Part shown: positions 1 through 64,000 of the stretch, piece after piece | Layout of the letters: the number at the start of each line of letters is the position of its first letter | Numbering within the stretch: position 1 is the stretch's first letter | Source: Candidatus Saccharimonadales bacterium | GTDB taxonomy: Bacteria; Patescibacteriota; Saccharimonadia; Saccharimonadales; UBA10212 | Length of the DNA stretch: 64,000 nucleotides | Direction: 5' to 3' | NCBI GenBank assembly: GCA_035480715.1 | Contig: DATIHL010000007.1 | Coordinates: forward strand, 5,828 to 69,827 | Translations under genes and position numbers: made by a program | Notes under the pieces: generated by a model | The model's input: only the letters and a program-made list of their open reading frames with translations | The model's database searches: none | Told to the model about the DNA's origin: nothing

Positions 1-192
1 TGTGCCAATAATAAGCAGCAGATACCAGCTGGCACCTCTATCGTGGTCTATATATTCAGAGGCTGTCCAGGAAAAAGAAGTGTCTTTTGGTGGTTTAGCT
101 GCCGAGTTGTTTGAAGATGATTGAGGAGCTGGGGCTTCAGCCACAGCCGCGCTGCCAGAAGGCTTATAGAAATCTTCGGCATTCGGTTCCAT
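1..192 (-). CDS. hypothetical membrane protein, N-terminal fragment (gene runs off the left edge)
   Basis: Not in the supplied track because the edge truncates it. The reverse strand has ATG at 192-190 and stays open to base 1: MEPNAEDFYKPSGSAAVAEAPAPQSSSNNSAAKPPKDTSFSWTASEYIDHDRGASWYLLLIIGT, ending as it enters a hydrophobic helix. No family recognised. Confidence 0.4.
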   Translation of the reverse strand, partial: MEPNAEDFYKPSGSAAVAEAPAPQSSSNNSAAKPPKDTSFSWTASEYIDHDRGASWYLLLIIGT

Positions 193-237
193 AAGCGTTA
201 TTGTAGTTGATTTGCAGCCAGAAAACTATGTTGGGCG

Positions 238-330
238 TGGCGGAGAGGGAGGGATTTGAACCCTCGCGGGGGCTTTCGCCCCCCTAACGATTTAGCAAAC
301 CGTCCCCTTCAGCCACTTGGGTACCTCTCC
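238..330 (-). tRNA. tRNA-Ser (anticodon GCU), class II with long variable arm, CCA encoded
   Basis: The reverse complement folds by hand. Acceptor is GGAGAGG/CCTCTCC with discriminator G and CCA. Anticodon stem is ACGGT/ATCGT with loop TTGCTAA, giving anticodon GCT. The variable arm is long (GGGGGCGAAAGCCCCC) and the T arm is GAGGG-TTCAAAT-CCCTC. Confidence 0.9.
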
Positions 331-343
331 GTATTAACTTGGC

Positions 344-430
344 TGGCGGAAGGGGTGGGATTCGAACCCACGAAGCTTTCGCTTACCTGTTTTCAAGACA
401 GGCGCACTAGACCAACTATGCGACCCTTCC
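344..430 (-). tRNA. tRNA-Ser (anticodon UGA), class II, CCA encoded
   Basis: In the reverse complement the acceptor is GGAAGGG/CCCTTCC followed by G and CCA. Anticodon stem is CCTGT/ACAGG with loop CTTGAAA, giving anticodon TGA. Variable arm is AAGCGAAAGCTT and the T arm is GTGGG-TTCGAAT-CCCAC. It lies 13 nt from the first tRNA-Ser. Confidence 0.9.
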
Positions 431-481
431 GTATCTATTTTAGCTGGGTAAGTATAACAATAAAACCCCTTGTAAACCAAT

Positions 482-1174
482 CTACAGCCGCTTGGCAAAC
501 ACAACGGCGTCGACCCGAGCAGCTCCGGCTGCACGTAAGGCTTTAGTAGCCGCCCGTATGGTGGCGCCGGTCGTTACAACATCGTCAATCAATAAAATAT
601 TTTTTCCGGATAAAAGATTTGGGTAACGTACCAGATATTTTCCTTCGGGCTGAGTCAGTCGCACAGACCGCGCAGCGCCTAGTTGCCTGGTCTGGCCCAA
701 GCGTATCAAAGCATTCATATATTTTAGATTGAGTCTTCGAGCAATTTGGCGGGTCAGCAGAGCAGAGTGGTCAAAACTTCTTCGGCGAACCCTGCTGGTA
801 GCCGTGGGGACCGATACAACCAAGTAATTGAGCGATTGTAAAGTTTCAGAATAATTAAAATCTAAGAGTGTCGCTACCATAATATTCGCTAGAGAATCGG
901 CAGCAGCACGCTGATGGCCGAATTTATAAACTTTAACCAGCTCGCGAGCCGCATTTTCGTAGTTAGTACTGACCCAAACATAGCGCGGGGCACCAGGTCG
1001 GCAACGCTCGCAAGTACGCCCACCTGGGCTCACTACTCCACACCCGAAACAACGCTCGCCGTAAGGTACGATTTCTGTGTTTGAACAAGCGACACAAAGA
1101 GTAGATCCTTCTATCTCACAAATTACACAAGCGGGTGGCGCGATCAAACCAATAACGGAATCTAGTAAGCTCAT
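482..1174 (-). CDS. comF: ComF-family phosphoribosyltransferase (ComFC-like competence protein)
   Basis: The N-terminus has CxxC...CxxC zinc-finger cysteines (PPACVICE..CVAC..CFGC..CERC). The C-terminus has the PRTase motif ILLIDDVVTTGATI. The track ORF extends to 1240, but the start at MSLLDSVIGLIAPPAC (ATG 1174) fits the family better. Confidence 0.8.
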   Translation of the reverse strand: MSLLDSVIGLIAPPACVICEIEGSTLCVACSNTEIVPYGERCFGCGVVSPGGRTCERCRPGAPRYVWVSTNYENAARELVKVYKFGHQRAAADSLANIMVATLLDFNYSETLQSLNYLVVSVPTATSRVRRRSFDHSALLTRQIARRLNLKYMNALIRLGQTRQLGAARSVRLTQPEGKYLVRYPNLLSGKNILLIDDVVTTGATIRAATKALRAAGAARVDAVVFAKRL

Positions 1175-1304
1175 ACCGCTTATGTTGTGTAAAATATGTT
1201 GTAAATCGTAGGAATGGCGTTGCGCGCACTCATAGAGCAAGTTATACTAGTTTTAAAATAAAGAAGCAAACATAAGAATTACTCTTAAATTGGAGGATAT
1301 AAAG

Positions 1305-1775
1305 ATGGCTCGAGGCAGCCAACAACAGGATGACTTGTTAATGGGCGATGATATTACAGCCGCTTTTTTGAGTGAAGACGAGGTGCCGGCACCTGACGAT
1401 ACGGCCGTTGCCGATCAAGCCCAAGTGGAAGAAGAGTGGGAAGATGAGCCAGCCGGCCAGCTAGCAGTTGACGTTTATGAGACTAAAGAAAAATTGGTAG
1501 TCAAGGGCCGCGTGGCAGGAGTTAATAAGAGCGACCTAGACGTCAGTATTTCTGATAACACATTGACAGTACGAGGCACTTTAAGTGCCGGCAATGAAGA
1601 CAATGTGGAAAACTACTTTCTCCAGGAATGTTATTGGGGCGAATTTAGCCGCAGCATCGTGCTGCCGGTTCCGGTAAAAGAAGAAGAAATTGAAGCCGTG
1701 CTAAAAGACGGCGTCCTTACAATCAGCTTCGCCAAAGTAAAGCAGGATACAGTCAAGAAGATCGAAGTTCTATAG
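1305..1775 (+). CDS. Hsp20/alpha-crystallin family small heat-shock protein
   Basis: The alpha-crystallin domain reads LAVDVYETKEKLVVKGRVAGVNKSDLDVSISDNTLTVRG...FSRSIVLPVPV..EIEAVLKDGVLTISFAKV. ATG 1305 follows GGAGG at 1292-1296. The track's TTG at 1290 is less likely. Confidence 0.9.
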   Translation: MARGSQQQDDLLMGDDITAAFLSEDEVPAPDDTAVADQAQVEEEWEDEPAGQLAVDVYETKEKLVVKGRVAGVNKSDLDVSISDNTLTVRGTLSAGNEDNVENYFLQECYWGEFSRSIVLPVPVKEEEIEAVLKDGVLTISFAKVKQDTVKKIEVL

Positions 1776-1799
1776 TTAGATAATCTTAAATAGAAATAT

Positions 1800-1823
1800 A
1801 AAACACCTCAAATGAGGTGTTTT
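1800..1823. terminator. bidirectional intrinsic terminator hairpin between hsp20 (+) and the first pilin-like gene (-)
   Basis: AAAACACCTC-AAAT-GAGGTGTTTT is a perfect inverted repeat flanked by T-runs on both strands. It sits between two convergent stop codons (1775 and 1828). Confidence 0.7.
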
Positions 1824-1827
1824 ATAT

Positions 1828-2247
1828 TTAGCTTGTAACTTGTTTTAGGACGAACCTAACCAAGACTTGGGCTAGAGCTACGATGATTAAGCCTATAACT
1901 GCATAGAGGATAGTATTTTTGGCACTTGTTACACCTGTATCGCTACCGCCGCTGGTGATATAGCGCAGGCCGCCCACAATAATCATAATTACAGCTACTA
2001 CGCCCACTATCAGCGATAGAAGGTTAATTACCGTATGGATAAGATTATTGATCTTGGCCGTAGCATCACTCGTACCGCTACAATCGCCAGTAGGATTATC
2101 AGTAAAGTGCAATTCAGCACCGGCGCATAATCCACTGTTAATCTGCTGCTGGCCGGTTTGAGCATAGGCTGGTATAGACTGACCCAAGAATAGTAAGCCG
2201 GACAAGCAACCAATACTTAGGTACAGCCTCATAAGAAATCTTGTCAT
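1828..2247 (-). CDS. T4SS pilin-like protein (VirB2/TrbC-type), paralogue 1
   Basis: 139 aa. It has a signal-like N-terminus ending ..SIPAYA, then a two-Cys variable loop (CAGAELHFTDNPTGDC). The conserved two-helix module follows: INLLSLIVGVVAVIMIIVGGLRYITSGG..AKNTILYAVIGLIIVALAQVLVRFVL. Confidence 0.65.
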   Translation of the reverse strand: MTRFLMRLYLSIGCLSGLLFLGQSIPAYAQTGQQQINSGLCAGAELHFTDNPTGDCSGTSDATAKINNLIHTVINLLSLIVGVVAVIMIIVGGLRYITSGGSDTGVTSAKNTILYAVIGLIIVALAQVLVRFVLKQVTS

Positions 2248-2290
2248 GGTTATTTTTAGAGTACAGTTAAATTAACTGAAAAAGCAAGTT

Positions 2291-2740
2291 CTAGGTAGCT
2301 TGCGTAGTCTTTTGTAGTACAAACCTGACGATGACTTGGGCTAGGGCTACGATAATCAAGCCGATTAAGGCATAGAGTATGGTATTTTTGGCAGCAGTAA
2401 CTTTCTCGCTGGAACCGCCACTAGTGATGTAGCGGAAGCCGCCAACGACGATCATGATTACGGCAATCACACCGACAATTACTGATAAAATATTGATTAT
2501 TTTGGTAATTATATTATTGAAATTACTAGTAGTATCTTCGACGGTACAGGTTGTAGAGCCGGTACTGCCTAGGTTTGAAGGAATGGTTTGCGAGAAGTCG
2601 CCGTTGGCTGTAGTACAAACTTGCCCGGTAATTGGGCTATTGGCAGTTTGGGCGTTAACCGCAACGGGCACAGCTAGTGGTACCGCTACCACCAATGCAG
2701 CGCTGAGAGACATTAACGTGTTTTTAATTTTTTGTAACAT
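2291..2740 (-). CDS. T4SS pilin-like protein, paralogue 2
   Basis: 149 aa. Signal-like N-terminus (..VAVNA) and a two-Cys loop (CTTANGDFSQTIPSNLGSTGSTTC). The C-terminal module is INILSVIVGVIAVIMIVVGGFRYITSGG..AKNTILYALIGLIIVALAQVIVRFVL. Confidence 0.65.
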   Translation of the reverse strand: MLQKIKNTLMSLSAALVVAVPLAVPVAVNAQTANSPITGQVCTTANGDFSQTIPSNLGSTGSTTCTVEDTTSNFNNIITKIINILSVIVGVIAVIMIVVGGFRYITSGGSSEKVTAAKNTILYALIGLIIVALAQVIVRFVLQKTTQAT

Positions 2741-2813
2741 TTTGGTTAGTTCCTTTATTTGGTTTATCTAATTACCTATAAGTATATATGCACTTTTATG
2801 TTAGTCAAGATGC

Positions 2814-3245
2814 TTATACTTTAGTGGTTTTGGCTAGCACGAACCGGACGATGACTTGGGCTAGAGCTACGATGATTAAGCCAATAATCGCGTATAGTAG
2901 CGTGCTTTTAGCTGATGATATTTTATCGGAAGAACCACCGCTGGTAATATACCGAAAACCAGCAATCACTATCATGATTACGGCAATAACAGCGACGATT
3001 ACAGAGATAAGATTAATAATCTCGGTAATAATAGTATTGAACGTTTTAGTTTCAGCAGTCCCGGTGGGACATGCTGCCGCGGTCCCTTCAAGATGAAGGT
3101 TTTGCGCTCCAGAGCAAACTCCTTGTTGAACCGCGTCAGCTGCCAAAGCCGACACGGGGAGTAAAAGATTGAAACTTAACAAAAACGCTAATGCTAGCAT
3201 GGAAGCTTTTATTTTATTAATCATTTTGATCCTATCTATACTCAT
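2814..3245 (-). CDS. T4SS pilin-like protein, paralogue 3
   Basis: 143 aa (an alternative ATG at 3224 is possible). Signal-like N-terminus and two-Cys loop (CSGAQNLHLEGTAAAC). It carries the same C-terminal module. A 29-bp stretch at 2854-2882 is identical to 1865-1893 in paralogue 1. Confidence 0.65.
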   Translation of the reverse strand: MSIDRIKMINKIKASMLALAFLLSFNLLLPVSALAADAVQQGVCSGAQNLHLEGTAAACPTGTAETKTFNTIITEIINLISVIVAVIAVIMIVIAGFRYITSGGSSDKISSAKSTLLYAIIGLIIVALAQVIVRFVLAKTTKV

Positions 3246-3247
3246 AA

Positions 3248-3637
3248 TTATTGTATTACTTTGCCAAGCACAAACTTAACAATCGTCTCTGCTAGGGCTA
3301 CTATAACCAGCCCTATAAGGGCATAGATAATGGTCTTTTTAGCGCTAGCCACGGCTTGGTCATTGCCACCGCTGGTAATATAGCGAAATGCTCCAATCAC
3401 TAACATAATCACAGCTACTATTCCAACTACTGTAGACAAAATGTTGATTATAGCATCTAAGGTTTTATCTAGACTGCCGGTTGGAGCTGCAGCTGTACAA
3501 CCCTGACCAGCTGCGGCATTAATGCCGCACTGTATATCGCTTTTTGTAGCTGTGGCAGCTAAAACAAGGTTGCTCGAGGCAAAGATTGAAATGGCAGAGA
3601 TTGCTGTGAATAGTAATATACTTTTTATTTTATTCAT
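3248..3637 (-). CDS. T4SS pilin-like protein, paralogue 4
   Basis: 129 aa. Signal-like N-terminus (..NLVLA) and two-Cys loop (CGINAAAGQGC). The module is INILSTVVGIVAVIMLVIGAFRYITSGG..AKKTIIYALIGLVIVALAE. Confidence 0.65.
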   Translation of the reverse strand: MNKIKSILLFTAISAISIFASSNLVLAATATKSDIQCGINAAAGQGCTAAAPTGSLDKTLDAIINILSTVVGIVAVIMLVIGAFRYITSGGNDQAVASAKKTIIYALIGLVIVALAETIVKFVLGKVIQ

Positions 3638-3644
3638 CGTTTTA

Positions 3645-4061
3645 TCATTGAATCACTTTATCAACTACAAATCTAGTGATAGTCCAAGCCAGAGCTACTA
3701 CTACAATCCCAATAAGTGCATATATAATTTGACGCCGGGCACCAGCTGCCTGTTCAGCGTTACCGGCGGCTGTAGCATACCTGAGCCCACCAATAATTAT
3801 CATGATAACTGCTATAACGCCCGTAACAACGGCAATAACATTAGCAGCTACACTAATGACGCCGTTAGGCCCAGCGATCGGATCTGTAGTGCCTTGTTGC
3901 TTAGCTTGAGTACAGACATTACTATTAGCTCCGTTACATGCCTGGCCAAATAAACATGCCTGGCCTTTACAGGCTTGCGCCTTAGCAACTGACGCGACGG
4001 AAACCATTGACGTGACTAAAATAAGTGCTAAAACCATTATCTTCAAGATTTTTATCATCAT
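3645..4061 (-). CDS. T4SS pilin-like protein, paralogue 5
   Basis: 138 aa. Signal-like N-terminus and a four-Cys region (ACKGQACLFGQACNGANSNVC). The module is diverged: VTGVIAVIMIIIGGLRYATAAG..ARRQIIYALIGIVVVALAW. Confidence 0.6.
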   Translation of the reverse strand: MMIKILKIMVLALILVTSMVSVASVAKAQACKGQACLFGQACNGANSNVCTQAKQQGTTDPIAGPNGVISVAANVIAVVTGVIAVIMIIIGGLRYATAAGNAEQAAGARRQIIYALIGIVVVALAWTITRFVVDKVIQ

Positions 4062-4339
4062 AGTCGTACTACTACAAAATTAACTATGGCTGCAGCCGAA
4101 GCTGCAATGATCAGGCCAATAAGCGCATAGATGAGCATGTTTTTGGCCTCGGCTATTTTATTAGGCTCACCCTGAGCAAATACGTAACGCAGTCCAGCAA
4201 TTACTATCATTAGAAACGCCAATGCGCCAACGATAATAAATATAATATTTAAAATTTTAGTAATGTCGTCTTGTGTGGCGTCATTATGATGGGGAAGGTT
4301 ATTCGCGTTAAGAAGTCCTTGTGCGATGTAATTAATCAT
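4058..4339 (-). CDS. T4SS pilin-like protein, short paralogue 6 (no signal peptide or Cys loop)
   Basis: 93 aa. It has only a short polar N-terminus followed by the two-helix module IVGALAFLMIVIAGLRYVFAQGE..AKNMLIYALIGLIIAASA. It overlaps paralogue 5 by 4 nt. Confidence 0.55.
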   Translation of the reverse strand: MINYIAQGLLNANNLPHHNDATQDDITKILNIIFIIVGALAFLMIVIAGLRYVFAQGEPNKIAEAKNMLIYALIGLIIAASAAAIVNFVVVRL

Positions 4340-4348
4340 TATGGTTAT

Positions 4349-4732
4349 TTATGTTAGTGTATTGGCGAGAAATGCCACCAGGCCAGTGGCAATCAAGGCT
4401 ATCGCTAGACCTATTAAGGAATTATACAAGCGTTTACGTGCAGCAGCAGCCTTTTCTGGTTCGCCGGTAGCAGTAATATACATTATCCCTGCGATTATTA
4501 TCGATATAACTGCTACAAAACCAGCGAGTCGAACTAGCATGTCCAAGACCGCTAAACCGATCAACCAGAAGTCATTGATGTTAAAGCCGCTAACAGTAGG
4601 TGTGCAATCTGGCCCTAAATTCAAATATTTGTACCAGGTCGGCAGGAAAAAAAAGAACCTAGTTTTATTACCGCAATCCACCGCAAAAACAAATGGTAAA
4701 TATTTTATAAGCGCTATTGCGGGTAAAATCAT
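4349..4732 (-). CDS. T4SS pilin-like protein, divergent paralogue 7
   Basis: 127 aa. The N-terminal part is different, with two Cys (VDCGNKTRFFFFLPTWYKYLNLGPDC). A two-helix module follows: VAVISIIIAGIMYITATGE..ARKRLYNSLIGLAIALIATG. Confidence 0.55.
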   Translation of the reverse strand: MILPAIALIKYLPFVFAVDCGNKTRFFFFLPTWYKYLNLGPDCTPTVSGFNINDFWLIGLAVLDMLVRLAGFVAVISIIIAGIMYITATGEPEKAAAARKRLYNSLIGLAIALIATGLVAFLANTLT

Positions 4733-4735
4733 TAC

Positions 4736-5014
4736 TTAAAATACCCCTTGTCCCGGTATAAGCCACTTTATAAATGCATACACGAAAATGAATGCAAAAA
4801 GTGCAATTAAGGCATTTGTGATTCGTTGTTTTGCAGATTGTATACCATTTGGATTGTCGCCAGATGCGGCGTATTGGATACCGCCTAGTATTATTGCACC
4901 GACAACCACAACTCCTACTCCAATGGCCAGAAAATCTACGAATTTTTGAATGTCGTTCCAAATAAACTGACTATCATCGGCAAAATTATGGCTCACAATT
5001 TTTAATATTTGCAT
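4736..5014 (-). CDS. T4SS pilin-like protein, short paralogue 8
   Basis: 92 aa and first in the minus-strand operon. The module is IGVGVVVVGAIILGGIQYAASGD..AKQRITNALIALFAFIFVYA. It has no signal peptide. Confidence 0.5.
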   Translation of the reverse strand: MQILKIVSHNFADDSQFIWNDIQKFVDFLAIGVGVVVVGAIILGGIQYAASGDNPNGIQSAKQRITNALIALFAFIFVYAFIKWLIPGQGVF

Positions 5015-5090
5015 TTTTATACGTTAACTTGATTAAAACTATACCATAACTTGACATAGTGCATTCAAGTTTTTCAATGCCAGTTACAGA

Positions 5091-5119
5091 TTGTCGATTT
5101 ATAATGCTTATGATATAGT
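5091..5119 (+). promoter_or_regulatory. candidate sigma70-type promoter for the VirB6-like gene
   Basis: TTGTCG (5091-5096), a 17-nt spacer and TATAGT (5114-5119), about 30 nt upstream of ATG 5151 in the divergent intergenic region. This is a pattern match only. Confidence 0.3.
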
Positions 5120-5150
5120 GCTGGTAAATATATAGATGTAGAACAAACAG

Positions 5151-7979
5151 ATGAGCATCAGACAAAAATTTGGAATTGGGCTAGTGTTACTTTTAACGCT
5201 TACTGCAGTGAGTATTTTTCTGCCCAAAAAAGCTTCTGCTGCTACATTGTCAGATGCGTCCTTTAAATCCCCGACAGCAACATACAATGTGACTGCTACC
5301 TATAAAGCTAGTGATGGCTCGTCCTACTACCCAAGCGATCTTCTGTTATTCATATCAGGCGTAACTCCTCTAACTGGTCAGTTGTTTTTTAATGATAGCA
5401 ATACCTCAGATGGAACTTACCAGTTAAAGTTTAATGGCAACACTTATGTTTGCCCGGGAGCTACGATTGATGTAAACAAAGGTTCTCTACAAGCGATACC
5501 AAATAATGGTGGTACGCAATGGACTGGTGTATTGAACCTTAAGTATGTAACAGATTCTATGGCAAATTGTAGCAATGGATCGTCTATTACATTAGCTCCC
5601 ACAACTATTACGCTTGTGGATAAAAGCACCTCGCTATGTAGCGATAGTAGTGCACCGGATGCAAATGGCAAATGCTCCGATGGCAGTGTAGCGCTACCTA
5701 TCGCAAATATACTTAATGGCACTACCCCTTCATGTAGTAACGGCTTTCAAAACCCGCCAGCGTGTGATACTTGTTTAAACGGAACGACGATCACCCCTTG
5801 TACGAGTGACTCACAAACTTCTCCTCCACCGCTAGCTGCCAGCGCCACAGCTACCACTTGCGAGGACGCTTTCAGCTGGTTGTTTGAATGGATAGTTTGC
5901 CCGGCACTGAGAATGACTAGCAACGCAGCAGGAGCGCTGAATGATTTCATTGAAGGACAACTATGCGTGAACTCCGGTGCTAGTACTACAGGAGGGGCAA
6001 CATGTACTAATACAGCTAGTATTTACGGTAGCAATAACCCTGATTCATCACAGGTACACCAGGCATGGGATTCTTTTAGAAAGATTGCCACTGCACTGCT
6101 AGTCATTCTGATGCTGGTGATGGTGATTGCACAGGCTTTTGGCGGCGGACCGTTTGAAGCTTACACCGTCAGGAAAATGCTTCCCAAGATAGTAGCTGCT
6201 GTCATTTTGCTGCAGTTTTCTTTCGTCCTCACTAAATTTGCAATTGATATTTCCAACGACCTAGGGAAGGGTATCCAGGCATTGCTTTACGCGCCATTTG
6301 GCGGCCCTGGCGCTATGGGATTGGATAAACTAGTGGGGCATACTTTAGCTAATCAAAATCAGGGTCTTAACGACTCTGCATTGTTTTTTACTGCATTGGC
6401 GCTTGGTACAGGACTAGCAATAGGTGCTATAAGTTTGCCTCTAATCGCTCTGTTGGCACTTTATGTGTTGCTGGCGCTGTTTACAGCCTTTGTTGTGCTG
6501 GTATTGCGAAAGCTTTTTATTATTCTTCTAATAGTACTTGCCCCAATAGCTTTCGTTCTGTGGATTCTACCAGGCACCGAAAAATACTGGAAAATGTGGA
6601 AGGATAACTTTACCAAACTGCTAATGATGTTCCCGATTATTATGGCACTAATTGCCGCCGGAAGAATTTTTGCCCTTATAACATCCACTTCTCAAACAAC
6701 CGCTCTAATGCCGCATTTGGCAGTCGCGCATCTTGGTCCGCTCCCTGTTCCCTACTTTAGTAAAGTGACCACTTTTATTGACTTGGTTATTGTGCTTTTG
6801 GCGTTTTTTGGCCCATACTACCTGCTGCCTAAAGCATTTACGTGGGGAGGAGCGCTTATGGAGATGAGCGGTAAAGGAGTTAAAGCCGGTCTTGATAAAG
6901 TCGCAAGCCCAGGAAAAGAATATCTTAACTGGCGCCAGGGTATAACACCTTGGAAACAGGCCCGCGCTGCCCGCAGAGCAGAAATAGAGAGGCGATCGAA
7001 AACTGGTTTTTATGAAGGTTTAGCCTCTGGTGGAATCCGTGGTGGTATTAGACGCGCAAGACTCGGTGGCGTCCCAAGGCCTACCAGAGGCGGTATAGAG
7101 AATGAAAGATCACTTCGTGGCAGAATAGTACAGCAAGCCGAAGCCGAAATCGAAAAAAACCGAAGAGAAGAAATTCAACGTGCTACCCTACAATTAATGC
7201 AGCGGGATTTAGCACAATATCATCCCGATGATCATGACCGAATAAGGAGAGCTATTATCAGCGGCGAGACACTCAATGACGTCCACTTAGCACATGAAGA
7301 TACAGTAGATCCGGTAACCGGTGCTGCCATAGCTGGCACGCATGAGTTCAATGGGGCAGAATATGCAGGCACACATGACCATGGATTGCGGGCAGCGCTT
7401 GATAGAGGCGTAGTTCATGGACACTGGAGAGATATAGAATCGTATGTTAGGCGAACTATGGCTAGTGGAGATCAGGAACGAATAGCTGAGCTGCAAGATT
7501 TCTTGCAACAAAATTCGGCAGCTATTGGCGATCAAATGACACATCTTCTTAAAGGTATGAATATTGCCGCTACCAGTAAGCCAGAAAGCATTGTCAAAAT
7601 GAGACAAGAAGAGATAGAAAGCGTATTAGGCACACTCAGTAGTAGAGTAGCCGGCGGAGGCCCAGGGGCTGCTGAAGCTGCGGGCCAGCTAAGTGTCTTT
7701 TTACAGAACTATGCTACTACGGCTGCTGATGGCCGACTGCGCACACAGCTTGATCAAGGTGGAGCCAGAGCAGTAAAGGCTTTTGTAGCTAACGATCCCG
7801 GTATGCTGGATGTGATAAATAACGATCCTGCCCACGGCGGTCTGGATGCTCGCGCAAGGCTAGGGTTGGATACTGTAGACGGAACAGTAGCGCTTGGATT
7901 AGCCGCAGCCGACCCTACTACCGGTACCTCTATGAGAGATCTGCATGCTCGTATTTCTGATACCGGCGTTATTAGATAG
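5151..7979 (+). CDS. VirB6/TrbL/PrgH-like polytopic T4SS membrane protein with a Cys-rich exodomain and a long cytoplasmic tail
   Basis: 942 aa. The signal peptide ends ..KKASA and 12 Cys lie in the first ~290 aa. A block of about 7-8 TM helices spans roughly aa 310-570. An Arg/Glu-rich soluble tail of ~370 aa follows. Its position next to the pilins and upstream of the PrgI/VirB4 genes matches Gram-positive T4SS synteny. No sequence-specific motif was recognised. Confidence 0.55.
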   Translation: MSIRQKFGIGLVLLLTLTAVSIFLPKKASAATLSDASFKSPTATYNVTATYKASDGSSYYPSDLLLFISGVTPLTGQLFFNDSNTSDGTYQLKFNGNTYVCPGATIDVNKGSLQAIPNNGGTQWTGVLNLKYVTDSMANCSNGSSITLAPTTITLVDKSTSLCSDSSAPDANGKCSDGSVALPIANILNGTTPSCSNGFQNPPACDTCLNGTTITPCTSDSQTSPPPLAASATATTCEDAFSWLFEWIVCPALRMTSNAAGALNDFIEGQLCVNSGASTTGGATCTNTASIYGSNNPDSSQVHQAWDSFRKIATALLVILMLVMVIAQAFGGGPFEAYTVRKMLPKIVAAVILLQFSFVLTKFAIDISNDLGKGIQALLYAPFGGPGAMGLDKLVGHTLANQNQGLNDSALFFTALALGTGLAIGAISLPLIALLALYVLLALFTAFVVLVLRKLFIILLIVLAPIAFVLWILPGTEKYWKMWKDNFTKLLMMFPIIMALIAAGRIFALITSTSQTTALMPHLAVAHLGPLPVPYFSKVTTFIDLVIVLLAFFGPYYLLPKAFTWGGALMEMSGKGVKAGLDKVASPGKEYLNWRQGITPWKQARAARRAEIERRSKTGFYEGLASGGIRGGIRRARLGGVPRPTRGGIENERSLRGRIVQQAEAEIEKNRREEIQRATLQLMQRDLAQYHPDDHDRIRRAIISGETLNDVHLAHEDTVDPVTGAAIAGTHEFNGAEYAGTHDHGLRAALDRGVVHGHWRDIESYVRRTMASGDQERIAELQDFLQQNSAAIGDQMTHLLKGMNIAATSKPESIVKMRQEEIESVLGTLSSRVAGGGPGAAEAAGQLSVFLQNYATTAADGRLRTQLDQGGARAVKAFVANDPGMLDVINNDPAHGGLDARARLGLDTVDGTVALGLAAADPTTGTSMRDLHARISDTGVIR

Positions 7980-8018
7980 ACATTTTTCATGCTTTAAAGT
8001 ACTAGAACTAGATCCTAC

Positions 8019-8047
8019 TTGATATATTATGCGTAATATGTTAAAAT
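8019..8047 (+). promoter_or_regulatory. candidate promoter for the GC-rich 4-TM ORF
   Basis: TTGATA (8019-8024), a 17-nt spacer and TAAAAT (8042-8047). The RBS GGGAGGA at 8093-8099 precedes ATG 8108. Confidence 0.35.
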
Positions 8048-8107
8048 ATAGAAAGTCGAAGTTGTTATTTCGGCTTGTTCTTCTTCAACTTTTGGGAGGA
8101 TACAAAG

Positions 8108-8611
8108 ATGTTCTGGGCAGTAATCTTCGGATTTGGCGCCTGGGCCGTAATCGGATACCTAATCCCGTCGGCCTCCGACCATCTCACAGCAGCCAGGAAG
8201 ACGGATGAGAAGCTACGGCAGACGCTGGATGCCCTCGCTATGGCGACAGCAGCAGACAGGCCCAACTTGCTGCGGATAGCTGAGCGGCACAGGCAAACGC
8301 GCAACGACCACTACTGGAGAGCAGCGCCTTGGCTGGTTGGCAGCCTGGGCCTGTATGTCTGGGGTATCTGGGCTCTGAGCCTGGGTTTCTCTGGAAGTCA
8401 GACAGCCGTTCTCGTGTTCGGGACAATGTTCCTGGGCGCGGCCTTTGCGTTGATCAGGCAACGAAGGCGTAACTGGCGGCGGTTTGCAGGTTGGCGGACG
8501 ATCCCCGACCCCCTCGTCCGTCGGCGCACTTTCGTAGCCTCAAGACTCAATGCTGTTGGGCTGGTAATTTGTCTACTGGCCGGCAGTCTGATCCTGGGCT
8601 TCGGCCTGTAG
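8108..8611 (+). CDS. hypothetical 4-TM membrane protein encoded on a GC-rich insert
   Basis: 167 aa from ATG 8108 (the track ORF begins at 8075). There are four hydrophobic helices: FWAVIFGFGAWAVIGYLIP, PWLVGSLGLYVWGIWALSLGF, AVLVFGTMFLGAAFALI and AVGLVICLLAGSLILGFGL. The loops are positive-inside (RQRRRNWRRF). Third codon positions are strongly G/C-biased, unlike neighbouring genes. Confidence 0.55.
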   Translation: MFWAVIFGFGAWAVIGYLIPSASDHLTAARKTDEKLRQTLDALAMATAADRPNLLRIAERHRQTRNDHYWRAAPWLVGSLGLYVWGIWALSLGFSGSQTAVLVFGTMFLGAAFALIRQRRRNWRRFAGWRTIPDPLVRRRTFVASRLNAVGLVICLLAGSLILGFGL

Positions 8612-8757
8612 GCCACCACGCGAGAGGAAGGTGATAGCAGTTGGACAAGCTGCTTTACCGGTTCGGGCTTGGACTGTTCAAGGTCCTCGCTCGGGCTGCC
8701 CGCACATTGGTCAATTGGCTGTTTCATCGCCCATGAGACCAGCACATCCTCCCTAGA

Positions 8758-8791
8758 CCCAGCCGTAGTTGCACATTGAACTACGGCTGGG
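8758..8791. repeat. 13-bp perfect inverted repeat (stem-loop) in the GC-rich non-coding tail
   Basis: CCCAGCCGTAGTT-GCACATTG-AACTACGGCTGGG. The loop octamer GCACATTG also occurs at 8702-8709. Confidence 0.6.
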
Positions 8792-8827
8792 CAGGCCTAG
8801 TGGAACGATCAAGTTCAAGGGGCTAAA

Positions 8828-8881
8828 CGGCAGGAGTTTTGAGTGATCCATTCACTCACCACTTCCTGCCGCTTTTCATTT
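8828..8881 (+). terminator. compound hairpin plus T-run; candidate intrinsic terminator closing the GC-rich insert
   Basis: The outer stem is CGGCAGGA (8828-8835) paired with TCCTGCCG (8864-8871). The inner stem is GAGTGA/TCACTC. CTTTTCATTT follows the structure. Confidence 0.45.
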
Positions 8882-8894
8882 ATAAACGCTTATG

Positions 8895-8921
8895 TTGCTA
8901 TGAGCCATAAATTGGTATACT
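8895..8921 (+). promoter_or_regulatory. candidate extended -10 promoter for the PrgI-like/VirB4 operon
   Basis: TTGCTA (8895-8900), a 15-nt spacer and TGgTATACT (8913-8921). The spacer is short, so confidence is low. Confidence 0.3.
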
Positions 8922-9030
8922 AAAAATAGCTGAAAGCTCAGAGCTGAGGGCCGAGAGCTCTAGAGAATGAGAACAAATAAATACATTAATGTAGCTAAGG
9001 ATTACAAGCTAACAGCTTAAGGCTAATTTT

Positions 9031-10041
9031 ATGGCTGTTTATAAAGTTATTCAGGACATAGAGGCCGAAGACAGGCTACTTGGGCCTTTGACGCTTAAGG
9101 GGTTTATATATGCATTGACGGCGGGGGCCCTTGGTTTTATTAATTTTAAACTGTTAATGTCTCCTGAGCTTGGCGCGATTCGTTGGCTATTGGTACTCCT
9201 TTTTGGGCTACCAATGCTTTTATTTATGGTATTAGCTTCACCATTGGGACGTGAGCAACCCACAGAAGTCTGGCTATTATCGCGCGTGCGTTTTTTGGTA
9301 AAGCCAAGAAAGAAAATCTGGGACCAAAGCGGACTTAGCGATCTGGTAACAATTACTGTCCCACCGAAAGTTGACCGGCACCTTACAAAAGACTTGAGCC
9401 AGGGTGAAGTACAGGGTCGACTGGAATCACTAGCAATGGCGATGGATACCGGCGGCTGGGCCGTAAAGAATATAAATGTCAATTTAAATACTCAGCCCAC
9501 TTATCTGGAGAATGGTGCCGCAGACTCTGACCGCTTAGTTGGCGCTTCGAGCCTAACACAGAATGTGCCGGTGATTGATATTCACCCGGCCGACGATATT
9601 ATGGACGAACAAAACAATCCAACAGCACAGAAATTTGAGGGTTTAATGCAACAGAAAGATGCCAAGCGCAAAAAAGAAATGGCCGAAAAAATTAATAATG
9701 CCAGGAATGATAGCCAGCCCAGCCAACTTCAGCCTAAAGAATCATCTGCTCAAAAGGTGGATAGTGCCCAAACTGTCACTAAGGAGCCAGCGCAGGCGGC
9801 CAGACAATTCCATTTTAAACAGCCCCAGACAAATGATACCCCTCAGAAGTCCCAGCTCCCACCCGCGTCAAATCAATCAGCCCTACAAAAATCAGAGGTG
9901 ACAGTCGAAAGTAGAGCTGATAAACTGGAGCTAGCCCAAAGTGGTAATGATTTAAGTGTGGCGTCAATTGCACATTTAGCTAATCGGCAGCCTAGGATAC
10001 AACAGGTTAGCCCAAACGAGGTAGTAATTTCCTTGCACTAG
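9031..10041 (+). CDS. PrgI-family (VirB3-like) T4SS membrane protein with a long Q/P/S-rich C-terminal extension
   Basis: The N-terminus MAVYKVIQDIEAEDRLLGPLTLKGFIYALTAGALGF.. followed by a second TM helix matches the PrgI-family opening pattern. About 200 further residues are low-complexity (QPSQLQPKESSAQK..). Confidence 0.6.
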   Translation: MAVYKVIQDIEAEDRLLGPLTLKGFIYALTAGALGFINFKLLMSPELGAIRWLLVLLFGLPMLLFMVLASPLGREQPTEVWLLSRVRFLVKPRKKIWDQSGLSDLVTITVPPKVDRHLTKDLSQGEVQGRLESLAMAMDTGGWAVKNINVNLNTQPTYLENGAADSDRLVGASSLTQNVPVIDIHPADDIMDEQNNPTAQKFEGLMQQKDAKRKKEMAEKINNARNDSQPSQLQPKESSAQKVDSAQTVTKEPAQAARQFHFKQPQTNDTPQKSQLPPASNQSALQKSEVTVESRADKLELAQSGNDLSVASIAHLANRQPRIQQVSPNEVVISLH

Positions 10042-10088
10042 AAGATCCAACACTAACAAAAAGCCAAAAGGGTGGAAATATTTAGTTT

Positions 10089-10874
10089 ATGAATCCAACT
10101 CAACCGCAAGCAACCACAGCACCGGCTAAGGCTGCGCCATCAAATCCTAATAGTACGCAAAACACATTGCAAATTGCCGAAATCCGCGATGGTGTAGTAA
10201 TTATGAACGATGGCACATTCCGTGCCGTAATAATGTGTAAAGCCATTAATTTTGATCTGATGAGCCCGCAGGAGCGGGAAGCCGTAGAGTATAGCTACCA
10301 GGGATTTCTTAATTCCTTAACCTTTCCTATCCAAATATTTATGCGCAGCGAGAAGGTTGATTTGCGGCCTTACCTTGAAAAACTTGATAAGATTCGCTCT
10401 CAGCAAGACAACATGTTGTTGGCGCTTTTGATGGAAGACTACATTAACTTCTTGGCAGCAATCTCTCAACAAGCGAACATTATGGATAAGCAATTTTATC
10501 TGGCTATAAGCTACCCAGACCCCAACCAGGACGTCCGCAATACCATAAAACAGGGCACGGGGTTTTTCAGCGGCGTAGTGAATCTATTCAGTAGGGATCA
10601 AGCACCCCATGTAGTGATCAATGAAAGAACTCTGGAAGATGCTAAGACAGAACTGCGAAACCGTGTACAGGCGGTAATCGAGGGCCTTTTGCAATGCGGC
10701 GTGCAAAGCCTGCCTCTGGATACTCAAGAGCTAATTGAGCTTTACTACAACACCTACAACCCAGACACCGCCACTCGTCAGCATTTGGTAAACTTTGATG
10801 ATTTATCTGCGCAGGTTATTAATAAAGGCCACGGCGATGCACCCCAACCGCAGCTAGATTCGGAGATGGTTTAG
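10089..10874 (+). CDS. T4SS-associated protein resembling a free-standing VirB4 N-terminal domain
   Basis: 261 aa, ending 2 nt before the virB4 start. After a P/Q/T-rich leader the sequence is IAEIRDGVVIMNDGTFRAVIMCKAINFDLMSPQEREAVEYSYQGFLNSLTFPIQIFMRSEKVDLRPYLEKL. This follows the pattern of VirB4/TraC N-domains. No Walker motifs are present. Confidence 0.5.
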   Translation: MNPTQPQATTAPAKAAPSNPNSTQNTLQIAEIRDGVVIMNDGTFRAVIMCKAINFDLMSPQEREAVEYSYQGFLNSLTFPIQIFMRSEKVDLRPYLEKLDKIRSQQDNMLLALLMEDYINFLAAISQQANIMDKQFYLAISYPDPNQDVRNTIKQGTGFFSGVVNLFSRDQAPHVVINERTLEDAKTELRNRVQAVIEGLLQCGVQSLPLDTQELIELYYNTYNPDTATRQHLVNFDDLSAQVINKGHGDAPQPQLDSEMV

Positions 10875-10876
10875 AT

Positions 10877-12913
10877 ATGCTAGGATTTGGAAAGAAAAAA
10901 GCCGACCAGCAGCTGCATCCTCTAGAACAACAGGAAGCCCGTCAAACTAAAGAGGTGAAGGGCGACTATCAAAAGGGTATTACGGCACTGCGCGATTTTA
11001 TTGCCCCCAGTTCACTAGAGTTTAGCGGCAAATATTTTCAGCTTGGCACGCGCTATGCCCGCACTTATTATGTTTACGGTTATCCGCGGCAAGTTTACAC
11101 CGGTTGGTTATCTGGAATTATCAATCTAGACGAGATCATTGATCTTTCTATGATAATTCAACCTGTACGCACCGAAGTTATCCTTAATAATCTACGTAAA
11201 AAAGTGTCCCAGCTTGAAGCTGGCATCCAAATAGATACTGAAAAGGGCAGGGTGCGCGATCCGGGCAAACAAGCAGCTATCCAGGATGCCGAGGAAATGC
11301 GCGATAAACTACAGGTTGGCGAGGAGCGATTTTTCCGTTTTGGTTTTTACTTTACGGTTTACGCCAACTCGGTGGATGAGCTAGAAGTTATATGTAATAG
11401 GGTAGAATCATTGCTCGGTCAACAACTGGTGTATTCCAAGCCGGCAAGCGCCCAGCAGGAACAGGGACTAAATAGTACTATCCCGCAGTTTGTTGACCAG
11501 TTGCAGATTTACCGCAACATGAATACGGGTGCTATTTCTACTAGTTTCCCATTTACTTCGGCCGATCTTACGCAGGAAAACGGTATTTTGTATGGCATTA
11601 ACATGCATAATTCTGGATTGGTGCTTTTTGACCGCTTCACGCTTGAGAATGGCAATAGTGTCGTATTTGCCAAGTCCGGAGCTGGCAAAAGCTTTACCGT
11701 GAAGTTGGAAGCACTGCGTTCCATGATGTTCGGCACTGAAATTTTTATTATTGACCCCGAAAATGAATACCAGAAAATGTGTGAGGCCGTAGGTGGAGCT
11801 TATGTACGCTTAAGCCTCAATAGTGCAACCCGCATCAACCCATTTGATCTACCGCAAGTCGTAGATTCCGAGGAAGCCGATAACGCTCTTCGCTCCAACC
11901 TCATTACCCTCCACGGATTACTGCGTCTGATGATGGGCGGCGCGCAGGCCCAAATGATGCAAAGCGGCGGGGCAGCTATGGCGCCGGCGCTTAATCCAGC
12001 CGAAGAAGCCGACCTAGACACTGCTTTGATTGAAACTTATGCCAGAGCTGGCATAACAAGCGACCCCCTAACCCACGGTTCTACGCCGCCAACAATCAGC
12101 GATCTTTACGACACTCTGCTTCATATGGGCGGCACTGGTCCGCAGCTCGCTCAACGCTTACGTAAATACACCAGTGGTACTTTTGCTGGTATATTCAGCC
12201 AGCAGAGCAACGTCAATGTCAACAATCCGATGGTGGTGTTTAATATTCGCGATTTAGAGGATGAGTTGCGTCCGGTAGCTATGTATATTGTGCTTAATTT
12301 CATTTGGAACAAGACTAAGGCTGATAAGAAACGCCGAATTCTAATCGTCGACGAAGCCTGGCAGCTGATGCGCTATGAAGACAGCGCCAATTTTATGTTT
12401 TCACTCGCTAAGCGTGCTCGTAAATATAACCTTGGTCTTACGACCATCAGCCAAGACGTAGAAGATTTTATGGCTTCACGCATGGGGCGGGCTATTGTAG
12501 CCAACGCCAGCATGCAGTTTTTGCTTAAGCAGTCGCCGAGTGCCGTTGATGTGCTGGCTGATGTATTCAAGCTGACGTCTGAAGAGAAAAAACGCCTGAG
12601 CCAATTCCCGATTGGCCAAGGCCTATTCTTTGCCGGCCAAAATCATGTACATATCCAGGTTATCGCCAGCCCCACTGAAGAAAGTTTGATTACATCAAAC
12701 CCGGCCCCAGTTCAACAAAATCAAATGGCACAGTTGCAGGGTGTGGCAGATTCGCAAGGCCCCCCCACCTCGAGCATTGCTCTTCCGCCTCAACAACCCT
12801 TGTCTCCAGCCGTTCAAATGGAAGCACCGGTATCACTACCGACAGGCGTGCTAAATTCGCAGGATTTGAACCAGCCACCATCGCCAGAAACGCCACAACC
12901 ATCGGGAGTATAG
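10877..12913 (+). CDS. virB4: VirB4/TrbE/PrgJ-family T4SS ATPase
   Basis: 678 aa with Walker A FAKSGAGKSFTVK and Walker B RRILIVDEAWQLM. Family-typical N-domain strings are present (RTYYVYGYPRQVYTGWLSGI). The last ~70 aa form a P/Q-rich tail. Confidence 0.9.
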   Translation: MLGFGKKKADQQLHPLEQQEARQTKEVKGDYQKGITALRDFIAPSSLEFSGKYFQLGTRYARTYYVYGYPRQVYTGWLSGIINLDEIIDLSMIIQPVRTEVILNNLRKKVSQLEAGIQIDTEKGRVRDPGKQAAIQDAEEMRDKLQVGEERFFRFGFYFTVYANSVDELEVICNRVESLLGQQLVYSKPASAQQEQGLNSTIPQFVDQLQIYRNMNTGAISTSFPFTSADLTQENGILYGINMHNSGLVLFDRFTLENGNSVVFAKSGAGKSFTVKLEALRSMMFGTEIFIIDPENEYQKMCEAVGGAYVRLSLNSATRINPFDLPQVVDSEEADNALRSNLITLHGLLRLMMGGAQAQMMQSGGAAMAPALNPAEEADLDTALIETYARAGITSDPLTHGSTPPTISDLYDTLLHMGGTGPQLAQRLRKYTSGTFAGIFSQQSNVNVNNPMVVFNIRDLEDELRPVAMYIVLNFIWNKTKADKKRRILIVDEAWQLMRYEDSANFMFSLAKRARKYNLGLTTISQDVEDFMASRMGRAIVANASMQFLLKQSPSAVDVLADVFKLTSEEKKRLSQFPIGQGLFFAGQNHVHIQVIASPTEESLITSNPAPVQQNQMAQLQGVADSQGPPTSSIALPPQQPLSPAVQMEAPVSLPTGVLNSQDLNQPPSPETPQPSGV

Positions 12914-12929
12914 TTGGTAAATTACGCTA

Positions 12930-15386
12930 ATGGCTACAACTACCAGAACACCAGAAAGAAAACCAGAAGAGGATAATAACCCCGGGCAGGAGGACTTCGA
13001 CAAATTAATAGACAAGAACTTCAGCAGCGGAGATGAACGAATGATGGAGGAGCGCGCCAAAAAGGGCGCAGCTAGTCCAGAAGACTTAGCTGAAGACGAA
13101 AAAAAAGCCGGCGGGCCAGCAGAGGCCAAAGGCGCTACAGACGAATCTAAGCGCTTGCAGCCGACCCATGAAAATACTGTCGGTGACGGCTATAAGGGCT
13201 CAGGGCTTAAAAAAGAAATGCGCCTGAGTTTTGGCAGACTCAAAATTACAAAAAAACGCGGCATAGGCGCCGGAATCATTGCCGCCATTTTAGCTACCCT
13301 AATTGCTGTGTTCACTATTACATCCGGCCCGCTGCAGCTACTTCATTTGGCACAAATACTTAAAAAAAGCTGGCACCACCAGGAAAAAATATCGGTCCAC
13401 AGATCTAAAGGCTTATTCCGCTACTTTAGAGCAAATAACATTGGAGAGACTCGTGTAGGCTGGGTGGGTAGCAAAGTTATGACGCGACTAACGGGCCAGC
13501 TTAAAGATGTAGGCGTAACATTCGAAACCAACTCCAATGGCTCGCCAATTAAAGCCACGATAGATACCAGCAAGCACCCCGAATTTCAGGATTTACTCAA
13601 ATCCGAAAGGCGAGACCAAGTTATTAAAGTTTTTGAGGCCGATCCGAACTTGGTCGGTCAATTACGTGAAGGAAGATTTATAGATATAACTTTCGGCCCC
13701 AACACATTTAAAGGCATTGATTATGTTAGATTTTTCCTTAAGACATCGCTAGACCATCTACAGAGTGGCGCTATCGCAACCGCCCTTAGCTTTAGGGTTG
13801 CAACTAGATTCTACGACGTGCCAAGTCTGTTCCACCCACTTAAACGAGCCTTAGCCAAAATTAAGAATGGTGTAGTGGCTGAAACTCCTATAGAAACTAG
13901 GCAGCAGGAAGAAACGCGAAACCAGAATTTGGAAAGATCGGTTACCGAGAATCCAGAAGCCGTGAGCGCCAGGGATAAAGTTAAAGACGCGCTAGGAAGA
14001 GATGACATCCAGACAGCAGTAAGAACGCTTAACGCTGCATTGATTGGAGAAGCCGCTCTTTGTAGCATCTGGGATGCGACAGGCAAGATTGTTCAGTATA
14101 ACCGTTACTTTGTCGTCTTGCCCACGGTACTCCAGGCGGTGGACAAAATGGCCGCTGGCTCTCAAGCTCAATCTGGTGAGGATTTTTACCTAGGGCAGCT
14201 CGGTGCAATAGTTACAAGCTTTAAGGACGCAAATGGTAAAACTATTTGGAACTCCAAGCCTCTACAAGTGTTGGCAGGCAACCCGAATCCGGGCGGTCAA
14301 GATTTACCTAAAAAATACGGTGAAGCCTTCCATGGAAGTACGACCGCCGATAATATAAGGCAGAAGCTAAAGGAATTTGGCATAAGCGGAGGTACATTTG
14401 GAAGCTGCGGTCTATTCGGGCAAATCCTTAGCGGCCTAACTAATGCGTTTTTAATTGTAGCTGGATTCTTCACATTTGGAGGCACGTGGGCAACATATGC
14501 AGCAAAGACGGCTGCTACTGCAGCTGCATTTGCGGCCGTAATGATTATTGCTCAGCAACAATTTGAAGATCTTATAAATAATACCGATGTAGTTCCTAAG
14601 ATCCTGAGCGGCCCATTGGGCGGCAGTCTTTTGGCATTCGGCTCCCGCGAAGCAGCTAATATCAGTGCTCGCTCTTCGGGTGGTACTGCTATGCCAGGCA
14701 CAAGTACCACGACTTTATCCCTTAATGATCAGAGGCAGGACCAGCAACAATTCCAATCCGAACCTTTTGCTAAAAGAGTGTTTGATGTACATGACTACCG
14801 TTCTGTCATATCAAAGCTCATAGATAGGCCGAGCACCAGTCCGTCGGAAAACTTAAGCAGTGTTGCGAATTTCTTCGCACATCCGGCAAGACTTTTCTCT
14901 GGTCTATTTTCAGTAATGCAGCCGCATGTCCAAGCCGCCGGTACATATGACTGGGGATTCCCGCAATATGGTATAGAGGAGGGCTTAGCAACAGACCCAA
15001 ATTACCAAGATCCCTACGACAACGGGGATAAAGTTGCCGTTATGTTAGATAACGGTGGATGCGCTGATGATAGCAACAAACAAGATAACGGTTGTAGCTT
15101 GAGAGACAGAGCCATGAACTGTTTTGGTGTTGATATAAGTAAATATAGCACCGACGCCAGTAAGTATAGTTTAACAAGTTATGGAGATCCGGGACAGTGG
15201 AGTGCCGTCGCTGTTAAAGATGTCGACCCATACAGCGACGGCTACAAGAACGCTAGATGCGATGACACCAGTACAGAATGGCAAAGAATAAAGTTGTTTG
15301 TTTTTGATTCGCGCTTAATGGATTCTATGGCCTGTTACGATAACGACGCCCAATCATGTACAAATGTGGCTTCTTCTAACGGATAG
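12930..15386 (+). CDS. large orphan membrane protein of the T4SS locus
   Basis: 818 aa. The N-terminus of ~110 aa is acidic/basic and looks disordered. A TM helix (GAGIIAAILATLIAVFTI) is followed by a later hydrophobic pair (LTNAFLIVAGFFTFGGTWATYAAKTAATAAAFAAVMIIA). The last ~110 aa contain 6 Cys. No family recognised. Confidence 0.65.
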   Translation: MATTTRTPERKPEEDNNPGQEDFDKLIDKNFSSGDERMMEERAKKGAASPEDLAEDEKKAGGPAEAKGATDESKRLQPTHENTVGDGYKGSGLKKEMRLSFGRLKITKKRGIGAGIIAAILATLIAVFTITSGPLQLLHLAQILKKSWHHQEKISVHRSKGLFRYFRANNIGETRVGWVGSKVMTRLTGQLKDVGVTFETNSNGSPIKATIDTSKHPEFQDLLKSERRDQVIKVFEADPNLVGQLREGRFIDITFGPNTFKGIDYVRFFLKTSLDHLQSGAIATALSFRVATRFYDVPSLFHPLKRALAKIKNGVVAETPIETRQQEETRNQNLERSVTENPEAVSARDKVKDALGRDDIQTAVRTLNAALIGEAALCSIWDATGKIVQYNRYFVVLPTVLQAVDKMAAGSQAQSGEDFYLGQLGAIVTSFKDANGKTIWNSKPLQVLAGNPNPGGQDLPKKYGEAFHGSTTADNIRQKLKEFGISGGTFGSCGLFGQILSGLTNAFLIVAGFFTFGGTWATYAAKTAATAAAFAAVMIIAQQQFEDLINNTDVVPKILSGPLGGSLLAFGSREAANISARSSGGTAMPGTSTTTLSLNDQRQDQQQFQSEPFAKRVFDVHDYRSVISKLIDRPSTSPSENLSSVANFFAHPARLFSGLFSVMQPHVQAAGTYDWGFPQYGIEEGLATDPNYQDPYDNGDKVAVMLDNGGCADDSNKQDNGCSLRDRAMNCFGVDISKYSTDASKYSLTSYGDPGQWSAVAVKDVDPYSDGYKNARCDDTSTEWQRIKLFVFDSRLMDSMACYDNDAQSCTNVASSNG

Positions 15387-15411
15387 TCGTGAAATGATGG
15401 GCATTAATCGA

Positions 15412-16644
15412 ATGAAAAATAACAAAGTAAAAAAAGCAAGAGTGATGCTCAATCTTGCATTGAGCATCACTTTAAGTTGCATACTTCTATTAGTAGAGAT
15501 GCCCTTTAAGGCCGGAGCAATATCGACCGATCAAAGAAGAGTTTACAACTCTGGTACTTATTATTATGATTCCAGCAGCACTTCAACTACTGGAATTGGT
15601 GGCTGCCAAACCCCGGGTACGCAGCTACCTGGAAATACAATCGGGGAACAGGTTTTTAACTTTTTTGTTACCACCGGTGGCTTTTCGAATGAATCTGCTG
15701 CAGCGATAACTGGCAATCTACAGGTTGAGTCGGCCGATTTTACTGTAATTGATGGCTGGGGTGGCGGAGGCGGAAACTACTACGGTATTGCTCAGTGGTC
15801 CAGGGATGATAGATATGTTAAGCTCGTCCAATTTGCCGGTAGCACTCAAAATGCCGCTCAATTACCTTATCAATTAAACTTTATAATGTACGAGCTGAAG
15901 AATGGCTACAGCTCAACTTTGACGTATTTACAAAGCCCCAATTATTCAGTGTCAGAAAAAGCCATTTACTGGGGCAGAAACTATGAGGTGGCTGTCAATG
16001 CAGACGGTAGCCTACAAGCCGAGGCCCAGCGGGTAGCTGACGCACAAATTTGGTATCAGAGAGCTACGGGCAATCCCGCTCCACCAGACACTTCTCCAAC
16101 CGGCAACTGTACGGGCAATGGTTCCGGATCCGGAAATGGAGGTGGTGGAGGCGGAGGTGGAACGGTTGACGGTTGTACTAATCCGTTCCCCGGTGGGTGG
16201 GCGCCCAGCCGTTTGGACATGGGCTACGACGGGACATTTAGTGGCCAAGTTGCTGCGCCATGCGCGGGTACAATCACTTATGCCTCCGATAGTTTCTCGA
16301 ACTGGGGGGGTTGGATTGAGATAAAGCTCGATCAAAAACCCTCCACCTTAGCAACCTCAACTATTTATTTTGCTGAGGGTATTTCGCCAATAGTCCGCTC
16401 TGGGCATGTTAATGCTGGCGACCCGATTGGCAACGCCGTTCCAAATAGAAATTGGAACGGTATCGTCGGCAATATTGAGTGGGGCGTAGCTCAAGATGGA
16501 TCCGTCGGCACCCCAACCAACACCTATGTCTATGGACAATGCGGCTCAGCAGGAGCCGCCGCGTCAGTTTTTGCCTTTGTCCAGTGGGCAGAATCACTCG
16601 GGGTCGCAGCGCCCACATCGACTGATAACGCAGGTTGTCCATGA
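15412..16644 (+). CDS. secreted cell-wall hydrolase: phage-tail-lysozyme-like domain plus degenerate LytM/M23-like domain (VirB1/PrgK analogue)
   Basis: The start is taken at MKNNKVKKARV.. (ATG 15412). A signal anchor is followed by FSNESAAAITGNLQVESADF..YGIAQWSRDDRY..QLNFIMYELKNGY, a phage-tail-tip-lysozyme-type pattern. A Gly-rich linker (GNGSGSGNGGGGGGGG) separates it from an M23-shaped segment: DMGYDG..APCAGTITY..GGWIEIKLD..GHVNAGDPIG. Confidence 0.7.
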   Translation: MKNNKVKKARVMLNLALSITLSCILLLVEMPFKAGAISTDQRRVYNSGTYYYDSSSTSTTGIGGCQTPGTQLPGNTIGEQVFNFFVTTGGFSNESAAAITGNLQVESADFTVIDGWGGGGGNYYGIAQWSRDDRYVKLVQFAGSTQNAAQLPYQLNFIMYELKNGYSSTLTYLQSPNYSVSEKAIYWGRNYEVAVNADGSLQAEAQRVADAQIWYQRATGNPAPPDTSPTGNCTGNGSGSGNGGGGGGGGTVDGCTNPFPGGWAPSRLDMGYDGTFSGQVAAPCAGTITYASDSFSNWGGWIEIKLDQKPSTLATSTIYFAEGISPIVRSGHVNAGDPIGNAVPNRNWNGIVGNIEWGVAQDGSVGTPTNTYVYGQCGSAGAAASVFAFVQWAESLGVAAPTSTDNAGCP

Positions 16645-16686
16645 ACAATGATTGCTGCTTTTATAAAATTGCGGGAGAATTAAATA

Positions 16687-18063
16687 GTGAATGCCCAGCC
16701 AAACATTAAAAGAATCCTTTTACTAGCGACCGTTGTGCTGGTGTCGATATTTTTACTTTGGTGGCTCTGGCAATACTTACATACCGGCACTATCACTATT
16801 ACTACCAACGATAAAAACAATCTGATCGAAATAAGACAAGATAAGGCATCCAAGGATATCAAACAAGCTAAGGGTAGCCTTAAGCTCAGCTTACACACCG
16901 GAAAATATTATGTAGTTGTAAGTAATAGAGCTTCCTCTACCACGCAATACACTTTGGCTAAAGCCCGTCAGGCCAGTAGTTACAAAATTGATGTAGAAAA
17001 CCTCATAGAACCTGAGCCAGTTCTTCCTTATGGTGCTTACAATATTTTAGCCGGCCCTCAGATATATTACGTAAGCATGAAGGATAATTTATTATATAAA
17101 ATCGATCGAGGCGGACAACCTGCAACATCAAGTAAAGTTGATTTTACTAAGATAAAGTGGCAAAACGAAAACTATGGCGCAGGTATTAATGACGCCGGAG
17201 ATAAACTGTATAGAATAAGCAATAGTGGCGTTACCGCTGTTGGTTTGCCGTTTGAATCAAATCTTATAGTGTTTGATTTGTCCAAAAATGGGGTTCTAGT
17301 AACCTCCGATGGGAAGTCTGTATACATAAGTTCTGGCGGAGCATTTAATAAGATCTACTCTTCAAGCGAAAAGATAACCGATATAGCAATCGGCGACAGC
17401 TACATTCTACTAGCTACGCTAAAGGCTCCTGCTAAGAATAATGACAAACAATCTTTCAAAATTATCAATCTTCAAGGTAAGGTGCAGTCGGCTTCCGATA
17501 TATCTGCTCATGATTATGCCTGGTCTCCAAACGGTAAATACCTAGCTATTACTAGCAATTCATCAACTACCATTTATGATACTAGTTTTAAGGTTGTAAG
17601 CCACCTGCCAGATGCTAGCGTAGTTGCGTTAACTTGGCTTAATGATAATGCTCTACTATACGGGCTAGGCTCAAACTTATTTAGCTACAATCTACAAACT
17701 ACTCAGAGTTCTCAGCTAGCAGCGTTGCACGGCGCAAGTATATCTGGTATCTACCCTGGCCAAGATGGATCTCAAGTTTACTTATTAGAACAAACCACAG
17801 GCTCTAAAGCTCACTCGTTTATGACAACTCGTCTTAATCTTAATAAAAGTGTGCCACAGTACATATATCTATACGGGCTACTCCTACCAGTCCAAATATA
17901 TAATTGTAAAGTCAGCTATGTTAACTTTAGCCAGCCTCTAGTTTCAGTATTGCCTTCTTCAAGTTCTGCGAGTGATAGTTGTATTCAATCTGCAAAAACT
18001 TACTTAGCTAAAGACGGGCTTGATGTTAATAAATTCAGTTTTTATCCTGAGCCCTCGAGTTAA
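16687..18063 (+). CDS. membrane-anchored hypothetical protein, possible beta-propeller (TolB-like repeats)
   Basis: 458 aa from a GTG start. It has an N-terminal TM helix (ILLLATVVLVSIFLLWWLW). The body is beta-rich and repetitive, with an AWSPNGKYLAITS motif typical of TolB/DPP-IV-type propeller blades. Confidence 0.5.
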   Translation: MNAQPNIKRILLLATVVLVSIFLLWWLWQYLHTGTITITTNDKNNLIEIRQDKASKDIKQAKGSLKLSLHTGKYYVVVSNRASSTTQYTLAKARQASSYKIDVENLIEPEPVLPYGAYNILAGPQIYYVSMKDNLLYKIDRGGQPATSSKVDFTKIKWQNENYGAGINDAGDKLYRISNSGVTAVGLPFESNLIVFDLSKNGVLVTSDGKSVYISSGGAFNKIYSSSEKITDIAIGDSYILLATLKAPAKNNDKQSFKIINLQGKVQSASDISAHDYAWSPNGKYLAITSNSSTTIYDTSFKVVSHLPDASVVALTWLNDNALLYGLGSNLFSYNLQTTQSSQLAALHGASISGIYPGQDGSQVYLLEQTTGSKAHSFMTTRLNLNKSVPQYIYLYGLLLPVQIYNCKVSYVNFSQPLVSVLPSSSSASDSCIQSAKTYLAKDGLDVNKFSFYPEPSS

Positions 18064-18165
18064 ACCAATAGTCGGCATAAATCTTTAAGTCCCCTCGAAA
18101 ATTACTTGACTTTACCTATATTTTGTGATTTACTATTAATGTTATAAAAGGGCGGTCGAGTCAAC

Positions 18166-18738
18166 ATGGGCGTGAACCAATCCGAAAGAACCAATAATTT
18201 TATATCCAGGCTGATACCTGAAAGCCGGCCTGTTAGATATGGTATTGTCCTTGGCCTATCATCGGCTGCATTAGCGGGCTGTGGCGGAAAGGCAAGACTT
18301 GGCAACGAGCAACGAACCCCAGCGGGCCAAGAAGCTTCTCAGCCGGCTCCTCAACAAACTCTGCCCAAACCTAACGAAGTAGCCGCCGCTCCACAGCCGC
18401 AGCAAGAACAGACACCAGAGAATATTGATTATTCCTCCCCAACGAACGTGGCTATGGCATTTGTCGAAGCGGCGGTAGAGGCAGATGGAGAGACCTTCTG
18501 TCAGCTATCCTGGGATAGCGGATGTGACCCCGGTGTTGTTTCAGGCCACGGCAAACGACCTTCATATTTAATACCAACGGGGGTTCAATCATCTGCAGAG
18601 AAAGGCCTCGGAGTTGCAGAAGTTGACTTAATAACAAAAGACCGGGGATTGTGGTGTGTACAGCTAAACAATAATAAAGGTCGCTGGTTAGTTGATTTTT
18701 ATAGTACAGCCCCCCCGGGCGCCCAATGTAACCAATAA
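18166..18738 (+). CDS. putative lipoprotein
   Basis: 190 aa. It has a lipobox-like LAGCGG after a hydrophobic segment, then a P/Q-rich linker and a small Cys-containing C-terminal domain. Confidence 0.6.
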   Translation: MGVNQSERTNNFISRLIPESRPVRYGIVLGLSSAALAGCGGKARLGNEQRTPAGQEASQPAPQQTLPKPNEVAAAPQPQQEQTPENIDYSSPTNVAMAFVEAAVEADGETFCQLSWDSGCDPGVVSGHGKRPSYLIPTGVQSSAEKGLGVAEVDLITKDRGLWCVQLNNNKGRWLVDFYSTAPPGAQCNQ

Positions 18739-18746
18739 ACACTCGG

Positions 18747-19799
18747 TTAAAGCGAGATCAAGTTGTGGTTTTGCGAGAAGTATTCAACTACAGCGTCGGC
18801 GTCGGTGGTTGTAATGATTGTCTGGTAGTTTTTGAGGTGTTCCACTAGATGGCGGCGGCGGGCGCCGTCGAGTTCGGAAAATACATCATCGAGCAGGAAG
18901 ACCGGTTTGGCACCTCTGACTTTCTCGATTAATCCAAGTTCGAAGATTTTTAAAGCGATGAGAAGGCTGCGCGTTTCACCGCGCGAGGCGGCTAGAGCTG
19001 CCTGTTTTTTATTAAGCTTTAGTACAAAGTCTTCGCGGTGCGGCCCAAAACCGGTAAAGCCGCGATTGAAGTCCGCTGAGTTACTAGATTCTAGCTTGGA
19101 TAGTAGCTTAGTCGAATAATTGTCGACGCCGAAAGGTGTGTCGTATATAAGTTCGACTTTGGTTCTTTTGCTAGCAATTTGGCTGTAGTTTTTGCTAATT
19201 GATTTATTTATACCGTCAATCAGTTCTTGGCGTGCATTGGCGATTTGGGCTCCCAGCTCGCTTAAGCGGATATTCCAGGCAAAAAGCTGCTTTTTAGCCT
19301 GCCCGGGCGACTGTTTTAGCAGAGCATTACGCTGGGATAGCGCTCGGCGGTAGCTAGCTGACAAACTTTTGAAACCGATTTGGGTGCGCTCCAAAATGTC
19401 ATCAAAATACTGCCGCCTAAACTCCGGCCCGCGTGTTATTAGCTGCAGGTGGTTGGGTTCAAAAAGCACAGTTGGCTCAGTTTTTTCCAGATTTAAGCGT
19501 TTAAACGCTTTGTCTTCGATATAGAAGGTTTTGAGAGCTTTATCATCTTCTTTGATTAATTTGATGGTTCTGGCCTGCGAGCCAAAAAAGCCATCAAGCC
19601 GTGCCCACAGCTCCGTGAACTGAATTAAGTCACTATCTTTAGCGCGGAAGGACTTGCCCGACGCTAAAACCAAGATGGCCTCGAGCAGATTGGTTTTGCC
19701 GCTGGCATTTGGCCCTATGACAATATTGACACCACCATCAAATTCAAAGCTAGCATCCGAATATGAGCGAAAGTGCTGCAAGCGGATAGAATCAATCAT
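18747..19799 (-). CDS. recF: DNA replication and repair protein RecF
   Basis: 350 aa with Walker A GPNASGKTNLLEAI, Walker B/D-loop FLLDDVFSELD and the FRR..F family pattern. It lies downstream of dnaN. Confidence 0.93.
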   Translation of the reverse strand: MIDSIRLQHFRSYSDASFEFDGGVNIVIGPNASGKTNLLEAILVLASGKSFRAKDSDLIQFTELWARLDGFFGSQARTIKLIKEDDKALKTFYIEDKAFKRLNLEKTEPTVLFEPNHLQLITRGPEFRRQYFDDILERTQIGFKSLSASYRRALSQRNALLKQSPGQAKKQLFAWNIRLSELGAQIANARQELIDGINKSISKNYSQIASKRTKVELIYDTPFGVDNYSTKLLSKLESSNSADFNRGFTGFGPHREDFVLKLNKKQAALAASRGETRSLLIALKIFELGLIEKVRGAKPVFLLDDVFSELDGARRRHLVEHLKNYQTIITTTDADAVVEYFSQNHNLISL

Positions 19800-19817
19800 A
19801 AGACTAGGGTTGGGGGT

Positions 19818-20903
19818 CTAGCTGCGTAGTGGCATGATCAGGTGAAGGTATTTAGGGTCGTCGCTGCTGCGTAGAATGCACGGTTCCAGCTTGCCATTGA
19901 AGCAAAACTCTACCTGCTCGCCGCCAAAGGCGTTTAGCGCATCAATTAGATAGCGCGAGTTAAGTGTAACTTCGCCGCTACCTTTGATGTCGGCGTCGGC
20001 TGCCGCTGTATTTTCGCCGAGCTGTGAAGCTATAGCGTTGATACTGACCTTTTTATCTTCGACCTTGATGGTTATACTGCCCGCTGATTCGCGCGCAAAT
20101 AGCGCCGAGACCTTGGTGATATTTAAAAAGTCTGCTCGCGATAGCTTGGCTACAGTGGCAAATTTGGTAGGAATCAGTTTGCGGTAATCGGGATAATTGC
20201 CTTCGATCAACCGCGCTACCAAACTAACATCGCCCACTTGGAAAAGTACTTGCTGATCATCGTGGGTCACCACAACCTCTTTATCGGTATCAGAAATTAT
20301 ACGCAGCAGGTCTTGGGCGGCACTGCCCGGTACTAAAAAGTTAACGCTAGCCTTGTTTTTGCCGAGTTTATGCTCCGCCAGGCGATAGCTATCGGTAGCC
20401 ACCACCACAACCTCGCCGCCAGAGGAGTGGAAATAAACCCCCGTGAGTACCGGCCTGGCATCGTCGCTACTGGCCGCAAAAACGATTTGTGATAGCGCCT
20501 TTTTGAAATCAGCAGCTGTAACTTTCCAGGTACTCCCGGCAGAAATAGCCGGCATGACAGGAAAGTCATCGGCCACGATACCGTTAATTGAAGACTGGTA
20601 TTGGTCGGTGGTGATGTGCAGTTTGTTGTCTGTTAGCTCAAGCTTAAGTATGCCCTCGGGTAAGCTGCTGACAAAATCTTGCATTAGGCGGGCGGGAACG
20701 GTAATAGAGCCAGTTTTTTCGATTTTAGAGCCTATACGGTGAGTTATGGCTATATCCAAATTGGTAGCTGAAATACTAAGACGATTATCGGCTGTCTGAA
20801 GCAGAACATTGGCTAGTATAGGGAGGGTGTTGCGTGTATTGGCCACGCGGGCGACTGTACTTAGAGCTTTGGCAAGATTTTCCTGTGTGACTTGGAGCTT
20901 CAT
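19818..20903 (-). CDS. dnaN: DNA polymerase III beta sliding clamp
   Basis: 361 aa. The opening MKLQVTQENLAKALSTVARVANTRNTLPILANVLL and the three-domain length are typical. It is positioned directly after dnaA. Confidence 0.95.
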   Translation of the reverse strand: MKLQVTQENLAKALSTVARVANTRNTLPILANVLLQTADNRLSISATNLDIAITHRIGSKIEKTGSITVPARLMQDFVSSLPEGILKLELTDNKLHITTDQYQSSINGIVADDFPVMPAISAGSTWKVTAADFKKALSQIVFAASSDDARPVLTGVYFHSSGGEVVVVATDSYRLAEHKLGKNKASVNFLVPGSAAQDLLRIISDTDKEVVVTHDDQQVLFQVGDVSLVARLIEGNYPDYRKLIPTKFATVAKLSRADFLNITKVSALFARESAGSITIKVEDKKVSINAIASQLGENTAAADADIKGSGEVTLNSRYLIDALNAFGGEQVEFCFNGKLEPCILRSSDDPKYLHLIMPLRS

Positions 20904-21175
20904 ATAATAATTCCTTAAATTAATTTATAGCTTCATTAGTTGGTGTTGTGGAACATGTGCTTAAACCAAAACCCAACAGACTAAAGTTGGCTATTTTGGG
21001 CTGTTTAAAAACTTGGCTAAAGTACACACGAGGTGTGTGAAAACTGGGTACAAAGATTGCTTGACTTGTTAAGTATTTAGCGCGCGTTGTGGGTTGTGGG
21101 TAAAACCCAACAAGCTTTACGCAGCTTCTGCATAAGCTTTTCACACCTTCTCCACAACATAAAACAATATATCTA
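20904..21175. promoter_or_regulatory. dnaA-dnaN spacer with DnaA-box-like motifs (candidate oriC half)
   Basis: TGTGGGTAA (21095-21103) and TTCTCCACA (21148-21156) each differ by one base from TTATCCACA/TGTGGATAA. TGTGGAACA (20947-20955) has two mismatches. The flanks are AT-rich. Confidence 0.5.
21057..21083. repeat. member of the TACTTAAC/GTTAAGTA palindrome family (degenerate left arm)
   Basis: The sequence is TGCTTGAC-TT-GTTAAGTATTTAGCGC. The 16-mer GTTAAGTATTTAGCGC (21068-21083) is identical to 24918-24933. Confidence 0.5.
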
Positions 21176-22564
21176 CTAAGCATACAAGCGCTCCTTTAGC
21201 TCGGTAACGTATTGTTTGATCGGACCATCATAGCTTATTTCTTTTTCTATTTTGTCGATGGAGTGAATAGCGGTGGTGTGGTCTTTGCGACCCAACTCGT
21301 GTGCGATTTTAGGAAAACTTAGATGGAGCTCGGACCGGAGCATATACATGGCGATCTGACGCGGTACCACAATGTCTTTATCGCGCTTAGGACCCAAAAT
21401 ATCCTCCATTGAAATATGAAAATGCTTGGCCGTACGTTCAATAATATGCCGTGCGCTTAGGTGTTTAGGACGGTTTTTGCTGCCTTCGAACATGGCGGTA
21501 ACAATCTGGATGTCGGGGTCTACGCCGCGCATCTCGCAATAAGCCAAAACCTGATTAAGAGCGCCTTCAAGTTCACGAATATTGCTTTGCACGCGGGTTG
21601 CCAAGAACTCGATGACCGTTTGCGGTAAGCTGATTTCCTGCGAGCTGGCTTTACTCTGCAAGATGGCGCAGCGGGTCTCGAAATCGGGAGTCTGCATATC
21701 GATAGTCATCCCCCAAGCAAAACGCGAACGTAGGCGGTCTTCCAGTGTGGGGATATCCTTGGGCGGTTTATCCGAGCTCATAATAAGCTGCTTGTTGGCT
21801 TGGTAAAGCGCATTGAAAGTGTGAAAAAATTCTTCCTGGACTCTTTCCTTGCCGGCCAAAAACTGCACATCGTCGACTATCAGTACGTCGGCGCTGCGGT
21901 AATAAGAGGCAAAGTCGTGGGTGTTTTTCTTGATACGCAAACTATCAACAAACTCTTGGACGAATTGCTCCGTAGACGCGTAGATAACTCTGGCTTGCGG
22001 CCTGGCAACCAATATAGTATTACCGACAGCTTGAATAAGATGGGTCTTGCCAATACCCACGCCGCCATAGATAAAAAGAGGATTATACTTTGTGCCCGGC
22101 TTTTGCGTTATGGCTTGGCAGGCGGCATAAGCCAGTTCATTGCTGCCGCCGACGACAAAATTTTCAAAAGTATAACGTTCGTTCAGGCCTTGCCGGTAAG
22201 CGTGAGTGACATTAGCAATCGTTGTTTTTCTAGGAATCACTTGAGTAGCGGTGGCTGCTGACGCGCTGCCAGGATTTTTTAGTACATCAACTTCCTCGCG
22301 GTGTCCATTGGGTAGAATGCCAGTATGGATCTTGTATTCAACTCGTATCGGCTTGGCGCCATTCTTGGCCAGCACAGCGACAATTAATTCGTTAAACTTA
22401 CGCTCTAGCTGGTTCTTAATAAAAATATTGGGCACACCAACAACCAGAACATCATCCTTGTACCTAATAAGCTGGGTATTTTTAAACCAGGTCACGAAAT
22501 TGCCTCTGGAAACCGAGAGTTCGATTTCTCCCAACACGGCCTGCCAGAGCGTGTCCTGCTGCAT
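21176..22564 (-). CDS. dnaA: chromosomal replication initiator DnaA
   Basis: 462 aa with AAA+ Walker A GGVGIGKTHL and Walker B LIVDDVQFL. The domain IV DNA-binding helix reads ..KIAHELGRKDHTTAIHSIDKI. Confidence 0.97.
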   Translation of the reverse strand: MQQDTLWQAVLGEIELSVSRGNFVTWFKNTQLIRYKDDVLVVGVPNIFIKNQLERKFNELIVAVLAKNGAKPIRVEYKIHTGILPNGHREEVDVLKNPGSASAATATQVIPRKTTIANVTHAYRQGLNERYTFENFVVGGSNELAYAACQAITQKPGTKYNPLFIYGGVGIGKTHLIQAVGNTILVARPQARVIYASTEQFVQEFVDSLRIKKNTHDFASYYRSADVLIVDDVQFLAGKERVQEEFFHTFNALYQANKQLIMSSDKPPKDIPTLEDRLRSRFAWGMTIDMQTPDFETRCAILQSKASSQEISLPQTVIEFLATRVQSNIRELEGALNQVLAYCEMRGVDPDIQIVTAMFEGSKNRPKHLSARHIIERTAKHFHISMEDILGPKRDKDIVVPRQIAMYMLRSELHLSFPKIAHELGRKDHTTAIHSIDKIEKEISYDGPIKQYVTELKERLYA

Positions 22565-22805
22565 AATTTATCTATACCCCTTTAAAGCTTATCTTTTAGT
22601 CGATTTAATCTCTACTATAGTTAATCCCGACGGGTTTTTCCACAGCTTTGGCTAAAAACACTACAGTCCAAATCGCAAACCCGGCCTAAGGTAGAAAGTT
22701 ATACACACCAAGTGGCTACACCTGGTAATTGTGTGGAAAAAAACAGCTCAACCGTGGAAAACTGCTTCAGATTTGTGGTTTTGTGTAGTGAATTTGACTA
22801 GACGT
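22565..22805. promoter_or_regulatory. region upstream of dnaA with DnaA-box-like motifs (candidate oriC half / dnaA promoter)
   Basis: Three one-mismatch boxes are present: TTTTCCACA (22636-22644), TTATACACA (22699-22707) and TGTGGAAAA (22732-22740). CGTGGAAAA (22753-22761) has two mismatches. Confidence 0.5.
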
Positions 22806-23180
22806 TCAGGCTTTGGACTCGGACTTCACGCGGTGGGCCAATACACCGGCAGTGCCCAGTTGTTTTTTGAGCAGTTGGGCCAATGCGGCGGGCGACACTT
22901 CAGTCAATTCGGCGTTGAAAACACTCAGTACAATATCGTACGGACCGGCTATATCGTCTTCTATATTTCGTACGGCTTCGTATAGACGACGTCTGATGCG
23001 GTTGCGCGCTACGGCCGATTTATGGACCTTGCGGCTGACCACTACGGCCACGCGGTAGGTATGACGACGATTATTCAGCGCTGTTTTGACTGAAAAAAAT
23101 GGCCCGCGGACTGTCGTGCCGTGCTTGTAAACAAAACTCAGACTATTAAGTCCATGAAAACGATGGGTGCGAGAAATCAT
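22806..23180 (-). CDS. rnpA: ribonuclease P protein component
   Basis: 124 aa and basic. It carries the RNR-type motif (KSAVARNRIRRRL). It lies immediately downstream of rpmH. Confidence 0.9.
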   Translation of the reverse strand: MISRTHRFHGLNSLSFVYKHGTTVRGPFFSVKTALNNRRHTYRVAVVVSRKVHKSAVARNRIRRRLYEAVRNIEDDIAGPYDIVLSVFNAELTEVSPAALAQLLKKQLGTAGVLAHRVKSESKA

Positions 23181-23184
23181 ACAA

Positions 23185-23322
23185 CTAGTGAGACAGGCGT
23201 GATCTGCCTTTGGCTCGGCGGCGGGCTAATACTTTACGGCCGGCTCGGCTGGCCATGCGTTTCATAAAACCGTGTTCGCGGCTGCGCTGGCGCTTTTTAG
23301 GCTGATAAGTTCGTTTAGGCAT
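23185..23322 (-). CDS. rpmH: 50S ribosomal protein L34
   Basis: Absent from the track because it is under 60 aa. The hand translation is [45 protein letters not shown], the canonical L34 sequence pattern. Confidence 0.93.
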
Positions 23323-23392
23323 TAGCTAAGTATAGCAATTATCTGTTTACTGTTCACCGTCTACCATATATTAGCCGTTTACCATTTACATT

Positions 23393-23451
23393 GAAAACAG
23401 AAAACGAACCACCGAAAACGCATAGAAAACGGGAAACCGTAAAACGAAAAC
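23393..23451. repeat. phased GAAAAC repeats in the rpmH/yidC divergent intergenic region
   Basis: GAAAAC occurs at 23393, 23400, 23414, 23425 and 23446, with variants GAAACC and TAAAAC between them. Several GTTTAC motifs lie at 23345-23390. Confidence 0.5.
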
Positions 23452-23502
23452 GGACCACCGGCTGTGGTATAGTAAACAGAAGTAACTAGCCGAGTCTGCC
23501 GC

Positions 23503-24405
23503 ATGTTTACAACTATTATCGTTCAACCGATTTTTAATTTACTAGTACTGATTTATGCTCTAATTCCGGGGCATAATTTTGGCTTGGCAGTCATTCTTTT
23601 TACCATACTCGTACGTCTTTTAATGTGGCCGCTGGTCAAAAAACAATTGCACCATGCCAAGGCTATCCGCACGCTCCAGCCCGAAATTAAAAGGATCAAA
23701 AAAGAGGCTGCCGGCGATAAACGCAAGGAACAGATGCTGACTATGGAGCTTTATAAAGAGCGCGAGATCAACCCGCTGTCTAGCTTGGGGATTTTGGTGG
23801 TGCAGTTTATTATTTTGATCGGCCTCTATAGTGGGCTGAACAAAATAATTAAGGACCCCAATCAAATCATCAGCTTCTCTTACCCCATCCTCCATCATCT
23901 GGGCTGGCTGCAAACCCTATCACACGATATTCACCGCTTTGACGATTCGCTCTTTGGCTTCATTAATTTAACTCGCACAGCCGTCAATCCACTGTATTGG
24001 CCGGCGATGGTATTGGTTTTGGGTAGCGCAGCTGCTCAGTTTGTGCAGGGTCGGCAGCTGCTGCCCAAGAGCCAGGATTCGCGCACCCTACGCCAAATTT
24101 TAAGAGAATCGGGGCAGGGCAAATCTGCCGACCAGCAAGAAGTTAATGCCGCAGTCGGTCGTTCAACAATGTACATATTACCGCTGTTTGTCTTTTTGGT
24201 ATCTGTACGTTTTGCCGCCGCCTTGCCACTTTATTGGCTTACCGGTAGCGTGGTGGCTATCTTGCAGCAGAGCCGCATTTTGAAAGAAGACGTGCAAGAA
24301 GCTGAGGCTTCGGTTAAAGTCACAACTCGAACTCTAGACGATGAGCCTAAGCAAAAAGTTAAAAAAGCCTCCAAAAATAAGAAAAGTAGGAGGAAAAGAC
24401 GGTGA
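23503..24405 (+). CDS. yidC: YidC/Oxa1-family membrane protein insertase
   Basis: 300 aa in the short Gram-positive-type form. Family strings are present (ILFTILVRLLMWPLVKKQ, LPLYWLTGS) and the C-terminal tail is Lys/Arg-rich. Confidence 0.9.
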   Translation: MFTTIIVQPIFNLLVLIYALIPGHNFGLAVILFTILVRLLMWPLVKKQLHHAKAIRTLQPEIKRIKKEAAGDKRKEQMLTMELYKEREINPLSSLGILVVQFIILIGLYSGLNKIIKDPNQIISFSYPILHHLGWLQTLSHDIHRFDDSLFGFINLTRTAVNPLYWPAMVLVLGSAAAQFVQGRQLLPKSQDSRTLRQILRESGQGKSADQQEVNAAVGRSTMYILPLFVFLVSVRFAAALPLYWLTGSVVAILQQSRILKEDVQEAEASVKVTTRTLDDEPKQKVKKASKNKKSRRKRR

Positions 24406-24914
24406 ACGAAGACATTGAGGAAGCAATACTATATGCCAAAAAGTACCTAGAGGATCTACTATCGTTTTTTGGCCTTAACACCGATGTTTATGCCACGACC
24501 GAAGACCACGAAGTCATTGAGCTTAATGTTCCCTCCACTCACCTTAACGGCTTTTTGATTGGTCAGCATGGCGATACCATGCGGGCGTTGCAGTATCTAA
24601 TTAGTACGGCTCTAAAAAATCAAAACTATGCTCATACGCGGGTTAATGTAGATGTCGCTGATTATAAAAAAGCCCGGGCTGAGCGGCTAGTCTCAAGGGC
24701 AGAGGAGTGGTTTAGGGAGGTTCGCGAGGGCGGCAAGGCTAAGGAGCTGTTACCAATGAATGCTGCCGAGAGACGGGTGATACATAAGGCTGCATCGGAT
24801 TATGGCCTAGAGACCGAATCAGTGGGGGAGGGCAGGGAACGTCACATTGTGCTTAAACCGGCTGCAGCAGCTGCCGAAAAAGTCCCCGTCGAAACTGAGG
24901 AGCAAAATACTTAA
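24402..24914 (+). CDS. jag: Jag/KhpB-like RNA-binding protein (KH plus R3H domains)
   Basis: 170 aa. The R3H segment is LPMNAAERRVIHKAASDYGLETESVGEGRERHIVLKP. It overlaps yidC by 4 nt, as in the canonical yidC-jag pair. Confidence 0.88.
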   Translation: MNEDIEEAILYAKKYLEDLLSFFGLNTDVYATTEDHEVIELNVPSTHLNGFLIGQHGDTMRALQYLISTALKNQNYAHTRVNVDVADYKKARAERLVSRAEEWFREVREGGKAKELLPMNAAERRVIHKAASDYGLETESVGEGRERHIVLKPAAAAAEKVPVETEEQNT

Positions 24915-24928
24915 CATGTTAAGTATTT
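24905..24928. repeat. perfect 24-bp palindrome of the TACTTAAC/GTTAAGTA family
   Basis: AAATACTTAACATGTTAAGTATTT is its own reverse complement. It spans the stop codons of the convergent genes jag (24912-24914) and the GT4 gene (24919-24921). Confidence 0.85.
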
Positions 24929-26013
24929 AGCGCTTTACGGTAAACATCCAATGTCTGCTCGGCCAGGCGTTGCCATGAATATTTAGAAGCCTGGACTCTA
25001 CTGGCTCTAATCAATTCTGAGCGCAGCTTGGCATTCTCCAGAAGACCTTTAATTTTATTGGCTATATCCAGAACGTCTAAAGGCTTAAAATAATGGGCTG
25101 CATCACCGTAGATTTCCGGTAGGCACGTGGCGTTTGAACTTAAAACCGGAGCGCCGTGCACCATAGCTTCCAAGCCTGGCAGGCCGAAACCCTCGCTCAA
25201 AGATGGGAAAGCATAAGCAGCGCAGCGCTCATACAGCCATTTAAGCTGGGCGTCCGAGACAAATCCAACCAAACTTAGTCCCTGTATGTGTTCTTTCTCG
25301 GCCCAAGCTTCCAGTCGCTCATAAAGCACATCTTTTTTACCAGCTAAAACCAGTCTAAGTTCAGGATGCTTTTGGCGTGCTATAGAATAAGCCTCTACCA
25401 GCCGCTGCAGGTTTTTGTGCGGCTGCGGCCGTCCAACGTATAGCAAAAATTTTTGGCCGGTCAATCCTGTTACCGCGATTGGTAGATCGACTATTTTATC
25501 GGCTGCTTCATAAGTTACAGTAATTTTACTCGGCTTTATTTTTGCATATTGTGCGACATCGTTTTTTACGTACTTACTTGGCGTTATGACGTGGATCGAT
25601 TTATGAGCTACTATCCTAATAACCAATTTGTAAACTGCCTGCTTTAGGCCAAAAACCAGCTGGTTTTTGGCGGGATTACGGAAACGGGCCGTAGTTAGAT
25701 CGTGTATGGTGGTAACGGCTTTGCCGTGGTACAAAACCGGCTGCTGCGTGTGAGCAAAGTGCACCAAGTCGGCATTGAGAACCCGAAGCTGTTTTAAAAG
25801 CCCGATTTGTTCAGCAAATGTAAATTCTTTGAAATTAGACTCGATGACTTCAAAATCCGGCGCGATGGCCTTCATGAAATCGAGCCTATGCGGTTTTGTT
25901 AGGATTATAAAATCCAAATCTGGCTTGAGCTTCTGCAGGTTCTCTACCAGCTTATCGACATAACGCCCAGTACTGGTCCCCGACTCTCTGGCATCAATTA
26001 CAATCAGCGGCAT
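24919..26013 (-). CDS. glycosyltransferase family 4 (GT-B, retaining)
   Basis: 364 aa with the C-terminal EX7E-type motif FPSLSEGFGLPGLEAMVHGAPVLSS. Confidence 0.85.
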   Translation of the reverse strand: MPLIVIDARESGTSTGRYVDKLVENLQKLKPDLDFIILTKPHRLDFMKAIAPDFEVIESNFKEFTFAEQIGLLKQLRVLNADLVHFAHTQQPVLYHGKAVTTIHDLTTARFRNPAKNQLVFGLKQAVYKLVIRIVAHKSIHVITPSKYVKNDVAQYAKIKPSKITVTYEAADKIVDLPIAVTGLTGQKFLLYVGRPQPHKNLQRLVEAYSIARQKHPELRLVLAGKKDVLYERLEAWAEKEHIQGLSLVGFVSDAQLKWLYERCAAYAFPSLSEGFGLPGLEAMVHGAPVLSSNATCLPEIYGDAAHYFKPLDVLDIANKIKGLLENAKLRSELIRASRVQASKYSWQRLAEQTLDVYRKALNT

Positions 26014-26044
26014 TATCTTTACTATATCGCATTAGGCTTTAGAA

Positions 26045-27427
26045 TTATCTCGCCAAGCCATCAGAACTGTTTTTTAGCGTTTTTTGTCGGGGGTACAATC
26101 CGGCTAAAGCTATCCCAATAACCACCCACAGCCTGGCCAGCAGTATTGAATGGAAGAAATTACCCTGGATTAGCATGGCAATTGCGGCTAGAGCAAATGG
26201 GGCTGCTGGATGTTTCCAATGTAGTTTGGATAAGCGTATGATTGCCGTCACGAGCGCAATAACTAAAGGCGCAAATAATATTAAGCCAACCAGGCCAAGG
26301 TCAACCAACAAACCAAGTAGGTCGTTATTAAAAGGCTGAAGCTGGGTGTCCGGTACGCCTTTGTTATATTGGTCGAGATTTAACTTCACGCGGCTATTAT
26401 AAGCCCCCACTCCCTGCAGCGGGCGTTGTTTGATATAAGTTATGGCCTTTGGCCAAGTGTTATAGCGCGTCTGGGCCGACTGGTCAGCAACGTCAATTGC
26501 ATGTCCGCCAAAAATCGCTACATTACCTTTTACTCCCGAATCGGCACCGTTGATCGCGTGCTTATGGATAAATCTTGAGGCTATCCCGCTGGCAATCACA
26601 AATGCAATTGCGATTAAAACTACCCCCCCGGCGACTTTTGCAAAGTACGGCAATGCACTGCGCATCAGCTCCCTTTTACCCAGCCCAAAAACAAACAATA
26701 TGGCAGTAACCAATAATGCAAGCAAAGCGCTCCTAGCCAAGGACAGAATAAACAGTGAGCTTGTGGCGGCGAATAGAGTAATTAGGAACTTATTTTTCCG
26801 CGCAGATTTATCAAATACAAAATCGTGGATCATCAGCCAGATTGGGATCAGCAAAAAGTTAGCGAAATAAAGCGGTTCTATAGATACCGAATGGACTCTC
26901 GGGAATATATAGGTTGAGTTGGAAGTACAGCAGCCGCGTAGATCCGTGATTTTAGTTGAGGCGCCAAAAATATCAAATACGAACTGGAAAAAACCAAAGG
27001 CTATAACTAGGGCGGTGACTATGTAGATGGTTTTTTTTATAATCTTCCATAATGAATGGTTCTCGTGCAGTAGAATAAAAAAACAAATTGCTTTCAACAC
27101 CACCACTAACAGTAGCTTAGTCGCGCCAACAGCCAGCTTCCTGTCTATCGCATAGTGAATGCTTTGGGCATAGGCTAGGGTCGGCAGCAATATCAGAGCC
27201 GAAATGGCAGTTACCTTTTTAAAATCTGCCCAGCGCTTATCATAAATAATTTTTATGTACCGTCTGGCTGCTGCAATTAGCAGCAAGGCAAAAGAGATTG
27301 CGCCTAGCTTCAGTGGTATATAGTGTAAATAGGGAAATCGATCTATTGGCATAATACAAAGGCTTAGAATTACGCCCGTTAACTCGATGTATTTAAATGC
27401 CTGTCTTAAGCCCTCATTTTTCAGCAC
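26045..27427 (-). CDS. O-antigen ligase/polymerase-like (Wzy_C-type) polytopic membrane protein
   Basis: 460 aa with about 11-12 TM helices and one larger extracytoplasmic loop. It sits in a glycan locus. The call rests on topology and context. Confidence 0.6.
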   Translation of the reverse strand: MLKNEGLRQAFKYIELTGVILSLCIMPIDRFPYLHYIPLKLGAISFALLLIAAARRYIKIIYDKRWADFKKVTAISALILLPTLAYAQSIHYAIDRKLAVGATKLLLVVVLKAICFFILLHENHSLWKIIKKTIYIVTALVIAFGFFQFVFDIFGASTKITDLRGCCTSNSTYIFPRVHSVSIEPLYFANFLLIPIWLMIHDFVFDKSARKNKFLITLFAATSSLFILSLARSALLALLVTAILFVFGLGKRELMRSALPYFAKVAGGVVLIAIAFVIASGIASRFIHKHAINGADSGVKGNVAIFGGHAIDVADQSAQTRYNTWPKAITYIKQRPLQGVGAYNSRVKLNLDQYNKGVPDTQLQPFNNDLLGLLVDLGLVGLILFAPLVIALVTAIIRLSKLHWKHPAAPFALAAIAMLIQGNFFHSILLARLWVVIGIALAGLYPRQKTLKNSSDGLAR

Positions 27428-27511
27428 AGTCCTATCTTATCATGGTCCCACTGCCAAGCTGCCGGCCCCAATAACCTTAGTACGGTATAATATAACCTTG
27501 GTTAGTAATTT

Positions 27512-28543
27512 ATGGCGAGCCGAAAAAGAGCACTCATTACTGGTATAACTGGGCAGGACGGTAGCTATTTGGCTGAGCTACTGCTGGATAAAAACTATGA
27601 AGTTTATGGGGTTATCCGCCGGGCCAGCACATTTAATACGCATCGGATTGACCATATTTACCAAGACCCACATGAGCGCGGCGCCCGCCTGCACTTGGTG
27701 TACGGCGACTTATCGGATGCCGGCTTTGTTTATGGTGCCCTGTCATCAATCCAGCCCGATGAAATCTATAACTTAGCGGCCCAAAGTCATGTGCGTGTAT
27801 CGGTGGACATACCGGAATACACCGGTGACATAGATGCCCTCGGTGCTGTTCGAATTTTGGAAGCTATGCATCGCCTAGGTCTTAAAAACTCTCGCTTTTA
27901 CCAAGCCTCCTCGAGTGAAATGTTCGGCAAAGTGCAGGAGACTCCACAAAAAGAAACCACACCGTTTTATCCACGCTCACAATACGCCGTCGCTAAGGTC
28001 TATGGACACTGGATAACTGTTAATTATCGCGAGAGTTACGGCATGTTTGCCTGCTCCGGCATTCTATTCAATCACGAAAGCCCGCGCCGGGGCGAAACTT
28101 TTGTCACGCGCAAGATCACGCGCGCGGTGGCGTACATCAAAGCTGGCTTGCAGGACAAATTGTATCTGGGCAATTTGGATGCCAAGCGCGATTGGGGCTA
28201 TGCTAAAGAGTACGTTGAGGCAATGTGGTTGATGCTGCAACAAGATAAGCCGGACGATTATATCGTCGCCACTGGCGAAACTCATGCAGTACGTGAATTT
28301 TTGGAAGAAGCCTTTAGATACGCCGGTCTGGACTATAAAAAGTATGTCGAATTTGACAAAAGGTATACCAGGCCAGCAGAAGTCGACCTTCTGATAGGGG
28401 ACGCATCTAAAGCCAAAAAAAAGCTAGGCTGGCAACCCAAGACCAAATTTAAAGAGTTGGTTAAAATTATGGTCGATGCCGATATGGAAGACTTGGACAA
28501 AAGGCTCAAAGGTAAAGTCCAGGCAACCCGCGAAGTTATCTAG
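27512..28543 (+). CDS. gmd: GDP-mannose 4,6-dehydratase
   Basis: 343 aa. [40 protein letters not shown] and ..SSSEMFG..YAVAKVY are hallmark Gmd strings. Confidence 0.95.
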
Positions 28544-29690
28544 AATTACTTAACGAGTCAAGTAGCTTTATCAATTTTTGGGCCGAAGCTTCCCAAGTAT
28601 ATTTCTTGGACTGGGAGAGTCCTGCCCTACTAAGATTGCTAGCTAATGTAGTGTCTGATAAAACTTGGTTGATGGCCGCCGTCAATGCTCGTGTATCCTC
28701 GGGCCTTATCTTAATGGCTGCATCACCGACAACTTCTGGCAACGAGCTGGAGTTGCTGGTAATAACCGGTACTCCGCACGCCATTGCCTCTAGTGGTGGT
28801 ACGCCAAAGCCCTCATAAAAAGAGGGCCAGATAAATACACTGGCGCCACTTAGCAGTGGAGCGAGTTCTTCATTCTCGATATAGCCAAGTAGTAATATCT
28901 TGTTGCCGGCTTTCTGCAGTTGTCCGATTTTACGGTAAATTCCTTCATCATTCCATCCTTTGCCACCACTTAAAACTAGTGCGTACCTAGTCTTCAACCC
29001 AGTATCTAGCTGCGCGTAGGCGTCTAAAATACCTTCAATATTTTTCCGAGGCTCGATAGTGCCGTGAAAATGAATATAGTTTTCCGGCAGGCTATATTTT
29101 TGACGGACTTTCCCTATGTCTATAGCTGGACGAGGGTAAAACCGCTCATGGTCAACGCCATTAGGGATGACTGTTATTCTGTCTGGAGGCAGCTTATAAA
29201 ATTCAGCTATCTCCTTTTTAGAATTTTCCGAAACCGTAATTATATGCGCCGCTCTTTTAATTGAACGCCTCAATAGCTTTGGGGTATATTTTAAATTTTT
29301 AGCCTGGGTAAACTGCGGGAATTTTATAAAGGATATGTCGTGCACTACAATTATTGATTTGGTGTTTTTGCGCAGTGGAAAAGCAATAAAATTAAAGAAC
29401 AAAAAAGCATCGTATTTTCTTAGTGCCACGAGGTCATAAGGAATAAACCAGTTTAAGCGTTTGAACACTTGGTAATAAATGATTGGCGGGAACCACTTAA
29501 CCAGTCTATAACTAAGACGGCTACTAGGCTTTAGGGGAGGTTTAAATTTTTTGAACACTAACCAATGGCGGACAATTTCAAAATTGATGTCGGAATCTTT
29601 TTTTGTCGCTGCTTCGATTAATCGCTTTGCATAGTAACCCACACCACTACTGCGCTTAAAAAATAAGCTGCCCTCTATGCCGACTTTCAT
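28536..29690 (-). CDS. glycosyltransferase family 4
   Basis: The motif [25 protein letters not shown] is present. The start is taken at MKVGIEG (ATG 29690), which overlaps the upstream stop as ATGA and is preceded by AGGAACAAAA. Confidence 0.85.
28547..28564. repeat. degenerate member of the TACTTAAC/GTTAAGTA palindrome family
   Basis: TACTTAAC-GA-GTCAAGTA has one arm mismatch. It lies in and just after the convergent overlap of gmd with the GT4 gene. Confidence 0.4.
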
Positions 29691-30769
29691 TTTTGTTCCT
29701 TCAGGCAATCATTATATATTTGCGCCGTTTTTTCTATCATAGTTTTAAGGCCGAAGCTAGCCTTCACGTGCTTACGCGCAGCGGCCTGAATATCTTGGTA
29801 CATTTTAGGGTTAGATACTATTTTATTAATTTGTTCTAAGAAATTGTTTTGGCTAGAATTACCAACCAAAATTCCCACAGAAGGATTATTAATAATTTCA
29901 GGTAACCCTCCGACATTCGTAGCTATAACCGGTACTCCGCACGCCATTGCCTCTAGGGCTACTAGTGGTATGCCTTCTGAAGTAGAAGTTAAGCAAAGCA
30001 AGCTGGCTTCGGTATAGACTAGATTAATTTTATCTGGCGGGCAGAACCCGTAAAGCTCTAAATTATCGATTCTGCGAGCCTTAATATATAAGCGGATGCT
30101 TGGTAAGAAACTGCCATCACCAACTATACGGAATTTATAATCTAGGCCTTGAGCCTTAGCAGCTTCAGCAATTTTTACAAATAACAACGGGTTTTTATCA
30201 GCCTCTTCTACGCGGCCAATCCAGGTTATATATTCCCCAGGTTCTGAGTTGGGCTCATAGCTTTCAACATCGATTCCATTATGGACAACAGCGCACTTAT
30301 CCTCATCTACGCCGCGCTTTAGTAAGTCCTTTTTAGTCTGTTCGCTAACGCAGATAACTTTTGATATTTTTGCAAAATTTTGGCGCACGGCTGCGTTGAA
30401 CTCCTCTGGGATTAAGAATCTTGTCAGCAAAGTAAGAGTTACATTGGGATGATTGATCGCCTCTATTAAAGCGCCATCAAAATCTTGCAGGCTTATCAGA
30501 TCATAGTTTTTAGCCTGAAATATAAATTTAAAGTACAGGCGGTAATAGATTTTGCGCAGCCGGTAATTACGCGGCAATCTCGCAAGTAATTTCGGAAACA
30601 GTATAAACCTATGTTTACTAATTACGCCCGCCAGTATACTAAGCGATCGTTTTTTAGCCAGCACAACCAAATCGAATTTAGCCTGCAACCCTGGCAATAA
30701 GCTGCTTAAGTAAACTTCTCCACCACCGATTGAACGGGCCTGGGTAATAAATAATATTTTAGGTTTCAT
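29687..30769 (-). CDS. glycosyltransferase family 4
   Basis: The motif [31 protein letters not shown] is present. The start is taken at MKPKILFIT (ATG 30769), preceded by AGGAACAAAAA. Confidence 0.85.
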   Translation of the reverse strand: MKPKILFITQARSIGGGEVYLSSLLPGLQAKFDLVVLAKKRSLSILAGVISKHRFILFPKLLARLPRNYRLRKIYYRLYFKFIFQAKNYDLISLQDFDGALIEAINHPNVTLTLLTRFLIPEEFNAAVRQNFAKISKVICVSEQTKKDLLKRGVDEDKCAVVHNGIDVESYEPNSEPGEYITWIGRVEEADKNPLLFVKIAEAAKAQGLDYKFRIVGDGSFLPSIRLYIKARRIDNLELYGFCPPDKINLVYTEASLLCLTSTSEGIPLVALEAMACGVPVIATNVGGLPEIINNPSVGILVGNSSQNNFLEQINKIVSNPKMYQDIQAAARKHVKASFGLKTMIEKTAQIYNDCLKEQK

Positions 30770-32600
30770 TTTTTGTTCCTGTTGCAAGAATGATGGCGAT
30801 AGTCATGAAGAGGGAAGAAAATAGCCGTAGGTGTTTAACAGAAGTCTTTAAAAGCATAACAGCTATTTGTTTGCGTTCTGAATCGGACTGAATTGCCCGT
30901 CGGACATTCAAAGGGGTTCTAATTATTCGAATGGGCTTGGAAGCAAGTTCTCTCTGCAATTTGGTTGATTGGAAGTTTTGCATGTCTAAATTAGCCGACG
31001 ATATACTCTCGTCGTGTACGCGAAATTCGTAGAGCTGCTTTTCGATATTAGCCACTGGCCCGCGCTGGGCTAGCCGTCCCCATAAGTCAAAATCTTCAAC
31101 CGGATAATACGCCTGGCGATAATCACCAGCTTCGTCGATGGCACGTTTGCGAATCATTACAGAACCATGTGCGAATGGGCTATAGGTAAATAAGCTCATC
31201 CGAATTTCAGCATCGCTGGTAGGATAGTTCCTTTGGCCAATTTTCTTATCTTTGCTATTGATTTCTGCTACATTCGTGCCTACCAAAACTAATTCATGGG
31301 TTCTATTGAGTAACACTAACTGTTCCTCAAAGCGATTAGGCAAAGAAATATCATCTGCGTCCTGGCGGGCAATAAACTCACCGCGTGCCAGGCCAATTCC
31401 GATATTAAGCGAAGCCACCAAGCCTTTGTTTTTTTGCTTGATCTTAACAACTCGGGAGTCATTATATGAGTCAATTATTTTTTGCGTTTTATCCGTTGAA
31501 CCATCATTAATGATAATAATTTCAAAGTCTTTAAAGGTTTGATTTAGGACACTGTCCATGGCTTTTGCCAGGTATTTTTCTCCGTTATAAACGCTCATAA
31601 CAACTGATACCAGTGGTGGTTTTGGCAGGTTAAAGTCATTGGCTACTATGGCGTCTAATTCACGCGACCGATAACTGGGCGAAACTCGCCGGCGAATTAC
31701 TCGCAGCCATTCATTACCCAGCAAGATCCGCATATAAACAAACCAAACGTGATAATTTAGCGTAAAAAAAGTAAGTGGGTTATACAAAAAAGATCGCAAA
31801 AACATCCGCCGAGCTGCTGGCCGATCGCCGCCATTAAAGTACAAGAAGCAGGCTTCCTTTAGGCAAGTTTTACCAAGGCGCGCCCGGTCAAGTGCCCCAA
31901 GCTTAAATTCCCGGACCATTGATGGCAGCATGTATTCTAATCCCTTGGCCATTTTGATGTAGTTGCGCTGCATACCCGTATCAAGCACTCGAAGGCTGGC
32001 TAGAAACTCGGGTACATAGTCTATTTCATAGTTCTTGGCAATCCTCAGCCACATTTCCCAGTCCTCGCCGATCAAAAAATCTTCGTGGAAAACACCGATT
32101 GAACCAAAAACCTCGCGCTTGACCATTACCATACTGCCACTACCGGAAATCCGGTTGTTATGTAATAAGTAGCGGAATAAATTTCCACGCTTTTGGAAGG
32201 TCACCTCGCTGATGACATTATTGTTATCGTCAATTAATTTGCACAAACCATATACCATGCCAACTCTGGGGTTCTTATCAAAAACAGCCAGCTGTTTCTC
32301 CAGCTTATCCGGATGCCAAATATCATCTGAGTCTAAAAACGTAATAAACGGTGAGTTGGAAACCTTAATGCCATGATTACGAGCAGTAGCCTGGCCGCCG
32401 TTTTGTTTGTGAACATAATGTACACGCTTATCTTTTAGGCTTTGGACATATTTTTTTGTAGCGCTCCTATCGGTTGAACCGTCATCAATTACATACAGCA
32501 CTAGATCGCTGTGAGTTTGGGCTAATACGCTCTCAATAGCATCATTTAAATATGGTAGCCCATTATAGGTAGGGATAATTACATCAACAGTTGACCTCAT
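30759..32600 (-). CDS. tandem double GT2 glycosyltransferase
   Basis: 613 aa with two GT-A openings: VDVIIPTYNG..VIDDGSTD and VSVVMSVYNG..IIINDGSTD. Each has a downstream DxD region (FLDSDD; RQDADD). Confidence 0.85.
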   Translation of the reverse strand: MRSTVDVIIPTYNGLPYLNDAIESVLAQTHSDLVLYVIDDGSTDRSATKKYVQSLKDKRVHYVHKQNGGQATARNHGIKVSNSPFITFLDSDDIWHPDKLEKQLAVFDKNPRVGMVYGLCKLIDDNNNVISEVTFQKRGNLFRYLLHNNRISGSGSMVMVKREVFGSIGVFHEDFLIGEDWEMWLRIAKNYEIDYVPEFLASLRVLDTGMQRNYIKMAKGLEYMLPSMVREFKLGALDRARLGKTCLKEACFLYFNGGDRPAARRMFLRSFLYNPLTFFTLNYHVWFVYMRILLGNEWLRVIRRRVSPSYRSRELDAIVANDFNLPKPPLVSVVMSVYNGEKYLAKAMDSVLNQTFKDFEIIIINDGSTDKTQKIIDSYNDSRVVKIKQKNKGLVASLNIGIGLARGEFIARQDADDISLPNRFEEQLVLLNRTHELVLVGTNVAEINSKDKKIGQRNYPTSDAEIRMSLFTYSPFAHGSVMIRKRAIDEAGDYRQAYYPVEDFDLWGRLAQRGPVANIEKQLYEFRVHDESISSANLDMQNFQSTKLQRELASKPIRIIRTPLNVRRAIQSDSERKQIAVMLLKTSVKHLRLFSSLFMTIAIILATGTKNET

Positions 32601-33565
32601 AAGAAATCAAATCTCCAGCGGTGGACCCAGGGCTTATAGATTGCGAGTAACAAGTATTTATAATTACGTTTCAGAGCTGGCTGGCAGATGATAGCCAGTG
32701 CCATAAAGTATAAAGATAATAATGGTTTATCTTTCAAGCGGGCTAAATAAGCAAAATCACGGTACATGGTTGACTTGCGTTGCCAATAATTTTTGCCACT
32801 TGGATGAATACCAAAAATCTTATACTCATGCCTATGCGACAAGAAATAGTCGAAAGCCTTATCACGGACTTTAAAAGTTAAATCAACTTGAGTGTCTAGG
32901 GCTGAATGGCTAACGCTATCGGGCAATTTGCGCCATTTATAAAGTGGTTCCTCTATGTTTGCCACTTCACTTATGCGGCTGAGTCTAACCCAGAGTTCAT
33001 AATCTTCAACATGGCCGACTTTGGAATCATAGCCTTTGATCCCACCGACCTTATCAAACGCACTGCGTCGCAGCATAACTGAGCCGTGACCATATTGATT
33101 ACACAAAACCAAGCACATTTTTAGATCATCAGGATGAGTAAAAACGTTTGTAACTGTGCCAGTTGATTTACCGGCTTCGTCAATATGCATATAGTTACTA
33201 CCAACTAGGCCTATACTTGGATGAGATTCTAGATATTCAACTTCTTTTTGCAGTCTGGTTAACTCAGAAATATCATCAGCATCCTGGCGGGCAATAAATT
33301 CTCCTTTAGCGACCTTTAGGCCTTCATTTAGAGAATAAGTTAAACCCTTGTTAGCACGGCTGATCAATTTTATGCGCGGGTCTTTATAGTTTTTAATAAT
33401 TTTTTCGCTGCCGTCTTTAGAGCCGTCATTGATGATAACGAATTCAAAATCCTTATAGGTTTGATTTAGGATACTTTCGATCGACGGCAGCAGATAGTCT
33501 TCGGCGTTATAAACGCTCATAATTACACTGACCTTCGAAGTTCCAGCGCTCATAGTTTTATCCAT
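32597..33565 (-). CDS. glycosyltransferase family 2
   Basis: 322 aa with VSVIMSVYNAEDYL..VIINDGSKD..RQDADD. It is a close paralogue of the second domain of the preceding gene. Confidence 0.85.
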   Translation of the reverse strand: MDKTMSAGTSKVSVIMSVYNAEDYLLPSIESILNQTYKDFEFVIINDGSKDGSEKIIKNYKDPRIKLISRANKGLTYSLNEGLKVAKGEFIARQDADDISELTRLQKEVEYLESHPSIGLVGSNYMHIDEAGKSTGTVTNVFTHPDDLKMCLVLCNQYGHGSVMLRRSAFDKVGGIKGYDSKVGHVEDYELWVRLSRISEVANIEEPLYKWRKLPDSVSHSALDTQVDLTFKVRDKAFDYFLSHRHEYKIFGIHPSGKNYWQRKSTMYRDFAYLARLKDKPLLSLYFMALAIICQPALKRNYKYLLLAIYKPWVHRWRFDFL

Positions 33566-34425
33566 CCTTTCGGGACAATATGCTGGCTGTTCATTTTTGG
33601 ATCGTTAAACCAACGTTCGGGGGCAATTACTAGCTTGTCTCTGGATGGGTTGAGCCAGGCCCCCCACCAGCTGAAAGAACTATTGGCAATAATATGATGC
33701 CGGCATAAGCTCATCAGGCGCATGTCGTCAGCGCCCCTTTTATTATGGTCGACGTAAACAGTCGGTGCATTAATTTTTAAATTCTGCTTACACCACCTTG
33801 GATCATCAGAAAATACAAAAAACTCTGTACTTCTAACCTTAGTTTGGATATTTTTTATAGCTGCCTTGTAATAGTCAAGAGAAGCTAGGCCATGCATTTT
33901 ATTGATTTCTTCATTCGAAGCCATATCACCACGGCGCACATGCAATGAAACTGCATTAACCTTACTAATCTGCTGAGCGAGTTCCAAATTTTTACCGTTC
34001 AAATGATTCTTGAACGTAAAGTCCTTTCTGATTGATTGTTCTGCATCTTTGAAATAGTCTTCGCTTTGCCAGAAGCCCTCAAGATATGAATCATTGGAAG
34101 CCTGTAAAACTTCTGGATAAAAATCGGCTGTCTCGGACTCTCGATATAAATGAACATGGTGTACCAATTTTCTATAAAGCTGGCGTTTCCAAGTGTGGGG
34201 CGGGACATTGATTCGTGCCAAATCAGCGCGAGTCGCAAAAAGCGGCTTGAGCGAAAAACAGTCGAGCTCGTACCATCTAACAGCCGGTGCATCTGGGCTT
34301 TGGTGTTTGCTATACCAATTTAAATCCAATTTGAGTTTAGTATTGTGGTGCACGGCCAATCTTTTCCCAGCGGCATACTCAAACATTTGATTACCCAACC
34401 CTCCCCAAAGCCGGACAATTATCAT
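33550..34425 (-). CDS. alpha-1,2-fucosyltransferase (GT11)
   Basis: 291 aa with the GT11 motifs GGLGNQMFEYA, HVRRGD and SSFSWWGAWL. Confidence 0.85.
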   Translation of the reverse strand: MIIVRLWGGLGNQMFEYAAGKRLAVHHNTKLKLDLNWYSKHQSPDAPAVRWYELDCFSLKPLFATRADLARINVPPHTWKRQLYRKLVHHVHLYRESETADFYPEVLQASNDSYLEGFWQSEDYFKDAEQSIRKDFTFKNHLNGKNLELAQQISKVNAVSLHVRRGDMASNEEINKMHGLASLDYYKAAIKNIQTKVRSTEFFVFSDDPRWCKQNLKINAPTVYVDHNKRGADDMRLMSLCRHHIIANSSFSWWGAWLNPSRDKLVIAPERWFNDPKMNSQHIVPKGWIKL

Positions 34426-35426
34426 TTTTGTTCCTCCTGGTGTTTTAGCCGACCAGTTTGTAAGAACCTTAGACCAGACTTTAGCTGCACCAACAAACTT
34501 TCTAGAGGATTGTTTGCCTTTCGCAGGACAAAAGAATTAAAGCCCGGGAATATAGTTTGCGAACCAACTGGCACTAAGTTGGCACGACTAAATTGCCAGT
34601 ACCAGTCAGCGCGATTACGGCAATTTATGTGAGTAGCATCAACAAACCAGTCTTCGCTGGTAGATATAAGCAACCTACCGTCTTTTTTCATGATTCTTCC
34701 AAGCTCTCTGATAAATTTATTGGTTGAATCGGGTGAGATGTGTTCCAGGACCTCCATACAAATAACCATGTCAAAAGACCCGTTTTGGTATTCGTTATCA
34801 ATAAAATCACAAATCGTGATAGCCGGCAGTAAGTAAGGATTGATATTACGGTCAACCGCTAAAAAATAAGATATGTCGGTTCCAAAAACATTTTTAACTC
34901 CTTCACGATTGAGCGCTTCCATAATATAACCATTCAAGCAACCCACATCCAGAATAGTAGAGGATTTACTTTTGAAACCTTTGGGTCTATGCGCCAGAAT
35001 CTGCGTTGCCGCTAAATGGGCGTTGGCCACCCAATTCAAATCTCCCCAGCGGTCTATATAAGCCTTGCCATATTCCTTGGGGGTCACACCAGCGGATTTT
35101 TGATAAAGGGTTGAGCTTAGTTCTTTGAAGCCGTTTTGTTGTAGCCTTCTGGCCAATTCTTTTTCGGGTTGATCTAGCCAGACACAGCCCGCGTCGTGGG
35201 AGATTAAATACAGAGTTTTAGCCAGGCCTTTAGGATCCTGTTTAGTCCGGCCGACAACAATCAGGTCCGCTCGAAGAAATGGTTGTCGGACTAGCTGTTT
35301 GTCTTCAGGGTTTATTTTATTGATATTTTCAGCCGATAAACCAGCAGGTTTTTGAGCATTAACCAAAAAAACTAAGCGAAGTTTTTTAGGTAGCAATTGA
35401 GCTTTAGATAAATTGATTTTGGTCAC
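34422..35426 (-). CDS. class I SAM-dependent methyltransferase with an N-terminal extension of unknown function
   Basis: 334 aa. Motif I is ILDVGCLNGYI and the post-II/III region is MVICMEVLEHI..KKDGRLLIST. Confidence 0.75.
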   Translation of the reverse strand: MTKINLSKAQLLPKKLRLVFLVNAQKPAGLSAENINKINPEDKQLVRQPFLRADLIVVGRTKQDPKGLAKTLYLISHDAGCVWLDQPEKELARRLQQNGFKELSSTLYQKSAGVTPKEYGKAYIDRWGDLNWVANAHLAATQILAHRPKGFKSKSSTILDVGCLNGYIMEALNREGVKNVFGTDISYFLAVDRNINPYLLPAITICDFIDNEYQNGSFDMVICMEVLEHISPDSTNKFIRELGRIMKKDGRLLISTSEDWFVDATHINCRNRADWYWQFSRANLVPVGSQTIFPGFNSFVLRKANNPLESLLVQLKSGLRFLQTGRLKHQEEQK

Positions 35427-36358
35427 TTCTTCTCCGCCAATACGTGCAAGCCTTGTACCAGCAGTTCGTTAGATCCAATATCTTTAGAGGACAGTTTTTC
35501 TAACCTTCTAAGCAACCACTGCTTCACTAGCTCATCTAGGTATGATTGAGCTTTAGCCTTCGGCGCATACTTAGTCGCAATTTCGTCGAGTCGACGGAGC
35601 TCTTGGCCCAAATATTCAAAGTAATTGCCGTTGAAATCCAACTCGACAATTTCAAAGCCTAATTCTGGAAGCAACTTTTCATAAAAATAGCGGCTATAGC
35701 CATTATAAAAGTAGTAAGGAGCAAAATGGGTCAAGGAAGCAAAAGGCGTAGTTATAATGAGCTGGCCGCCGGGTTTAAGGATCCTATAAAATTCCTTTAA
35801 AGCGTCAATCGGCTTAGGGATATGTTCAAAAACCTCAACACACATTATGGCATCAAACGACTTTGACTTGACAGGGATATCAGTAATATCAGATACGATA
35901 TCCAGGCTTGAGTTATCCCAGCTGCCCATCTGCAAGCCTTTATCATCACCGGTACCGGTATACTGACCGAAATCCTGACTAACGTAATCTAAGTGCTTAC
36001 AGAAGCGTTTATACTGAAGCTCACCTGCTCCCGCATCAAGTATTCTGGAGCCTTTCGGGATTCTCTTTAGAGCCTCTTCTAACCACTCTTCGCGATAGCG
36101 CAGATTATGAGTACCGATACTTTTAGCAGGGTGTGTGTCTATCCAGTTTTCTGCCCATTCCTGCGGTTCAGGGTTTTGCTTCTCGGTTAGCCAAAGCCAT
36201 ACTTTTTCGCGGAGCCGATCCCCTAATGAGGTGGGATCGTACCATGGCTTAAGCGGCTTACCTAGTTCCTGCTTGAGAAAACGGGCTTCCCGAGCCTGCA
36301 TTAACCGCGCCTTTATAACCCTTCTGGTTTTCTTTAACGGTTCAGGTAGTTTTATCAT
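35423..36358 (-). CDS. class I SAM-dependent methyltransferase
   Basis: 311 aa with ILDAGAGELQY, DIVSDITDIPVK, IMCVEVFEHIP and ILKPGGQLIITTP. It is paralogous to the C-terminal domain of the 900-aa fusion protein. Confidence 0.8.
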   Translation of the reverse strand: MIKLPEPLKKTRRVIKARLMQAREARFLKQELGKPLKPWYDPTSLGDRLREKVWLWLTEKQNPEPQEWAENWIDTHPAKSIGTHNLRYREEWLEEALKRIPKGSRILDAGAGELQYKRFCKHLDYVSQDFGQYTGTGDDKGLQMGSWDNSSLDIVSDITDIPVKSKSFDAIMCVEVFEHIPKPIDALKEFYRILKPGGQLIITTPFASLTHFAPYYFYNGYSRYFYEKLLPELGFEIVELDFNGNYFEYLGQELRRLDEIATKYAPKAKAQSYLDELVKQWLLRRLEKLSSKDIGSNELLVQGLHVLAEKK

Positions 36359-39044
36359 AGTAAGTATCTTCCTTAACGGCAGTACAGAAGAAACAGACAG
36401 TAAAGTCTTCGATCACTCGACGCTCTTCAAAATGCCATAGCAGCAATGTCGGGATATTATATAGGAAGAACTGTAGAAAGCGCTTGATAGTTTTACCAAA
36501 CGGCTTATTCATAATAAATGGATGGGTCCGCCACAGCATTTCTGCGCAGTGTCCAAACAATCCCCCGTTGGGCTGTAAGTCTAAAATAGTAAGATCGTTT
36601 TCAGGCAAGAATTTTTCATACCAATAACGCGTAAGGCCACCATAAAAATGGTAAGGTTGCTGGTGATGGCCGCTACCCAAAGGAGCAGTAAATATCAGCC
36701 TGCCTCCGGGTTTTAAAATCCGCGCCAGTTCTTTGATAGCGGCCGGTGGGTCCGGTATATGTTCGAATACCTCGGAGCACAAAATAGCATCAAAGCTAGT
36801 GTTTTTAACCGGGATATCGGTTATGTCACTAACTATATCTATCTTGCCGTAAGCCATACCTGGGGTTTGAACTAGATCTTGGGCCACGTATTCGCAGTGG
36901 GCAAAACTGTCTTTATACGGGAGTTCGCCGGCTCCAACGTCCAGTACTTTTGTGCCCTTTGGCAATAATCGAGCTTGACGGTCTACCCAAGCCATCCGGT
37001 TTTGCCAAAGGCTGTCGGCAAGGCTATGGCAGTAAGCTGTGTCCATAGCTTTACGGGGGAGTTCGATAGCTTTTTTTAATGTTTTAAGCTTGTAGCCTAT
37101 TCTTTTAGTGTATGACGGCTTTGCATCAATGGCTACTTCGGGCCGGTACATATCAGGACGGTGTACCCAGGAATAGTTTTTCTCCCTGGTTGGTGTCCAG
37201 CGCTCATAAAATAATTTAGTGTTTCTATCCATCGTGTCTTGCCAGAATTTTTTACGCTCCTCGGTATCATAGGTGGCAACAGTTTGTGATTTATTCTCAG
37301 CATTCATTATCATGCAATAAACTTTGTAGCCGAATTTCTTCGCTCGAAGCCCGATATCCATATCATCCATATAAAACGGTGCGAATATTTCGTCCAGGTA
37401 GCCATGCTCATCTAGGAACGATTTGCGTAAGATGAGCGGCCCTCGCATACAAGCGTCAACCTCAAAAACTTTATGCCGCAACGTTGGATCGGTTTTTTCA
37501 TCTTGCCGCCAGTAAACTTCATTCTTGTCTTGGGCAATCTGGCCAGATCCTTTTAGCTTAGTGCCTAGCGGGTAATAATTTACTCCGGCCAATCCACCCA
37601 GAATAGCCGCAGTGGGATTCTTGTCGAGAAAAGTAACAGCTTCGTAGAAGGCAAAGGGGTCATATATATAAATATCATCCTGGATAATTATCCCGTACTT
37701 GCCGCTGGATTTTCTTAAGCCAATGTTATTAGTCTTAACCTCGAAGATATTCGGCGTAGCCTCAAAAGTTACAGAATAGTTATTGCGGCCTCTGTAAAAA
37801 CGGCGAGTTATTTTTTTGGTGTTATCTTTGCAGCCATCAAAGATGATATGCAACTCAGAATTACCATAGCTTTTCAGGGCTGTATCTAAGTATCCAAGCA
37901 GCTCCTCTATAGTCTTTTCTTTATTAAAGATCGGTAATACGACGCTTATCTTGGGATAAAGTTTGCCATGCATACAGCCTTCTAACAATTCTTGAAGCTG
38001 GGGCATGAAGTTTTGGTGGTATTCCTGGTAATACTCTCGAGTCTTTAATTTCAACCCGTCAAGGCTACCATTACTTAGCGCAAGGGATTTAGCGATGAGA
38101 CGTTTATTAACCACTGACCCAGTTGCCATCTCGACCAATCCCAATGGTGAATAGTCTATACCACTGTTTATGCTAAGTAGTGGGACCGCCCCGAATCGTA
38201 TAGCATCCAATACAGTTCCGGCTTGTCCCTCCTCAAGAGAGGGGTTGATGACAAAGTCGCTGCCGGACAATACCTTTTGATACTTTTCTCCTGATGAATC
38301 CAGCCAATTGTGATAGATTACCGAACCGCGAAATCTCTTGCCCAGACTCTCCAACTTCTTTTTGTAGTAATCATTCGACGGGGGACCGATTATGTTGAAC
38401 CTATACTCTGCATGCGTACGATCTAGCTCTTCAATTAATGCCAGTACGATATCAAAACCTTTCCTTAAGCCGATAGATGATGCTACATAAGTAAAAGTTC
38501 TGATACCTGAAGTCTTTTTTATCTTTCCGGGTTCACCCACCCCGTAGTTGAGCATCTTGATTTTTGAGGGGGGGATACCATGCTTGATGTAAGAACTATA
38601 AACAGCATTATTACCGACACAAAGTATGTAATCAGCCTTCTCCAGACTCTCTATTATGGGTTGCTCACTTTGCAGATCATCTTCTGCAAAGGCTTCTTTT
38701 GGAAGTCGCTCTAGGTCAGCAAAACGGCTGAGAAGTTCATTCCTTTCCGTAGGGTGCATATTGACAGCGAATAGGACTTTTTTACCTACGTTGTCGCAGG
38801 AACCGGCAATATTAGTAAAATTACTATTAATGCCGACAAACAGATCGAAAGACTTCCTGCCTAGAGAGTGGTTTTCCCAGGCATCAACATAGGTCACCTC
38901 GCCCATAAAGCTAAGGATTTCATACAGGCTTCGTGCTAGTATGTTAGCCGAGGAGTCCCAGTACTTGTGTTGCTCAGGTTTCTTTGTCGGATCAAAATGA
39001 AGCTTGCTGTACGAGAGCAGAATTTTCACGTTTCGAAACTCCAC
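36342..39044 (-). CDS. trifunctional fusion: GT4-like, GT2 and SAM-methyltransferase domains
   Basis: 900 aa. The N-terminal third is GT-B-like (..INPSLEEGQAGTVLDAIRFGAVPL). The middle is GT-A (ISVVLPIFNKE..IIFDGCKD..IIQDDIY). The C-terminus is a methyltransferase (VLDVGAGELPY, DIVSDITDIPVK, ILCSEVFEHIPDP, ILKPGGRLIFTAP). Confidence 0.8.
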   Translation of the reverse strand: MEFRNVKILLSYSKLHFDPTKKPEQHKYWDSSANILARSLYEILSFMGEVTYVDAWENHSLGRKSFDLFVGINSNFTNIAGSCDNVGKKVLFAVNMHPTERNELLSRFADLERLPKEAFAEDDLQSEQPIIESLEKADYILCVGNNAVYSSYIKHGIPPSKIKMLNYGVGEPGKIKKTSGIRTFTYVASSIGLRKGFDIVLALIEELDRTHAEYRFNIIGPPSNDYYKKKLESLGKRFRGSVIYHNWLDSSGEKYQKVLSGSDFVINPSLEEGQAGTVLDAIRFGAVPLLSINSGIDYSPLGLVEMATGSVVNKRLIAKSLALSNGSLDGLKLKTREYYQEYHQNFMPQLQELLEGCMHGKLYPKISVVLPIFNKEKTIEELLGYLDTALKSYGNSELHIIFDGCKDNTKKITRRFYRGRNNYSVTFEATPNIFEVKTNNIGLRKSSGKYGIIIQDDIYIYDPFAFYEAVTFLDKNPTAAILGGLAGVNYYPLGTKLKGSGQIAQDKNEVYWRQDEKTDPTLRHKVFEVDACMRGPLILRKSFLDEHGYLDEIFAPFYMDDMDIGLRAKKFGYKVYCMIMNAENKSQTVATYDTEERKKFWQDTMDRNTKLFYERWTPTREKNYSWVHRPDMYRPEVAIDAKPSYTKRIGYKLKTLKKAIELPRKAMDTAYCHSLADSLWQNRMAWVDRQARLLPKGTKVLDVGAGELPYKDSFAHCEYVAQDLVQTPGMAYGKIDIVSDITDIPVKNTSFDAILCSEVFEHIPDPPAAIKELARILKPGGRLIFTAPLGSGHHQQPYHFYGGLTRYWYEKFLPENDLTILDLQPNGGLFGHCAEMLWRTHPFIMNKPFGKTIKRFLQFFLYNIPTLLLWHFEERRVIEDFTVCFFCTAVKEDTYYDKTT

Positions 39045-40270
39045 TCAGACTCAATCATAATATGAGAGGGGAACGAATTCAGGGTTGTGCGCAGGGCAAA
39101 AGAGGGAGTGGGTGCCACCCAAAAAGCGCCCACATCCTGGTCGTTTACGCAGTGATCTTCGCCTATCCAAAAATTAGTTTCTAGCGTATAGAAATCCGGG
39201 GAAAGTTTTGGAACTAATAACTTAGCTTTAACGTGCCCGCTCTTAGCCATCGTGTGTTTGACGTCCTCTAGGTGGCTGTGCGTAAAGACAATCATACTGT
39301 TATCGCGTTTGTTACGGACAGCGAATCCCACGCATAGATCGTAGGGCTTCGCTTCCCTATTGGTATAGTCCAGAGTAACCTCAAGCGCATCACCGGAAAA
39401 TATTTCAGGTTGGGTTTCCATCTCCAGGCCATTTAACTGGAAATTGGTAAATTCCACCCCGGGGTAATCCTTAGGCTTAAAGACTATCTTGCCTTTATGG
39501 CGTATAGCCGTGCTGGCTTGGTACGCCGTAAGTGAATCGTTGATGTCTTCATAAAAAGTCCCGGCTCCTTTGTTAAGGAACAGGCCCTTGGTGCATAGGT
39601 CGCGGATAGCCCCCATGTTGTGGCTGACGAATAAGATGGTTCTGCCTTCACGCGCAATTTCTTCCATGCGGTCGAGGCATTTTTTTTGAAATGGAGCATC
39701 ACCAACCGCCAGGACCTCGTCAACAATCAATATCTCCGGGTCAAGCTGGGCAGCGACTGCAAAGGCTAAACGGACATACATGCCCGATGAGTAAAACTTC
39801 ACCGGTGTATCCAAAAACTGCTCGATTTCAGAAAATGCTACAATGTCATCGAACTTGTGCTTGATCTCCTTTTGGCTCATCCCCAAGATTGAGCCATTCA
39901 AAAAGATGTTTTCCCTACCGGTGAGCTCCGGATGAAATCCGGTTCCTACCTCTAATAAACTAGCCACACGCTTGCGCATTATAGCCCGGCCTTCGGTAGG
40001 GTCGACGATGCGCGTCAATATCTTAAGCAAAGTCGACTTACCCGAGCCATTGCGCCCGACTATACCTAATATATCCCCCTCGTTGAGGCTGAAGCTGATA
40101 TCACGAAGAGCCCAAAAATCCTCTTTTTTTTCGGTGCGGCCAAGCATAGCTCTAACCGGTCGCTTAAAAGTTCCCAGTATCTCGTCTTTCAGGGTTTGAT
40201 TCTTGCCCTGGTTATGGGCAATCTGATAGCGCTTGGAGATCCCATTGACTTCAATGACCGGCTGGCTCAT
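39026..40270 (-). CDS. wzt: polysaccharide ABC-transporter ATP-binding protein Wzt/TagH type with a C-terminal glycan-binding-like extension
   Basis: 414 aa with Walker A GRNGSGKSTLLK, signature YSSGMYVRLAFA and Walker B ILIVDEVL. About 165 extra beta-rich C-terminal residues follow, as in Wzt proteins that read a terminal modification. Confidence 0.88.
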   Translation of the reverse strand: MSQPVIEVNGISKRYQIAHNQGKNQTLKDEILGTFKRPVRAMLGRTEKKEDFWALRDISFSLNEGDILGIVGRNGSGKSTLLKILTRIVDPTEGRAIMRKRVASLLEVGTGFHPELTGRENIFLNGSILGMSQKEIKHKFDDIVAFSEIEQFLDTPVKFYSSGMYVRLAFAVAAQLDPEILIVDEVLAVGDAPFQKKCLDRMEEIAREGRTILFVSHNMGAIRDLCTKGLFLNKGAGTFYEDINDSLTAYQASTAIRHKGKIVFKPKDYPGVEFTNFQLNGLEMETQPEIFSGDALEVTLDYTNREAKPYDLCVGFAVRNKRDNSMIVFTHSHLEDVKHTMAKSGHVKAKLLVPKLSPDFYTLETNFWIGEDHCVNDQDVGAFWVAPTPSFALRTTLNSFPSHIMIESEWSFET

Positions 40271-41094
40271 ATAATATCCGCAAACTTTCTTTCAGCTCGC
40301 CCAAAGAAAAGGACTCCAAGAAACAATAATCCTAATGCGACCAAACTTGATATACCGATGCCTGCCCAATTGATAGCGCCATAATGTAATAAGCTGGCAC
40401 GCATGGTATTAATTACGCTAGCCATAGGATTTAGGCTTAGTAACCACTGGTACTTATGGGGGATCAGGCTAACGGGATAAATAATCGGCGTTAAAAATAA
40501 GCCAATCTGGATTACGAAAGGCACAGCTGCCCGAATGTCGCGATAGCGAACATTGAGAGCGGCGAATATACAACCCAAACCCAAGGCTGTTATGAGCGAT
40601 AGAAGCAGCATAGGTCCTAGTAGGAGCAAACCAGCTACTCCAGGTACGATATGATAATAAACCATCAGACCAGCGAACACCAAGCCAGCGAAGAAAAAGT
40701 CAACCAGCCCCAATAATGTTCCAGCTATCGGCAACATAATACGCGGGAAGTAAACTTTAGTCACAATGCCTTGATTAGAAAGCAGGCTATTACTGACCTG
40801 AGTAAGTGACCCCGAAAAATAACCCCAAAAAAGTAATCCGGCAAAAGAAAATATGGGGTAGGGGATGCCGGAGACTTTTATGCCGGCTACTTTGTTGAAA
40901 AAGAGAGTAAAGATGACCATGGTTACAAGCGGCTGGATAATAGCCCAGCTGGCGCCGATTAGCGTTTGTTTATAGCGGACCTTGATATCACGCCAGGTCA
41001 AAAAATAGAATAGTTCCCGCGCCCGCCAAATTTCGCGAAAGTGAACTCCGACAAACTTCTGTGGCTTAATGACAATCTCGTTAGAGCGTGCCAT
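40267..41094 (-). CDS. wzm: polysaccharide ABC-transporter permease (ABC-2 / Wzm type)
   Basis: 275 aa with 6 TM helices. The family opening LTWRDIKVRYKQTLIGASWAIIQP is present. It overlaps wzt by 4 nt. Confidence 0.88.
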   Translation of the reverse strand: MARSNEIVIKPQKFVGVHFREIWRARELFYFLTWRDIKVRYKQTLIGASWAIIQPLVTMVIFTLFFNKVAGIKVSGIPYPIFSFAGLLFWGYFSGSLTQVSNSLLSNQGIVTKVYFPRIMLPIAGTLLGLVDFFFAGLVFAGLMVYYHIVPGVAGLLLLGPMLLLSLITALGLGCIFAALNVRYRDIRAAVPFVIQIGLFLTPIIYPVSLIPHKYQWLLSLNPMASVINTMRASLLHYGAINWAGIGISSLVALGLLFLGVLFFGRAERKFADII

Positions 41095-42157
41095 GCTGTG
41101 CCTCCTTTTTGTACCATTCGATCGTCCTAGCTACGCCCGTCTTGAGCTCAATCGTGTGTTTCCAGCCGATAGCATTTAACTTACTAACATCCAACAATTT
41201 GTGCATTGTGCCGTCTGGCTTGCTGTGGTCAAATTCAATCCGGCCCTTAAAGCCAATCATGTCTTTAATCATCACTGCTAGGTTCTTGATGGTAATGTCG
41301 TTGCCTGTGCCGATGTTAATATGGGTATTGCGAATCTCATTACCTTTAACTAAATCTTTAAAAGTAACCTTATTCATTACAAAAACGCAGGCTTCGGCCA
41401 TATCATCAACATGTAAAAATTCACGGTAGGGCTTGCCAGTTCCCCAGACTTTAAGAATTACCGTGTCGCCTTTGGCCTCGATGCCATATTTTGATAACGA
41501 TCGCCTAATTTGCGCCTCTGAACTGTCGCTGACGGCTAAGTCTTTAGCAATGTTTTGGAAGTCTTTGGCCTCAAGCATCTTGCATAGAAGAGTTTTCCGG
41601 ATTAAAGCCGGCAAAACGTGGGATTTCTCTAAGTCAAAACTATCATTATAGCCGTATAAGTTAGTCGGCATTACAGACAGGTAGCTAGTGCCATACTGGA
41701 TATTGAAACTTTCTATAGTCTTAATACCGGCAATTTTAGCGATGGCATATGGTTCATTGGTATATTCCAGCGGCCCAGTCAGTAGGGCATCTTCACTAAT
41801 TGGCTGCGGCGCCTCTTTTGGATAAATGCAGCTGCTGCCTAAAAAAAGCAGTTTTTTAACACCGTTTTGGTAGCTTGCCCCAATAACGTTATTTTGGATT
41901 AATAAATTATCGTAAATAAAATCAGCGCGGTATATATTGTTAGCCATAATTCCGCCAACTTTAGCTGCTGCTAAGAATACGTATTCTGGTTTATATTCTT
42001 TGAAAAAGCTCTGTGTGGTCAACTGGTCCCTTAGGTTCAGTTCTTTAGAATTCTTGGTAATAAGGTTTGTATAGCCCTGTGTTTTAAGGAACCTATGAAT
42101 AGCACTGCCCACTAATCCTGTGTGCCCGGCTATATATATTCTGCTGCTTTTATCCAT
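41081..42157 (-). CDS. fcl: GDP-L-fucose synthase (GDP-4-keto-6-deoxymannose 3,5-epimerase/4-reductase), long form
   Basis: The start is taken at MDKSSRIYIAGHTGLVGSAI (ATG 42157). GSSCIYPK and REFLHVDDMA are present. A segment of ~35 aa is extra relative to the E. coli-type enzyme. Confidence 0.88.
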   Translation of the reverse strand: MDKSSRIYIAGHTGLVGSAIHRFLKTQGYTNLITKNSKELNLRDQLTTQSFFKEYKPEYVFLAAAKVGGIMANNIYRADFIYDNLLIQNNVIGASYQNGVKKLLFLGSSCIYPKEAPQPISEDALLTGPLEYTNEPYAIAKIAGIKTIESFNIQYGTSYLSVMPTNLYGYNDSFDLEKSHVLPALIRKTLLCKMLEAKDFQNIAKDLAVSDSSEAQIRRSLSKYGIEAKGDTVILKVWGTGKPYREFLHVDDMAEACVFVMNKVTFKDLVKGNEIRNTHINIGTGNDITIKNLAVMIKDMIGFKGRIEFDHSKPDGTMHKLLDVSKLNAIGWKHTIELKTGVARTIEWYKKEAQHGTL

Positions 42158-42257
42158 AAATACTCCCAGGCTCAACTTGAATTTTGGGTAATTCGAAGAA
42201 CATAAATACAAGAGTTAGTATAGCATACCCTAATCTGTTATTGGCTGTCTGTAGAAC

Positions 42258-42998
42258 CTAAAGCTGGCCTGTAGAGAATACTTTTTTGTACCAACTTGTT
42301 ACTAGATTGAATGTTTTGGGCTTTTCGACCCAGTCTTCTATGAACAAACTTTCTGGATTTTCTAATTCGTCTTGGGGGAGCCCCAGTTTAGAGACTAGGT
42401 CGTTTCTGACAAAAATCATATTTCCAGTGTGGCAGACTAATGCGTAGCTTTTTTGTTGGCCAAGCTTGAGCATAGAAGTAAAACTCGCACCTGACAGTTC
42501 ACCGCTAGCTGCCAATTCTTCATAAGTAATACCGTTGGGTTGAACATATTCTTGGCTTAGCGGGATGCCGCTGTTGATTTCGATTACAACAACTCTTGGC
42601 TGATAATTCTTGAAGGCCTGCCATATCCACCAGTCGTACGAATCCGTATCAATACTTAAAAGGTCAAATTCCTTTGGCAGGGGAGTTTTCTTTAGTAGAT
42701 TATCTAAACTATTTTTTCCGCTCGTGCCAACAAATGCCTTGATAGTGTTCAATTTGTTAGGAAAGTCTGTCGATGCTTGTTGGAGATCCTTATATCGATC
42801 ACTATCCCCCTCGATATCCACACCATGCCAGTCGTCTTCCAGTAGTGCATAGGTATTACTCATATGCTTGGCATCCCACGCACCGAACTCCACAAACCAC
42901 CCCTTTTTTATATTAAGGCGCTCAAATATTTCTGCTAAGATGCCATCTTCGCCATTTTGGCTGTAGCGGTTTTTGGCGTATTTATAGAGTGTTTTCAT
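42258..42998 (-). CDS. hypothetical protein, possibly an FkbM-like methyltransferase
   Basis: 246 aa. The N-terminal YSQNGEDGILAEIF....GWFVEFGAWDAKHMSNTYALLE resembles the FkbM-type opening. This is weak pattern evidence only. Confidence 0.4.
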   Translation of the reverse strand: MKTLYKYAKNRYSQNGEDGILAEIFERLNIKKGWFVEFGAWDAKHMSNTYALLEDDWHGVDIEGDSDRYKDLQQASTDFPNKLNTIKAFVGTSGKNSLDNLLKKTPLPKEFDLLSIDTDSYDWWIWQAFKNYQPRVVVIEINSGIPLSQEYVQPNGITYEELAASGELSGASFTSMLKLGQQKSYALVCHTGNMIFVRNDLVSKLGLPQDELENPESLFIEDWVEKPKTFNLVTSWYKKVFSTGQL

Positions 42999-43050
42999 TT
43001 CCCCAAGTACATACTAGGATATCAGCTTATGCTTTTGTTGCCAAATCTTG

Positions 43051-45063
43051 CTACTGAACTCTAATGTCGAACTCGAGCCATGGGTCAACCATCCAACTGA
43101 TACCGTCCATAGATAGGTTAAAGCGCTCGACGTAAAAGCCGGGTGTTGATGGCGCTTTGACGTTAAATACAAAAGTGCCATTACCGCCGGGCGCCACAGA
43201 AGCTTCTTGCAGGACTGCTGGTCGTGCGGGATTTGTCCAGCCGTTGTTAAAAACGCTTGATCGATTTGGCAGGTTCCAGGTGCCTAGTCTTACTGGGTTA
43301 CTGCTATTACTCCAAGTAGTATTGCCGGTGTTTTTGGCAACCAGCGTAAACTGGGCAGTTTGGCCGGTCGTCAAACTGAAACCTTGATCTGAAGACTGGG
43401 ATACCATCTGCCAAGTGAGCACTCGTTTAACGTTAATATCAAATTCCATGCCAGGGTCTTCAAACCACGAGACTCCTTCCATAGCTAGATTAAAGTGCTC
43501 CGTATAAAAACCTTCTTTCTGCGGCGCATTAACCGTGAAAACAAAGGTTCCGTTACTGCCTGGTGATACTGATGCCTCCTGAAGAAGGGCGGGGCGGATT
43601 GGTAGAATCCAACTTGAGTCATAAAAGGCGCTAGAACGATTAGTTGGCAGCCAGCTTGCTAGGCGCACGGGGTTTGCTCCGCTGTTGGACCAGCTTACAT
43701 TTCCGGTGTTTTTGGCAACCAGCGTAAACTGGGCAGTTTGGCCTGGAAGCAACAAAAAGCTGCTAGTGTTTGATGATTGCGAAACCATACTCCAACGGTA
43801 GTAGCTCGGGCTAATTACCAAATGTAATTGGTAGCCATTGCCATGGAACCAGGTAGCACCTTCGGCTACTAAATTAAAGGATTCATCATAAGAGCCGTCT
43901 CGGTTAGGCGGATTAATCTTAAAGCTAAAGTGGCCTAAATTGCCAGGCAGTACGCTGTTTTCGGTCATAGCAGCCGGTCTATGGTGATTGAGCCAACTTG
44001 AGTCGTAGAGTGCACTGTCATGGTCGGTTGGCAACCAAGTACCAATATCTACGGGGAAGTTAGTGCTCGACCAAGACTGGTTGCCGGTATTGCGCACGGT
44101 AATTGTAATAGTAGCCTGTTGATTACCTTGAACCTGCGAAGAGCCAGTCGATACGGAGATGTCTTCTAAGCCCCAATCATAATCGTAACCTTTGGTCGGG
44201 CCAAACCATGACTCAAACAGATTGACAAAGTTTTGGTTGCCAGCAAAGTGCGGCGTATACCAATAAAGCGCTGCTGTTGGGCCAGTGTCCATATGGGTAC
44301 TAGAACCGTCTATGGTCACATAGCCATCATAGTAGGTGGCGGTTGAATCGCTAGTACAACGTTTGTGGTAGCCTTGAGTCATTGGGCCACCGTAACAGGT
44401 CTGCGGATCGTCAGAATTGTCCCAACTACCTTTTATGATCGCCCAGCCGGTATTGCCTTCTGATCTTTGCTCACCAAATTTAAGCAACCAAGCCGCTCTT
44501 ATAACTTGTTGCGAGAAACCGGCTTTTGAAACATTATTCACACAGGTACCCGAGACAGAATTAACCGGTGTTCCATTGATTGCATAAAGTGCTGGGTTCA
44601 TATTGCTGTAGCTATATGTAGTACCGCCGTCGGGGCAGCCATAGCCGGTAGCTGCTGTATAGCGTAGAACACTGCATCCGGCATCACCGGCAACAAGGCT
44701 TTCCTCTTTTTGCAAAGTGACTATTAATACCCGTGGGTTTATTTCGTAAGCCTGAGCGGCGGCGTATATTACAGCGCCGGCTGAACCGTAGCCGCCGTAA
44801 GTATAGCCAGTTGAAGGGGAGTAGCCACTTGGAACAGCTGCCGTAAAGCCGTGGTTAGTACTTATGCAGCTGTTGGGAAAATTGGTATTTAGCCAGGAGT
44901 CTATCTGGCTGGCATTCATAGTATTGTAATTGTCCATTACGCCGTCATCCATTAGCCGGTTAGCGGTAAAGCTGGCTCCGGAATGATTAGGTATGATTAA
45001 AATCGCTGTAATCGCTGCAACTATCAAGAAGGGAATTAACAAAAGAAATCTTACGGTTCTCAT
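43051..45063 (-). CDS. secreted protein: N-terminal putative glycan-hydrolase-like domain plus three tandem ~126-aa Ig-like (NBR1-type) repeats
   Basis: 670 aa with a signal anchor. The N-domain contains YEINPRVLIVTLQKEESLV. Three repeats each carry ..(T/V)AKNTGN.(S/T)WS...NPVRL.(T/S)W......S.(F/L)Y(D/N)..W....RPA.L.E..V.PG..G.F.F....P...G.Y.E.FNL..(E/D)G..W(F/M).. Confidence 0.7.
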   Translation of the reverse strand: MRTVRFLLLIPFLIVAAITAILIIPNHSGASFTANRLMDDGVMDNYNTMNASQIDSWLNTNFPNSCISTNHGFTAAVPSGYSPSTGYTYGGYGSAGAVIYAAAQAYEINPRVLIVTLQKEESLVAGDAGCSVLRYTAATGYGCPDGGTTYSYSNMNPALYAINGTPVNSVSGTCVNNVSKAGFSQQVIRAAWLLKFGEQRSEGNTGWAIIKGSWDNSDDPQTCYGGPMTQGYHKRCTSDSTATYYDGYVTIDGSSTHMDTGPTAALYWYTPHFAGNQNFVNLFESWFGPTKGYDYDWGLEDISVSTGSSQVQGNQQATITITVRNTGNQSWSSTNFPVDIGTWLPTDHDSALYDSSWLNHHRPAAMTENSVLPGNLGHFSFKINPPNRDGSYDESFNLVAEGATWFHGNGYQLHLVISPSYYRWSMVSQSSNTSSFLLLPGQTAQFTLVAKNTGNVSWSNSGANPVRLASWLPTNRSSAFYDSSWILPIRPALLQEASVSPGSNGTFVFTVNAPQKEGFYTEHFNLAMEGVSWFEDPGMEFDINVKRVLTWQMVSQSSDQGFSLTTGQTAQFTLVAKNTGNTTWSNSSNPVRLGTWNLPNRSSVFNNGWTNPARPAVLQEASVAPGGNGTFVFNVKAPSTPGFYVERFNLSMDGISWMVDPWLEFDIRVQ
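43325..43743. repeat. intragenic tandem repeat (378-bp period) with identical 41-bp cores
   Basis: CCGGTGTTTTTGGCAACCAGCGTAAACTGGGCAGTTTGGCC occurs at 43325-43365 and again at 43703-43743. It encodes GQTAQFTLVAKNTGN on the minus strand. Confidence 0.9.
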
Positions 45064-45614
45064 TGAATCTCCAAAGGCTGACTATCCTGCGAGGTTTTAG
45101 TCTGCCCATTAAGACTGGCTACAGCTATGACGGTCCATGTACCTGAGCTAAAATCAGAAGCAGTCCAATCCCAAAGCACCGTGCCATTAGAATCAGCAAC
45201 CCTAGCTGCCAGTTTTTTTGTTTCGCCATCTTTAGTGAATTCTATATAACATGTTGCTCCGGGTGTAGTATTACATACTGAATTTTCATCGAGAGGAGAA
45301 CCTTTTTGGCCAGGGGTATGATTACTGACAAAGTTACCCGAAGGTGTCAGTAAATTCGAGCTTTGGCTTGAACTCGAATCTTTAGACGGCGCGGTATTGG
45401 TTGTGTCGGAATTGCCGGTCGAGCTGTTGGAGCTCTGGTTATCAGATCCTTTTTCTTGGGTTTTGGCGGCTGAACTGGTACTCGGGATTATAACGTTGGT
45501 TTTTTTGTTGCCTTTAGCGGCATAACCTATGGCTATAACTATTGCTAATACAACTAATACCGCCAGTACAACTAGCCGTTTATCTAAGTGCAATCTTTTT
45601 AGTTTTCGAGCCAT
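45060..45614 (-). CDS. membrane-anchored hypothetical protein with an S/T-rich linker and a small beta-rich C-terminal domain
   Basis: 184 aa with an N-terminal TM helix (LVVLAVLVVLAIVIAIGYAA). The linker is low-complexity and Ser/Thr/Asn-rich. It overlaps the downstream gene by 4 nt. Confidence 0.6.
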   Translation of the reverse strand: MARKLKRLHLDKRLVVLAVLVVLAIVIAIGYAAKGNKKTNVIIPSTSSAAKTQEKGSDNQSSNSSTGNSDTTNTAPSKDSSSSQSSNLLTPSGNFVSNHTPGQKGSPLDENSVCNTTPGATCYIEFTKDGETKKLAARVADSNGTVLWDWTASDFSSGTWTVIAVASLNGQTKTSQDSQPLEIQ

Positions 45615-45711
45615 GTGTTTATTTTATGGTGCGGCGGAGCACTCTTAATATTCGTACGTAAACTCTAACACCTTATAACCTCAAGCGCAATAGGGCTTGA
45701 CAGTTTTACAA

Positions 45712-46242
45712 CTAGCTACGGCCAAAGTCATCTTGCAGGCGGACAATATCATTTTCATCTGATGGGTTTTGCGGATCGGTATGTTGCCAGATTTCGGCTA
45801 CAATGCCCCATTCGTTGTTGCCACTAGCACGGTGTCGGATTCCTTGCGGGAAGGTGACTAAATCATCACCGCTAATGATTTGTGGAGAGGGTTCATCATC
45901 GGCCCGGTTTTCAATTACGGCTACTGAGCCGGCGATACAGCGCCATATCTCGGATCGACGATTATGGTATTGCCATGAAAGTTTTTTGCCGGATTCGATT
46001 GCCAAAATTTTGGGCTGAAGCGATAGGGAAGTATCTATGCCTTCCAGCTCTGCGCGGCCGTAAAAATGCTCAATGAATTTTTCTGTCTGCTCCTCGTCAA
46101 CATAAAAGAAAAATCCCCATGGCCGCAAAATATCCAACTTAATAATCTTGAATGTATGTGTGCTTAAGTAATCTGCCACTGTTTGGAAGACCTCGGTTTT
46201 ACTCTGGTTCTCAATTTTTAGCTCAGGCATCATGCATATCAT
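45712..46242 (-). CDS. cupin-domain protein, type II phosphomannose-isomerase-like
   Basis: 176 aa. RPWGFFFYV..., LSWQYHNRRSEIWRCIAGSVAVI and GIRHR fit the cupin PMI pattern. It lies next to galU/manC/manB. Confidence 0.6.
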   Translation of the reverse strand: MICMMPELKIENQSKTEVFQTVADYLSTHTFKIIKLDILRPWGFFFYVDEEQTEKFIEHFYGRAELEGIDTSLSLQPKILAIESGKKLSWQYHNRRSEIWRCIAGSVAVIENRADDEPSPQIISGDDLVTFPQGIRHRASGNNEWGIVAEIWQHTDPQNPSDENDIVRLQDDFGRS

Positions 46243-46280
46243 AACAGACTAAGATTAGGCGTTGGTGTTATCATGTTGCA

Positions 46281-47189
46281 GTGCCTAACAGAGTAAAAAT
46301 TAAGCCTGTTCGGAAAGCTGTTATTGCCGCGGCCGGATTTGGTACACGCTTATTGCCGCAAACCAAAGCTATGCCCAAAGAAATGCTGCCGCTGGTTGAT
46401 AAGCCGATAGTCCAATATATCGTAGAAGAGCTCGTAGAGGCTGGAATTGAAGATATAGTAATAGTTACGGGCTATCACAAGCGAGCTATAGAGGATCATT
46501 TCGACCAGATAAATGCTGACTTGCTTGCTAACCTACAACAAGGAAGCAAGCAGGAATTAATTGATGAGATAAACAGCATTACCTTGATGGCTAATTTCGC
46601 GTTTGTTAGGCAACATAAAGGACCTTATGGCAGCGCTAGGCCAATATTGAATGTTGCGCACCTAATAGGACCAGAACCGTTTATCTACGCTTTTGCTGAT
46701 GATCTGATAGTTGTCGAGCCTAACAGATTCCAACAAATGATTGACCTCTATAACGAAACTGGTGGGTGCATTTTGCCATCGGTCAGAGTAGAGAAGGATG
46801 AAGACTTTGATAGGTATGGTATCATCGAAGGCGAAGAAATCAGGGAGGGCGTCGTAAGGGCTTCTAAGATTCTTGAGAAACCTGGTAAATCTAATACAAC
46901 CTCAAATCTAGCCAGCGCCGGTGGTTATTTGTTAACTCCCGATGCCTTCGAGTTTACAGAGAGAGCGGTTTCTCAGGTAAAAGATGGCGAAGAGTTTTAT
47001 TTAACTAGCTTTGTAGTAGAACCGATGATTGAAAACGGCTACCCATTTTATGCACTGGAGCTCAAAAACAGCACCTATTATGATACGGGCGATAAGCTAG
47101 AATATTTAAAAACGGTCGTCGATTTTGGTTTAATGCGTGATGATATTAAAGCCGATTTTGCCGAATTTCTGCGTGGTAGAATAACCTAA
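46281..47189 (+). CDS. galU: UTP--glucose-1-phosphate uridylyltransferase
   Basis: 302 aa from a GTG start. KAVIAAAGFGTRLLPQTKAMPKEMLPLVDKPIVQYIVEE is the GalU N-terminal signature. Confidence 0.85.
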   Translation: MPNRVKIKPVRKAVIAAAGFGTRLLPQTKAMPKEMLPLVDKPIVQYIVEELVEAGIEDIVIVTGYHKRAIEDHFDQINADLLANLQQGSKQELIDEINSITLMANFAFVRQHKGPYGSARPILNVAHLIGPEPFIYAFADDLIVVEPNRFQQMIDLYNETGGCILPSVRVEKDEDFDRYGIIEGEEIREGVVRASKILEKPGKSNTTSNLASAGGYLLTPDAFEFTERAVSQVKDGEEFYLTSFVVEPMIENGYPFYALELKNSTYYDTGDKLEYLKTVVDFGLMRDDIKADFAEFLRGRIT

Positions 47190-47190
47190 G

Positions 47191-48270
47191 ATGATAGTCG
47201 TGATTATCGCCGGCGGGTCGGGAACACGACTTTGGCCCTTATCTACGCATAACTTTCCGAAGCATCTTCTTAAGCTGACGAGTAATGACCGGAGTCTGCT
47301 GCAAAATACTTACGATCGTGTAAAACCTCTGACTGAAGATAAAAATATTTTTGTAGTTCCAGAGAAATCACACGCTAAGCACGTATATAAGCAACTGCCG
47401 GACTTGCCCAGGAAGAATGTGCTGGTGGAACCAGCACGGCGGGGTACGGCTTCGTGCTTTATTTTGGCTTTAAGCGAAATAAAGCGCCGCAGGCTTAATG
47501 ATCAGGCTATATTTTTTCTGTGGGCAGACCATCTGGTTAGTAACAAGCGGAGTTTCGCCAAAGCCGTAGAACAAGCTGCCAAGCTGGCTGAAGCAGAGAG
47601 AAGGCTGGTGTTTATGGGGATTAAACCAACTTATCCCTCGACTGGATTTGGCTATATTAAACGGGGTAAAAAGATTAAAAACGACCTTAAGGATGTCTAT
47701 GAGCTTGAGCAATTCGTCGAAAAGCCTAAGAGCGCCACAGCCAAGCTCTATTTGAAAAACAAAAATTACCTTTGGAATACCGGCTACCTTACTGGTACGT
47801 TAGAAACATTCGAACGCGAAATAAAAGAGCATGCTCCGCGTTTATGGAACGATTACCAGGAGTTATTTAACACATTGCTACCGATCAGCCGCCGCCGGAT
47901 TTATATGAATTTTGTGGCTCAACCTATAGATACCGCTCTAAGCGAGCATATCCCGGATGGCTTAGTGGTGCCGGGTGAGTTTGACTGGGCTGATGTCGGT
48001 TCCTTCCATGATTTACATGATGTTAGTAAGCAAGACGGGGGCGGCAACCATGTCAGCGGCGAACATGTTGAACTAGAAAACGTAACCGATAGCTATGTAC
48101 GCAACGAAGCCGATATCCCAGTCGCAGTCATCGGTCTTGATAATGTGGCAGTTATTGCAACCGATAACGGTATTCTAGTGACTAATAAAACCCACGCCCA
48201 AAAAGTTGGTGACATATCCAAGAAACTGCAAGCAGGTAAAAAAGATCTCAAATGGTTCGAAAAGTTATAG
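47191..48270 (+). CDS. mannose-1-phosphate guanylyltransferase (nucleotidyltransferase domain only)
   Basis: 359 aa with VIIAGGSGTRLWPLS and GFGYI. The cupin PMI domain is not fused here and is encoded separately at 45712-46242. Confidence 0.8.
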   Translation: MIVVIIAGGSGTRLWPLSTHNFPKHLLKLTSNDRSLLQNTYDRVKPLTEDKNIFVVPEKSHAKHVYKQLPDLPRKNVLVEPARRGTASCFILALSEIKRRRLNDQAIFFLWADHLVSNKRSFAKAVEQAAKLAEAERRLVFMGIKPTYPSTGFGYIKRGKKIKNDLKDVYELEQFVEKPKSATAKLYLKNKNYLWNTGYLTGTLETFEREIKEHAPRLWNDYQELFNTLLPISRRRIYMNFVAQPIDTALSEHIPDGLVVPGEFDWADVGSFHDLHDVSKQDGGGNHVSGEHVELENVTDSYVRNEADIPVAVIGLDNVAVIATDNGILVTNKTHAQKVGDISKKLQAGKKDLKWFEKL

Positions 48271-48273
48271 GCC

Positions 48274-48305
48274 TAATAAATACTTAACTTGTTAAGTATT
48301 TATTA
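48274..48305. repeat. best member of the TACTTAAC/GTTAAGTA palindrome family (15-bp arms, 2-nt spacer)
   Basis: TAATAAATACTTAAC-TT-GTTAAGTATTTATTA lies between convergent genes. It includes the stop codon of the minus-strand PMM/PGM gene (48292-48294). Confidence 0.85.
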
Positions 48306-49635
48306 AATGAGAAATCTCTTTCACTAACTCATCCAACACTTCTTGATTATGGGACTCGGCGTTTAAACGAAAGAGCGGCTCTGTGTTACTCGGCCGTACG
48401 CTGAAACGCCAATCCTTAGAGTCGATAGCCAGGCCATCGGTCTTATCGACCCGGCCCTCTTTGCCAAACTTGGCCTCAATCAATTTAATAGATTCGATGG
48501 GGCTGGCGACCTGAAAATTAATTTCACCGGACACTTTATACTTCGTCATCAAAGGCTCTGTCAATTCCTTAAGGCTTTTTCCACTTTTAGATATCATTTC
48601 CAAGATTTTTAAGAAAGGCACAATACCATTGTCGGCATAAAAACTATCCCGGAAGTAGTAATGCCCGCTTGATTCCCCAGCAAATGGGGCGTCTTCGTGG
48701 CGCATTCTGGCTTTGATGAAAGTATGGCCTGTCCGGTGCGTGACCGGTATGCCGCCAGCTTCTTTAATTACATCGTCGATTACCCATGAGGTTGTTATGT
48801 CGTGGACTATTTTAGAGCCCGGATATTTTTTTAAAAAATCCTTCGCCAGCAGGGCGACTGTATAGCAGCTCGGAATGAACTCCCCGTCACCAGTAAAGAA
48901 AAAACAGCGGTCCGCGTCAGCATCCCAGGCTACTCCTAGATCTGGCTTAACCTTTTTGATGTAGCTGATGCTTTCTTCACGGTTTTCGGGCAACAGGGGG
49001 TTGGGTGGACCTTTAGGGAATGAACCATCCTCTTTCCAGTTCAGGCGGTATAGTTTGAGGTTGAGTTTTTTTGCCAATATATCCAATCCGCGTCCCACCG
49101 CTCCGAAGTTGGCGTTGGCGAAAACTTGAAGAGGTTTGATCGAATCTATATCTATATATGAAAGCACATGATTAATGTAGTCATCCAATATCGCTAAGGT
49201 TGTTAGTTTACCAGTTTTGCCTGTCGGTAGCCTATTGTTTGACAATGCCCAATCCCGCATAGCCTCTAAATCAGCACTACTTATAGGACCGCCGCCTGTT
49301 TCTGCAAACTTAAAGCCATTGTATTCACTGGGGTTGTGCGAAGCAGTCACCGAAATTCCGCCATCAAGCCCATAATTACCAACAGTAAAATATAATTGAT
49401 CGGTCGTAATCGTCCCGATGTCTACGACGTTCACGCCATTATTGAGCAGTGCTGAAATAAGATGTTCTTTAAGCCTGTTTCCGGAAAGGCGGACGTCTTG
49501 GCCGACTGCAACTTTTTTGGGTTTTCGAATTGCGATGAAAGCTTCACCGATCCTGCCGGCAAATTCCTCATCTAGTTGTTCTGGATATATACCTCGCACA
49601 TCATAAGCTTTAAAAATTGTTTCAAGATTACCCAT
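48292..49635 (-). CDS. phosphomannomutase/phosphoglucomutase
   Basis: 447 aa with the active-site loop TASHNPSEYNGFK and the metal loop GVAWDADADR. Confidence 0.9.
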   Translation of the reverse strand: MGNLETIFKAYDVRGIYPEQLDEEFAGRIGEAFIAIRKPKKVAVGQDVRLSGNRLKEHLISALLNNGVNVVDIGTITTDQLYFTVGNYGLDGGISVTASHNPSEYNGFKFAETGGGPISSADLEAMRDWALSNNRLPTGKTGKLTTLAILDDYINHVLSYIDIDSIKPLQVFANANFGAVGRGLDILAKKLNLKLYRLNWKEDGSFPKGPPNPLLPENREESISYIKKVKPDLGVAWDADADRCFFFTGDGEFIPSCYTVALLAKDFLKKYPGSKIVHDITTSWVIDDVIKEAGGIPVTHRTGHTFIKARMRHEDAPFAGESSGHYYFRDSFYADNGIVPFLKILEMISKSGKSLKELTEPLMTKYKVSGEINFQVASPIESIKLIEAKFGKEGRVDKTDGLAIDSKDWRFSVRPSNTEPLFRLNAESHNQEVLDELVKEISHLINT

Positions 49636-50650
49636 TGGATTTCCTTTCTATGGTTTGTTGCCAGCGCCAAGCATCAGCCACGGCATCTTGAACACTCCTT
49701 TGCGTTTTCCAGCCCAACCCTTTGTTGGCTTTTTTGGGTGACGCAAAATAAGCTGCTGGGTCGCCCGGTCTGCGAGGACCGATTTTATAGGGAACTTTAA
49801 CACCATTAACCTTTTCAAATGTCTTTAATAGCTCCAAAACGCTTGTCGGTTTACCCGTTCCCAAATTGTATACACTGTAGTTTTCGGCTGAATCTTTCTT
49901 TTCAAGCTTTTGCAGCGCAGCCACGTGGGCTTTAGCCAGGTCGACTACGTGGATATAATCGCGCAAGCACGTACCGTCTGGCGTGGGGTAGTCAGTCCCA
50001 TAAACAGTTAGGGAAAAAACTTGCTCTGTAGAAGCCTGAAGAATGATAGGTAGCAGATTTTGCGGTTTACCCTTAGGCCGCTCGCCGATTTTAGCCGAAG
50101 GGTGAGCGCCAATCACATTGAAGTATCGCAGAGCCACGCCTCTTAAAGTCGGGTTAGAAGCACATAAGTCACGAAGAACTATTTCATCCATATATTTGCT
50201 CCAGCCGTACGGGGAAGTGGGTGCGCACGTGGTATCTTCGGTGACTATATCAGTAGGCGGATTACCGTAAACAGCGGCGCTAGAAGAAAAAACAAAGTTA
50301 TTTATTTTTTGCTTTAGTAAATTACTTAACAAGTCAAGCATTCCAGACAAATTATTATTATAATACTTAAGTGGTTGCTCAACTGATTCTCCCACTGCCT
50401 TAAAAGCTGCAAAATGAATCACGCCGTCGATCTTTTCTTTAATCAGAATTTTTTGAATTCCTTTGTCTTGAAAATCGGTCTCATAACACGCTATTTGCTT
50501 GCCGGTAATTTTCTTAAGTCCACTCAAGACCGACTTATCCGAGTTACTAAAGTTGTCGACAATAACCGGACGATACCCAGCGCTCACAAGTTCCACTACG
50601 GTATGTGAGCCTATAAATCCAGCGCCCCCAGTTACCAAGATATTCTTCAC
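49628..50650 (-). CDS. galE: UDP-glucose 4-epimerase
   Basis: 340 aa with ILVTGGAGFIGSH and the YGWSK (YxxxK) catalytic motif. The length and C-terminus are GalE-like. Confidence 0.9.
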   Translation of the reverse strand: MKNILVTGGAGFIGSHTVVELVSAGYRPVIVDNFSNSDKSVLSGLKKITGKQIACYETDFQDKGIQKILIKEKIDGVIHFAAFKAVGESVEQPLKYYNNNLSGMLDLLSNLLKQKINNFVFSSSAAVYGNPPTDIVTEDTTCAPTSPYGWSKYMDEIVLRDLCASNPTLRGVALRYFNVIGAHPSAKIGERPKGKPQNLLPIILQASTEQVFSLTVYGTDYPTPDGTCLRDYIHVVDLAKAHVAALQKLEKKDSAENYSVYNLGTGKPTSVLELLKTFEKVNGVKVPYKIGPRRPGDPAAYFASPKKANKGLGWKTQRSVQDAVADAWRWQQTIERKSNG

Positions 50651-50656
50651 TAAATA

Positions 50657-52486
50657 TTATTCTACAGTAACGGATTTAGCTAGGTTCCGGGGGCGATCAA
50701 CGTTTTTACCGAGTTTCATAGCGGCATAATAAGCAAATAGCTGCAGAACGATAGCCGTCAGCAGCGGCTGGGTTTGCTCAAGCGATTTTGGTATGTAAAT
50801 AACATCATCCACCAATTTCTTAATGTCCTTATTACCTTCTGTAGCAATGGCGATAATCGGGCCACCGCGGGCTTTTATTTCTTGGATGTTGGAATAAGTC
50901 TTCTCCAGCACTGGGCCGTCAGTAGCAATCGCCATGGTGGCAAAATTCTTATCAATCATGGCTAGCGGGCCGTGCTTCATCTCGCCCGCGGCGTAGCCCT
51001 CGGCGTGGATATATGAAATTTCTTTGAGCTTGAGTGCGCCCTCGAGTGCACAGGGAAATTCATAACGTCTGCCAATGTATAAAAAGTCGCGCTGATTAGA
51101 ATATTTTTCTGCCAGTTTTTTAATTTGGTCTGACTGGGCTAACACCTCCTCAGCTTTCTTGGGCAGCTTGTCTAACTCATTGAGCAATGGTTTAAAAAGT
51201 TTGGTTGATCCATTGCTTAAATGAAGCGCAATAAGTGCCAGCACGGTGACTTGGGCTATAAAAGCTTTGGTAGATGCTACAGCTTGTTCAGGCCCGGCGT
51301 GACAATAAACACCGGCATCCGTCAGCCGAGCGATAGTGGAGCCCACCGCATTAACGACACCCAAGCGTAGCATGCCGTAATCTTCAACTTTTTTAAGGGC
51401 GGCGATTGTATCAGCGGTTTCGCCGGATTGTGAGATAGCCAGCACAGCTGTGCTGCGCGAAAATGGCTCATCACGGTATTTAAATTCCGATGCCAGTTGG
51501 ACTTCTACCGGTATGCCAGCGAGTTCTTCGATCAGGTATTCGCCAACTAAGCCAGCATAAAATGATGTGCCGCAGGCTACGATCACAATTCTATCGATGA
51601 ACTTGAGTTGCTCGGTCACATTCTCTAGGCCGCCGAGCTTTACTGTAGCGCTGGCAGGCTTGACTCTACCGAGCGTTGCCGAGCGGATAGTTTGCGGCGC
51701 CTCGTAAATTTCTTTAAGCATAAAGTTGGAGAAGTCGCCAAGCTGGACCTGCTCAAAGTCAAAATCAAGCGTTTCGGCAGAACGCTTTACATCAACTGAT
51801 TTTTTAAAGTTTTTTATCCTATAGTTTTTTCTGGTGACTACGACCATTTCGTAATCGTCTAAATAAACTACATCTTTAGTGTGCTCCATAACAGCCGTGG
51901 GGTCCGATGCTAAGATAAATTCATCCTTGCCTACGCCTAGAATTAGTGGACTTGAAAGCCGCGCGGCAAAAATCGTATCCGGCTCGTGAGTAGTAATTAC
52001 GGTGATTGCGAAAGCTCCGCGCAGCTCGTGCAAAGTTTGCTCGAAAGCTGCCTCAAAATTTTTGGACTTTTTGTAGTGATAATCAATCAGCTGCGGGATT
52101 ACCTCTGTGTCAGTTTGCGAAATAAATTTATAACCAAGACTCTCTAACTTTGATCGGATTTGAACGTAGTTTTCGATAATGCCGTTATGGACCACAAAAA
52201 TGGTTTTATCTTGATTGTAATGCGGGTGGGCATTGATGATCGTCGGCGCGCCGTGGGTGGCCCAGCGTGTATGGCCTATGGCGATATCTGGCTTAGTTTT
52301 AACTTTACTGCTGACGCTTTTTTCTAAGGCTTCAACACGACCAACTTGTTTAACCAGCTCGCCTCGATCCTTATCCAGATAGGCGACACCTGCAGAATCG
52401 TAACCGCGGTATTCTAAGGCTTTAAGGCCGTCTACGACCGGCCCCAGAGCACTTTTTGTACCTAAATAGCCAACAATGCCGCACAT
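50657..52486 (-). CDS. glmS: glutamine--fructose-6-phosphate aminotransferase
   Basis: 609 aa. It has the MCGIVGY N-terminal nucleophile, two SIS domains and the C-terminal ..NLAKSVTVE. Confidence 0.97.
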   Translation of the reverse strand: MCGIVGYLGTKSALGPVVDGLKALEYRGYDSAGVAYLDKDRGELVKQVGRVEALEKSVSSKVKTKPDIAIGHTRWATHGAPTIINAHPHYNQDKTIFVVHNGIIENYVQIRSKLESLGYKFISQTDTEVIPQLIDYHYKKSKNFEAAFEQTLHELRGAFAITVITTHEPDTIFAARLSSPLILGVGKDEFILASDPTAVMEHTKDVVYLDDYEMVVVTRKNYRIKNFKKSVDVKRSAETLDFDFEQVQLGDFSNFMLKEIYEAPQTIRSATLGRVKPASATVKLGGLENVTEQLKFIDRIVIVACGTSFYAGLVGEYLIEELAGIPVEVQLASEFKYRDEPFSRSTAVLAISQSGETADTIAALKKVEDYGMLRLGVVNAVGSTIARLTDAGVYCHAGPEQAVASTKAFIAQVTVLALIALHLSNGSTKLFKPLLNELDKLPKKAEEVLAQSDQIKKLAEKYSNQRDFLYIGRRYEFPCALEGALKLKEISYIHAEGYAAGEMKHGPLAMIDKNFATMAIATDGPVLEKTYSNIQEIKARGGPIIAIATEGNKDIKKLVDDVIYIPKSLEQTQPLLTAIVLQLFAYYAAMKLGKNVDRPRNLAKSVTVE

Positions 52487-52514
52487 TTGTATTATTATTT
52501 CATATTTTTACTGA

Positions 52515-53618
52515 TTACGCAATTTTTCTGATAAAACCTTCTATGTTTTTACGAAAGTGCGTAGCAGAAAATTTAGCAGCTTCAGCAGCGATTGTCGAGT
52601 GGTTAAAGGTTTTTTTATCTATTTCTTCCATTGCTTTAGCCAAACTTTCGGCGGTTAGTTCATTAAAGAAAAGGCCAACATCATTATTTATATAGTCGAG
52701 TGCACCACCATCTTTGTAAGCTACAACCGGCGTGCCGGCAGCCATAGCTTCAACAGCTACGATGCCAAAATCATCAACACCTGGAAAAATAAAAGCTTTG
52801 GCTGCGCCAAAGCGTTCCGGTATCTCGACGTCAGATACTCTACTTAAGAAAGTAACACTTCGTCCTGCCTGCCTTTTTAATTTTCGCTGCTGCGGTCCTT
52901 GCCCGATAACAATCAACTGAACATTGAGCTGAGTTGCTGCTTTGACAGCCAGATCAGTGCGTTTATACGGCGTTTGGCGACCGGCTGTCACAAAGTCGTG
53001 ACGCTGATCGTCTGGCTGGCTAAAGTCTTTAAACCGCTCGATATCAACCGGCGGATGAATCACTACCGAATCTCGATCATAGTATTTCTTTATCTGGGAC
53101 TGGGTGTAAGTGGAATTGGCTATTAAATAGTCTGGTCTTTGAGCGGCTCTATAATCCCGTTTTCTCATTGGTCCGACGAGCAGCTTTAAACTGATCCGAG
53201 CAATTGAATCAAGCCGGCCAAAACCCGGATTTTCTAAGTAATCTTCGTAGCGGCTCCAATAATAGTGCGTTGGCGCATGAATATAGGAAATGTGCTTAGC
53301 GCCCTCACGAACTTTAACGAATTTGGCCTCGGCGCCACTAGCCGAAATCACTAAATCATACTCATCCAGATCCAAACGACTAAAGGCAAAAGCCCTCAAT
53401 AGCGGTAAGAATTTTTTCAAACTCTTAGGCAGTCTTTGTAGCCAGGTAGTTCTGATGTCGGCATCTGAGAACCATTTATCGCCATACCATAAATTGGGAT
53501 TTGGATCGTACTGCGAAGTATAAATTGGTGCTTCGGGGAATATGTGGTGGAGTTCTAAAACTACGCGTTCAGCACCGCCTGTACCAAGCAACCAATCGCA
53601 AACAATCACTACCTTCAT
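52515..53618 (-). CDS. glycosyltransferase family 4
   Basis: 367 aa with the motif FPGVDDFGIVAVEAMAAGTPVVAYKDGG. Confidence 0.85.
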   Translation of the reverse strand: MKVVIVCDWLLGTGGAERVVLELHHIFPEAPIYTSQYDPNPNLWYGDKWFSDADIRTTWLQRLPKSLKKFLPLLRAFAFSRLDLDEYDLVISASGAEAKFVKVREGAKHISYIHAPTHYYWSRYEDYLENPGFGRLDSIARISLKLLVGPMRKRDYRAAQRPDYLIANSTYTQSQIKKYYDRDSVVIHPPVDIERFKDFSQPDDQRHDFVTAGRQTPYKRTDLAVKAATQLNVQLIVIGQGPQQRKLKRQAGRSVTFLSRVSDVEIPERFGAAKAFIFPGVDDFGIVAVEAMAAGTPVVAYKDGGALDYINNDVGLFFNELTAESLAKAMEEIDKKTFNHSTIAAEAAKFSATHFRKNIEGFIRKIA

Positions 53619-53621
53619 TTT

Positions 53622-55067
53622 CTATTTTGCTCCAATACGACCAAGTACCACGCGAATGGTTTTAATAAGAATGATTAAATCCAGCCACAAACTCCAATTT
53701 TGCACGTAATAAAGATCAATTTTCCGTCGCTCTTCAAAACTGATATTTCGCCGCCCAGAAACCTGTGCCAAACCCGTAAGGCCTGACTTTACTGCTAGGA
53801 TTAAATCCTTCTTATCATGTTTTTCTAATTCGGGTGCATAGAGGGCTCGGGGGCCTACTAGACTAATATCACCTTTGACTACGTTAAAAAGCTGCGGCAG
53901 CTCATCCAGGCTTGAACCGCGCAAAAGACGCCCCATACGAGTGATTCGAGGATCATTAGGGAGTTGGTCGCCGCCTTTGCGGTATTCATTAATTAATTCT
54001 AGCCGCCCCATCTTGGTAAAAGCTTCTTCCGGACTCATTCCAGTATAGTGCCGATTCATGCTACGGAATTTCATGATTCTGATTTTGGTACCAAAGCGTG
54101 TCAACCTAATTTCTTTGTAAAGGATCGGTGCTTTAATGTCGGAAAGCTTTTCGGCAACAGCAATTATCAGCATAAAAGGTAGGGCAATTATTAATAAACT
54201 TCCACCTAGTATTAAATCGGTGAATCGTTTGACCACACGCCCCCAGCCAATAAGGGCAGTTTGATGCACGGCAATCACGGGGATTTGGGAACGGAATAAC
54301 TCTACCTCTATGTTGCCAACAAACATCTCGCTATTGCCCGGAATGAAACGGTAAGAAATGTGATGCGTTTGGGCAAATTCCAGAATTTCGTTATTTTTAT
54401 CCTGATTAGCATAAAGCTCGGTCTGCACGATGCTATGAATGTCATCGGCTCGGAGCTTAGCTACCGCTTCATCAAAGGTGTCAAAAACAGGCAAATGTGG
54501 GGATCGCTCTGGCGCATGAGATTTATTACCAACAACACCTACGATGCGGTAGCCCGAGATATGGTGGTCGGCTAAATTTTCAACCAATTCGCGGGCAATT
54601 TTTGTATTGCCGACTATCAAGATATTGGTTATCCCGACGTCGTACTTAAAAAGATAAGCTCTGCTTTCGCGTGCCAGATTCCTAAAAACTGCCAGAAATA
54701 TAAATGCCAAACTAAAGCCGTAAACCGGTACGAGTCTGGCGGGGAATACAATTTTGTTAAAGGCATAGCCATAAGCGATCACAAACAACAGTCCGACGAA
54801 AGAACCGATGAATAACCGCCCAAGCTCCGGAAAGCGCTTCTCTTGGATCGAACTGCTATAAAGTCCGAGCAACGCAAAAAACAAAATCCAAAATGGTAAA
54901 AGCAGGGCAAAGATCCTTAAGTATTCAGATCCAGCAATCGGATGAGCCACAGGGATATTAGTTAAATGCCCGCGGATAAGATAGGCGAATACAAAAGCTG
55001 CCACCAATGCCAGAAAGTCGCCCACTACCAAAACAAAACTGTAAATTAGCGAGGCGTTACTTTTCAT
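53622..55067 (-). CDS. polyprenyl-phosphate sugar phosphotransferase (WbaP/bacterial sugar transferase family), initiating enzyme
   Basis: 481 aa with N-terminal TM helices and a central NAD-binding-like region. The C-terminal catalytic strings are [35 protein letters not shown]. Confidence 0.9.
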
Positions 55068-55088
55068 CTATACTAGATTGTAGCATTT

Positions 55089-56438
55089 ATGAAGCCCTCT
55101 ACCACTGTTAACAAACTGGCGCTTCGACTGTCGCTACTCGTTGGTCTGATACTAGTGCTTCTGCCTTTCCACGCTTTTTTGACTGTTTGGCTGGATAGCT
55201 TAGTCGACCACTACACCATCTTGCGTTTATGGAAAGAATTCTTTCTGGCCGTCATCGTAGCCGGAGTTCTTTATATACTGGCTATTGATAAACCATTGCG
55301 GAAAGGGTTATTGTCGTTCTGGCCTGCCAGATTGATCGGCGTTTATACATTGGTACTGTTAATTTGGGGCGTTATAGCTCTGGCCAAACATGATGATACC
55401 GGCAAGGCTATGTGGTACGGGCTATTGGTCGATCTCAGGTTTTTGGTATTTTTCCTGGTTGTCTGGGTATTGGCGACAAAAACTTCTTGGCTGAAGGATA
55501 AATGGCAAAAATTTTTATTTGTACCGGCGATTTTTGTTGCTGCTTTTGCAATTTTGCAATATTTAGTTCTGCCTTATGATTTTTTAAAGGATTTTGGATA
55601 TGGCCCAGACACCATATTTCCCTATGAAACAATCAACCATAACATAAACCATTTGAGGGTTATGTCTACTCTACGTGGCGCCAATCCGCTTGGTGCTTAT
55701 TTGCTTTTGCCCATTTCGGCCTTAGCGGCCATGTATTTTAAGAAAGTTGGCAAAAAAACCGACAAACTGATGTTTGGTTTTGGTCTGTTGCTGGCTTTGG
55801 TTTTCAGCTTTTCGCGTAGCGCTTGGATAGGTGCCGGATTAAGTATTTTAATTATCGTTTGGTATTCGCTTAAGTCTGACAAAGCCAGAAAAATCATGCT
55901 TTTGATAATCGCGGGATTGATTATTGTCGCTAGCCTAATCGCTGTCGCTCTGCGTAATAATATTACCTTCGAGAATACTTTTTTACATACTGAGCACGCC
56001 TCAAAAGTACGTGTCAGTTCTAATGAGGCGCATGGCACGGCTTTTAAAAATGCGGCTAGAGATATTATCCATCAGCCGTGGGGTGAAGGTGTTGGTACGG
56101 CTGGCCCGGAGTCTATATACAATAACCACCCGGCGCGCATTGCCGAGAATTATTTCCTGCAAGTTGGTCAAGAGGCAGGCGTGCTTGGAATGGCCTTGTT
56201 TATCTCCATATGCGCGGCCGTTGGCAAACTACTTTGGGGTCGTAGGTCAGATCCATTGTCTTTATGGCTGTTTGCCAGCCTAGTCGGCATTACTTTTATA
56301 AACCTGCTTTCGCATGCCTGGACCGACGATACGCTAGCCTACATATGGTGGGGTTTGGCTGGAATTGCTTTAGCGCCTGCTATACTGACAGATATAAAAC
56401 ATAAGCAACATGAAAAAGCTCAACAAACGGCGCCGTAA
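55089..56438 (+). CDS. O-antigen ligase/polymerase-like polytopic membrane protein (second copy)
   Basis: 449 aa with about 11 TM helices and one large loop (..HTEHASKVRVSSNEAHGTAF..GEGVGTAGPES..). Confidence 0.6.
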   Translation: MKPSTTVNKLALRLSLLVGLILVLLPFHAFLTVWLDSLVDHYTILRLWKEFFLAVIVAGVLYILAIDKPLRKGLLSFWPARLIGVYTLVLLIWGVIALAKHDDTGKAMWYGLLVDLRFLVFFLVVWVLATKTSWLKDKWQKFLFVPAIFVAAFAILQYLVLPYDFLKDFGYGPDTIFPYETINHNINHLRVMSTLRGANPLGAYLLLPISALAAMYFKKVGKKTDKLMFGFGLLLALVFSFSRSAWIGAGLSILIIVWYSLKSDKARKIMLLIIAGLIIVASLIAVALRNNITFENTFLHTEHASKVRVSSNEAHGTAFKNAARDIIHQPWGEGVGTAGPESIYNNHPARIAENYFLQVGQEAGVLGMALFISICAAVGKLLWGRRSDPLSLWLFASLVGITFINLLSHAWTDDTLAYIWWGLAGIALAPAILTDIKHKQHEKAQQTAP

Positions 56439-56880
56439 GCTTCTAATCCAGTTTATAGAGTACATGATCAGTGGAGGGGCGTATTTTTGGAGCGGGTATG
56501 CGCTGTTTGCGTATCTTTGGTCGGGGCTGCATTGGAGCCTTTGGTGGGCTAAATTATCAGCCAATATTTTTGGCTGGACGATAAATTTTATCTTGCAGCG
56601 CTACTGGGTTTTTCGTAATCCGCACCTGAAGGGCAAGCTAGGCAGAGTCTCTACGCGCTTTATGATCATTACTTTGGTTGATTTTGTAATGGATTACTTT
56701 ATCATCTACGGTCTAAGGCACTATATCGGCTTGACGCCATACATCGGCCAGTTTGTTTCATCAGGCTTCTTTACGATTTGGAACTATCTTTGGTATCGTT
56801 TTTGGGTGTTTCCAGAAAGACTGCCAGCGCCTCACCACCCGGCCCGCAAACACGTCCGCCCTCATCATATGAAAGTTTAG
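56410..56880 (+). CDS. GtrA-family membrane protein
   Basis: 156 aa with 4 TM helices and the GtrA-like strings FIEYMISGG and NFILQRYWVF. It overlaps the upstream gene by 29 nt. Confidence 0.8.
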   Translation: MKKLNKRRRKLLIQFIEYMISGGAYFWSGYALFAYLWSGLHWSLWWAKLSANIFGWTINFILQRYWVFRNPHLKGKLGRVSTRFMIITLVDFVMDYFIIYGLRHYIGLTPYIGQFVSSGFFTIWNYLWYRFWVFPERLPAPHHPARKHVRPHHMKV

Positions 56881-56899
56881 CTATACTAAAGTAAGAATT

Positions 56900-57379
56900 A
56901 TGGACGAAAAAAACACTGTCCGTCCCACAAAAAAGCAGCGTGAATTGCTAACTTTTATTGAAGAGTTTATCGCCGCCAAGGGCTACAGCCCAAGCTACCG
57001 CGAAATTATGAAGGGGCTAGAATACAACTCTGTCGCCACAGTGGCGCTGCATGTAAATAATCTGATAAAACGAGGTCATCTGCAAAAGCGTGACCATTCT
57101 GCCCGGTCATTGGAAGTGGTTAAGCCTGTTGGGGTGGATGAATCCAAAGTTGTGCCAAAGCAGCTCAAAGCCTCCGAAGAAAAGTGGCTGGTAGAGAAAA
57201 TCGAGCTGTTTTTTAAAGAAGTAGAGGCCGCACCCAAAATTATCGAGCACGAACTCGACCAGCTCTATGTTTTGATTGGCGCCCTCAAAGTCTTAGGCGT
57301 AGAGGGCGCGGCCAATGCTTTTATAGCCCGCTTAACCGAACTTAAGAAAAAACAATCGCAGAACGAATACGTTACCTAA
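56900..57379 (+). CDS. LexA N-terminal DNA-binding-domain protein lacking the S24 peptidase domain
   Basis: 159 aa. KKQRELLTFIEEFIAAKGYSPSYREIMKGLEYNSVATVALHVNNLIKRGHLQK matches the LexA winged-helix pattern. The C-terminal ~80 aa are helical and carry no Ser/Lys dyad motifs. Confidence 0.7.
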   Translation: MDEKNTVRPTKKQRELLTFIEEFIAAKGYSPSYREIMKGLEYNSVATVALHVNNLIKRGHLQKRDHSARSLEVVKPVGVDESKVVPKQLKASEEKWLVEKIELFFKEVEAAPKIIEHELDQLYVLIGALKVLGVEGAANAFIARLTELKKKQSQNEYVT

Positions 57380-57543
57380 TAGCCTGAGCTTGTACCAGAG
57401 GTTCCGCTTTTATGGATAAAGGCGAAGTAAATTATAGCGTAGACCACTACAGCTACGATCACGTATATGACAACCCATTGCCGCATCGGTCTTTTGCCAT
57501 AGCTTTTGGTCGGCTTAGAATCTTCCGGATTTGGTTCGTCCAT
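57376..57543 (-). CDS. small single-TM protein (55 aa)
   Basis: Not in the track. The hand translation is MDEPNPEDSKPTKSYGKRPMRQWVVIYVIVAVVVYAIIYFAFIHKSGTSGTSSGY. It lies directly downstream of the 71-aa gene and its stop overlaps the LexA-like stop by 4 nt (convergent). Confidence 0.45.
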   Translation of the reverse strand: MDEPNPEDSKPTKSYGKRPMRQWVVIYVIVAVVVYAIIYFAFIHKSGTSGTSSGY

Positions 57544-57545
57544 TG

Positions 57546-57761
57546 CTACTTAACGATTAACCAGATGACAATGATGATGACAACAACGACTGCGCCCCAC
57601 ATTAGCCATTTTTTCATTTGGTCGTTACCACCTGCAGATGAAGCCGGTTTTGGTGGAGATATCGGTGCTGCACCTGGAGTTTCTGGTGCTGGCGGAGGAG
57701 CTGGAGCTTCCGGAGCTGGTGCCGCTGGCGGTGTTTGTGTTGGTGGTGTCTGTGGATCCAT
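57546..57761 (-). CDS. small Pro/Ala-rich protein with a C-terminal TM helix (71 aa)
   Basis: The P/A-rich N-terminus is MDPQTPPTQTPPAAPAPEAPAPPPAPE. It is followed by KKWLMWGAVVVVIIIVIWLIVK. Confidence 0.5.
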   Translation of the reverse strand: MDPQTPPTQTPPAAPAPEAPAPPPAPETPGAAPISPPKPASSAGGNDQMKKWLMWGAVVVVIIIVIWLIVK

Positions 57762-57808
57762 AAATTCCCTCGAGTTAATTTATATGCTTATTCTAACACG
57801 GCTTAGGT

Positions 57809-58660
57809 TTAAGCAAAGTGAATTATCATGATCAAGCCGACGACTAAACAGTATATGGCGAAGGGCATTAAGGTATTGGTCTTAAAATAGCGGGTCAAGA
57901 ACTTAACCGAGAAATAGGCTGCAAACCCGGCCGCAATACTACCAACTAGTACCTGGCCGCGTATGCCGGCGCCGTTTGGGCCCAGTAGATCCGGCAATTT
58001 ATAAACGCCAGCGCCCAAAATGATAGGTGTAGCCAGAAGGAATGAAAAATGAGCGGCATCTTCATGGCTAAGGCCTCGTACCAAGCCCGCCACCATAGTG
58101 ATACCGGAGCGGCTGATACCGGCGAGCAGCGCAAAAACTTGGGCAGTTCCGATTATGCCAGCCTCTTTATACTCAAAATTGGATAATGACCGCTTAGCTT
58201 GCTTTTTAAGGGCAGCTTTGCGGTATTGCTCGCCAGCAAGCAGGATCAAGCCGTTGATAGTCAGGAAAATAGCCGCTGCCAAAGGCTTAGCAAAAACAGT
58301 TCTAAACTTATGCTCAAAAATCAGACCCATGAGACCGGCTGGAATCGTCGCCACAATTATCAGCCACGTTAACCTCTCGTTTGGTGTTTCAGCCCGGCGT
58401 TTTTTTAGCGTGGCAAAAAAACTTTTAATAATTTTGGCCCAAGTTTTACGGTAAAAGATGATTAAGGCTATAGCGGTTGCACAGTGTAGACCAACTAAAA
58501 ATGCCAGATATTTGGACTCGCTGGCCGATTCGCTGGTGACGATATTATTCCAACCAACCAATTTCGGCAGAATTACGGAGTGACCCAAACTGGAAATAGG
58601 AAAAAGCTCAGTAACTCCTTGTACTAGGCCAAGAATAATAGCTTGAAAAAAGCTAATCAC
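57809..58660 (-). CDS. uppP: undecaprenyl-diphosphate phosphatase
   Basis: 283 aa with the UppP/BacA signatures TELFPISSLGHS and GISRSG. Confidence 0.93.
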   Translation of the reverse strand: MISFFQAIILGLVQGVTELFPISSLGHSVILPKLVGWNNIVTSESASESKYLAFLVGLHCATAIALIIFYRKTWAKIIKSFFATLKKRRAETPNERLTWLIIVATIPAGLMGLIFEHKFRTVFAKPLAAAIFLTINGLILLAGEQYRKAALKKQAKRSLSNFEYKEAGIIGTAQVFALLAGISRSGITMVAGLVRGLSHEDAAHFSFLLATPIILGAGVYKLPDLLGPNGAGIRGQVLVGSIAAGFAAYFSVKFLTRYFKTNTLMPFAIYCLVVGLIMIIHFA

Positions 58661-58681
58661 TAAACAAGTATAGCAGTTGGA

Positions 58682-59086
58682 CTAGCGCCAAGCGGCGAGC
58701 AATCCACCATTGATGAGCAGTACTACTAAGAAGTAACCGGTATTAATCTTCCAAAGCGCCCAAGAGCGTCCTTCAAAGACAATATTGACGGCTGCTACCA
58801 CTGCTACGAAGGCTACCCACAACCAAAAACCTGTAACTAGACCCTTCCAAAAAGTGGTTGAACCGGCATAAACCACAAAATGCGCCAAGATCCAGGATTG
58901 AATAAGCGCACCAACCGCAGCTACACCATAGCCTGTGCCGCCGCCGCTCATATCCTCTAGCTTGCGACCTGTTAGCTTTGCCCACTCTTTACCGAACAGA
59001 CCTTTGGAGTACCAGATTGACCCCACACCCATATTAATGACGGCCGCTACAATGACGGCTGTCCATTTAATGTCCACGCTCGGCAT
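58682..59086 (-). CDS. DUF1761-family membrane protein
   Basis: 134 aa with 4 TM helices. The opening ..AVIVAAVINMGVGSIWYSKGLFGKEWAKLTG matches the DUF1761 pattern. Confidence 0.65.
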   Translation of the reverse strand: MPSVDIKWTAVIVAAVINMGVGSIWYSKGLFGKEWAKLTGRKLEDMSGGGTGYGVAAVGALIQSWILAHFVVYAGSTTFWKGLVTGFWLWVAFVAVVAAVNIVFEGRSWALWKINTGYFLVVLLINGGLLAAWR

Positions 59087-59214
59087 GATAAAACTCTCCC
59101 CTAGTTAATACTTTATATCTAACCTCGCTGAGACTGAAATTACAATAGTAGGGGTCTGGCTGTGCATAAAATTCTTGGAGGTATATAATCAAAAACAGCT
59201 AAAAGCTTTCTCTT

Positions 59215-60648
59215 ATGAGCTCTACAAAGAATACAGTTTTAAAAACTGCCACTAAAAAACCTAAGGCGCCGGTTTTTGATGTCCGCGAGCACATTGTCGG
59301 CATAGATACCAAGGTGCCGGTTTTAAATGGCAAGCTTTTACCATACGTAAATTTTGATAATGCCGCCAGCACTCCAAGTCTGCGTGAAGTTCTGCAAACA
59401 ATTAACGATTTTATGCCTTGGTATAGTTCAGTGCACCGAGGCACGGGTTTTAAAAGTCTGGTTTCAACCGAGACTTATGAACAATCACGCCGAGTCGTGG
59501 CTGATTTTTTCGGTGCCAACTCGCGCGAGCACATTGTGATATTCGGCAAAAACTCCACCGAAGCGCTTAATAAACTATCTTATCGGCTGGATTTAAAAAA
59601 AGACGATATAGTGCTTGTCTCGCTGCTGGAGCATCACAGTAACGACCTGCCGTGGCGTCGGCAAGCTCAGATCCGACGCATTAAAATAGATAGTTTTGGC
59701 AGGTTAGACGAAAATCACTTGGACCAATTGTTAAAAGACTACAAGGGTAGGGTAAAGCTGGTGGCAGTCACGGGCGGCTCCAACGTTACTGGCCATGTAC
59801 CCAATATCCACCGGCTGGCCAAGAAAGCTCACGCTCATGGAGCCCAGATATTGGTTGATTGCGCGCAGCTTGCACCCCACCGCAGGATTGACATTAAAGA
59901 ACTAAAAGACCCTACTCATCTGGATTACATTGTAATTTCGGCCCACAAAATGTACGCGCCCTTTGGCACTGGAGCGCTTATTGGCAGGAGGGATACATTC
60001 GAGACCGGCGCACCAGAGCTATGCGGCGGCGGCACAATCGATCTAGTAACTACCAACAAGGTTGAGTGGACAAGCCTGCCCGACCGCGACGAAGCCGGCT
60101 CGCCGAATGTGGTCGGAGCGATGGCATTAGCAGCTTCACTGCGCTTTTTAGATAAAATCGGCATGCAGGCTGTAGCTGCACATGAAGCTGATCTAACCAC
60201 TTATGCTCTGGAGAAACTGGCCCAGATAGACAAGCTCGAAATTTTTGGCGAGATAGACCCGAGTAATGCCGCCAGTCGATTGGGAGTCATACCATTTACA
60301 GTTAAAGGCCTTAAACACTCGAAGGTTTCGGCTATTTTGGGTACCGAATGGGGAATTGGTGTCCGGTCAGGCTGTTTTTGTGCTCATCCATATGTGACGC
60401 GCCTACTCAACCTAAACAGGCAAGATGTAAACAAGTTCGGCTACGAAGTCCTGCACGGCGATAAGAGGTTCATGCCCGGGTTGGTACGTATCAGCTTTGG
60501 TATGTATAACACCAAAGCTGAAGTGGATTATTTAGTTAATGCACTATCAGCCATTGCTTCGAGCAACTATCAGGGCAAATATACCCAAGACATCAAAACC
60601 GGCGAATACCAAGTCGCTGGCTGGCATCCCAAAATAAGCTTCTTCTAG
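59215..60648 (+). CDS. aminotransferase class V (cysteine-desulfurase-like, PLP-dependent)
   Basis: 477 aa. The PLP-lysine context is SAHKMYAPFGTGALIG. HHSN and ..VTGGSNVTG.. are class V-typical. Confidence 0.8.
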   Translation: MSSTKNTVLKTATKKPKAPVFDVREHIVGIDTKVPVLNGKLLPYVNFDNAASTPSLREVLQTINDFMPWYSSVHRGTGFKSLVSTETYEQSRRVVADFFGANSREHIVIFGKNSTEALNKLSYRLDLKKDDIVLVSLLEHHSNDLPWRRQAQIRRIKIDSFGRLDENHLDQLLKDYKGRVKLVAVTGGSNVTGHVPNIHRLAKKAHAHGAQILVDCAQLAPHRRIDIKELKDPTHLDYIVISAHKMYAPFGTGALIGRRDTFETGAPELCGGGTIDLVTTNKVEWTSLPDRDEAGSPNVVGAMALAASLRFLDKIGMQAVAAHEADLTTYALEKLAQIDKLEIFGEIDPSNAASRLGVIPFTVKGLKHSKVSAILGTEWGIGVRSGCFCAHPYVTRLLNLNRQDVNKFGYEVLHGDKRFMPGLVRISFGMYNTKAEVDYLVNALSAIASSNYQGKYTQDIKTGEYQVAGWHPKISFF

Positions 60649-60899
60649 CTTAAACCTAAAGCCGCATCAATGCGGGGCTTGTCAAAGCCTAGAATATGTT
60701 CTTCTTTACCGTCTTCGTGGGTGATGTGCGTACAGGGGACACCCATGTTGCCGCAGGTATCAACGAACTCCTGAATCTTATCCGGCTGCCTATCAAGTAG
60801 GATTTCTTCGAACTCAATACCCTTGCTTTTAAGGTAATTTTTCTCCATATAACAATATGGGCAAGTTGTCGTCGAATATACCGTAATTTTTTTAGCCAT
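60645..60899 (-). CDS. glutaredoxin/NrdH-like small redoxin
   Basis: 84 aa with ITVYSTTTCPYCYMEKNYLKSKGIEFEEI, which contains the CPYC active site. Confidence 0.85.
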   Translation of the reverse strand: MAKKITVYSTTTCPYCYMEKNYLKSKGIEFEEILLDRQPDKIQEFVDTCGNMGVPCTHITHEDGKEEHILGFDKPRIDAALGLS

Positions 60900-60911
60900 A
60901 AACTGATTATA

Positions 60912-61175
60912 TCAGTCTTCGGCGGCGTACATCTCTTCCACGGGGCCAGTATGATGTTGAAGCATCTCTACATTGTCGGTACGGCTCAAAAGATCATCTT
61001 TATCCTCAAAAACCTGATCATCCGGGAAGGCATGGTAAAAATCCAGTACGGTTTTAGGTGCTCGCTTTTGTAGAGCTAAATCAGTCAGTTGTTTAACGGT
61101 AATAGGGTAGGAGGGTACCTTAGTAATCAACGAATGCAGATCAGTCAATGTTGGCTGGTCTTCAAGTAAAATCAT
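60912..61175 (-). CDS. DUF2795-like small protein
   Basis: 87 aa. YPITVKQLTDLALQKRAPKTVLDFYHAFPDDQVFEDKDDL fits the DUF2795 pattern. Confidence 0.55.
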   Translation of the reverse strand: MILLEDQPTLTDLHSLITKVPSYPITVKQLTDLALQKRAPKTVLDFYHAFPDDQVFEDKDDLLSRTDNVEMLQHHTGPVEEMYAAED

Positions 61176-61250
61176 AGGCTACCTCCTCTATATAACCACT
61201 ATCCATTATCGTACAGAGGTAGTAGTTAGGCTGTGACTTTATTCACAGTT

Positions 61251-61934
61251 TTAGCCGAGTTGGTAGCCAGGGAAGTAATCGGTTTTGACACGTTCGGGAT
61301 TAACTTCTAAGCCTTCCAGCATGTGCTGATAGGTTTCCACCATGGGCCTCGGCCCTGAAATATAGAAGATAGCTTTTTCATCTGGCAGGTATTTTTCAAC
61401 ATCTTTAGCAGCAATTCTTTGATCACCTACAAATTTAATCACCTTAAACTCCGGGTGCTCGGCTTCAAATTCGGCGAATAAATCGCCAAAGACAAAATTC
61501 TGGTCGCGGTTGGCATATAGCAAATCAATATTTAGCGGCTTTTCATCGTGGTCGAGCTGCAATATTTGTGAATGATAGGGAGTAATTCCGATTCCACCGG
61601 CAATCATAATGTGGCGGCTGGCATCTGGCTCCAGCAGAAAATCGCCGCGCGGCTCACCAGCCTCAATTGCTGTGCCTTCCTTGAGTTGCAGTAGAGCCCT
61701 TTTGAATGTGCTACTACGTTTAGTATCAAACCGGGTCGTTAGCTGAATATGTTTCTCAAAAGGAGCGGCCGAGATAGTAAACCAACGTTCTACACCTCTA
61801 TCATCCACCTCCGGATGAGGCAATTCATAGTGGAGGTATTGCCCGGGCTGCCATGTTACTTTTTTGTCCGGTTCAAAAATAAACGAATAGACATTCTCGA
61901 TCTCTTTTTTCTTACCGACAAACCTCAGTTTCAT
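61251..61934 (-). CDS. ferredoxin-NADP reductase-like FAD/NAD(P)-binding oxidoreductase
   Basis: 227 aa with the FAD-binding R.FTIS motif (RWFTISAAP) and the NAD(P)-binding GGIGITP. Confidence 0.75.
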   Translation of the reverse strand: MKLRFVGKKKEIENVYSFIFEPDKKVTWQPGQYLHYELPHPEVDDRGVERWFTISAAPFEKHIQLTTRFDTKRSSTFKRALLQLKEGTAIEAGEPRGDFLLEPDASRHIMIAGGIGITPYHSQILQLDHDEKPLNIDLLYANRDQNFVFGDLFAEFEAEHPEFKVIKFVGDQRIAAKDVEKYLPDEKAIFYISGPRPMVETYQHMLEGLEVNPERVKTDYFPGYQLG

Positions 61935-61952
61935 AAAACAATCTTACCACTG

Positions 61953-61982
61953 TGTGAATACTTAACTTGTTAAGCATTCACA
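61953..61982. repeat. member of the TACTTAAC/GTTAAGTA palindrome family (14-bp arms, one mismatch)
   Basis: TGTGAATACTTAAC-TT-GTTAAGCATTCACA covers the stop codon of the yjbQ-like gene (61970-61972). Confidence 0.8.
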
Positions 61983-62353
61983 ACAGCTAGGTTAATTTGG
62001 CGGGTGCGTGGGCCGTCGAGTTCGACCAGAATTATGCGTTGCCAGGTACCTAGCTGCAGTTTTCCCTGTTCGAACGGCACATTAACATCCGGACCAATTA
62101 TTGAAGACAATAAATGAGATGGCGCGTGCTCTGGATTGTGTGGGTGGCGCCATTTTATATTGGGCGTTATAGCTTTGAGCATGTCTAGAAAATCTAAATC
62201 AGTACCAGGATCGAGGTCAGCTGTAGTGATAGCACACGTAGTATGCATCACAAAGATATTAACCAACCCCGAACCGTCTGGCAGATTCTTCTTAACCTCG
62301 TCAGTAATATCTATAATCTGGCGGTTTTGTTGGGTAGTTACATCAATGACCAT
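61970..62353 (-). CDS. yjbQ: YjbQ/UPF0047-family protein (secondary thiamine-phosphate synthase-like)
   Basis: 127 aa with HTTCAITT..D......D, PHNPEHAPSHLLSSIIG and LGTWQRIILVELDGPR, which are family-typical strings. Confidence 0.8.
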   Translation of the reverse strand: MVIDVTTQQNRQIIDITDEVKKNLPDGSGLVNIFVMHTTCAITTADLDPGTDLDFLDMLKAITPNIKWRHPHNPEHAPSHLLSSIIGPDVNVPFEQGKLQLGTWQRIILVELDGPRTRQINLAVVNA

Positions 62354-62380
62354 AATCTTATAATATAGATAGGTAGATTC

Positions 62381-63007
62381 ATGGCTGTAAAATTTTTTGG
62401 TAGGAAAAATCTAAAATTCTGGCTAGCTGGAATTGCCGGACTGGTGTTAGGTGTGCTAATAATTTTGGCAATTCGCTTTTTTACATACAACGCCAACCAC
62501 GTTCATTATCATGCCAATTTTGCCGTTTATATTGACGGGCAGAGAGAGCAGTTTAAAGGGGCTAGCTATTACGAAGAAGAAACCGCCTGCAAAGCCGGTG
62601 ATAACATTGCGCCGGCTGATCGCGCGCATATGCACGATAACATTAATGATGTTGTGCACGTTCATGACCGTGCAGTTACATGGGAGCAATTCTTTAATAA
62701 TCTAGGCTGGAGTGTTGGTGGTGACTTTATAGAAACCCGAGATACTCTGTATCAAAACAATGATAGAAGCATCCTGCATATAACCCTAAATGGCCAGGAT
62801 CTGACCGGGATTAGTTCTATCGCTAACAAGGTCATTGGCGACAGAGACAAATTATTACTCGATTATGGGCCCACAGACTCACAGATTAAGCAGGAATATA
62901 ATGCAATCCCCAGCACAGCTATCCAACACGACCAAGAAAACGACCCGGCCAGCTGCAGCGGTCCAACCAGTACGACATTCTCAGATCGATTACATCATCT
63001 TTTCTAA
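62381..63007 (+). CDS. membrane-anchored hypothetical protein with His-rich motifs
   Basis: 208 aa with an N-terminal TM helix (FWLAGIAGLVLGVLIILAI). The His clusters HVHYHANFAVYIDG and HMHDNINDVVHVHD suggest metal binding. Confidence 0.6.
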   Translation: MAVKFFGRKNLKFWLAGIAGLVLGVLIILAIRFFTYNANHVHYHANFAVYIDGQREQFKGASYYEEETACKAGDNIAPADRAHMHDNINDVVHVHDRAVTWEQFFNNLGWSVGGDFIETRDTLYQNNDRSILHITLNGQDLTGISSIANKVIGDRDKLLLDYGPTDSQIKQEYNAIPSTAIQHDQENDPASCSGPTSTTFSDRLHHLF

Positions 63008-64000
63008 AATAAACTAGCCTGTTCATTTTGATTAAGCTGTTCCCGGTCTTCAGGGCTAAATACGTGTACGGTACCGTATTCGCCGTCGTAGCCGGGTTCG
63101 ATGTGGAGTTTGCCGGCTCGTACGTGCCTGACACCCTCGGCAATTGTCGGGTTGGTGGCTGATTCTATATCTTCTATGGATGTATCTAGCAGGATTGTTA
63201 ATTCATTGTCGAAGGCTTGAAGCAGAACTTCATAACTTGCGGCAACTTTTTTAGTGCCGACTTTGACTTCCAAGGCTTCGGCGATGATTTCTTCCAGTGG
63301 TACCAGCGACCAAAATTGGGGTGCGCCTTCGGGCTTAAAATTCTCGGGTCGATCGGCCAGTTTTTCAACTCGGGAGAGCACTCCAACTGTTACGGGCCGG
63401 CCGCACACTGTACATATGCCTTTGTGCGCTTTGGTTTCTTGCGGACTCCAACGAATTTTATGAGCGCTGTGACCATCAAAATGATACTTGCCTTCTTCCG
63501 GGAAAAACTCAATAGTCCCAAGTAGTTTAGTTTGTAAAGTTGGTTGCTTAGCCACTCTATTTGGGCTTCCATTTTTTAGAGCTTGCACCATACCGTCATA
63601 ACTCATTTCACCTTTAAACTTTGTAGCCTCGCGGCCGATTTTAGCTGCCGAATGAGCATCTGAGCTAGAAATCAAGGCTACATTATCAAGCGCGCCCCAG
63701 CGCCAATTCATTGCCGGATCAGACGATAAGCCGGTTTCTATCGCTACAATTTTTGGCGTTAGCTCTTCAAAGCATTCTTCCAATGAATCAAAGCCAGACA
63801 TTGAGCCCAAGATACCAAACCAAGGAGTCCAGGCGTGGGCCGGTATCACCATAGCGTCCGGATGTGCTGCATATGCCAGTTCTGTTATTTGCTTTACACT
63901 TAGGCCGACAATCGGCCGTCCATCGCTGGAAAGCTTTGCTCCGCGCGCTTCTAAGCTGCGGTTAAAATTGGCCGCTGCTTCGAGCGAAGGCAGCATGACA
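63004..64000 (-). CDS. endonuclease Q-like (PHP-associated) protein, C-terminal ~330 aa; gene continues past the right edge
   Basis: The reading frame is open to base 64000, and the track's Met at 63996 is internal. VIPAHAWTPWFGILGS, LSSDPAMNW and SSSDAHS are present, as is the zinc-finger CTVCGRPVTVGVLSRV typical of the EndoQ/TIGR00375 family. Confidence 0.65.
   Translation of the reverse strand, partial: VMLPSLEAAANFNRSLEARGAKLSSDGRPIVGLSVKQITELAYAAHPDAMVIPAHAWTPWFGILGSMSGFDSLEECFEELTPKIVAIETGLSSDPAMNWRWGALDNVALISSSDAHSAAKIGREATKFKGEMSYDGMVQALKNGSPNRVAKQPTLQTKLLGTIEFFPEEGKYHFDGHSAHKIRWSPQETKAHKGICTVCGRPVTVGVLSRVEKLADRPENFKPEGAPQFWSLVPLEEIIAEALEVKVGTKKVAASYEVLLQAFDNELTILLDTSIEDIESATNPTIAEGVRHVRAGKLHIEPGYDGEYGTVHVFSPEDREQLNQNEQASLF

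Follow-up and report, generated by a model that had tools for sequence, protein, structure and literature searches.

Genes at the locus

We analyzed a 64-kb stretch of DNA (the window) that is part of a Candidatus Saccharimonadales MAG. A T4SS locus occupies positions 1828-18738, with eight pilin ORFs on the minus strand and the remaining ORFs on the plus strand. Besides eight pilins of VirB2 type, its products comprise a VirB6/TrbL-like membrane protein, a protein resembling PrgI/VirB3 and a VirB4 split into a TrsD-like N-domain ORF and a separate ATPase ORF. A large anchored protein, a lysozyme, a lipoprotein and a protein with a beta-propeller complete the set.

All eight minus-strand ORFs in 1828-5014 matched PF18895 (T4SS_pilin) with 32-59 bits, above the gathering score of 26.6 bits. 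Pilins 1 to 4 (1828..2247, 51.1 bits; 2291..2740, 58 bits; 2814..3245, 57.2 bits; 3248..3637, 57.1 bits) form an expandable subfamily, pil1-4. In addition to its signal peptide and two TM helices, pilin 1 shows matches to TrbC (31.7 bits) and the NCBIfam Mbov_0395 pilin-like model; pilin 2 shares 52-56% identity with pil1 and pil3. Pilins 5 (3645..4061, 45.9 bits), 7 (4349..4732, 35.4 bits) and the promoter-proximal pilin 8 (4736..5014, 32.2 bits) are conserved position-specific types, for which positional orthologues were found across species. Pilin 6 (4058..4339, 58.6 bits) is a short type without signal peptide; its orthologues are 91-108 aa in every case and keep a constant position in the array. 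The eight genes comprise at least five conserved types. Orthology of the pilins across species is position-specific, which may be a new observation.

An intergenic region at 5015..5150 separates the pilin operon from the divergently oriented main operon; it is presumed to be a promoter region from Sigma-70-like consensus matches on the plus strand (5077-5105 and 5091-5119). The main operon starts with an extended VirB6/TrbL-like polytopic membrane protein (5151..7979, +). Its N-domain is Cys-rich and exported, five or six TM helices lie between about 312 and 559, and the C-domain is helical and cytoplasmic. Translation from an alternative start, 5184, yields a product of 931 aa, and an identical 931-aa product has a precomputed match to PF19590 (TrbL_3). 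PF04610 (TrbL) was matched by 6/25 homologues, and the six best PDB matches of the AlphaFold model in Foldseek were TrwI/VirB6 chains of R388 (E 4.5e-3 to 6e-2, probability 1.0, TMt 0.39-0.48). It is followed by a small Arg-rich ORF of uncertain status with three TM-like segments (8075..8611, +), called as a gene of 167 aa by the gene caller. Pfam and NCBIfam searches with this ORF gave no family match, and the equivalent interval of 42 related loci held no homologue.

The PrgI/VirB3-like protein (9031..10041, +) has an N-terminal membrane hairpin followed by a long cytoplasmic tail. Its match to PF12666 (PrgI) covered model positions 1-89 of 91 and, at 22.8 bits (E 1.4e-4), lay below the 27-bit cut-off, yet all 23 of 23 orthologues matched the same family, with a best E of 3.4e-12. 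The next ORF (10089..10874, +) encodes the VirB4 N-terminal domain as a TrsD-like protein. It matched NCBIfam TrsD at E 1.6e-7 with 31 bits, far below the family cut-off of 200 bits, and aligned to the CD1110 VirB4 model (NF045971) over positions 2-122. The VirB4 ATPase encoded by 10877..12913 (+) covered positions 183-732 of this model with 361 bits, above the 325-bit cut-off, and also matched P-loop_TraG and AAA_10; it belongs to the MPF-FATA related CD1110 family. The TrsD-like ORF was separate from virB4 in 69/69 loci. The Walker A (AKSGAGKS) and Walker B (ILIVDE) motifs are intact, the Gram-positive VirB4 4AG5 is nearest among solved structures (E 1.6e-49), and CedB is matched weakly (E 1e-12). 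No VirB8-like component was recognized in the window. The core derives from the monoderm MPF-FATA class. These results bear out the earlier note on the pilins, the VirB6-like and PrgI-like genes and the two VirB4 parts.

Exported envelope proteins downstream of virB4

The gene after virB4 (12930..15386, +) encodes a large membrane-anchored, helical, Cys-containing scaffold protein of 818 aa, which is the positional equivalent of SEML1_0007 of Southlakia epibionticum ML1. It had been described as an orphan membrane protein; the membrane anchor was found, but the protein has homologues, 29-43% identical, with VanY in 6/15. Its AF2 model (pLDDT 60.8) gave no fold match in the PDB. C-terminal domains of its orthologues (n=61) included VanY, M23, GDSL lipase, GDPD, EEP and others, and the copy in the window carries no C-terminal enzyme domain. 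Such swappable, envelope-degrading C-terminal domains on the large post-virB4 protein may also be a new observation.

A cell-wall hydrolase follows (15394..16644, +; PF18013, Phage_lysozyme2, E 1.1e-20). The gene call places its start probably at 15394 (416 aa) rather than at 15364. A signal anchor, the Phage_lysozyme2 domain, a Gly-rich linker and a C-terminal domain without assignment make up the protein, and this last domain also closes a 1081-aa ORF located after virB4 in one related locus (L069). PrgK of pCF10 consists of a lytic transglycosylase and a CHAP domain. A PrgK/VirB1-like hydrolase had been proposed here; a hydrolase domain was confirmed, whereas the lysozyme family differs from that of PrgK, and the protein is a predicted functional analogue of VirB1, PrgK and CwlT.

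The product of the ORF at 16687..18063 (+) is exported and anchored in the membrane, and combines a PEGA/Ig-like region with a beta-propeller. Its family comprises 458 clusters at 50% identity in a representatives search; PD40 was found in 6/30 members, and the family profile matched WD40-type propellers in the PDB (E 7.7e-8), in agreement with the propeller-like protein noticed before. Strong matches at the same position occurred in only 4/61 loci, and the gene is considered a lineage-restricted accessory gene. The last ORF (18166..18738, +) encodes a lineage-specific lipoprotein of 190 aa, as had been suggested, with an LAGC lipobox; it had no Pfam or NCBIfam match and no homologue in 61 loci, and formed a singleton cluster. 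Of the four members said to lack a recognizable family, only this one does, since 10089-10874, 12930-15386 and 16687-18063 all have relatives.

Position, conservation and mobility of the locus

The locus ends 9 nt from recF-dnaN-dnaA, all three confirmed by Pfam and on the minus strand (recF, 18747-19799; dnaN, 19818-20903; dnaA, 21176-22564; together 18747..22564), so the direct abutment proposed earlier is correct. DnaA-box-like sites cluster on either side of dnaA (21095 and 21148; 22636, 22699 and 22732). GC skew showed no sign change at dnaA, and we infer the origin position from gene content and the DnaA-box clusters only. The left flank (238..1775) contains two tRNA-Ser genes (238-330 and 344-430, -), a ComFC-like PRTase (482-1240, -) and Hsp20 (1290-1775, +), and matches the flank in S. 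epibionticum ML1.

Related loci were taken as the best 80 of 225 candidate stretches encoding a relative. Across these Saccharibacteria loci, VirB4 was 74-87% identical to that of the window in the best tblastn segment, and TrsD and VirB4 were present in 80/80. Among species-level genomes, recF followed virB4 at a distance of 4.6-8.3 kb, on the opposite strand, in 56/58 loci with enough sequence. Pilins were found in 37/38 loci with enough left-hand sequence; Hsp20 was present in 26 of the 38 loci whose left flank was long enough, and 15 loci had a relative of ComFC.

These data bear on whether we are dealing with an integrated conjugative element, or its decaying remnant, with relaxase, coupling protein and integrase outside the window. 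The core genes do descend from monoderm conjugation machinery, VirB4 passes a conjugal ATPase model (CD1110), TrsD is shared with pGO1/pIP501, and tRNA-Ser, a frequent integration target, lies about 1.4 kb from the locus. However, the position beside recF and the gene order are constant in the 56/58 genomes, and the locus is therefore not an ICE; the patchy distribution expected of one was not seen, and ML1 has the same ComFC/Hsp20 flank, of which related loci share parts in the numbers given above. Neither flanking direct repeats nor a tRNA fragment bracketing the locus was found, nor any att-like repeats, and the composition of the locus was not distinct from its flanks. As the earlier note had stated, no relaxase, VirD4/TcpA or integrase domain was present in the other scanned ORFs of at least 100 aa in the 64 kb, a scan that left out 58682-59086, 61970-62353 and 62381-63007 (127-208 aa). 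Only 109 relaxases were counted across Patescibacteria genomes, 15 of them near virB4. VirD4-like genes are common in these genomes (5,713 homologues, mostly far from virB4), so that a distant coupling protein beyond the 64 kb analyzed here may exist. An integrated element is largely refuted and very improbable.

We concluded, with a probability of about 0.85, that the locus is a chromosomal T4SS of the Saccharibacteria (class Saccharimonadia, Patescibacteria), vertically inherited and non-conjugative, and that SEML1_0004-0019 is its syntenic orthologue. The fixed position, the lack of a DNA-transfer module in the window and the essentiality of the orthologous ML1 cluster support the domesticated host-interaction apparatus suggested in the earlier note, a view that has been published before (PMC12102498, PMC12857230).

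Relation to described systems

The locus type, carried by ultrasmall parasitic Saccharibacteria beside their replication origin, is real but not new, having been in print since 2023. In S. epibionticum ML1, the cluster SEML1_0004/0006-0019 is essential for epibiotic growth, unlike comEC, which is dispensable (Wang 2023, Cell, PMC10633639; PMC12857230). This essentiality is known only for ML1, and for the locus in the window it would be an extrapolation from one cultured relative. Both share the order dnaA-dnaN-recF, small exported proteins, lysozyme, large protein, VirB4, TrsD-like ORF, PrgI, VirB6-like, pilin array, Hsp20, ComFC and tRNA-Ser, with pilins inside a Gram-positive-type cluster and neither relaxase nor coupling protein. 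The window has eight pilins and one large VirB6-like protein, whereas ML1 has six pilins, two VirB6-like proteins (0011, 0013) and an NTF2/VirB8-like gene (0012). ML1 0007 carries a C-terminal M15 peptidase, absent from the large protein here; the ML1 hydrolase has two lysozyme domains and a Cys protease against one lysozyme domain here, and ML1 has prealbumin-like and PEGA proteins in place of the beta-propeller protein and lipoprotein.

A survey of Patescibacteria T4SSs (Quinonero-Coronel 2025, Microb Genom, PMC12102498) already reported MPF-FATA related VirB4 with adjoining TrsD, PrgI-type VirB3, arrays of 2-11 VirB2 pilins, a missing relaxase and proximity to dnaA and dnaN. The window shows no essential difference and is one more instance. 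Its authors take the diversity of the pilins as a sign of possible host-range versatility, whereas the array in the window contains conserved position-specific types.

The T4SSs of pGO1/pIP501 in Firmicutes (TrsC-TrsD-TrsE...TrsG, MPF-FATA) share with the window the order VirB3-like, TrsD, VirB4, a downstream cell-wall hydrolase and a monoderm architecture without VirB7, VirB9 and VirB10. They are, however, mobile, and possess an oriT, a relaxase and a coupling protein of VirD4 type but no VirB2 pilins, whereas the window locus is fixed in the chromosome. The proposed synteny with prgH-prgI-prgJ-prgK of pCF10 (Enterococcus faecalis) holds as an approximate order of VirB6-like, VirB3-like, VirB4 and hydrolase; in the window, TrsD is interposed between 'I' and 'J' and the 818-aa scaffold gene between 'J' and 'K'. 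PrgB adhesin and PrgL/VirB8 were not found in the window, and pCF10 lacks pilins.

Possible function

In the mechanism we propose, VirB4 hexamers would dock at the membrane via PrgI and VirB6, pull pilins out of the membrane and polymerize a tubular pilus. Hydrolase and scaffold proteins would open peptidoglycan, the cell's own or the host's, and the machine could then serve as a conduit at the epibiont-host interface. Conjugation through it is highly unlikely.

If weight is given to the eight pilin genes, which represent five or more conserved types, to the surface beta-propeller and PEGA-like proteins and to the lack of a substrate-recruiting ATPase in the window, the machine might be mainly an adhesive pilus or contact organelle for host attachment, without substrate transport. 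We consider this improbable, because the VirB6 channel protein and a predicted active VirB4 are kept in 80/80 loci (best 80 of 225), and the presence of dedicated peptidoglycan hydrolases points to penetration of the envelope and not to binding at the surface. In addition, adhesion and motility of Saccharibacteria are reportedly already served by two type IV pili (PMC11623550).

The conserved T4SS might instead chiefly be an exporter that subverts the host bacterium by delivering effector proteins, or the neighboring envelope-degrading enzymes, into or onto it. Export is the commonest role of T4SSs that do not serve conjugation, and for Saccharibacteria it was what was first speculated. Bordetella Ptl and Brucella VirB provide precedents for export without coupling protein, and the exported hydrolases after virB4, with highly variable enzymatic heads (VanY, M23, GDSL lipase, GDPD, EEP), resemble a polymorphic payload. 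However, neither effector candidates nor secretion signals were identified, the locus has no coupling protein, and the hydrolases carry Sec-type anchors, so that they do not need a T4SS to exit the cytoplasm. Export by itself would also leave essentiality unexplained in organisms dependent on acquired building blocks. We regard it as possible but rather unlikely.

Uptake of host-derived macromolecules, such as nucleic acids or other building blocks, is our tentative preference, at slightly less than even odds and somewhat more likely than effector export. It is favored because these organisms cannot make nucleotides, amino acids or lipids, and because known T4SSs without coupling protein and relaxase include the DNA importers ComB of Helicobacter and Ced of archaea. 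Like the window, both have a VirB4-family ATPase, and they set a precedent for inward transport; ComB is, however, a diderm VirB2-10 system and the Ced pilins are unrelated to those here, so direct homology is limited to VirB4 and an import function in Saccharibacteria would be by analogy. A pilus conduit or uptake has been put forward before (PMC12857230 and PMC11665869), and tubular structures at the parasite-host interface and host RNA as food were described for another lineage of Patescibacteria (preprint 10.64898/2026.06.21.733656).

Gene content of the T4SS locus

The T4SS locus consists of two operons that diverge from a 136-bp spacer (5015-5150), and an ORF listing combined with Pfam and NCBIfam scans confirmed the gene inventory of the earlier note. 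The minus-strand operon (1828-5014) carries the pilin genes pil1 to pil8, with pil8 closest to the promoter. The plus-strand operon (5151-18738) starts with the gene of a 942-aa polytopic VirB6-like protein, which is followed by a doubtful 178-aa ORF with three TM-like segments (8075-8611), the gene of a PrgI-like protein, a 261-aa TrsD ORF (10089-10874) and, directly after it, the gene of a 678-aa VirB4. Behind virB4 come the genes of an 818-aa anchored protein (12930-15386), a lysozyme-domain protein (15394-16644) and a 458-aa anchored protein (16687-18063), and the operon ends with the gene of a 190-aa lipoprotein with a LAGC lipobox (18166-18738). The window proteins are deposited under locus tags VLE51_008xx of a Candidatus Saccharimonadales MAG; NCBI names VirB4 'DUF87 domain-containing' and the other members looked up 'hypothetical'.

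No homologue of the 178-aa ORF was found at the corresponding place in 42 related loci, and it may not be a gene. A 420-bp stretch free of ORFs lies between it and prgI. At 7000-9030, an interval spanning the 178-aa ORF and the 3' portion of the VirB6-like gene, the GC content climbs to about 0.50; the average over the window is about 0.45.

VirB4 matched the CD1110 conjugal ATPase model NF045971 at 361 bits (cut-off 325), over model positions 183-732 only, with intact Walker A and Walker B motifs. The closest solved structure was the Gram-positive VirB4 domain 4AG5 (E 1.6e-49), and the protein appears from its sequence to be related to the MPF-FATA class. A search of a species-level genome collection with VirB4 found relatives in 225 of the 283 candidate stretches. 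Best-segment identity was 74-87% in the 80 top-ranking loci, nearly all of them labelled Candidatus Saccharibacteria or Saccharimonadales. The 261-aa ORF, which had been described as VirB4-N-like and without a family, proved to be genuine: it matched TrsD (NF041427, E 1.6e-7, below the curated cut-off) and positions 2-122 of the same CD1110 model. A pseudogenised virB4, broken or frameshifted into these two ORFs, was rejected because the ORFs were separate in 69 of 69 related loci, indicating a conserved split.

The window copy of the PrgI-like protein scored 22.8 bits against PF12666 (cut-off 27) with the full model covered, and PF12666 was matched by all 23 orthologues tested (best E 3.4e-12); we regard it as a PrgI/VirB3-like membrane protein. 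The 942-aa VirB6-like protein itself had no match in the current Pfam copy. A precomputed TrbL_3 match is attached to an identical 931-aa product, and TrbL was found in 6 of 25 homologues. When its AlphaFold model (pLDDT 66, and 70-89 in the TM region) was compared with PDB by Foldseek, the six best matches were TrwI/VirB6 chains of the R388 machine, at a modest TMt of 0.39-0.48. Because a sequence-profile search of the family against PDB sequences gave only coiled-coil noise, the assignment as a VirB6/TrbL-like polytopic protein rests on TrbL/TrbL_3 and Foldseek. The VirB6/PrgH-like, PrgI/VirB3-like and VirB4 calls of the earlier note were thus upheld by TrbL/TrbL_3 with TrwI, by PF12666 in the orthologues and by CD1110. 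The inner-membrane T4SS core of the locus is complete and of monoderm type, its ATPase looks active, and the pilin set and envelope hydrolases accompany it. No PrgL/VirB8-like protein was recognised in the window by Pfam, NCBIfam or phmmer against PDB.

Fixed chromosomal position of the locus

The rival reading, that the locus is an ordinary integrated conjugative element (ICE), had been tied to attachment sites or a patchy distribution among relatives. A DNA-transfer module had been reported as absent from the window, and this was borne out among the scanned ORFs: Pfam detected no relaxase, VirD4/TcpA ATPase or recombinase in the 43 other window ORFs of at least 100 aa, a scan that left out three small ORFs of 127-208 aa (58682-59086, 61970-62353 and 62381-63007). 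VirB4 was the only ATPase of the T4SS type (VirB4/VirD4 superfamily) within the window, with no coupling ATPase; Patescibacteria genomes often carry VirD4-like genes at unlinked sites (PMC12102498). Neither bracketing direct repeats around the locus nor a duplicated tRNA-Ser fragment was found.

Conservation across relatives also spoke against an ICE. TrsD and VirB4 occurred together in 80 of the 80 related loci. Where at least 9.4 kb was available on the right-hand side of virB4 (58 loci), recF was on the opposite strand 4.6-8.3 kb from virB4 in 56. A pilin array was present in 37 of the 38 loci whose left side was long enough. The distribution across the 80 species loci was not patchy. With the searches for mobility genes and repeats in the window and for a patchy distribution all negative, we consider an ICE effectively excluded.

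In the two exceptions, L020 (7811-11896) and L025 (7933-11896), which come from two related species, a PrgI-TrsD-VirB4 triad was found without adjoining pilin array, VirB6-like gene or recF, indicating that the locus can be dispersed. These two were also rejected as mobile elements, since the triad of L020, which was scanned with Pfam, is located among housekeeping genes (ValRS, TsaD, Mur ligase and GroEL), and the ORF layout of L025 is near-identical to that of L020.

Comparison with known systems

The system is already published, and every element of the earlier interpretation is in print; the finding is a rediscovery. In Southlakia epibionticum, Wang et al. 2023 (PMC10633639) reported an 'apparent T4SS (SEML1_0006-0019)' of Gram-positive-type composition with an essential pilin series and with no coupling protein or relaxase. 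The cluster of strain ML1 was essential by Tn-seq, and the requirement for epibiotic growth is known only from ML1 (PMC10633639). Its gene order is dnaA, dnaN, recF, two small exported proteins, a lysozyme/peptidase, an 1113-aa protein, VirB4, a 293-aa ORF, PrgI, two VirB6-like genes flanking an NTF2-like gene, six pilins, Hsp20, ComFC and tRNA-Ser (PMC10633639 Table S1). The window has the same order and both flanks in mirror image.

In a survey of the phylum, Quinonero-Coronel et al. 2025 (PMC12102498) reported MPF-FATA affinity of VirB4, TrsD next to virB4, a PrgI-type VirB3, arrays of 2-11 VirB2 genes, and dnaA and dnaN close by, with relaxases almost absent. Their conclusion was that the machinery has been taken over for a non-conjugative role. 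A FEMS review of 2025 gives the same account and speculates that the pilus serves as a conduit through which material is taken up from the host (PMC12857230). The window shows the same features of the chromosomal T4SS of Saccharibacteria/Patescibacteria: VirB4, TrsD, PrgI, VirB6, a pilin array, the position, and no relaxase or coupling protein. The domesticated, non-conjugative reading of the locus is sound and matches the published view (PMC12102498).

The likeness to the prgH-prgI-prgJ-prgK order of pCF10 held in part, as the order is not contiguous: TrsD and the 818-aa gene are interposed. The hydrolase also differs from the pCF10 Prg/Pcf system, being PF18013 and not PrgK-like. The window contains no new kind of system. 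Its locus is a further unannotated instance with comparative value, and represents a minimal variant in which the VirB6-like gene is single, the scaffold lacks a head and the hydrolase has just one lysozyme domain.

Positional orthology of the pilins

All eight pilin-like genes passed the gathering score of Pfam PF18895 (T4SS_pilin), in agreement with their initial description. Their mean pairwise identity was 36% (range 17-56%). They have the VirB2 layout, with a signal peptide in 6 of 8 and a hydrophobic helix on either side of an R-Y-x-T/A-x-G loop.

For typing, every pilin in arrays of at least five genes (42 arrays including the window) was compared with the eight window pilins. The order was conserved in about 40 of the related loci (among L004-L080): the pil1-4 subfamily came first, in one to four copies, and after it pil5, pil6, pil7 and pil8. 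The pil6 type was always short (91-108 aa) and had no signal peptide. Among the 34 arrays bounded on both sides, the eight-gene array of the window was the largest, the rest having 5-7 genes. Members of the pil1-4 subfamily were 45-56% identical to one another, and the eight-gene array arose via expansion of this subfamily. Four ancient, position-fixed types (pil5 to pil8) beside an expandable major-pilin subfamily suggest that the pilins divide labour and are not simply interchangeable variants, and that the pilus is made of specialised subunits.

A scaffold with exchangeable C-terminal heads after virB4

The earlier note counted at least four members without a recognisable family. This stood only for the 190-aa lipoprotein, a true singleton without a phmmer match in PDB, which could be a candidate for the missing NTF2/VirB8-like component; the other three have relatives. 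The 458-aa protein (16687-18063) belongs to a family of 458 clusters at 50% identity and is a beta-propeller: PD40 was detected in 6 of 30 members, and a profile search matched WD40-type propellers (E 7.7e-8). The family was clearly at the same position in only 4 of 61 loci.

The 818-aa protein (12930-15386) is not an orphan either, as it has homologues of 29-43% identity, mostly longer; in 6 of 15 a VanY peptidase is present at the C-terminus. In the gene order it takes the place of SEML1_0007. Its AlphaFold2 model, of moderate pLDDT (60.8), had no Foldseek match in PDB at E < 0.5. In every locus virB4 was followed by the gene of a 787-1300 aa protein and then by that of a hydrolase, which ranged from about 190 to 850 aa and was mostly 380-850 aa long; one to three small genes usually came next.

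We surveyed the last 330 residues of the large protein in orthologues from 61 loci. The C-terminal heads were VanY (18), M23 (6) and GDSL lipase (3), and in single cases lysozyme, M14, CHAP, GDPD, beta-lactamase-like, M74, EEP and Amidase_5. About 25 proteins, the window copy among them, were without a recognisable enzyme domain. These sequences point to a conserved anchored scaffold whose enzyme head, at the C-terminus, is exchanged from one species to another.

In another species, a 1081-aa ORF after virB4 (L069:6273-9518) ends in a domain that matches the C-terminal domain of the window lysozyme protein (E 1.6e-55); the lysozyme protein, including this domain, had no phmmer match in PDB. 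Domains appear to be traded between the scaffold gene (12930-15386) and the neighbouring hydrolase gene (15394-16644).

Swappable scaffold heads and positional orthology of the pilins may each be an undescribed feature of the known system. No description of the swappable heads was found in the literature searched, which is weak evidence of novelty.

Possible role and direction of transport

A pilus of specialised subunits and a scaffold with swappable heads might together form a polymorphic T4SS-linked tool that breaches the envelope of particular host species, a reading to which we give about one chance in three. Experiments on host specificity could build on both features. By what is established for T4SSs, VirB4 would be docked through VirB3 and VirB6 and would power pilin extraction and pilus assembly, the hydrolases would open peptidoglycan, and the resulting structure would bridge to the host cell.

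For the direction of transport we lean towards uptake of host material, because ComB and Ced, which are importers among T4SSs, likewise have neither coupling protein nor relaxase, and because these bacteria depend on their hosts for building blocks. A 2026 preprint (10.64898/2026.06.21.733656), which reports tubes at the interface and feeding on host RNA in a different lineage of Patescibacteria, also inclines us to uptake. Export of effectors to the host is a strong rival to uptake. To our knowledge, the Saccharibacteria system is the only T4SS that is essential for its owner and the only monoderm T4SS with VirB2-type pilins, and the T4SS of Patescibacteria is among the most interesting open problems of the phylum's biology.

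Replication origin and surface-glycan genes next to the locus

The locus had been said to abut recF-dnaN-dnaA directly, and indeed convergent recF begins 9 nt past the last T4SS gene and is followed by dnaN and dnaA. The window holds 24 near-consensus DnaA boxes, counted as 9-mers with no more than one mismatch, and 5 of these cluster in the short intergenic stretches on either side of dnaA, two at 20903-21176 and three at 22564-22806. The DnaA-box clusters support a putative replication origin here. GC skew gave no origin signal, with no sign change at dnaA. An 87-aa ORF within the DnaA-box region (20920-21183) is probably spurious.

The 13.6-kb main operon (5151-18738) is aimed at dnaA and the putative oriC (21176-22806), and would run head-on to the replication fork, while the pilin operon is co-directional with it. 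This arrangement was kept in all 60 loci that include recF, and also in ML1.

Further along the window, a surface-glycan/exopolysaccharide gene cluster was found at 24919-56880. It contains many GT1, GT2, GT4 and GT11 transferases, two Wzy-like genes, an ABC-2 exporter, a GDP-mannose dehydratase, epimerases, methyltransferase fusions and GtrA, and its GC content falls to 0.40-0.43 around 29-35 kb. Beside two family-less ORFs in this cluster, a 670-aa protein (43051-45063) carries a C-terminal N_BRCA1_IG Ig-like domain and is possibly a surface adhesin.

Follow-up and report, generated by a model that had tools for sequence, protein, structure and literature searches.

The GC-rich block between the VirB6-like and PrgI-like genes of a Saccharimonadales T4SS gene cluster is real, and it forms a self-contained accessory unit of transcription with two genes. 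Taken as a whole, and with a probability of roughly 0.6, this unit (the cassette) is read as an old resident of the T4SS locus whose high GC content is a trait of its family; its function is graded separately. The window refers throughout to the entire 64 kb stretch of DNA that was analysed, and all positions are given in its coordinates.

Organization of the unit

The cassette is lodged in a chromosomal T4SS cluster, where it follows the stop codon of the VirB6-like gene and precedes the PrgI/VirB3-like gene together with that gene's native promoter (Table 1). An AT-rich promoter of its own comes first; then follow a 5′ hairpin, a strong SD, ORF167, the 31-aa peptide, a further hairpin and, last, a two-tier intrinsic terminator. 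Of 53 related loci, 28 have no cassette here and measure less than 80 nt from the stop of the VirB6-like gene to the start of the PrgI-like one, which gives the unit an accessory character and agrees with the preliminary description of an interrupted, otherwise colinear T4SS operon. No direct repeats were found at the cassette edges and no integrase or transposase genes beside it; its neighbours are T4SS genes only, and tRNA genes are ~7.6 kb distant. The flanking proteins carry consecutive locus tags in an nr record, which therefore has no gene model in between; annotation may miss the cassette genes, perhaps owing to their atypical composition.

An assembly or binning chimera, in which foreign high-GC DNA had been joined into a Saccharimonadales contig, had been raised as an explanation, and the abrupt change in GC is the sole point that speaks for it. 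Both junctions, however, are 100% identical in five separate single-run Logan assemblies (L002-L006, five runs) and in the NCBI MAG, and unrelated studies yield homologous cassettes in identical context. Since the junctions are reproduced at full identity in five single-run assemblies, the cassette is not a chimera, and the probability left to this explanation is negligible.

Table 1. Features of the cassette and of the genes on either side, with positions in the window.
Feature	Position	Strand	Description
VirB6/TrbL-like T4SS membrane protein	5151..7979	+	942 aa; PF19590 TrbL_3 on record
Promoter-like site P1	8019..8047	+	TTGATA-17-TAAAAT, TG before the -10, 10/12 matches
Stem-loop at the predicted transcript 5′ end	8053..8076	+	Local fold
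CU-rich stretch and SD	8077..8100	+	GTTCTTCTTC and GGGAGGA (8094-8100); mutual pairing predicted by local fold
ORF167	8108..8611	+	Predicted inner-membrane protein of 167 aa; four long helices
SD region of the small ORF	8622..8634	+	GAGAGGAAGGTGA; L009 and L029 show GGAGGTGA-type sites with identical spacing
Small ORF	8641..8736	+	Cationic amphipathic peptide of 31 aa, MDKLLYRFGLGLFKVLARAARTLVNWLFHRP; starts with TTG
CU-rich motif	8746..8753	+	AUCCUCCC, complementary to the ORF167 SD
Hairpin H1	8758..8791	+	13 perfect pairs, 8-nt loop
Two-tier intrinsic terminator	8823..8881	+	Outer stem GGCAGGAG/CTTCCTGCC, inner stem GAGTGA/TCACTC, T-run
Probable native promoter of the PrgI/VirB4 genes	8895..8921	+	TTGCTA ... 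TGGTATACT; outside the cassette
PrgI/VirB3-like protein	9031..10041	+	336 aa; PF12666 PrgI at 22.8 bits (cut-off 27)

The first gene encodes a predicted membrane protein, and the four transmembrane segments that had been described for the 167-aa ORF are recovered as a four-helix AlphaFold2 model (pLDDT 90.4), in which TM1 is followed by a cytoplasmic helical hairpin, TM2, TM3, an Arg-rich loop and TM4. Homologues are found at E values from 1e-24 to 6e-05. Searches against Pfam, NCBIfam, PADLOC and PHROGs return sub-threshold matches alone (DUF3040, SCO2097 and RseC). Residues 37-122 match DUF3040 (PF11239) with 20.6 bits and E 5.5e-4 against a gathering cut-off of 24.7, a match that two of seven family members give at E<1; the same residues match SCO2097 with 14.8 bits, far under its cut-off of 110. 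Both actinobacterial proteins resemble ORF167 in placing a cytoplasmic helix ahead of two transmembrane helices; unlike them, ORF167 has two extra transmembrane helices and the Arg-rich loop. A Foldseek search of the model against the PDB gives a best match at E 0.84, and a sequence-profile search of the PDB nothing below E 0.8. Long ORFs are also present on the minus strand, as expected in GC-rich DNA; neither their sequence nor their position is conserved, and they were rejected as genes.

The second gene lies in what had been taken for a ~260-nt GC-rich non-coding tail; this tail does contain two hairpins, but 8641-8736 is a conserved 31-codon ORF, with an SD 6-8 nt upstream. The peptide is present in five of the eight known cassettes (profile E 1e-15 to 1e-21). 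Its codon differences comprise 92 that are synonymous only versus 76 that change the amino acid, and are distributed over the three codon positions as 83/41/134; the excess at third positions and the many synonymous changes indicate that the small ORF is protein-coding. Identity reaches 0.67 in the peptide frame (frame 0) but 0.38 and 0.30 in the two alternative frames, and frame 0 alone has no stop in any copy. The peptide is strongly amphipathic (muH 0.58, matched by at most 0.05% of shuffles), has a net charge of +5 in the window and of +5 to +7 across copies, and is predicted to fold as one helix spanning residues 3-28 (pLDDT 81).

The two genes are framed by expression signals, and the AT-rich promoter, the RBS and both strong hairpins of the preliminary description are indeed in place. 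A ATGTTAWAATAT-type, AT-rich -10 lies upstream of every full-length homologous cassette; the 5′ hairpin keeps its position in most homologous loci with a different sequence. The SD ends 7 nt ahead of the ORF167 ATG, and similar CU stretches that pair with the SD also occur in L009, L014, L087 and L088. In the predicted minimum-energy fold of the whole transcript, positions 8094-8101 pair with the downstream CU-rich motif; a TCCTCC-like motif precedes H1 in the window, L087, L088 and L090 (TCCTCT), and weakly in L091. The 5′ stem-loop could serve mRNA stability, and pairing between the CU stretch and the SD may be regulatory.

At the 3′ end, L014, L087, L088, L090 and L091 have a long, perfectly paired hairpin in the place of H1, unrelated to it in sequence, and no equivalent is present in L009 or L029. 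The terminator (8823-8881, -26.8 kcal/mol) forms a hairpin over 8825-8874 with a T-run at 8873-8881, and was missed by a simple terminator scan because its stem is two-tiered. It folds alike in all eight loci, at -23 to -33 kcal/mol: the outer stem varies yet stays paired, the inner one is conserved, and the T-run follows in every locus except L014. The structure of the 3′ UTR has a z-score of -6.95. Rfam finds two tRNAs alone at gathering scores in the whole window, and within 7900-9100 its best match (E 0.18) is far under the gathering score, so this is not a known ncRNA. Just beyond the cassette, the promoter assigned to the PrgI/VirB4 genes is probable on sequence grounds, as TTGCCATAA...TATACT/GATACT is conserved in cassette loci and TTGTCA-17-GATACT stands in the cassette-free L007; a consensus scan did not flag it because its spacer is 15 nt. 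The prgI leader (8922-9040) was considered as a structured element and rejected (z -0.63), as what it shares with close relatives is conservation of sequence only.

Composition, distribution and age of the cassette

Between ~8108 and 8870 the GC content is 58.8%, where the window averages 45.1% (z 4.5, with an sd of 0.030 among windows of 760 nt), which makes the cassette the GC maximum of the whole window; the value is 0.602 for ORF167 and 0.560 for the 3′ part. The compositional edges are sharp: a 120-nt profile runs at 0.55-0.65 inside, at 0.32-0.33 over 7940-8119 and at 0.35-0.43 over 8840-9079, and the last blocks of the upstream VirB6-like gene have a GC3 of 0.33-0.38. ORF167 has a GC3 of 0.68 versus 0.455±0.047 in the 48 other ORFs of the window, a value reached by none of 1062 same-size in-gene windows and lying 5.9 sd above an expectation corrected for amino acids and local codon usage. 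Leucine is encoded by CTG at 13 of 23 positions, arginine by CGG at 7 of 19 and isoleucine by ATC at 7 of 9; arginine makes up 11% of residues versus 1% for lysine. The sliding profile thus bears out the preliminary description of a block of ~60% GC within flanks of ~30-45%, the strong third-position bias of its ORF is real, and the term foreign-looking is apt insofar as the anomaly reaches synonymous sites.

Several simple causes of this composition can be set aside. A regional GC-biased process spreading into the flanks is ruled out by the GC3 of 0.33-0.43 in the adjoining VirB6/PrgI blocks, and the raised GC at the 3′ end of the VirB6-like gene comes from first and second codon positions. 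The amino-acid bias of a membrane protein as the sole cause is likewise ruled out, the amino-acid expectation being 0.46; pilin genes in the same locus have a GC3 of 0.30-0.47. Folding of the ORF mRNA is ruled out by the coding part's z-score of -0.38.

Eight cassette copies are known (the window, L009, L014, L029, L087, L088, L090 and L091), all of them from Saccharimonadales and all at the same site between the VirB6-like and PrgI-like genes. Relative to many relatives the cassette is an insertion; seven other genomes carry orthologous copies. The five copies with an available VirB4 gene belong to one VirB4 clade of Saccharimonadales in an NJ tree drawn without support values, and the cassette-free L007 (a near relative), L010, L023 and L068 are interspersed within this clade; in L007 and other cassette-free relatives the flanking genes are <80 nt apart. 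An exhaustive HMMER search of 1.84e9 representative proteins returned five matches, all of them in Saccharimonadales T4SS loci and none outside; blastn and tblastn against plasmids and phages gave no match, viral contigs yielded no relative, and a scan of metagenome contigs found L088 again and nothing else. Relatives also carry different insertions at this junction; ten ORFs from these have no Pfam match and are unrelated to the cassette.

The copies have diverged deeply. Cassette proteins are 19-46% identical among the eight loci (19-29% for L029 against the remaining copies), and K4 ranges from ~0.6 (0.64) to saturation for the cassette, with 1.0-1.3 for VirB4. Cassette identity correlates with identity in the N-terminal 110 aa of the PrgI-like protein (63-80% identical across relatives) at r 0.71, a coefficient that rests on non-independent pairs among eight copies. 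The VirB4-like divergence, together with the tracking of PrgI identity, points to an old resident and not a recent import. In line with this, cassette subtypes go along with VirB6 C-terminal types, L009 with L091 for example. The cassette would have been in place since before these genomes diverged, evolving fast like the hypervariable C-terminal 372 aa of the VirB6-like protein (28-33% identity to relatives), and it would have been lost repeatedly.

The composition is shared as well. Cassette GC is near-constant at 0.58-0.63 in seven of the eight copies across host GC3 values of 0.41-0.65; the L090 cassette is not GC-rich, and that of L029 matches its higher-GC host (host GC3 0.65, z 0.6). 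Cassette GC3 lies 3.5-8.8 sd above expectation in six of eight loci and is uncoupled from the host (0.71 at a host GC3 of 0.41, 0.66 at 0.53). As six of eight copies are GC-rich relative to their own genome, high GC is a family trait, and the codon usage of ORF167 appears to reflect this trait rather than recent import. What has to be explained is a long-resident gene at ~61% GC inside genomes of 45-50% GC.

Explanations for the GC-rich composition

The main reading of the preliminary description, recent horizontal transfer from a high-GC donor, draws on the atypical GC and GC3 and on the near relative L007, which lacks the cassette; the evidence assembled here makes it very improbable. Orthologous copies occupy the same site in seven other genomes at 19-46% identity, with K4 comparable to VirB4, and cassette identity tracks flank identity. 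An identifiable donor, which had also been proposed, failed to appear in the proteins, plasmids and phages searched, where donor-like sequence is found nowhere and the homologues are Saccharimonadales T4SS copies only. The promoter, SD and terminator are common to the family and native-looking, and flanking direct repeats and mobility genes are lacking. Horizontally acquired genomic islets show the same discontinuity in GC and GC3, presence/absence polymorphism and an ORFan gene; the cassette differs from them in having no mobility genes, repeats or donor, and in that orthologous cassettes have diverged as far as core T4SS genes and are still atypical.

An ancient transfer at the base of the clade, from a very GC-rich donor such as the actinobacterial host of an epibiont, with 58-63% GC as a state of incomplete amelioration, is possible but doubtful. 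It would account for the sharp compositional edges, the confinement of the cassette to one clade, codon usage of a high-GC type (CTG, CGG, ATC and GCC, with R far above K) and the sub-threshold similarity to actinobacterial DUF3040 (20.6 bits) and SCO2097 (14.8 bits). These matches, however, stay under the gathering score and are shared by two of seven members (DUF3040) or fall far below 110 (SCO2097), and the 1.84e9 representatives contain no homologue outside Saccharimonadales. Cassette GC3 is independent of host GC3, and on a rough estimate the ancestral GC3 would have had to be near 1 to fit a K4 of ~0.5-0.65 per lineage. Alternatively, the composition could be actively maintained, either by selection on a long-lived transcript or by repeated exchange from higher-GC Saccharimonadales, a suggestion that we put forward only tentatively. 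Under transcript selection the mRNA would lack AU-rich sites and be capped by 5′ and 3′ hairpins, in keeping with the 5′-terminal hairpin, the strong SD and the very stable 3′ hairpins (z -6.95); the near-constant GC in seven of eight copies regardless of host GC3 and the compositionally native cassette of L029 also favour maintenance. Against this stand the coding part, which shows no excess RNA structure, the L090 cassette, which is not GC-rich, and the identity of 19-29% between the L029 cassette and the others, by which it is not a recent source. We know of no case in which selection has kept one gene at a GC content 15 points higher than that of its genome.

Possible functions

The T4SS is among the few systems conserved across Patescibacteria. 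It is chromosomal, occurs almost throughout the group and has no known role in conjugation; its components, PrgI included, have been reported as essential for epibiotic growth in Ca. Southlakia epibionticum (PMC12102498). Exclusion proteins of other systems are small, membrane-bound and unrelated in sequence to one another, and transfer works without them; they are directed against the cognate homologue of VirB6, with cytoplasmic regions involved in some systems (bioRxiv 10.1101/2021.01.25.428195). By analogy, ORF167 could be a T4SS-associated factor of the exclusion or immunity type, with the peptide as an optional partner or cargo, a proposal that we favour among the possible functions but that remains conjectural. 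Its two cytoplasmic Arg-rich regions would act on or with the cognate variable C-terminal domain of the VirB6-like protein, and the peptide would lie flat on the membrane. The ORF167 gene sits directly 3′ of the TrbL_3/VirB6-like gene wherever that side is present, and the cassette subtypes L009/L091 and window/L088 share similar VirB6 C-termini, a pattern that linkage alone would produce and that concerns few loci. Entry exclusion (TraS of F, Eex of SXT/R391, YddJ of ICEBs1) is similar in that its factors are small, membrane-located, T4SS-accessory and fast-evolving, are encoded right after a VirB6-type gene and have a partner with a variable specificity region. The likeness ends with ORF167 itself, which resembles no known exclusion, immunity or T4SS protein in sequence or fold, and with a T4SS that is chromosomal, needed for epibiotic growth and not known to conjugate (PMC12102498); for the last reason the term exclusion may be meaningless here.

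Another reading pairs a toxic or effector peptide with an immunity protein: the peptide would be membrane-active and possibly exported by the T4SS, and ORF167 would protect the producer. Leaderless bacteriocins and peptides of the phenol-soluble-modulin type are amphipathic peptides with small polytopic immunity proteins. The cassette shares with these families a leaderless cationic helix of ~30 aa beside a small multi-helix membrane protein, and the peptide's amphipathicity, its charge of +5 to +7 and its predicted single helix fit such a role, as does the placement of the gene pair within a secretion-system cluster. The membrane protein is present in all eight cassettes, the peptide has been lost in three and the reverse is never seen, which is the pattern of orphan immunity genes. 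On the other hand, the peptide has neither a signal or leader sequence nor a dedicated exporter gene adjoining it, it resembles neither known bacteriocins nor known type I toxins, it is missing in three of a mere eight known loci, and the gene order, with the membrane protein first, is uninformative; we therefore regard this reading as unlikely. Drawing both analogies together, the cassette would be a private two-gene, T4SS-linked module for toxin/immunity or kin exclusion whose GC content is actively held ~15 points above the genome, a combination that we consider rather unlikely.

If that is true, an epibiotic clade of Saccharimonadales carries such a module inside the very secretion system required for life on its host. 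Placed beside the variable VirB6 domain, the cassette is a candidate determinant of T4SS specificity, self-protection or regulation. More broadly, a sharp GC island need not signal recent transfer, and the persistence of such an island in copies that have diverged as far as core genes is a small puzzle in genome composition.

Composition and assembly of the GC-rich block

The block between the VirB6-like and PrgI-like genes is as distinct as the preliminary description, which reported a GC-rich cassette with G/C third-position bias, had proposed. At 0.588, the GC content of 8108-8870 is the maximum of the whole 64 kb (window mean 0.451, sd 0.030 in same-size windows; z 4.5), and a 120-nt profile gives 0.55-0.65 inside the block, 0.32-0.33 immediately before it and 0.35-0.43 immediately after it. 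ORF167 has a third-codon-position GC (GC3) of 0.68 compared with 0.455±0.047 for 48 other ORFs, a value matched by none of 1062 in-gene windows of equal size. Resampling codons from local usage with amino acids held constant gives an expected 0.46±0.04 (z 5.9), and the anomaly extends to synonymous sites: CTG accounts for 13 of 23 Leu codons, CGG for 7 of 19 Arg codons and ATC for 7 of 9 Ile codons (Arg 11% of residues, Lys 1%). The GC3 step is sharp, with 0.33-0.38 in the last VirB6 blocks and 0.43 in the first PrgI block. Being a small membrane protein does not explain this composition, because GC3 is ordinary or low (0.30-0.47) in all eight pilin genes of this locus. GC is raised as well (0.52-0.575) at 7580-7940, in the 3′-terminal part of the VirB6-like gene, owing to codon positions 1 and 2 of an Ala/Gly/Arg/Asp-rich domain; this stretch lies outside the compositional island because its GC3 is only 0.35-0.38. 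The second-highest GC of the window (~0.53) coincides with a Phage_lysozyme2-domain gene, presumably encoding a VirB1-like cell-wall hydrolase. The tRNA-Ser pair, ~7.6 kb away, is unrelated to the cassette.

The suggestion of an assembly chimera is excluded. A protein identical to ORF167 is encoded by a contig of an NCBI MAG (GCA_964543325.1) and by separately assembled contigs of SRR9179559-63; the order VirB6-like, ORF167, PrgI-like and both junctions (100% identity) are common to the MAG contig and all five single-run assemblies. Annotation places the flanking proteins in Candidatus Saccharimonadales. Three of the single-run contigs (L002-L004) terminate at 9937-9950, within the C-terminal half of the PrgI-like gene, a variable region rich in Q/P/S, which suggests strain-level heterogeneity there. 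In NCBI nr the flanking proteins HSX17876.1 and HSX17877.1 carry consecutive locus tags (VLE51_00790, VLE51_00795); because no gene model lies between them, both ORFs of the cassette (8108-8736) appear unannotated in that record, possibly owing to their atypical composition.

Features of the cassette and its T4SS neighbourhood
Feature	Position	Strand	Details
Two adjacent tRNA-Ser genes	238-430	minus	anticodons GCT, TGA
Eight tandem paralogous T4SS pilin genes	1828-5014	minus	PF18895, 92-149 aa; divergent from VirB6-like gene
Promoter-like site	8019-8047	+	TTGATA-17-TAAAAT
Shine-Dalgarno (SD) sequence		+	GGGAGGA, 7 nt 5′ of ORF167 start
ORF167	8108-8611	+	ATG start, 167 aa
Small ORF	8641-8736	+	31 codons; TTG start, SD GAGAGGAAGGTGA
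CU-rich motif	8746-8753	+	AUCCUCCC
H1	8758-8791	+	perfect 13-bp hairpin
Two-tier terminator	8823-8881	+	
Phage_lysozyme2-domain protein	15364-16644		426 aa; within T4SS cluster

Distribution, age and origin of the cassette

Besides the query itself, four homologues came out of an exhaustive HMMER search through 1.84 billion representative proteins; a profile search contributed two more, and one truncated copy (L029) emerged on scanning 80 related T4SS loci taken from species-representative genomes. All eight distinct cassettes (window, L009, L014, L029, L087, L088, L090, L091) lie directly 5′ of a PrgI-like gene and, wherever the upstream side is available, directly 3′ of a TrbL_3/VirB6-like gene. 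Insertion into an otherwise colinear operon is borne out, as these two genes are <80 nt apart in 28 of 53 related loci, including L007, a near relative in the VirB4 tree. L007 retains a promoter-like TTGTCA-17-GATACT site ahead of prgI; the cassette therefore lies downstream of the VirB6 stop codon and upstream of the probable native promoter of prgI. Across L007-L086 this junction varies: in the other 25 loci it spans 0.5-2.6 kb with unrelated ORFs of 121-790 aa (no Pfam match in 10 tested), some of which, such as two paralogous ORFs 5′ of the L087 cassette, may be VirB6 C-terminal domains that have split off.

Sister genomes give a mixed answer on presence: seven share the cassette at the same spot, and it is missing from L007 and from loci interspersed within the single VirB4 clade that holds the five cassette-bearing loci whose VirB4 gene is available. 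Recent horizontal acquisition, as initially proposed, is contradicted by sequence divergence. Cassette proteins are 19-46% identical pairwise, and their four-fold-site divergence (K4, 0.64 to saturation) equals or exceeds that of VirB4 among the same genomes (K4 1.0-1.3; 82-88% protein and ~76-79% DNA identity). Cassette identity rises and falls with N-terminal identity of the neighbouring PrgI (r 0.71, with non-independent pairs), and two visible subtypes pair with similar VirB6 C-termini. This pattern is in keeping with long co-residence and repeated loss.

GC-richness recurs through the family: in six of the eight loci GC3 exceeds expectation by 3.5-8.8 sd. In L029, whose genome is GC-richer, the cassette is compositionally native, which leaves L090 as the sole exception. 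No trace of the high-GC donor envisaged earlier emerged from scans of plasmid, phage, viral and metagenome sequences, and actinobacterial hints were confined to sub-threshold matches. By our rough estimate, the divergence of the cassettes leaves barely enough room for an ancient transfer in which the donor had a GC3 near 1 and amelioration has been partial. Cassette GC is near-constant (0.58-0.63) whatever the host GC3 (0.41-0.65), which may point instead to maintenance of this persistently atypical composition.

A micropeptide gene and RNA elements

The ~260-nt tail, described at first as non-coding with two hairpins, does contain the hairpins; it also holds a 31-codon ORF (product MDKLLYRFGLGLFKVLARAARTLVNWLFHRP) kept in five of eight cassettes. 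Codon differences are synonymous-only in 92 cases vs 76 amino-acid-changing, fall 83/41/134 on positions 1/2/3, and identity is 67% in frame, against 38% and 30% for the two remaining frames, a comparative pattern providing evidence that the ORF is probably translated. The peptide (net charge +5 to +7) is predicted to form one helix and is strongly amphipathic (muH 0.55-0.66, reached by ≤1.1% of shuffles).

The promoter-like sequence and the RBS ascribed to ORF167 were both located. The terminator has a similar fold in each of the eight loci, with a conserved inner stem (GAGTGA/TCACTC) and an outer stem varying in sequence with pairing retained. The 3′ UTR is much more stable than shuffles (z -6.95); the coding part shows no such excess (z -0.38). 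Two CU-rich stretches complementary to the cassette gene SD, also noted for L009, L014, L087, L088 and L090, lie at 8077-8100, just 5′ of the SD in a local hairpin, and ahead of H1, where a TCCTCC-type motif pairs with the SD in the predicted whole-transcript fold; they could serve translational control or a 3′-UTR-derived RNA. The ~110-nt prgI leader (8922-9030; L087 2790-2878) shares sequence blocks such as AGCTCTAGAGAATGAG and AAGCTAACAGCTT with close relatives, and shows no excess predicted structure (z -0.63).

Possible roles in the T4SS

The AlphaFold2 model of ORF167 (pLDDT 90.4), oriented by the positive-inside rule read from sequence, agrees with the four-TM protein with R-rich positive-inside loops anticipated earlier: it predicts a long helical hairpin in the cytoplasm linking TM1 to TM2, a short outside loop between TM2 and TM3, and an Arg-rich loop on the cytoplasmic side between TM3 and TM4. 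Fold and family searches gave no matching known fold or family. Conjugative exclusion proteins are small, membrane-bound, dispensable and sequence-unrelated between systems, and their target is the VirB6 homologue of the cognate system, in some cases via cytoplasmic regions (10.1101/2021.01.25.428195). We infer that these may be the nearest functional analogy. The cassette adjoins the VirB6 C-terminal domain, which evolves as fast as the cassette itself (28-33% identity). A toxin/immunity logic for peptide and ORF167 would also fit, the peptide being lost from three of eight cassettes and the membrane protein retained in all eight.

Patescibacteria T4SSs are chromosomal, homologous to monoderm conjugation machinery, and have components reported essential for epibiotic growth (PMC12102498); accessory genes are not mentioned in that paper (the word 'accessory' occurs 0 times). 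These results leave a clade-restricted, uncharacterised cassette that is accessory to the Saccharimonadales T4SS and carries an overlooked micropeptide gene.

Follow-up and report, generated by a model that had tools for sequence, protein, structure and literature searches.

The 64,000-nucleotide (64-kb) stretch of Saccharimonadales DNA analysed here, which we call the window, holds a locus of ~32 kb at 24919–56880 that probably encodes an ABC-transporter-dependent, cap-controlled surface-glycan pathway in a monoderm cell. From the sequence, the product is predicted to be a fucose-/mannose-type, methyl-capped surface polymer. We infer its sugar composition, its terminating methylation and its acceptor from the domains present and from homologous systems that have been characterised. 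Among the ORFs of the window, the locus comprises 27 closely packed genes (~99% coding density), 25 of them with glycan-related domains, and it adjoins the replication origin of this small-genome bacterium. Eleven same-strand genes (28536–42211) overlap by 4–29 bp in an operon-like manner. The GC content of the glycosyltransferase core is 43.1%, against 46.0% for the window outside the locus; low-GC cores of this kind have been described for O-antigen clusters and for the S-layer glycan (slg) cluster of Geobacillus (PMC2943079). The domain inventory was obtained with Pfam, from which the GT family labels also derive, and the precursor genes were scored against NCBIfam curated/equivalog cut-offs. 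All the parts of a surface-glycan locus listed in a first-pass annotation of this DNA were recovered in place, with domain E-values far beyond chance (Table 1).

The guess of a reduced-genome epibiont made in that annotation fits the Saccharimonadales host and the presence of a near-syntenic locus in a complete Saccharibacteria chromosome of 669,327 bp. If the genome were of that size, 32 kb would be ~4.8% of it, in keeping with the large share of coding capacity proposed earlier. Glycosylation in Saccharibacteria has been termed unexplored (PMC11623550), as had been supposed for the envelope glycans of this cell type. In cryo-TEM images, CPR cells show an S-layer but lack an outer membrane (bioRxiv 10.1101/2020.05.14.094862). 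The locus gives Saccharimonadales a first map of a predicted coat of this kind, assembled from known, conventionally organised parts; what is new is a Wzt whose C-terminal carbohydrate-binding domain is related to that of the Aquifex protein, together with an overlapping gene that fuses GT-B, GT-A and methyltransferase domains.

Table 1. Features of the glycan locus and of the adjacent uppP gene, in order of position in the window.
Feature	Position	Strand	Evidence
GT4a, GT4-type glycosyltransferase	24919..26013	-	Pfam Glycos_transf_1 2.6e-30 + Glyco_transf_4
Wzy_C protein 1, ligase/O-oligosaccharyltransferase-like	26045..27427	-	Pfam Wzy_C 2.5e-20
Gmd, GDP-mannose 4,6-dehydratase	27512..28543	+	TIGR01472, 532 bits vs cut-off 415
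GT4b, GT4-type glycosyltransferase	28536..29708	-	Pfam Glycos_transf_1 1.7e-31
GT4c, GT4-type glycosyltransferase	29687..30787	-	Pfam Glycos_transf_1 5.2e-34
Double GT2 glycosyltransferase, 613 aa	30759..32600	-	Pfam Glycos_transf_2 2.3e-68, two stretches
GT2 glycosyltransferase	32597..33565	-	Pfam Glycos_transf_2 1.3e-34
GT11, alpha-1,2-fucosyltransferase family	33550..34425	-	Pfam Glyco_transf_11 6.3e-36
MT1, SAM-dependent methyltransferase	34422..35426	-	Pfam Methyltransf_11/23/25
MT2, SAM-dependent methyltransferase	35423..36358	-	Pfam Methyltransf_23/11
GT-B + GT-A(GT2) + methyltransferase protein, 900 aa, candidate polymerase-terminator	36342..39044	-	Pfam
Wzt ABC ATPase + C-terminal carbohydrate-binding domain (~aa 260-414)	39026..40270	-	PDB sequence search
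Wzm ABC-2 permease	40267..41094	-	Pfam ABC2_membrane 8.1e-18
Fcl, GDP-L-fucose synthase-like SDR, ~35-aa insertion	41081..42211	-	NF047922, two stretches
Probable FkbM-like methyltransferase	42258..42998	-	Alignment to PF05050 domain of P0058
670-aa secreted/anchored protein, conserved N-domain + three Ig-like repeats	43051..45063	-	Pfam N_BRCA1_IG
184-aa membrane-anchored protein, Ser/Thr/Asn-rich linker	45060..45614	-	Sequence + TM scan
Stand-alone cupin, similar to the PMI part of type II PMI-GMP proteins	45712..46242	-	Pfam MannoseP_isomer
GalU-like UTP-glucose-1-phosphate uridylyltransferase	46281..47189	+	TIGR01099
ManC, mannose-1-phosphate guanylyltransferase	47191..48270	+	Pfam NTP_transferase + ManC_GMP_beta-helix
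PMM, phosphomannomutase/phosphoglucomutase family	48292..49635	-	Four PGM_PMM domains
GalE, UDP-glucose 4-epimerase	49628..50650	-	TIGR01179, 405.6 bits vs cut-off 262
GlmS	50657..52486	-	TIGR01135, 765 bits vs cut-off 418
GT4d, GT4-type glycosyltransferase, adjoins initiating transferase	52515..53618	-	Pfam Glycos_transf_1 1.4e-26
WbaP/WcaJ-type polyprenyl-phosphate hexose-1-phosphate transferase	53622..55067	-	Pfam Bac_transf 5.5e-53 + CoA_binding_3
Wzy_C protein 2	55089..56438	+	Pfam Wzy_C 2.3e-12
GtrA-family small membrane protein	56410..56880	+	Pfam GtrA_DPMS_TM 1.2e-18; overlaps Wzy_C protein 2 end
UppP/BacA undecaprenyl-diphosphatase	57809..58660	-	Pfam BacA 1.5e-75

Pfam recovered Wzm/Wzt, GtrA and, 0.9 kb past the locus end, uppP, all of which had been named before, and identified no MOP/Wzx-type domain among the locus ORFs. 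Wzm is similar to the NCBIfam Wzm/RfbD and KpsM-like models, under their cut-offs. For Wzt, the top match of the PDB sequence search is the full-length Aquifex aeolicus Wzt (1e-64, match reaching residue 373), with ~30% overall identity. When only the C-terminal domain was used as a profile, the sole match was the isolated A. aeolicus carbohydrate-binding domain (CBD; E 2.3e-4), and Pfam Wzt_C, which is matched in 36 of 55 full-length Wzt homologs, scores under its gathering cut-off (E 0.0031; 17.9 bits, cut-off 30.4). With the AlphaFold2 model (pLDDT 88), the top seven Foldseek matches are full-length WzmWzt structures (411–428 aligned columns, E ~1e-36), compared with ~1e-26 for NBD-only structures. 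In A. aeolicus, a 3-O-methyl-Man/Rha cap is bound by the CBD, and once capped the chain stops growing and is licensed for export (PMC9445017). The pathway is best read as ABC-transporter-dependent, with a predicted cap-reading Wzt.

The wzt gene is overlapped by that of the 900-aa fusion protein, which has its GT-B domain at the N-terminus and its methyltransferase at the C-terminus (Pfam). Its AlphaFold2 model (pLDDT 90.4) has three domains, including a Rossmann methyltransferase, and Foldseek matches are at the domain level only. A protein with 100% identity to it is recorded from a Candidatus Saccharimonadales MAG. With this GT-B domain as the fifth, Pfam recovers 10 glycosyltransferase domains (five GT-B/GT4-type, four GT2 and one GT11), the same set as in the first-pass annotation. 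The GT11 protein carries an HxRRxD motif (HVRRGD at residue 162), the double GT2 is TuaG/EpsE-like but under the NCBIfam cut-offs, and GT4a has only generic NCBIfam matches.

We compared the window locus with related loci from other genomes (L-numbers). Its core is found again in other Patescibacteria, Actinobacteria, Paenibacillus, Akkermansia and Desulfovibrionaceae, with cassettes in Gottesmanbacteria, Microgenomates, Motilibacter deserti, Solirubrobacterales, Paenibacillus, Akkermansia and Desulfovibrionaceae MAGs. The shared arrangement is [Fcl-like SDR]-Wzm-Wzt-[GT-B+GT-A +/- MT]-MT-GT11-GT2, so that GT11 belongs to a cassette kept across phyla. For the glycosyltransferase pair, identity is 42–54%. 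In the 23 related loci a methyltransferase, of Methyltransf_11 or FkbM type, is fused to this pair or encoded directly after it; Wzm-Wzt lies directly upstream of the pair in 10 of the 23, and GT11 within 10 kb in 13. The precursor, initiation and ligase genes that flank the core are not the same as in the window locus, and the methyltransferase module is exchanged from one locus to another (Methyltransf_11 or FkbM type, fused or separate). In the literature searched, no experimental study of these cassettes was apparent. GT4b, which ends the 11-gene operon, is 61% identical to its L019 and L024 homologs.

Three clear methyltransferase domains and a probable FkbM-like fourth agree with the three or four expected earlier. 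MT1 has the motif I ILDVGC, and its homologs come after the GT4-GT2 gene in L009, L010, L019 and L024, as do those of MT2 in L005, L006 and L020. The FkbM-like protein has no match in domain libraries; its N-terminal 61 aa align with P0058 where the PF05050 domain of that protein begins (E 2e-10), it carries the motif FVEFGA, and its homologs are found in the position that follows the GT4-GT2 gene in L003, L007, L011 and L020. Methylation likely includes a chain-terminating cap, and it may also be chain-internal, since three to four methyltransferases exceed the need of a single cap.

The two ligase/polymerase-like proteins of the first-pass annotation are both Wzy_C proteins, without mutual similarity. 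In neither did a simple pattern search find the WaaL-type H[NSQ]x9Gxx motif, and neither has a sequence match to any solved ligase. Protein 1 has ~10 TM segments (TM scan) and no PDB or NCBIfam match, and is conserved beside gmd in L024 and L019. The two could in principle be polymerases, but because no Wzx was found they are more likely ligases/oligosaccharyltransferases, which narrows the earlier description. In the 64-kb window we identified neither an acceptor protein nor an S-layer gene or LCP ligase. A glycan domain is absent from the 670-aa and 184-aa proteins. The former has an N-terminal hydrophobic segment and an N-domain without annotation (4890 related clusters), which among 40 representatives occurs with Amidase_2 (two), a ricin-type lectin (one) and SpoIID (one); it is syntenic in L007, L019 and L024. 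The latter, syntenic in L019 and L024, weakly matches a surface-protein family and might, speculatively, be a glycosylation target.

A possible, if doubtful, alternative is that the same assembly and export route yields a wall-anchored secondary polysaccharide, as in streptococcal rhamnan or mycobacterial galactan, joined to peptidoglycan through an LCP-type ligase whose gene lies elsewhere, with Wzy_C used otherwise, for example for extracytoplasmic side chains with GtrA. The Wzt NBD is indeed equally close to TagH/TarH, mycobacterial galactan Wzt and O-antigen Wzt, the overlap of GtrA with the second Wzy_C gene recalls extracytoplasmic glycosylation systems, and glmS and uppP are common to wall synthesis. 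However, we found no LytR_cpsA_psr domain among the window ORFs scanned and recognised no GtrB-like polyprenyl-phosphate sugar synthase, and a Wzy_C gene is kept inside the locus in sister genomes.

The precursor genes reported earlier are present: Gmd, GalE and GlmS score over their cut-offs, and Fcl (437 bits to NF047922, cut-off 500), GalU (239 bits to TIGR01099, cut-off 327), ManC (255 bits, cut-off 373) and PMM (CpsG-like, 405 bits, cut-off 801; the archaeal GlmM model also gives 336 bits) are best matches below equivalog cut-offs. Fcl is ~32% identical to the Fcl-like gene in the matching position of sister loci. ManC consists of a GMP domain and beta-helix without cupin and aligns with positions 1–350 of TIGR01479, and the separate cupin, whose MannoseP_isomer score (28.1 bits) exceeds the Pfam cut-off of 23.6, aligns with its C-terminal part (positions 364–466). 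The initiating transferase, recognised before as WbaP-like, matches TIGR03025 (EPS_sugtrans; 335 bits, cut-off 295), with the WbaP and WcaJ models below theirs. The glmS, galE, galU and PMM genes are counted into the pathway by adjacency and conserved synteny only, and it is conceivable, though unlikely, that the locus is not one system, but a ~17-kb core (24.9–42.2 kb) and a small initiation/ligase module (52.5–56.9 kb) that happen to neighbour two unrelated secreted proteins and the housekeeping sugar-nucleotide genes glmS, galE, galU, PMM and manC. The first four of these genes belong to general metabolism, the secreted proteins lack glycan-synthesis domains, the N-domain of the larger one occurs in many other architectures, including the amidase and SpoIID fusions, and adjacency is a weak sign of common function in so compact a genome. 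In contrast, the two secreted proteins, as well as galE and manC, lie next to the core at the same place in L024, L019 and L007, the only initiating transferase of the locus lies in the minus-strand glmS-galE-PMM run, and the Gmd/Fcl branch needs GDP-Man as its obligatory precursor.

Ligation to a membrane glycolipid (LPS-like or lipoglycan) or release as free exopolysaccharide is improbable in our view: Wzy_C is the O-antigen ligase domain, the core cassette also occurs in diderms (Desulfovibrionaceae L005, Akkermansia L012), where the product is presumably O-antigen, and a cultured saccharibacterium needs EPS genes for epibiotic growth (PMC10633639), but CPR cells have no outer membrane in the cryo-TEM study cited above, lipid A or core genes were not seen in the window, and the simple pattern search found the WaaL-type motif in neither Wzy_C protein.

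In the cap-controlled, ABC-transporter-dependent pathway that we favour, GDP-Man would be made by the cupin PMI, PMM and ManC, and GDP-L-Fuc from Gmd and Fcl, with UDP-Glc/Gal coming from GalU and GalE and a hexosamine branch beginning at GlmS. The WbaP-type transferase would prime undecaprenyl phosphate with hexose-1-phosphate, and the stand-alone GT4, GT2 and GT11 enzymes would build the adaptor and add fucose. The soluble fusion protein may extend the chain in the cytoplasm until the fused methyltransferase, or one of the adjacent ones, halts growth by O-methylating the non-reducing end. The cap would be read by the C-terminal domain of Wzt, the finished lipid-linked polymer exported by Wzm-Wzt and moved en bloc by a Wzy_C enzyme to an acceptor outside the membrane, and the carrier recycled by UppP. 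Judging by analogy from the S-layer glycan clusters of Geobacillus and Paenibacillus, this acceptor would most likely be a surface protein.

As judged from gene and domain content, the monoderm system most like the window locus is slg of Geobacillus stearothermophilus NRS 2004/3a (WsaP, WsaC/D/F, WsaE, Wzm/Wzt and WsaB; PMC2943079). Both, like wsf of Paenibacillus alvei, combine a monoderm cell with a WbaP-type initiating transferase and Wzm/Wzt. The window locus and slg further share a multidomain enzyme of two glycosyltransferase domains and a methyltransferase, which yields an O-methyl cap in slg, a Wzy_C protein as transferase to the acceptor (in the window by analogy), wzm-wzt-polymerase genes that overlap, internal nucleotide-sugar genes and a glycosyltransferase core of low GC (PMC2943079). 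They differ in donors (GDP-Man/GDP-Fuc against dTDP-Rha) and in fusion order (GT-B, GT-A, MT against MT first), and the window locus has two unrelated Wzy_C genes, two or three extra methyltransferases and no adjoining S-layer structural gene.

The best sequence and fold match of Wzt, including the C-terminal beta-sandwich, is the A. aeolicus WzmWzt (PDB 7K2T, 8DKU, 8DKY, 6O14), whose CBD recognises the 3-O-methyl sugar that caps a deoxyhexose/mannose polymer (PMC9445017), although, by the profile and Pfam scores given above, the two CBDs are only weakly similar. Aquifex is a diderm that ligates its polymer to LPS, whereas the host of the window locus is a monoderm.

The polymannan O-antigen of E. 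coli O8/O9a, a system cited in both PMC2943079 and PMC9445017, depends on the mannosyltransferases WbdA/B/C, the terminator WbdD and Wzm/Wzt-CBD; WecA (PNPT family) initiates it, and the acceptor is lipid A-core. The likeness, predicted on the window side, lies in GDP-Man-fed GT4 enzymes, a multidomain polymerase, a methylation-ended chain and Wzt CBD-dependent export. In the window locus, initiation is of the WbaP type instead of WecA, the candidate terminator is a fused domain instead of a separate coiled-coil protein, and there is a fucose branch with GT11, which E. coli O8/O9a lacks.

The interval at 24919-56880 contains 27 closely packed genes by ORF listing and Pfam scans, is ~99% coding, and is bounded by a GT4 gene at one edge and the GtrA gene at the other, matching the start and end proposed in the first-pass annotation. 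Every component named there was recovered, and its surface-glycan reading was supported and sharpened by pathway typing. With glycosyltransferase family names assigned from Pfam, there are four stand-alone GT4-type proteins, and a fifth GT-B domain forms the N-terminus of a 900-aa protein; the four GT2 domains are found in a 613-aa protein (two), a stand-alone protein (one), and the 900-aa protein (one). The Pfam scans also detected Wzm, Wzt, two Wzy_C proteins, GtrA, an initiating transferase with Bac_transf and CoA_binding_3 domains, and three methyltransferase domains of the Methyltransf_11/23 type. Of the three or four methyltransferases named in that annotation, three are clear and the fourth is probably the FkbM-like gene. 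A BacA/UppP gene lies 0.9 kb past the locus end. None of the glycosyltransferases has an equivalog match in NCBIfam.

Eleven of the genes form a minus-strand run, in the order Fcl, Wzm, Wzt, the 900-aa protein, two methyltransferases, GT11, GT2, the double GT2 protein, and two GT4, each overlapping its neighbour by 4-29 bp. The glycosyltransferase genes of this run have a GC content of 40-43%, versus 46% outside the locus. Overlapping genes and a low-GC glycosyltransferase core are the pattern of O-antigen and S-layer glycan clusters (PMC2943079). Promoter and terminator scans were no better than those of shuffled sequence.

Upstream of the locus are found five tandem T4SS pilin genes, T4SS components, and the recF-dnaN-dnaA/rnpA/yidC-jag origin set. 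This T4SS/origin layout resembles that of Southlakia, a cultured saccharibacterium whose essential T4SS genes are numbered SEML1_0006-0019 (PMC10633639). Only 4 bp separate jag from the first GT4 gene. Past the other edge, the 139-aa ORF is probably not a gene, and a stretch 52% identical to the 159-aa LexA-domain protein occurs near one of the related loci (L006).

Coordinates of features in the window
Feature	Position	Strand	Description
Two adjacent tRNA-Ser genes	238-430		GCT and TGA anticodons; window start
ComFC-like and HSP20 genes	482-1775		double-zinc-ribbon phosphoribosyltransferase; HSP20; window start
Five T4SS pilin genes	1828-4061	-	tandem paralogues, PF18895 T4SS_pilin/TrbC-VirB2 type, 129-149 aa each
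T4SS-like genes	9031-16644		near origin genes; PrgI-like, VirB4/TraG P-loop ATPase, 818-aa no-domain protein, phage-tail-lysozyme-domain protein
Origin set	18747-24914		recF, dnaN, 87-aa ORF, dnaA, rnpA, divergent yidC-jag/KhpB; abuts glycan locus
Wzy_C protein 1	26045-27427
Overlapping gene run	28536-42211	-	11 genes
Methyltransferase MT1	34422-35426	-
Methyltransferase MT2	35423-36358	-
900-aa protein	36342-39044	-	GT-B, GT-A (GT2), methyltransferase
Wzt	39026-40270	-
Wzm	40267-41094	-
Fcl	41081-42211	-
FkbM-like gene	42258-42998		246 aa
670-aa secreted protein	43051-45063
PMI-type cupin	45712-46242
ManC	47191-48270
Wzy_C protein 2	55089-56438
159-aa protein	56900-57379		LexA DNA-binding domain, no recognisable S24 peptidase domain
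139-aa ORF	57412-57831		low-complexity Gly/Ala/Thr/Met runs, no family match; overlaps uppP 3' end on opposite strand

Among the precursor genes, Gmd, GalE, GlmS, and the EPS-type polyprenyl glycosylphosphotransferase model score above the curated NCBIfam cut-offs, while Fcl (437 bits against 500), GalU, ManC, and PMM have their best matches below the equivalog cut-offs. For the small cupin, the only match is to the C-terminal, PMI-type domain of the bifunctional PMI-GMP enzymes. A type II PMI-GMP enzyme is apparently split here: ManC comprises just the guanylyltransferase and beta-helix portions, and a separate gene on the opposite strand, at a distance of ~1 kb, encodes the cupin. GT11 was recognised by Pfam with 124.6 bits and presents an HVRRGD motif. 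With Gmd, Fcl, and GT11 as the predicted GDP-Fuc-dependent transferase, the set for GDP-L-fucose synthesis and transfer appears complete, as judged from sequence.

Of the exporter components, Wzm matches ABC2_membrane (8.1e-18) and Wzt matches ABC_tran (3.5e-22); the two genes overlap by 4 bp, and the best PDB matches are WzmWzt, TarGH, and the galactan Wzt. Wzt has 414 aa, of which ~160 lie beyond the nucleotide-binding domain (NBD), and the alignment with its top PDB match, the full-length Aquifex aeolicus Wzt, extends to residue 373. The C-terminal extension as a single sequence gave no significant PDB match (E 1.2), and a homolog search with this domain alone returned no matches. A profile built from eight Wzt extensions, from the window and related loci, has no match other than the isolated carbohydrate-binding domain of A. 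aeolicus (CBD; E 2.3e-4). The Pfam Wzt_C model, matched by 36 of 55 full-length Wzt homologs, gives E 0.0031 and 17.9 bits for the window protein, below the gathering cut-off of 30.4. In Foldseek, the alignment of the AlphaFold2 model of Wzt (pLDDT 88) with full-length WzmWzt structures covers 411-428 columns at E ~1e-36, compared with ~1e-26 for NBD-only structures. Profile and model point to a predicted C-terminal CBD of the Wzt_C fold in the window Wzt, at about aa 260-414. The A. aeolicus CBD binds a 3-O-methyl mannose/rhamnose cap, and a capped chain stops growing and becomes competent for export (PMC9445017).

The gene for the 900-aa protein overlaps wzt. Its AlphaFold2 model (pLDDT 90.4) has three domains, namely a GT-B domain (1-357), a GT-A domain (362 to ~615), and, after a helical linker, a Rossmann methyltransferase, whose SAM motif I reads VLDVGAG; the protein has no TM segment. 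Searching this model against the PDB with Foldseek identified single-domain analogues only, with no precedent for the whole protein. Neither the 900-aa ORF nor Gmd had an exact match in sequence look-ups, which for the ORF is explained by start-codon choice: an 895-aa database form (P0001) resolved to two short Logan contigs, with identical contigs in two sequencing runs.

In species-representative genomes, the pair formed by the GT-B and GT-A domains is kept at 42-54% identity in 23 loci, which belong to Saccharibacteria, Gottesmanbacteria, Microgenomates, Motilibacter, Solirubrobacterales, Paenibacillus, Akkermansia, Desulfovibrionaceae, and an alphaproteobacterium. Wzm-Wzt is directly upstream of the pair in 10 of the 23, GT11 is found within 10 kb in 13, and a methyltransferase either belongs to the same protein as the pair (Methyltransf_11 or FkbM-type PF05050) or is the product of the gene that immediately follows. 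The FkbM-like 246-aa protein has no library match, but its N-terminal 61 residues can be aligned with the beginning of the FkbM-type domain in one fusion (E 2e-10), and its homologs fill the slot after the pair in four loci. The candidates for a terminating enzyme are the three methyltransferase domains and the probable fourth, one of them being fused to the polymerase candidate. We infer that methylation acts as the chain terminator; a methyl-cap mechanism is argued for mainly by the way in which polymerase, methyltransferase, and CBD-bearing Wzt stay coupled across loci. The presence of three or four methyltransferases suggests that methylation is perhaps not only terminal.

A nearly syntenic locus (L024) is present in a complete Saccharibacteria chromosome of 669,327 bp, on the scale of which 32 kb would be ~4.8%, in agreement with the large share of coding capacity first proposed. 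Identity between the two loci is uneven, decreasing from Gmd (86%) and Wzm (83%) to Wzt (69%), the glycosyltransferase pair (51%), and Fcl (32%), and L024 has neither the fused methyltransferase, nor MT2, nor the FkbM-like gene. The window Fcl shares just ~32% identity with the Fcl-like genes at the same position in the sister loci (L024, at 7019-7954, L019, L006, and L003), has an insertion of ~35 aa, and is nearer to canonical Fcl than they are (437 versus ~290 bits); the L024 gene belongs to a different Fcl-like lineage. It looks as if the fucose synthase was replaced inside a conserved locus frame. An Rmd-like identity for the sister-locus genes was rejected, their best match also being GDP-L-fucose synthase. 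On the basis of the uneven identities, the differing Fcl lineage, and the missing methyltransferases, sequence comparison indicates that the locus frame is conserved and that the fucose synthase and the methylation modules are exchanged. Surface-glycan loci are commonly mosaic in this way. No support emerged for a recent acquisition from actinobacterial hosts, the neighbour-joining tree of the glycosyltransferase pair being star-like; in this crude tree, which has no bootstrap values, the sequences from Patescibacteria (CPR) fall loosely together.

Concerning the route to the surface, the WbaP-type initiating transferase, Wzm/Wzt, and a Wzy_C domain protein are all present (Pfam, NCBIfam), which corresponds to the slg-type combination with Wzy_C as the predicted oligosaccharyltransferase. 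A polymerase and a ligase cannot be told apart by the Wzy_C domain alone. The two Wzy_C proteins have no NCBIfam match and no PDB match, neither to WaaL nor to any solved ligase, and are not alignable to each other, so that homology cannot separate ligase and polymerase roles. A crude pattern search found the WaaL-type H[NSQ]x9Gxx[GTY] loop motif in neither protein, and CPR cells are reported to have no outer membrane; as far as these results go, the locus does not match LPS O-antigen ligation by WaaL to a lipid A-core acceptor. Nor does it appear to encode a Wzx/Wzy-dependent pathway, no Wzx (MOP/Polysacc_synt domain) being present among its ORFs in the Pfam scans. The locus reads best as an ABC-transporter-dependent, cap-controlled pathway, in which soluble multidomain glycosyltransferases would finish the polymer in the cytoplasm. 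A Gtr-type system for glycosylation outside the membrane, made up of the flippase GtrA, the polyprenyl-phosphate sugar synthase GtrB, and a GT-C transferase, was also considered. GtrA was identified by Pfam, but no GtrB/ArnC-like equivalog was recognised in NCBIfam, where the best such score, 49 bits, came from the second GT2 domain of the 613-aa protein.

No LCP ligase was found among the scanned window ORFs, nor any S-layer or SLH domain in the window. CPR cells observed by cryo-TEM have an S-layer and no outer membrane (bioRxiv 10.1101/2020.05.14.094862), and an "outer layer" is visible in a saccharibacterium imaged by cryo-ET, which makes a protein acceptor plausible. Two secreted proteins encoded inside the locus, of 184 and 670 aa, are syntenic in three Saccharibacteria loci, and the smaller has a Ser/Thr/Asn-rich linker; they are only candidate glycoprotein acceptors, with a possible link to the glycan. 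The N-domain of the 670-aa protein (residues ~5-290) has no Pfam model and 4890 related clusters at E<1e-3; among 40 representatives, Amidase_2 was present in two, and a ricin-type lectin and SpoIID in one each. This domain has the motif LQKEESL as well as numerous conserved Cys, Trp, and Gly positions, and it keeps 55-69% identity among many proteins whose C-termini differ (Ig-like repeats, EccB-like, DUF5648, Amidase_2, ricin lectin, SpoIID).

In the model that we propose, the locus enzymes would supply GDP-Man, GDP-L-Fuc, and UDP-Glc/Gal, and the WbaP-type enzyme would prime undecaprenyl phosphate. The GT4, GT2, and GT11 proteins would build the adaptor and add fucose, and the 900-aa fusion would elongate the chain until terminal O-methylation halts its growth. 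The cap would then be read by the Wzt CBD, the polymer exported by Wzm-Wzt, and a Wzy_C enzyme would move it onto the acceptor. A further-reaching reading, which we regard as rather improbable, is a protein O-glycosylation system of Saccharibacteria in which a long, methyl-capped fuco-mannan is made on undecaprenyl phosphate and is attached by the two unrelated Wzy_C transferases to two kinds of acceptor at the surface, such as envelope or S-layer proteins on the one hand and type IV pilins on the other. If true, the epibiont coat would be variable and would govern host recognition, phage attack, and immune visibility, and the cross-phylum cassette, with its GT-B + GT-A enzyme and swappable methyltransferase, would represent a family of fused polymerase-terminators that has not been studied.

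Cultured Saccharibacteria grow on bacterial hosts, with which they interact through their surface. Glycosylation in this group has been described as unexplored (PMC11623550), and for one strain in culture a small number of EPS genes are reported to be important for growth as an epibiont (PMC10633639). The locus provides a testable model for this uncharacterised sugar coat, for which a ~0.7 Mb genome would keep ~5%: a parts list with predicted sugars (Man, L-Fuc, and O-methyl sugars) and candidate acceptor transferases, a predicted control point in the methyl cap read by the Wzt CBD, and a widely distributed, unstudied fucose/methyl cassette with a fused polymerase-methyltransferase. Since the pathway logic is textbook knowledge and involves no new mechanism, the locus is of value as a basis for experiments on a group that has been little studied. 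The same cap-controlled logic operates in the O-antigens of E. coli O8/O9a and Aquifex, and also, in a monoderm, in the S-layer glycan cluster of Geobacillus stearothermophilus (WsaP, WsaE, Wzm/Wzt, WsaB), which shares with the window locus the otherwise unusual pairing of a WbaP-type initiator, an ABC exporter, and a Wzy_C transferase (PMC2943079).
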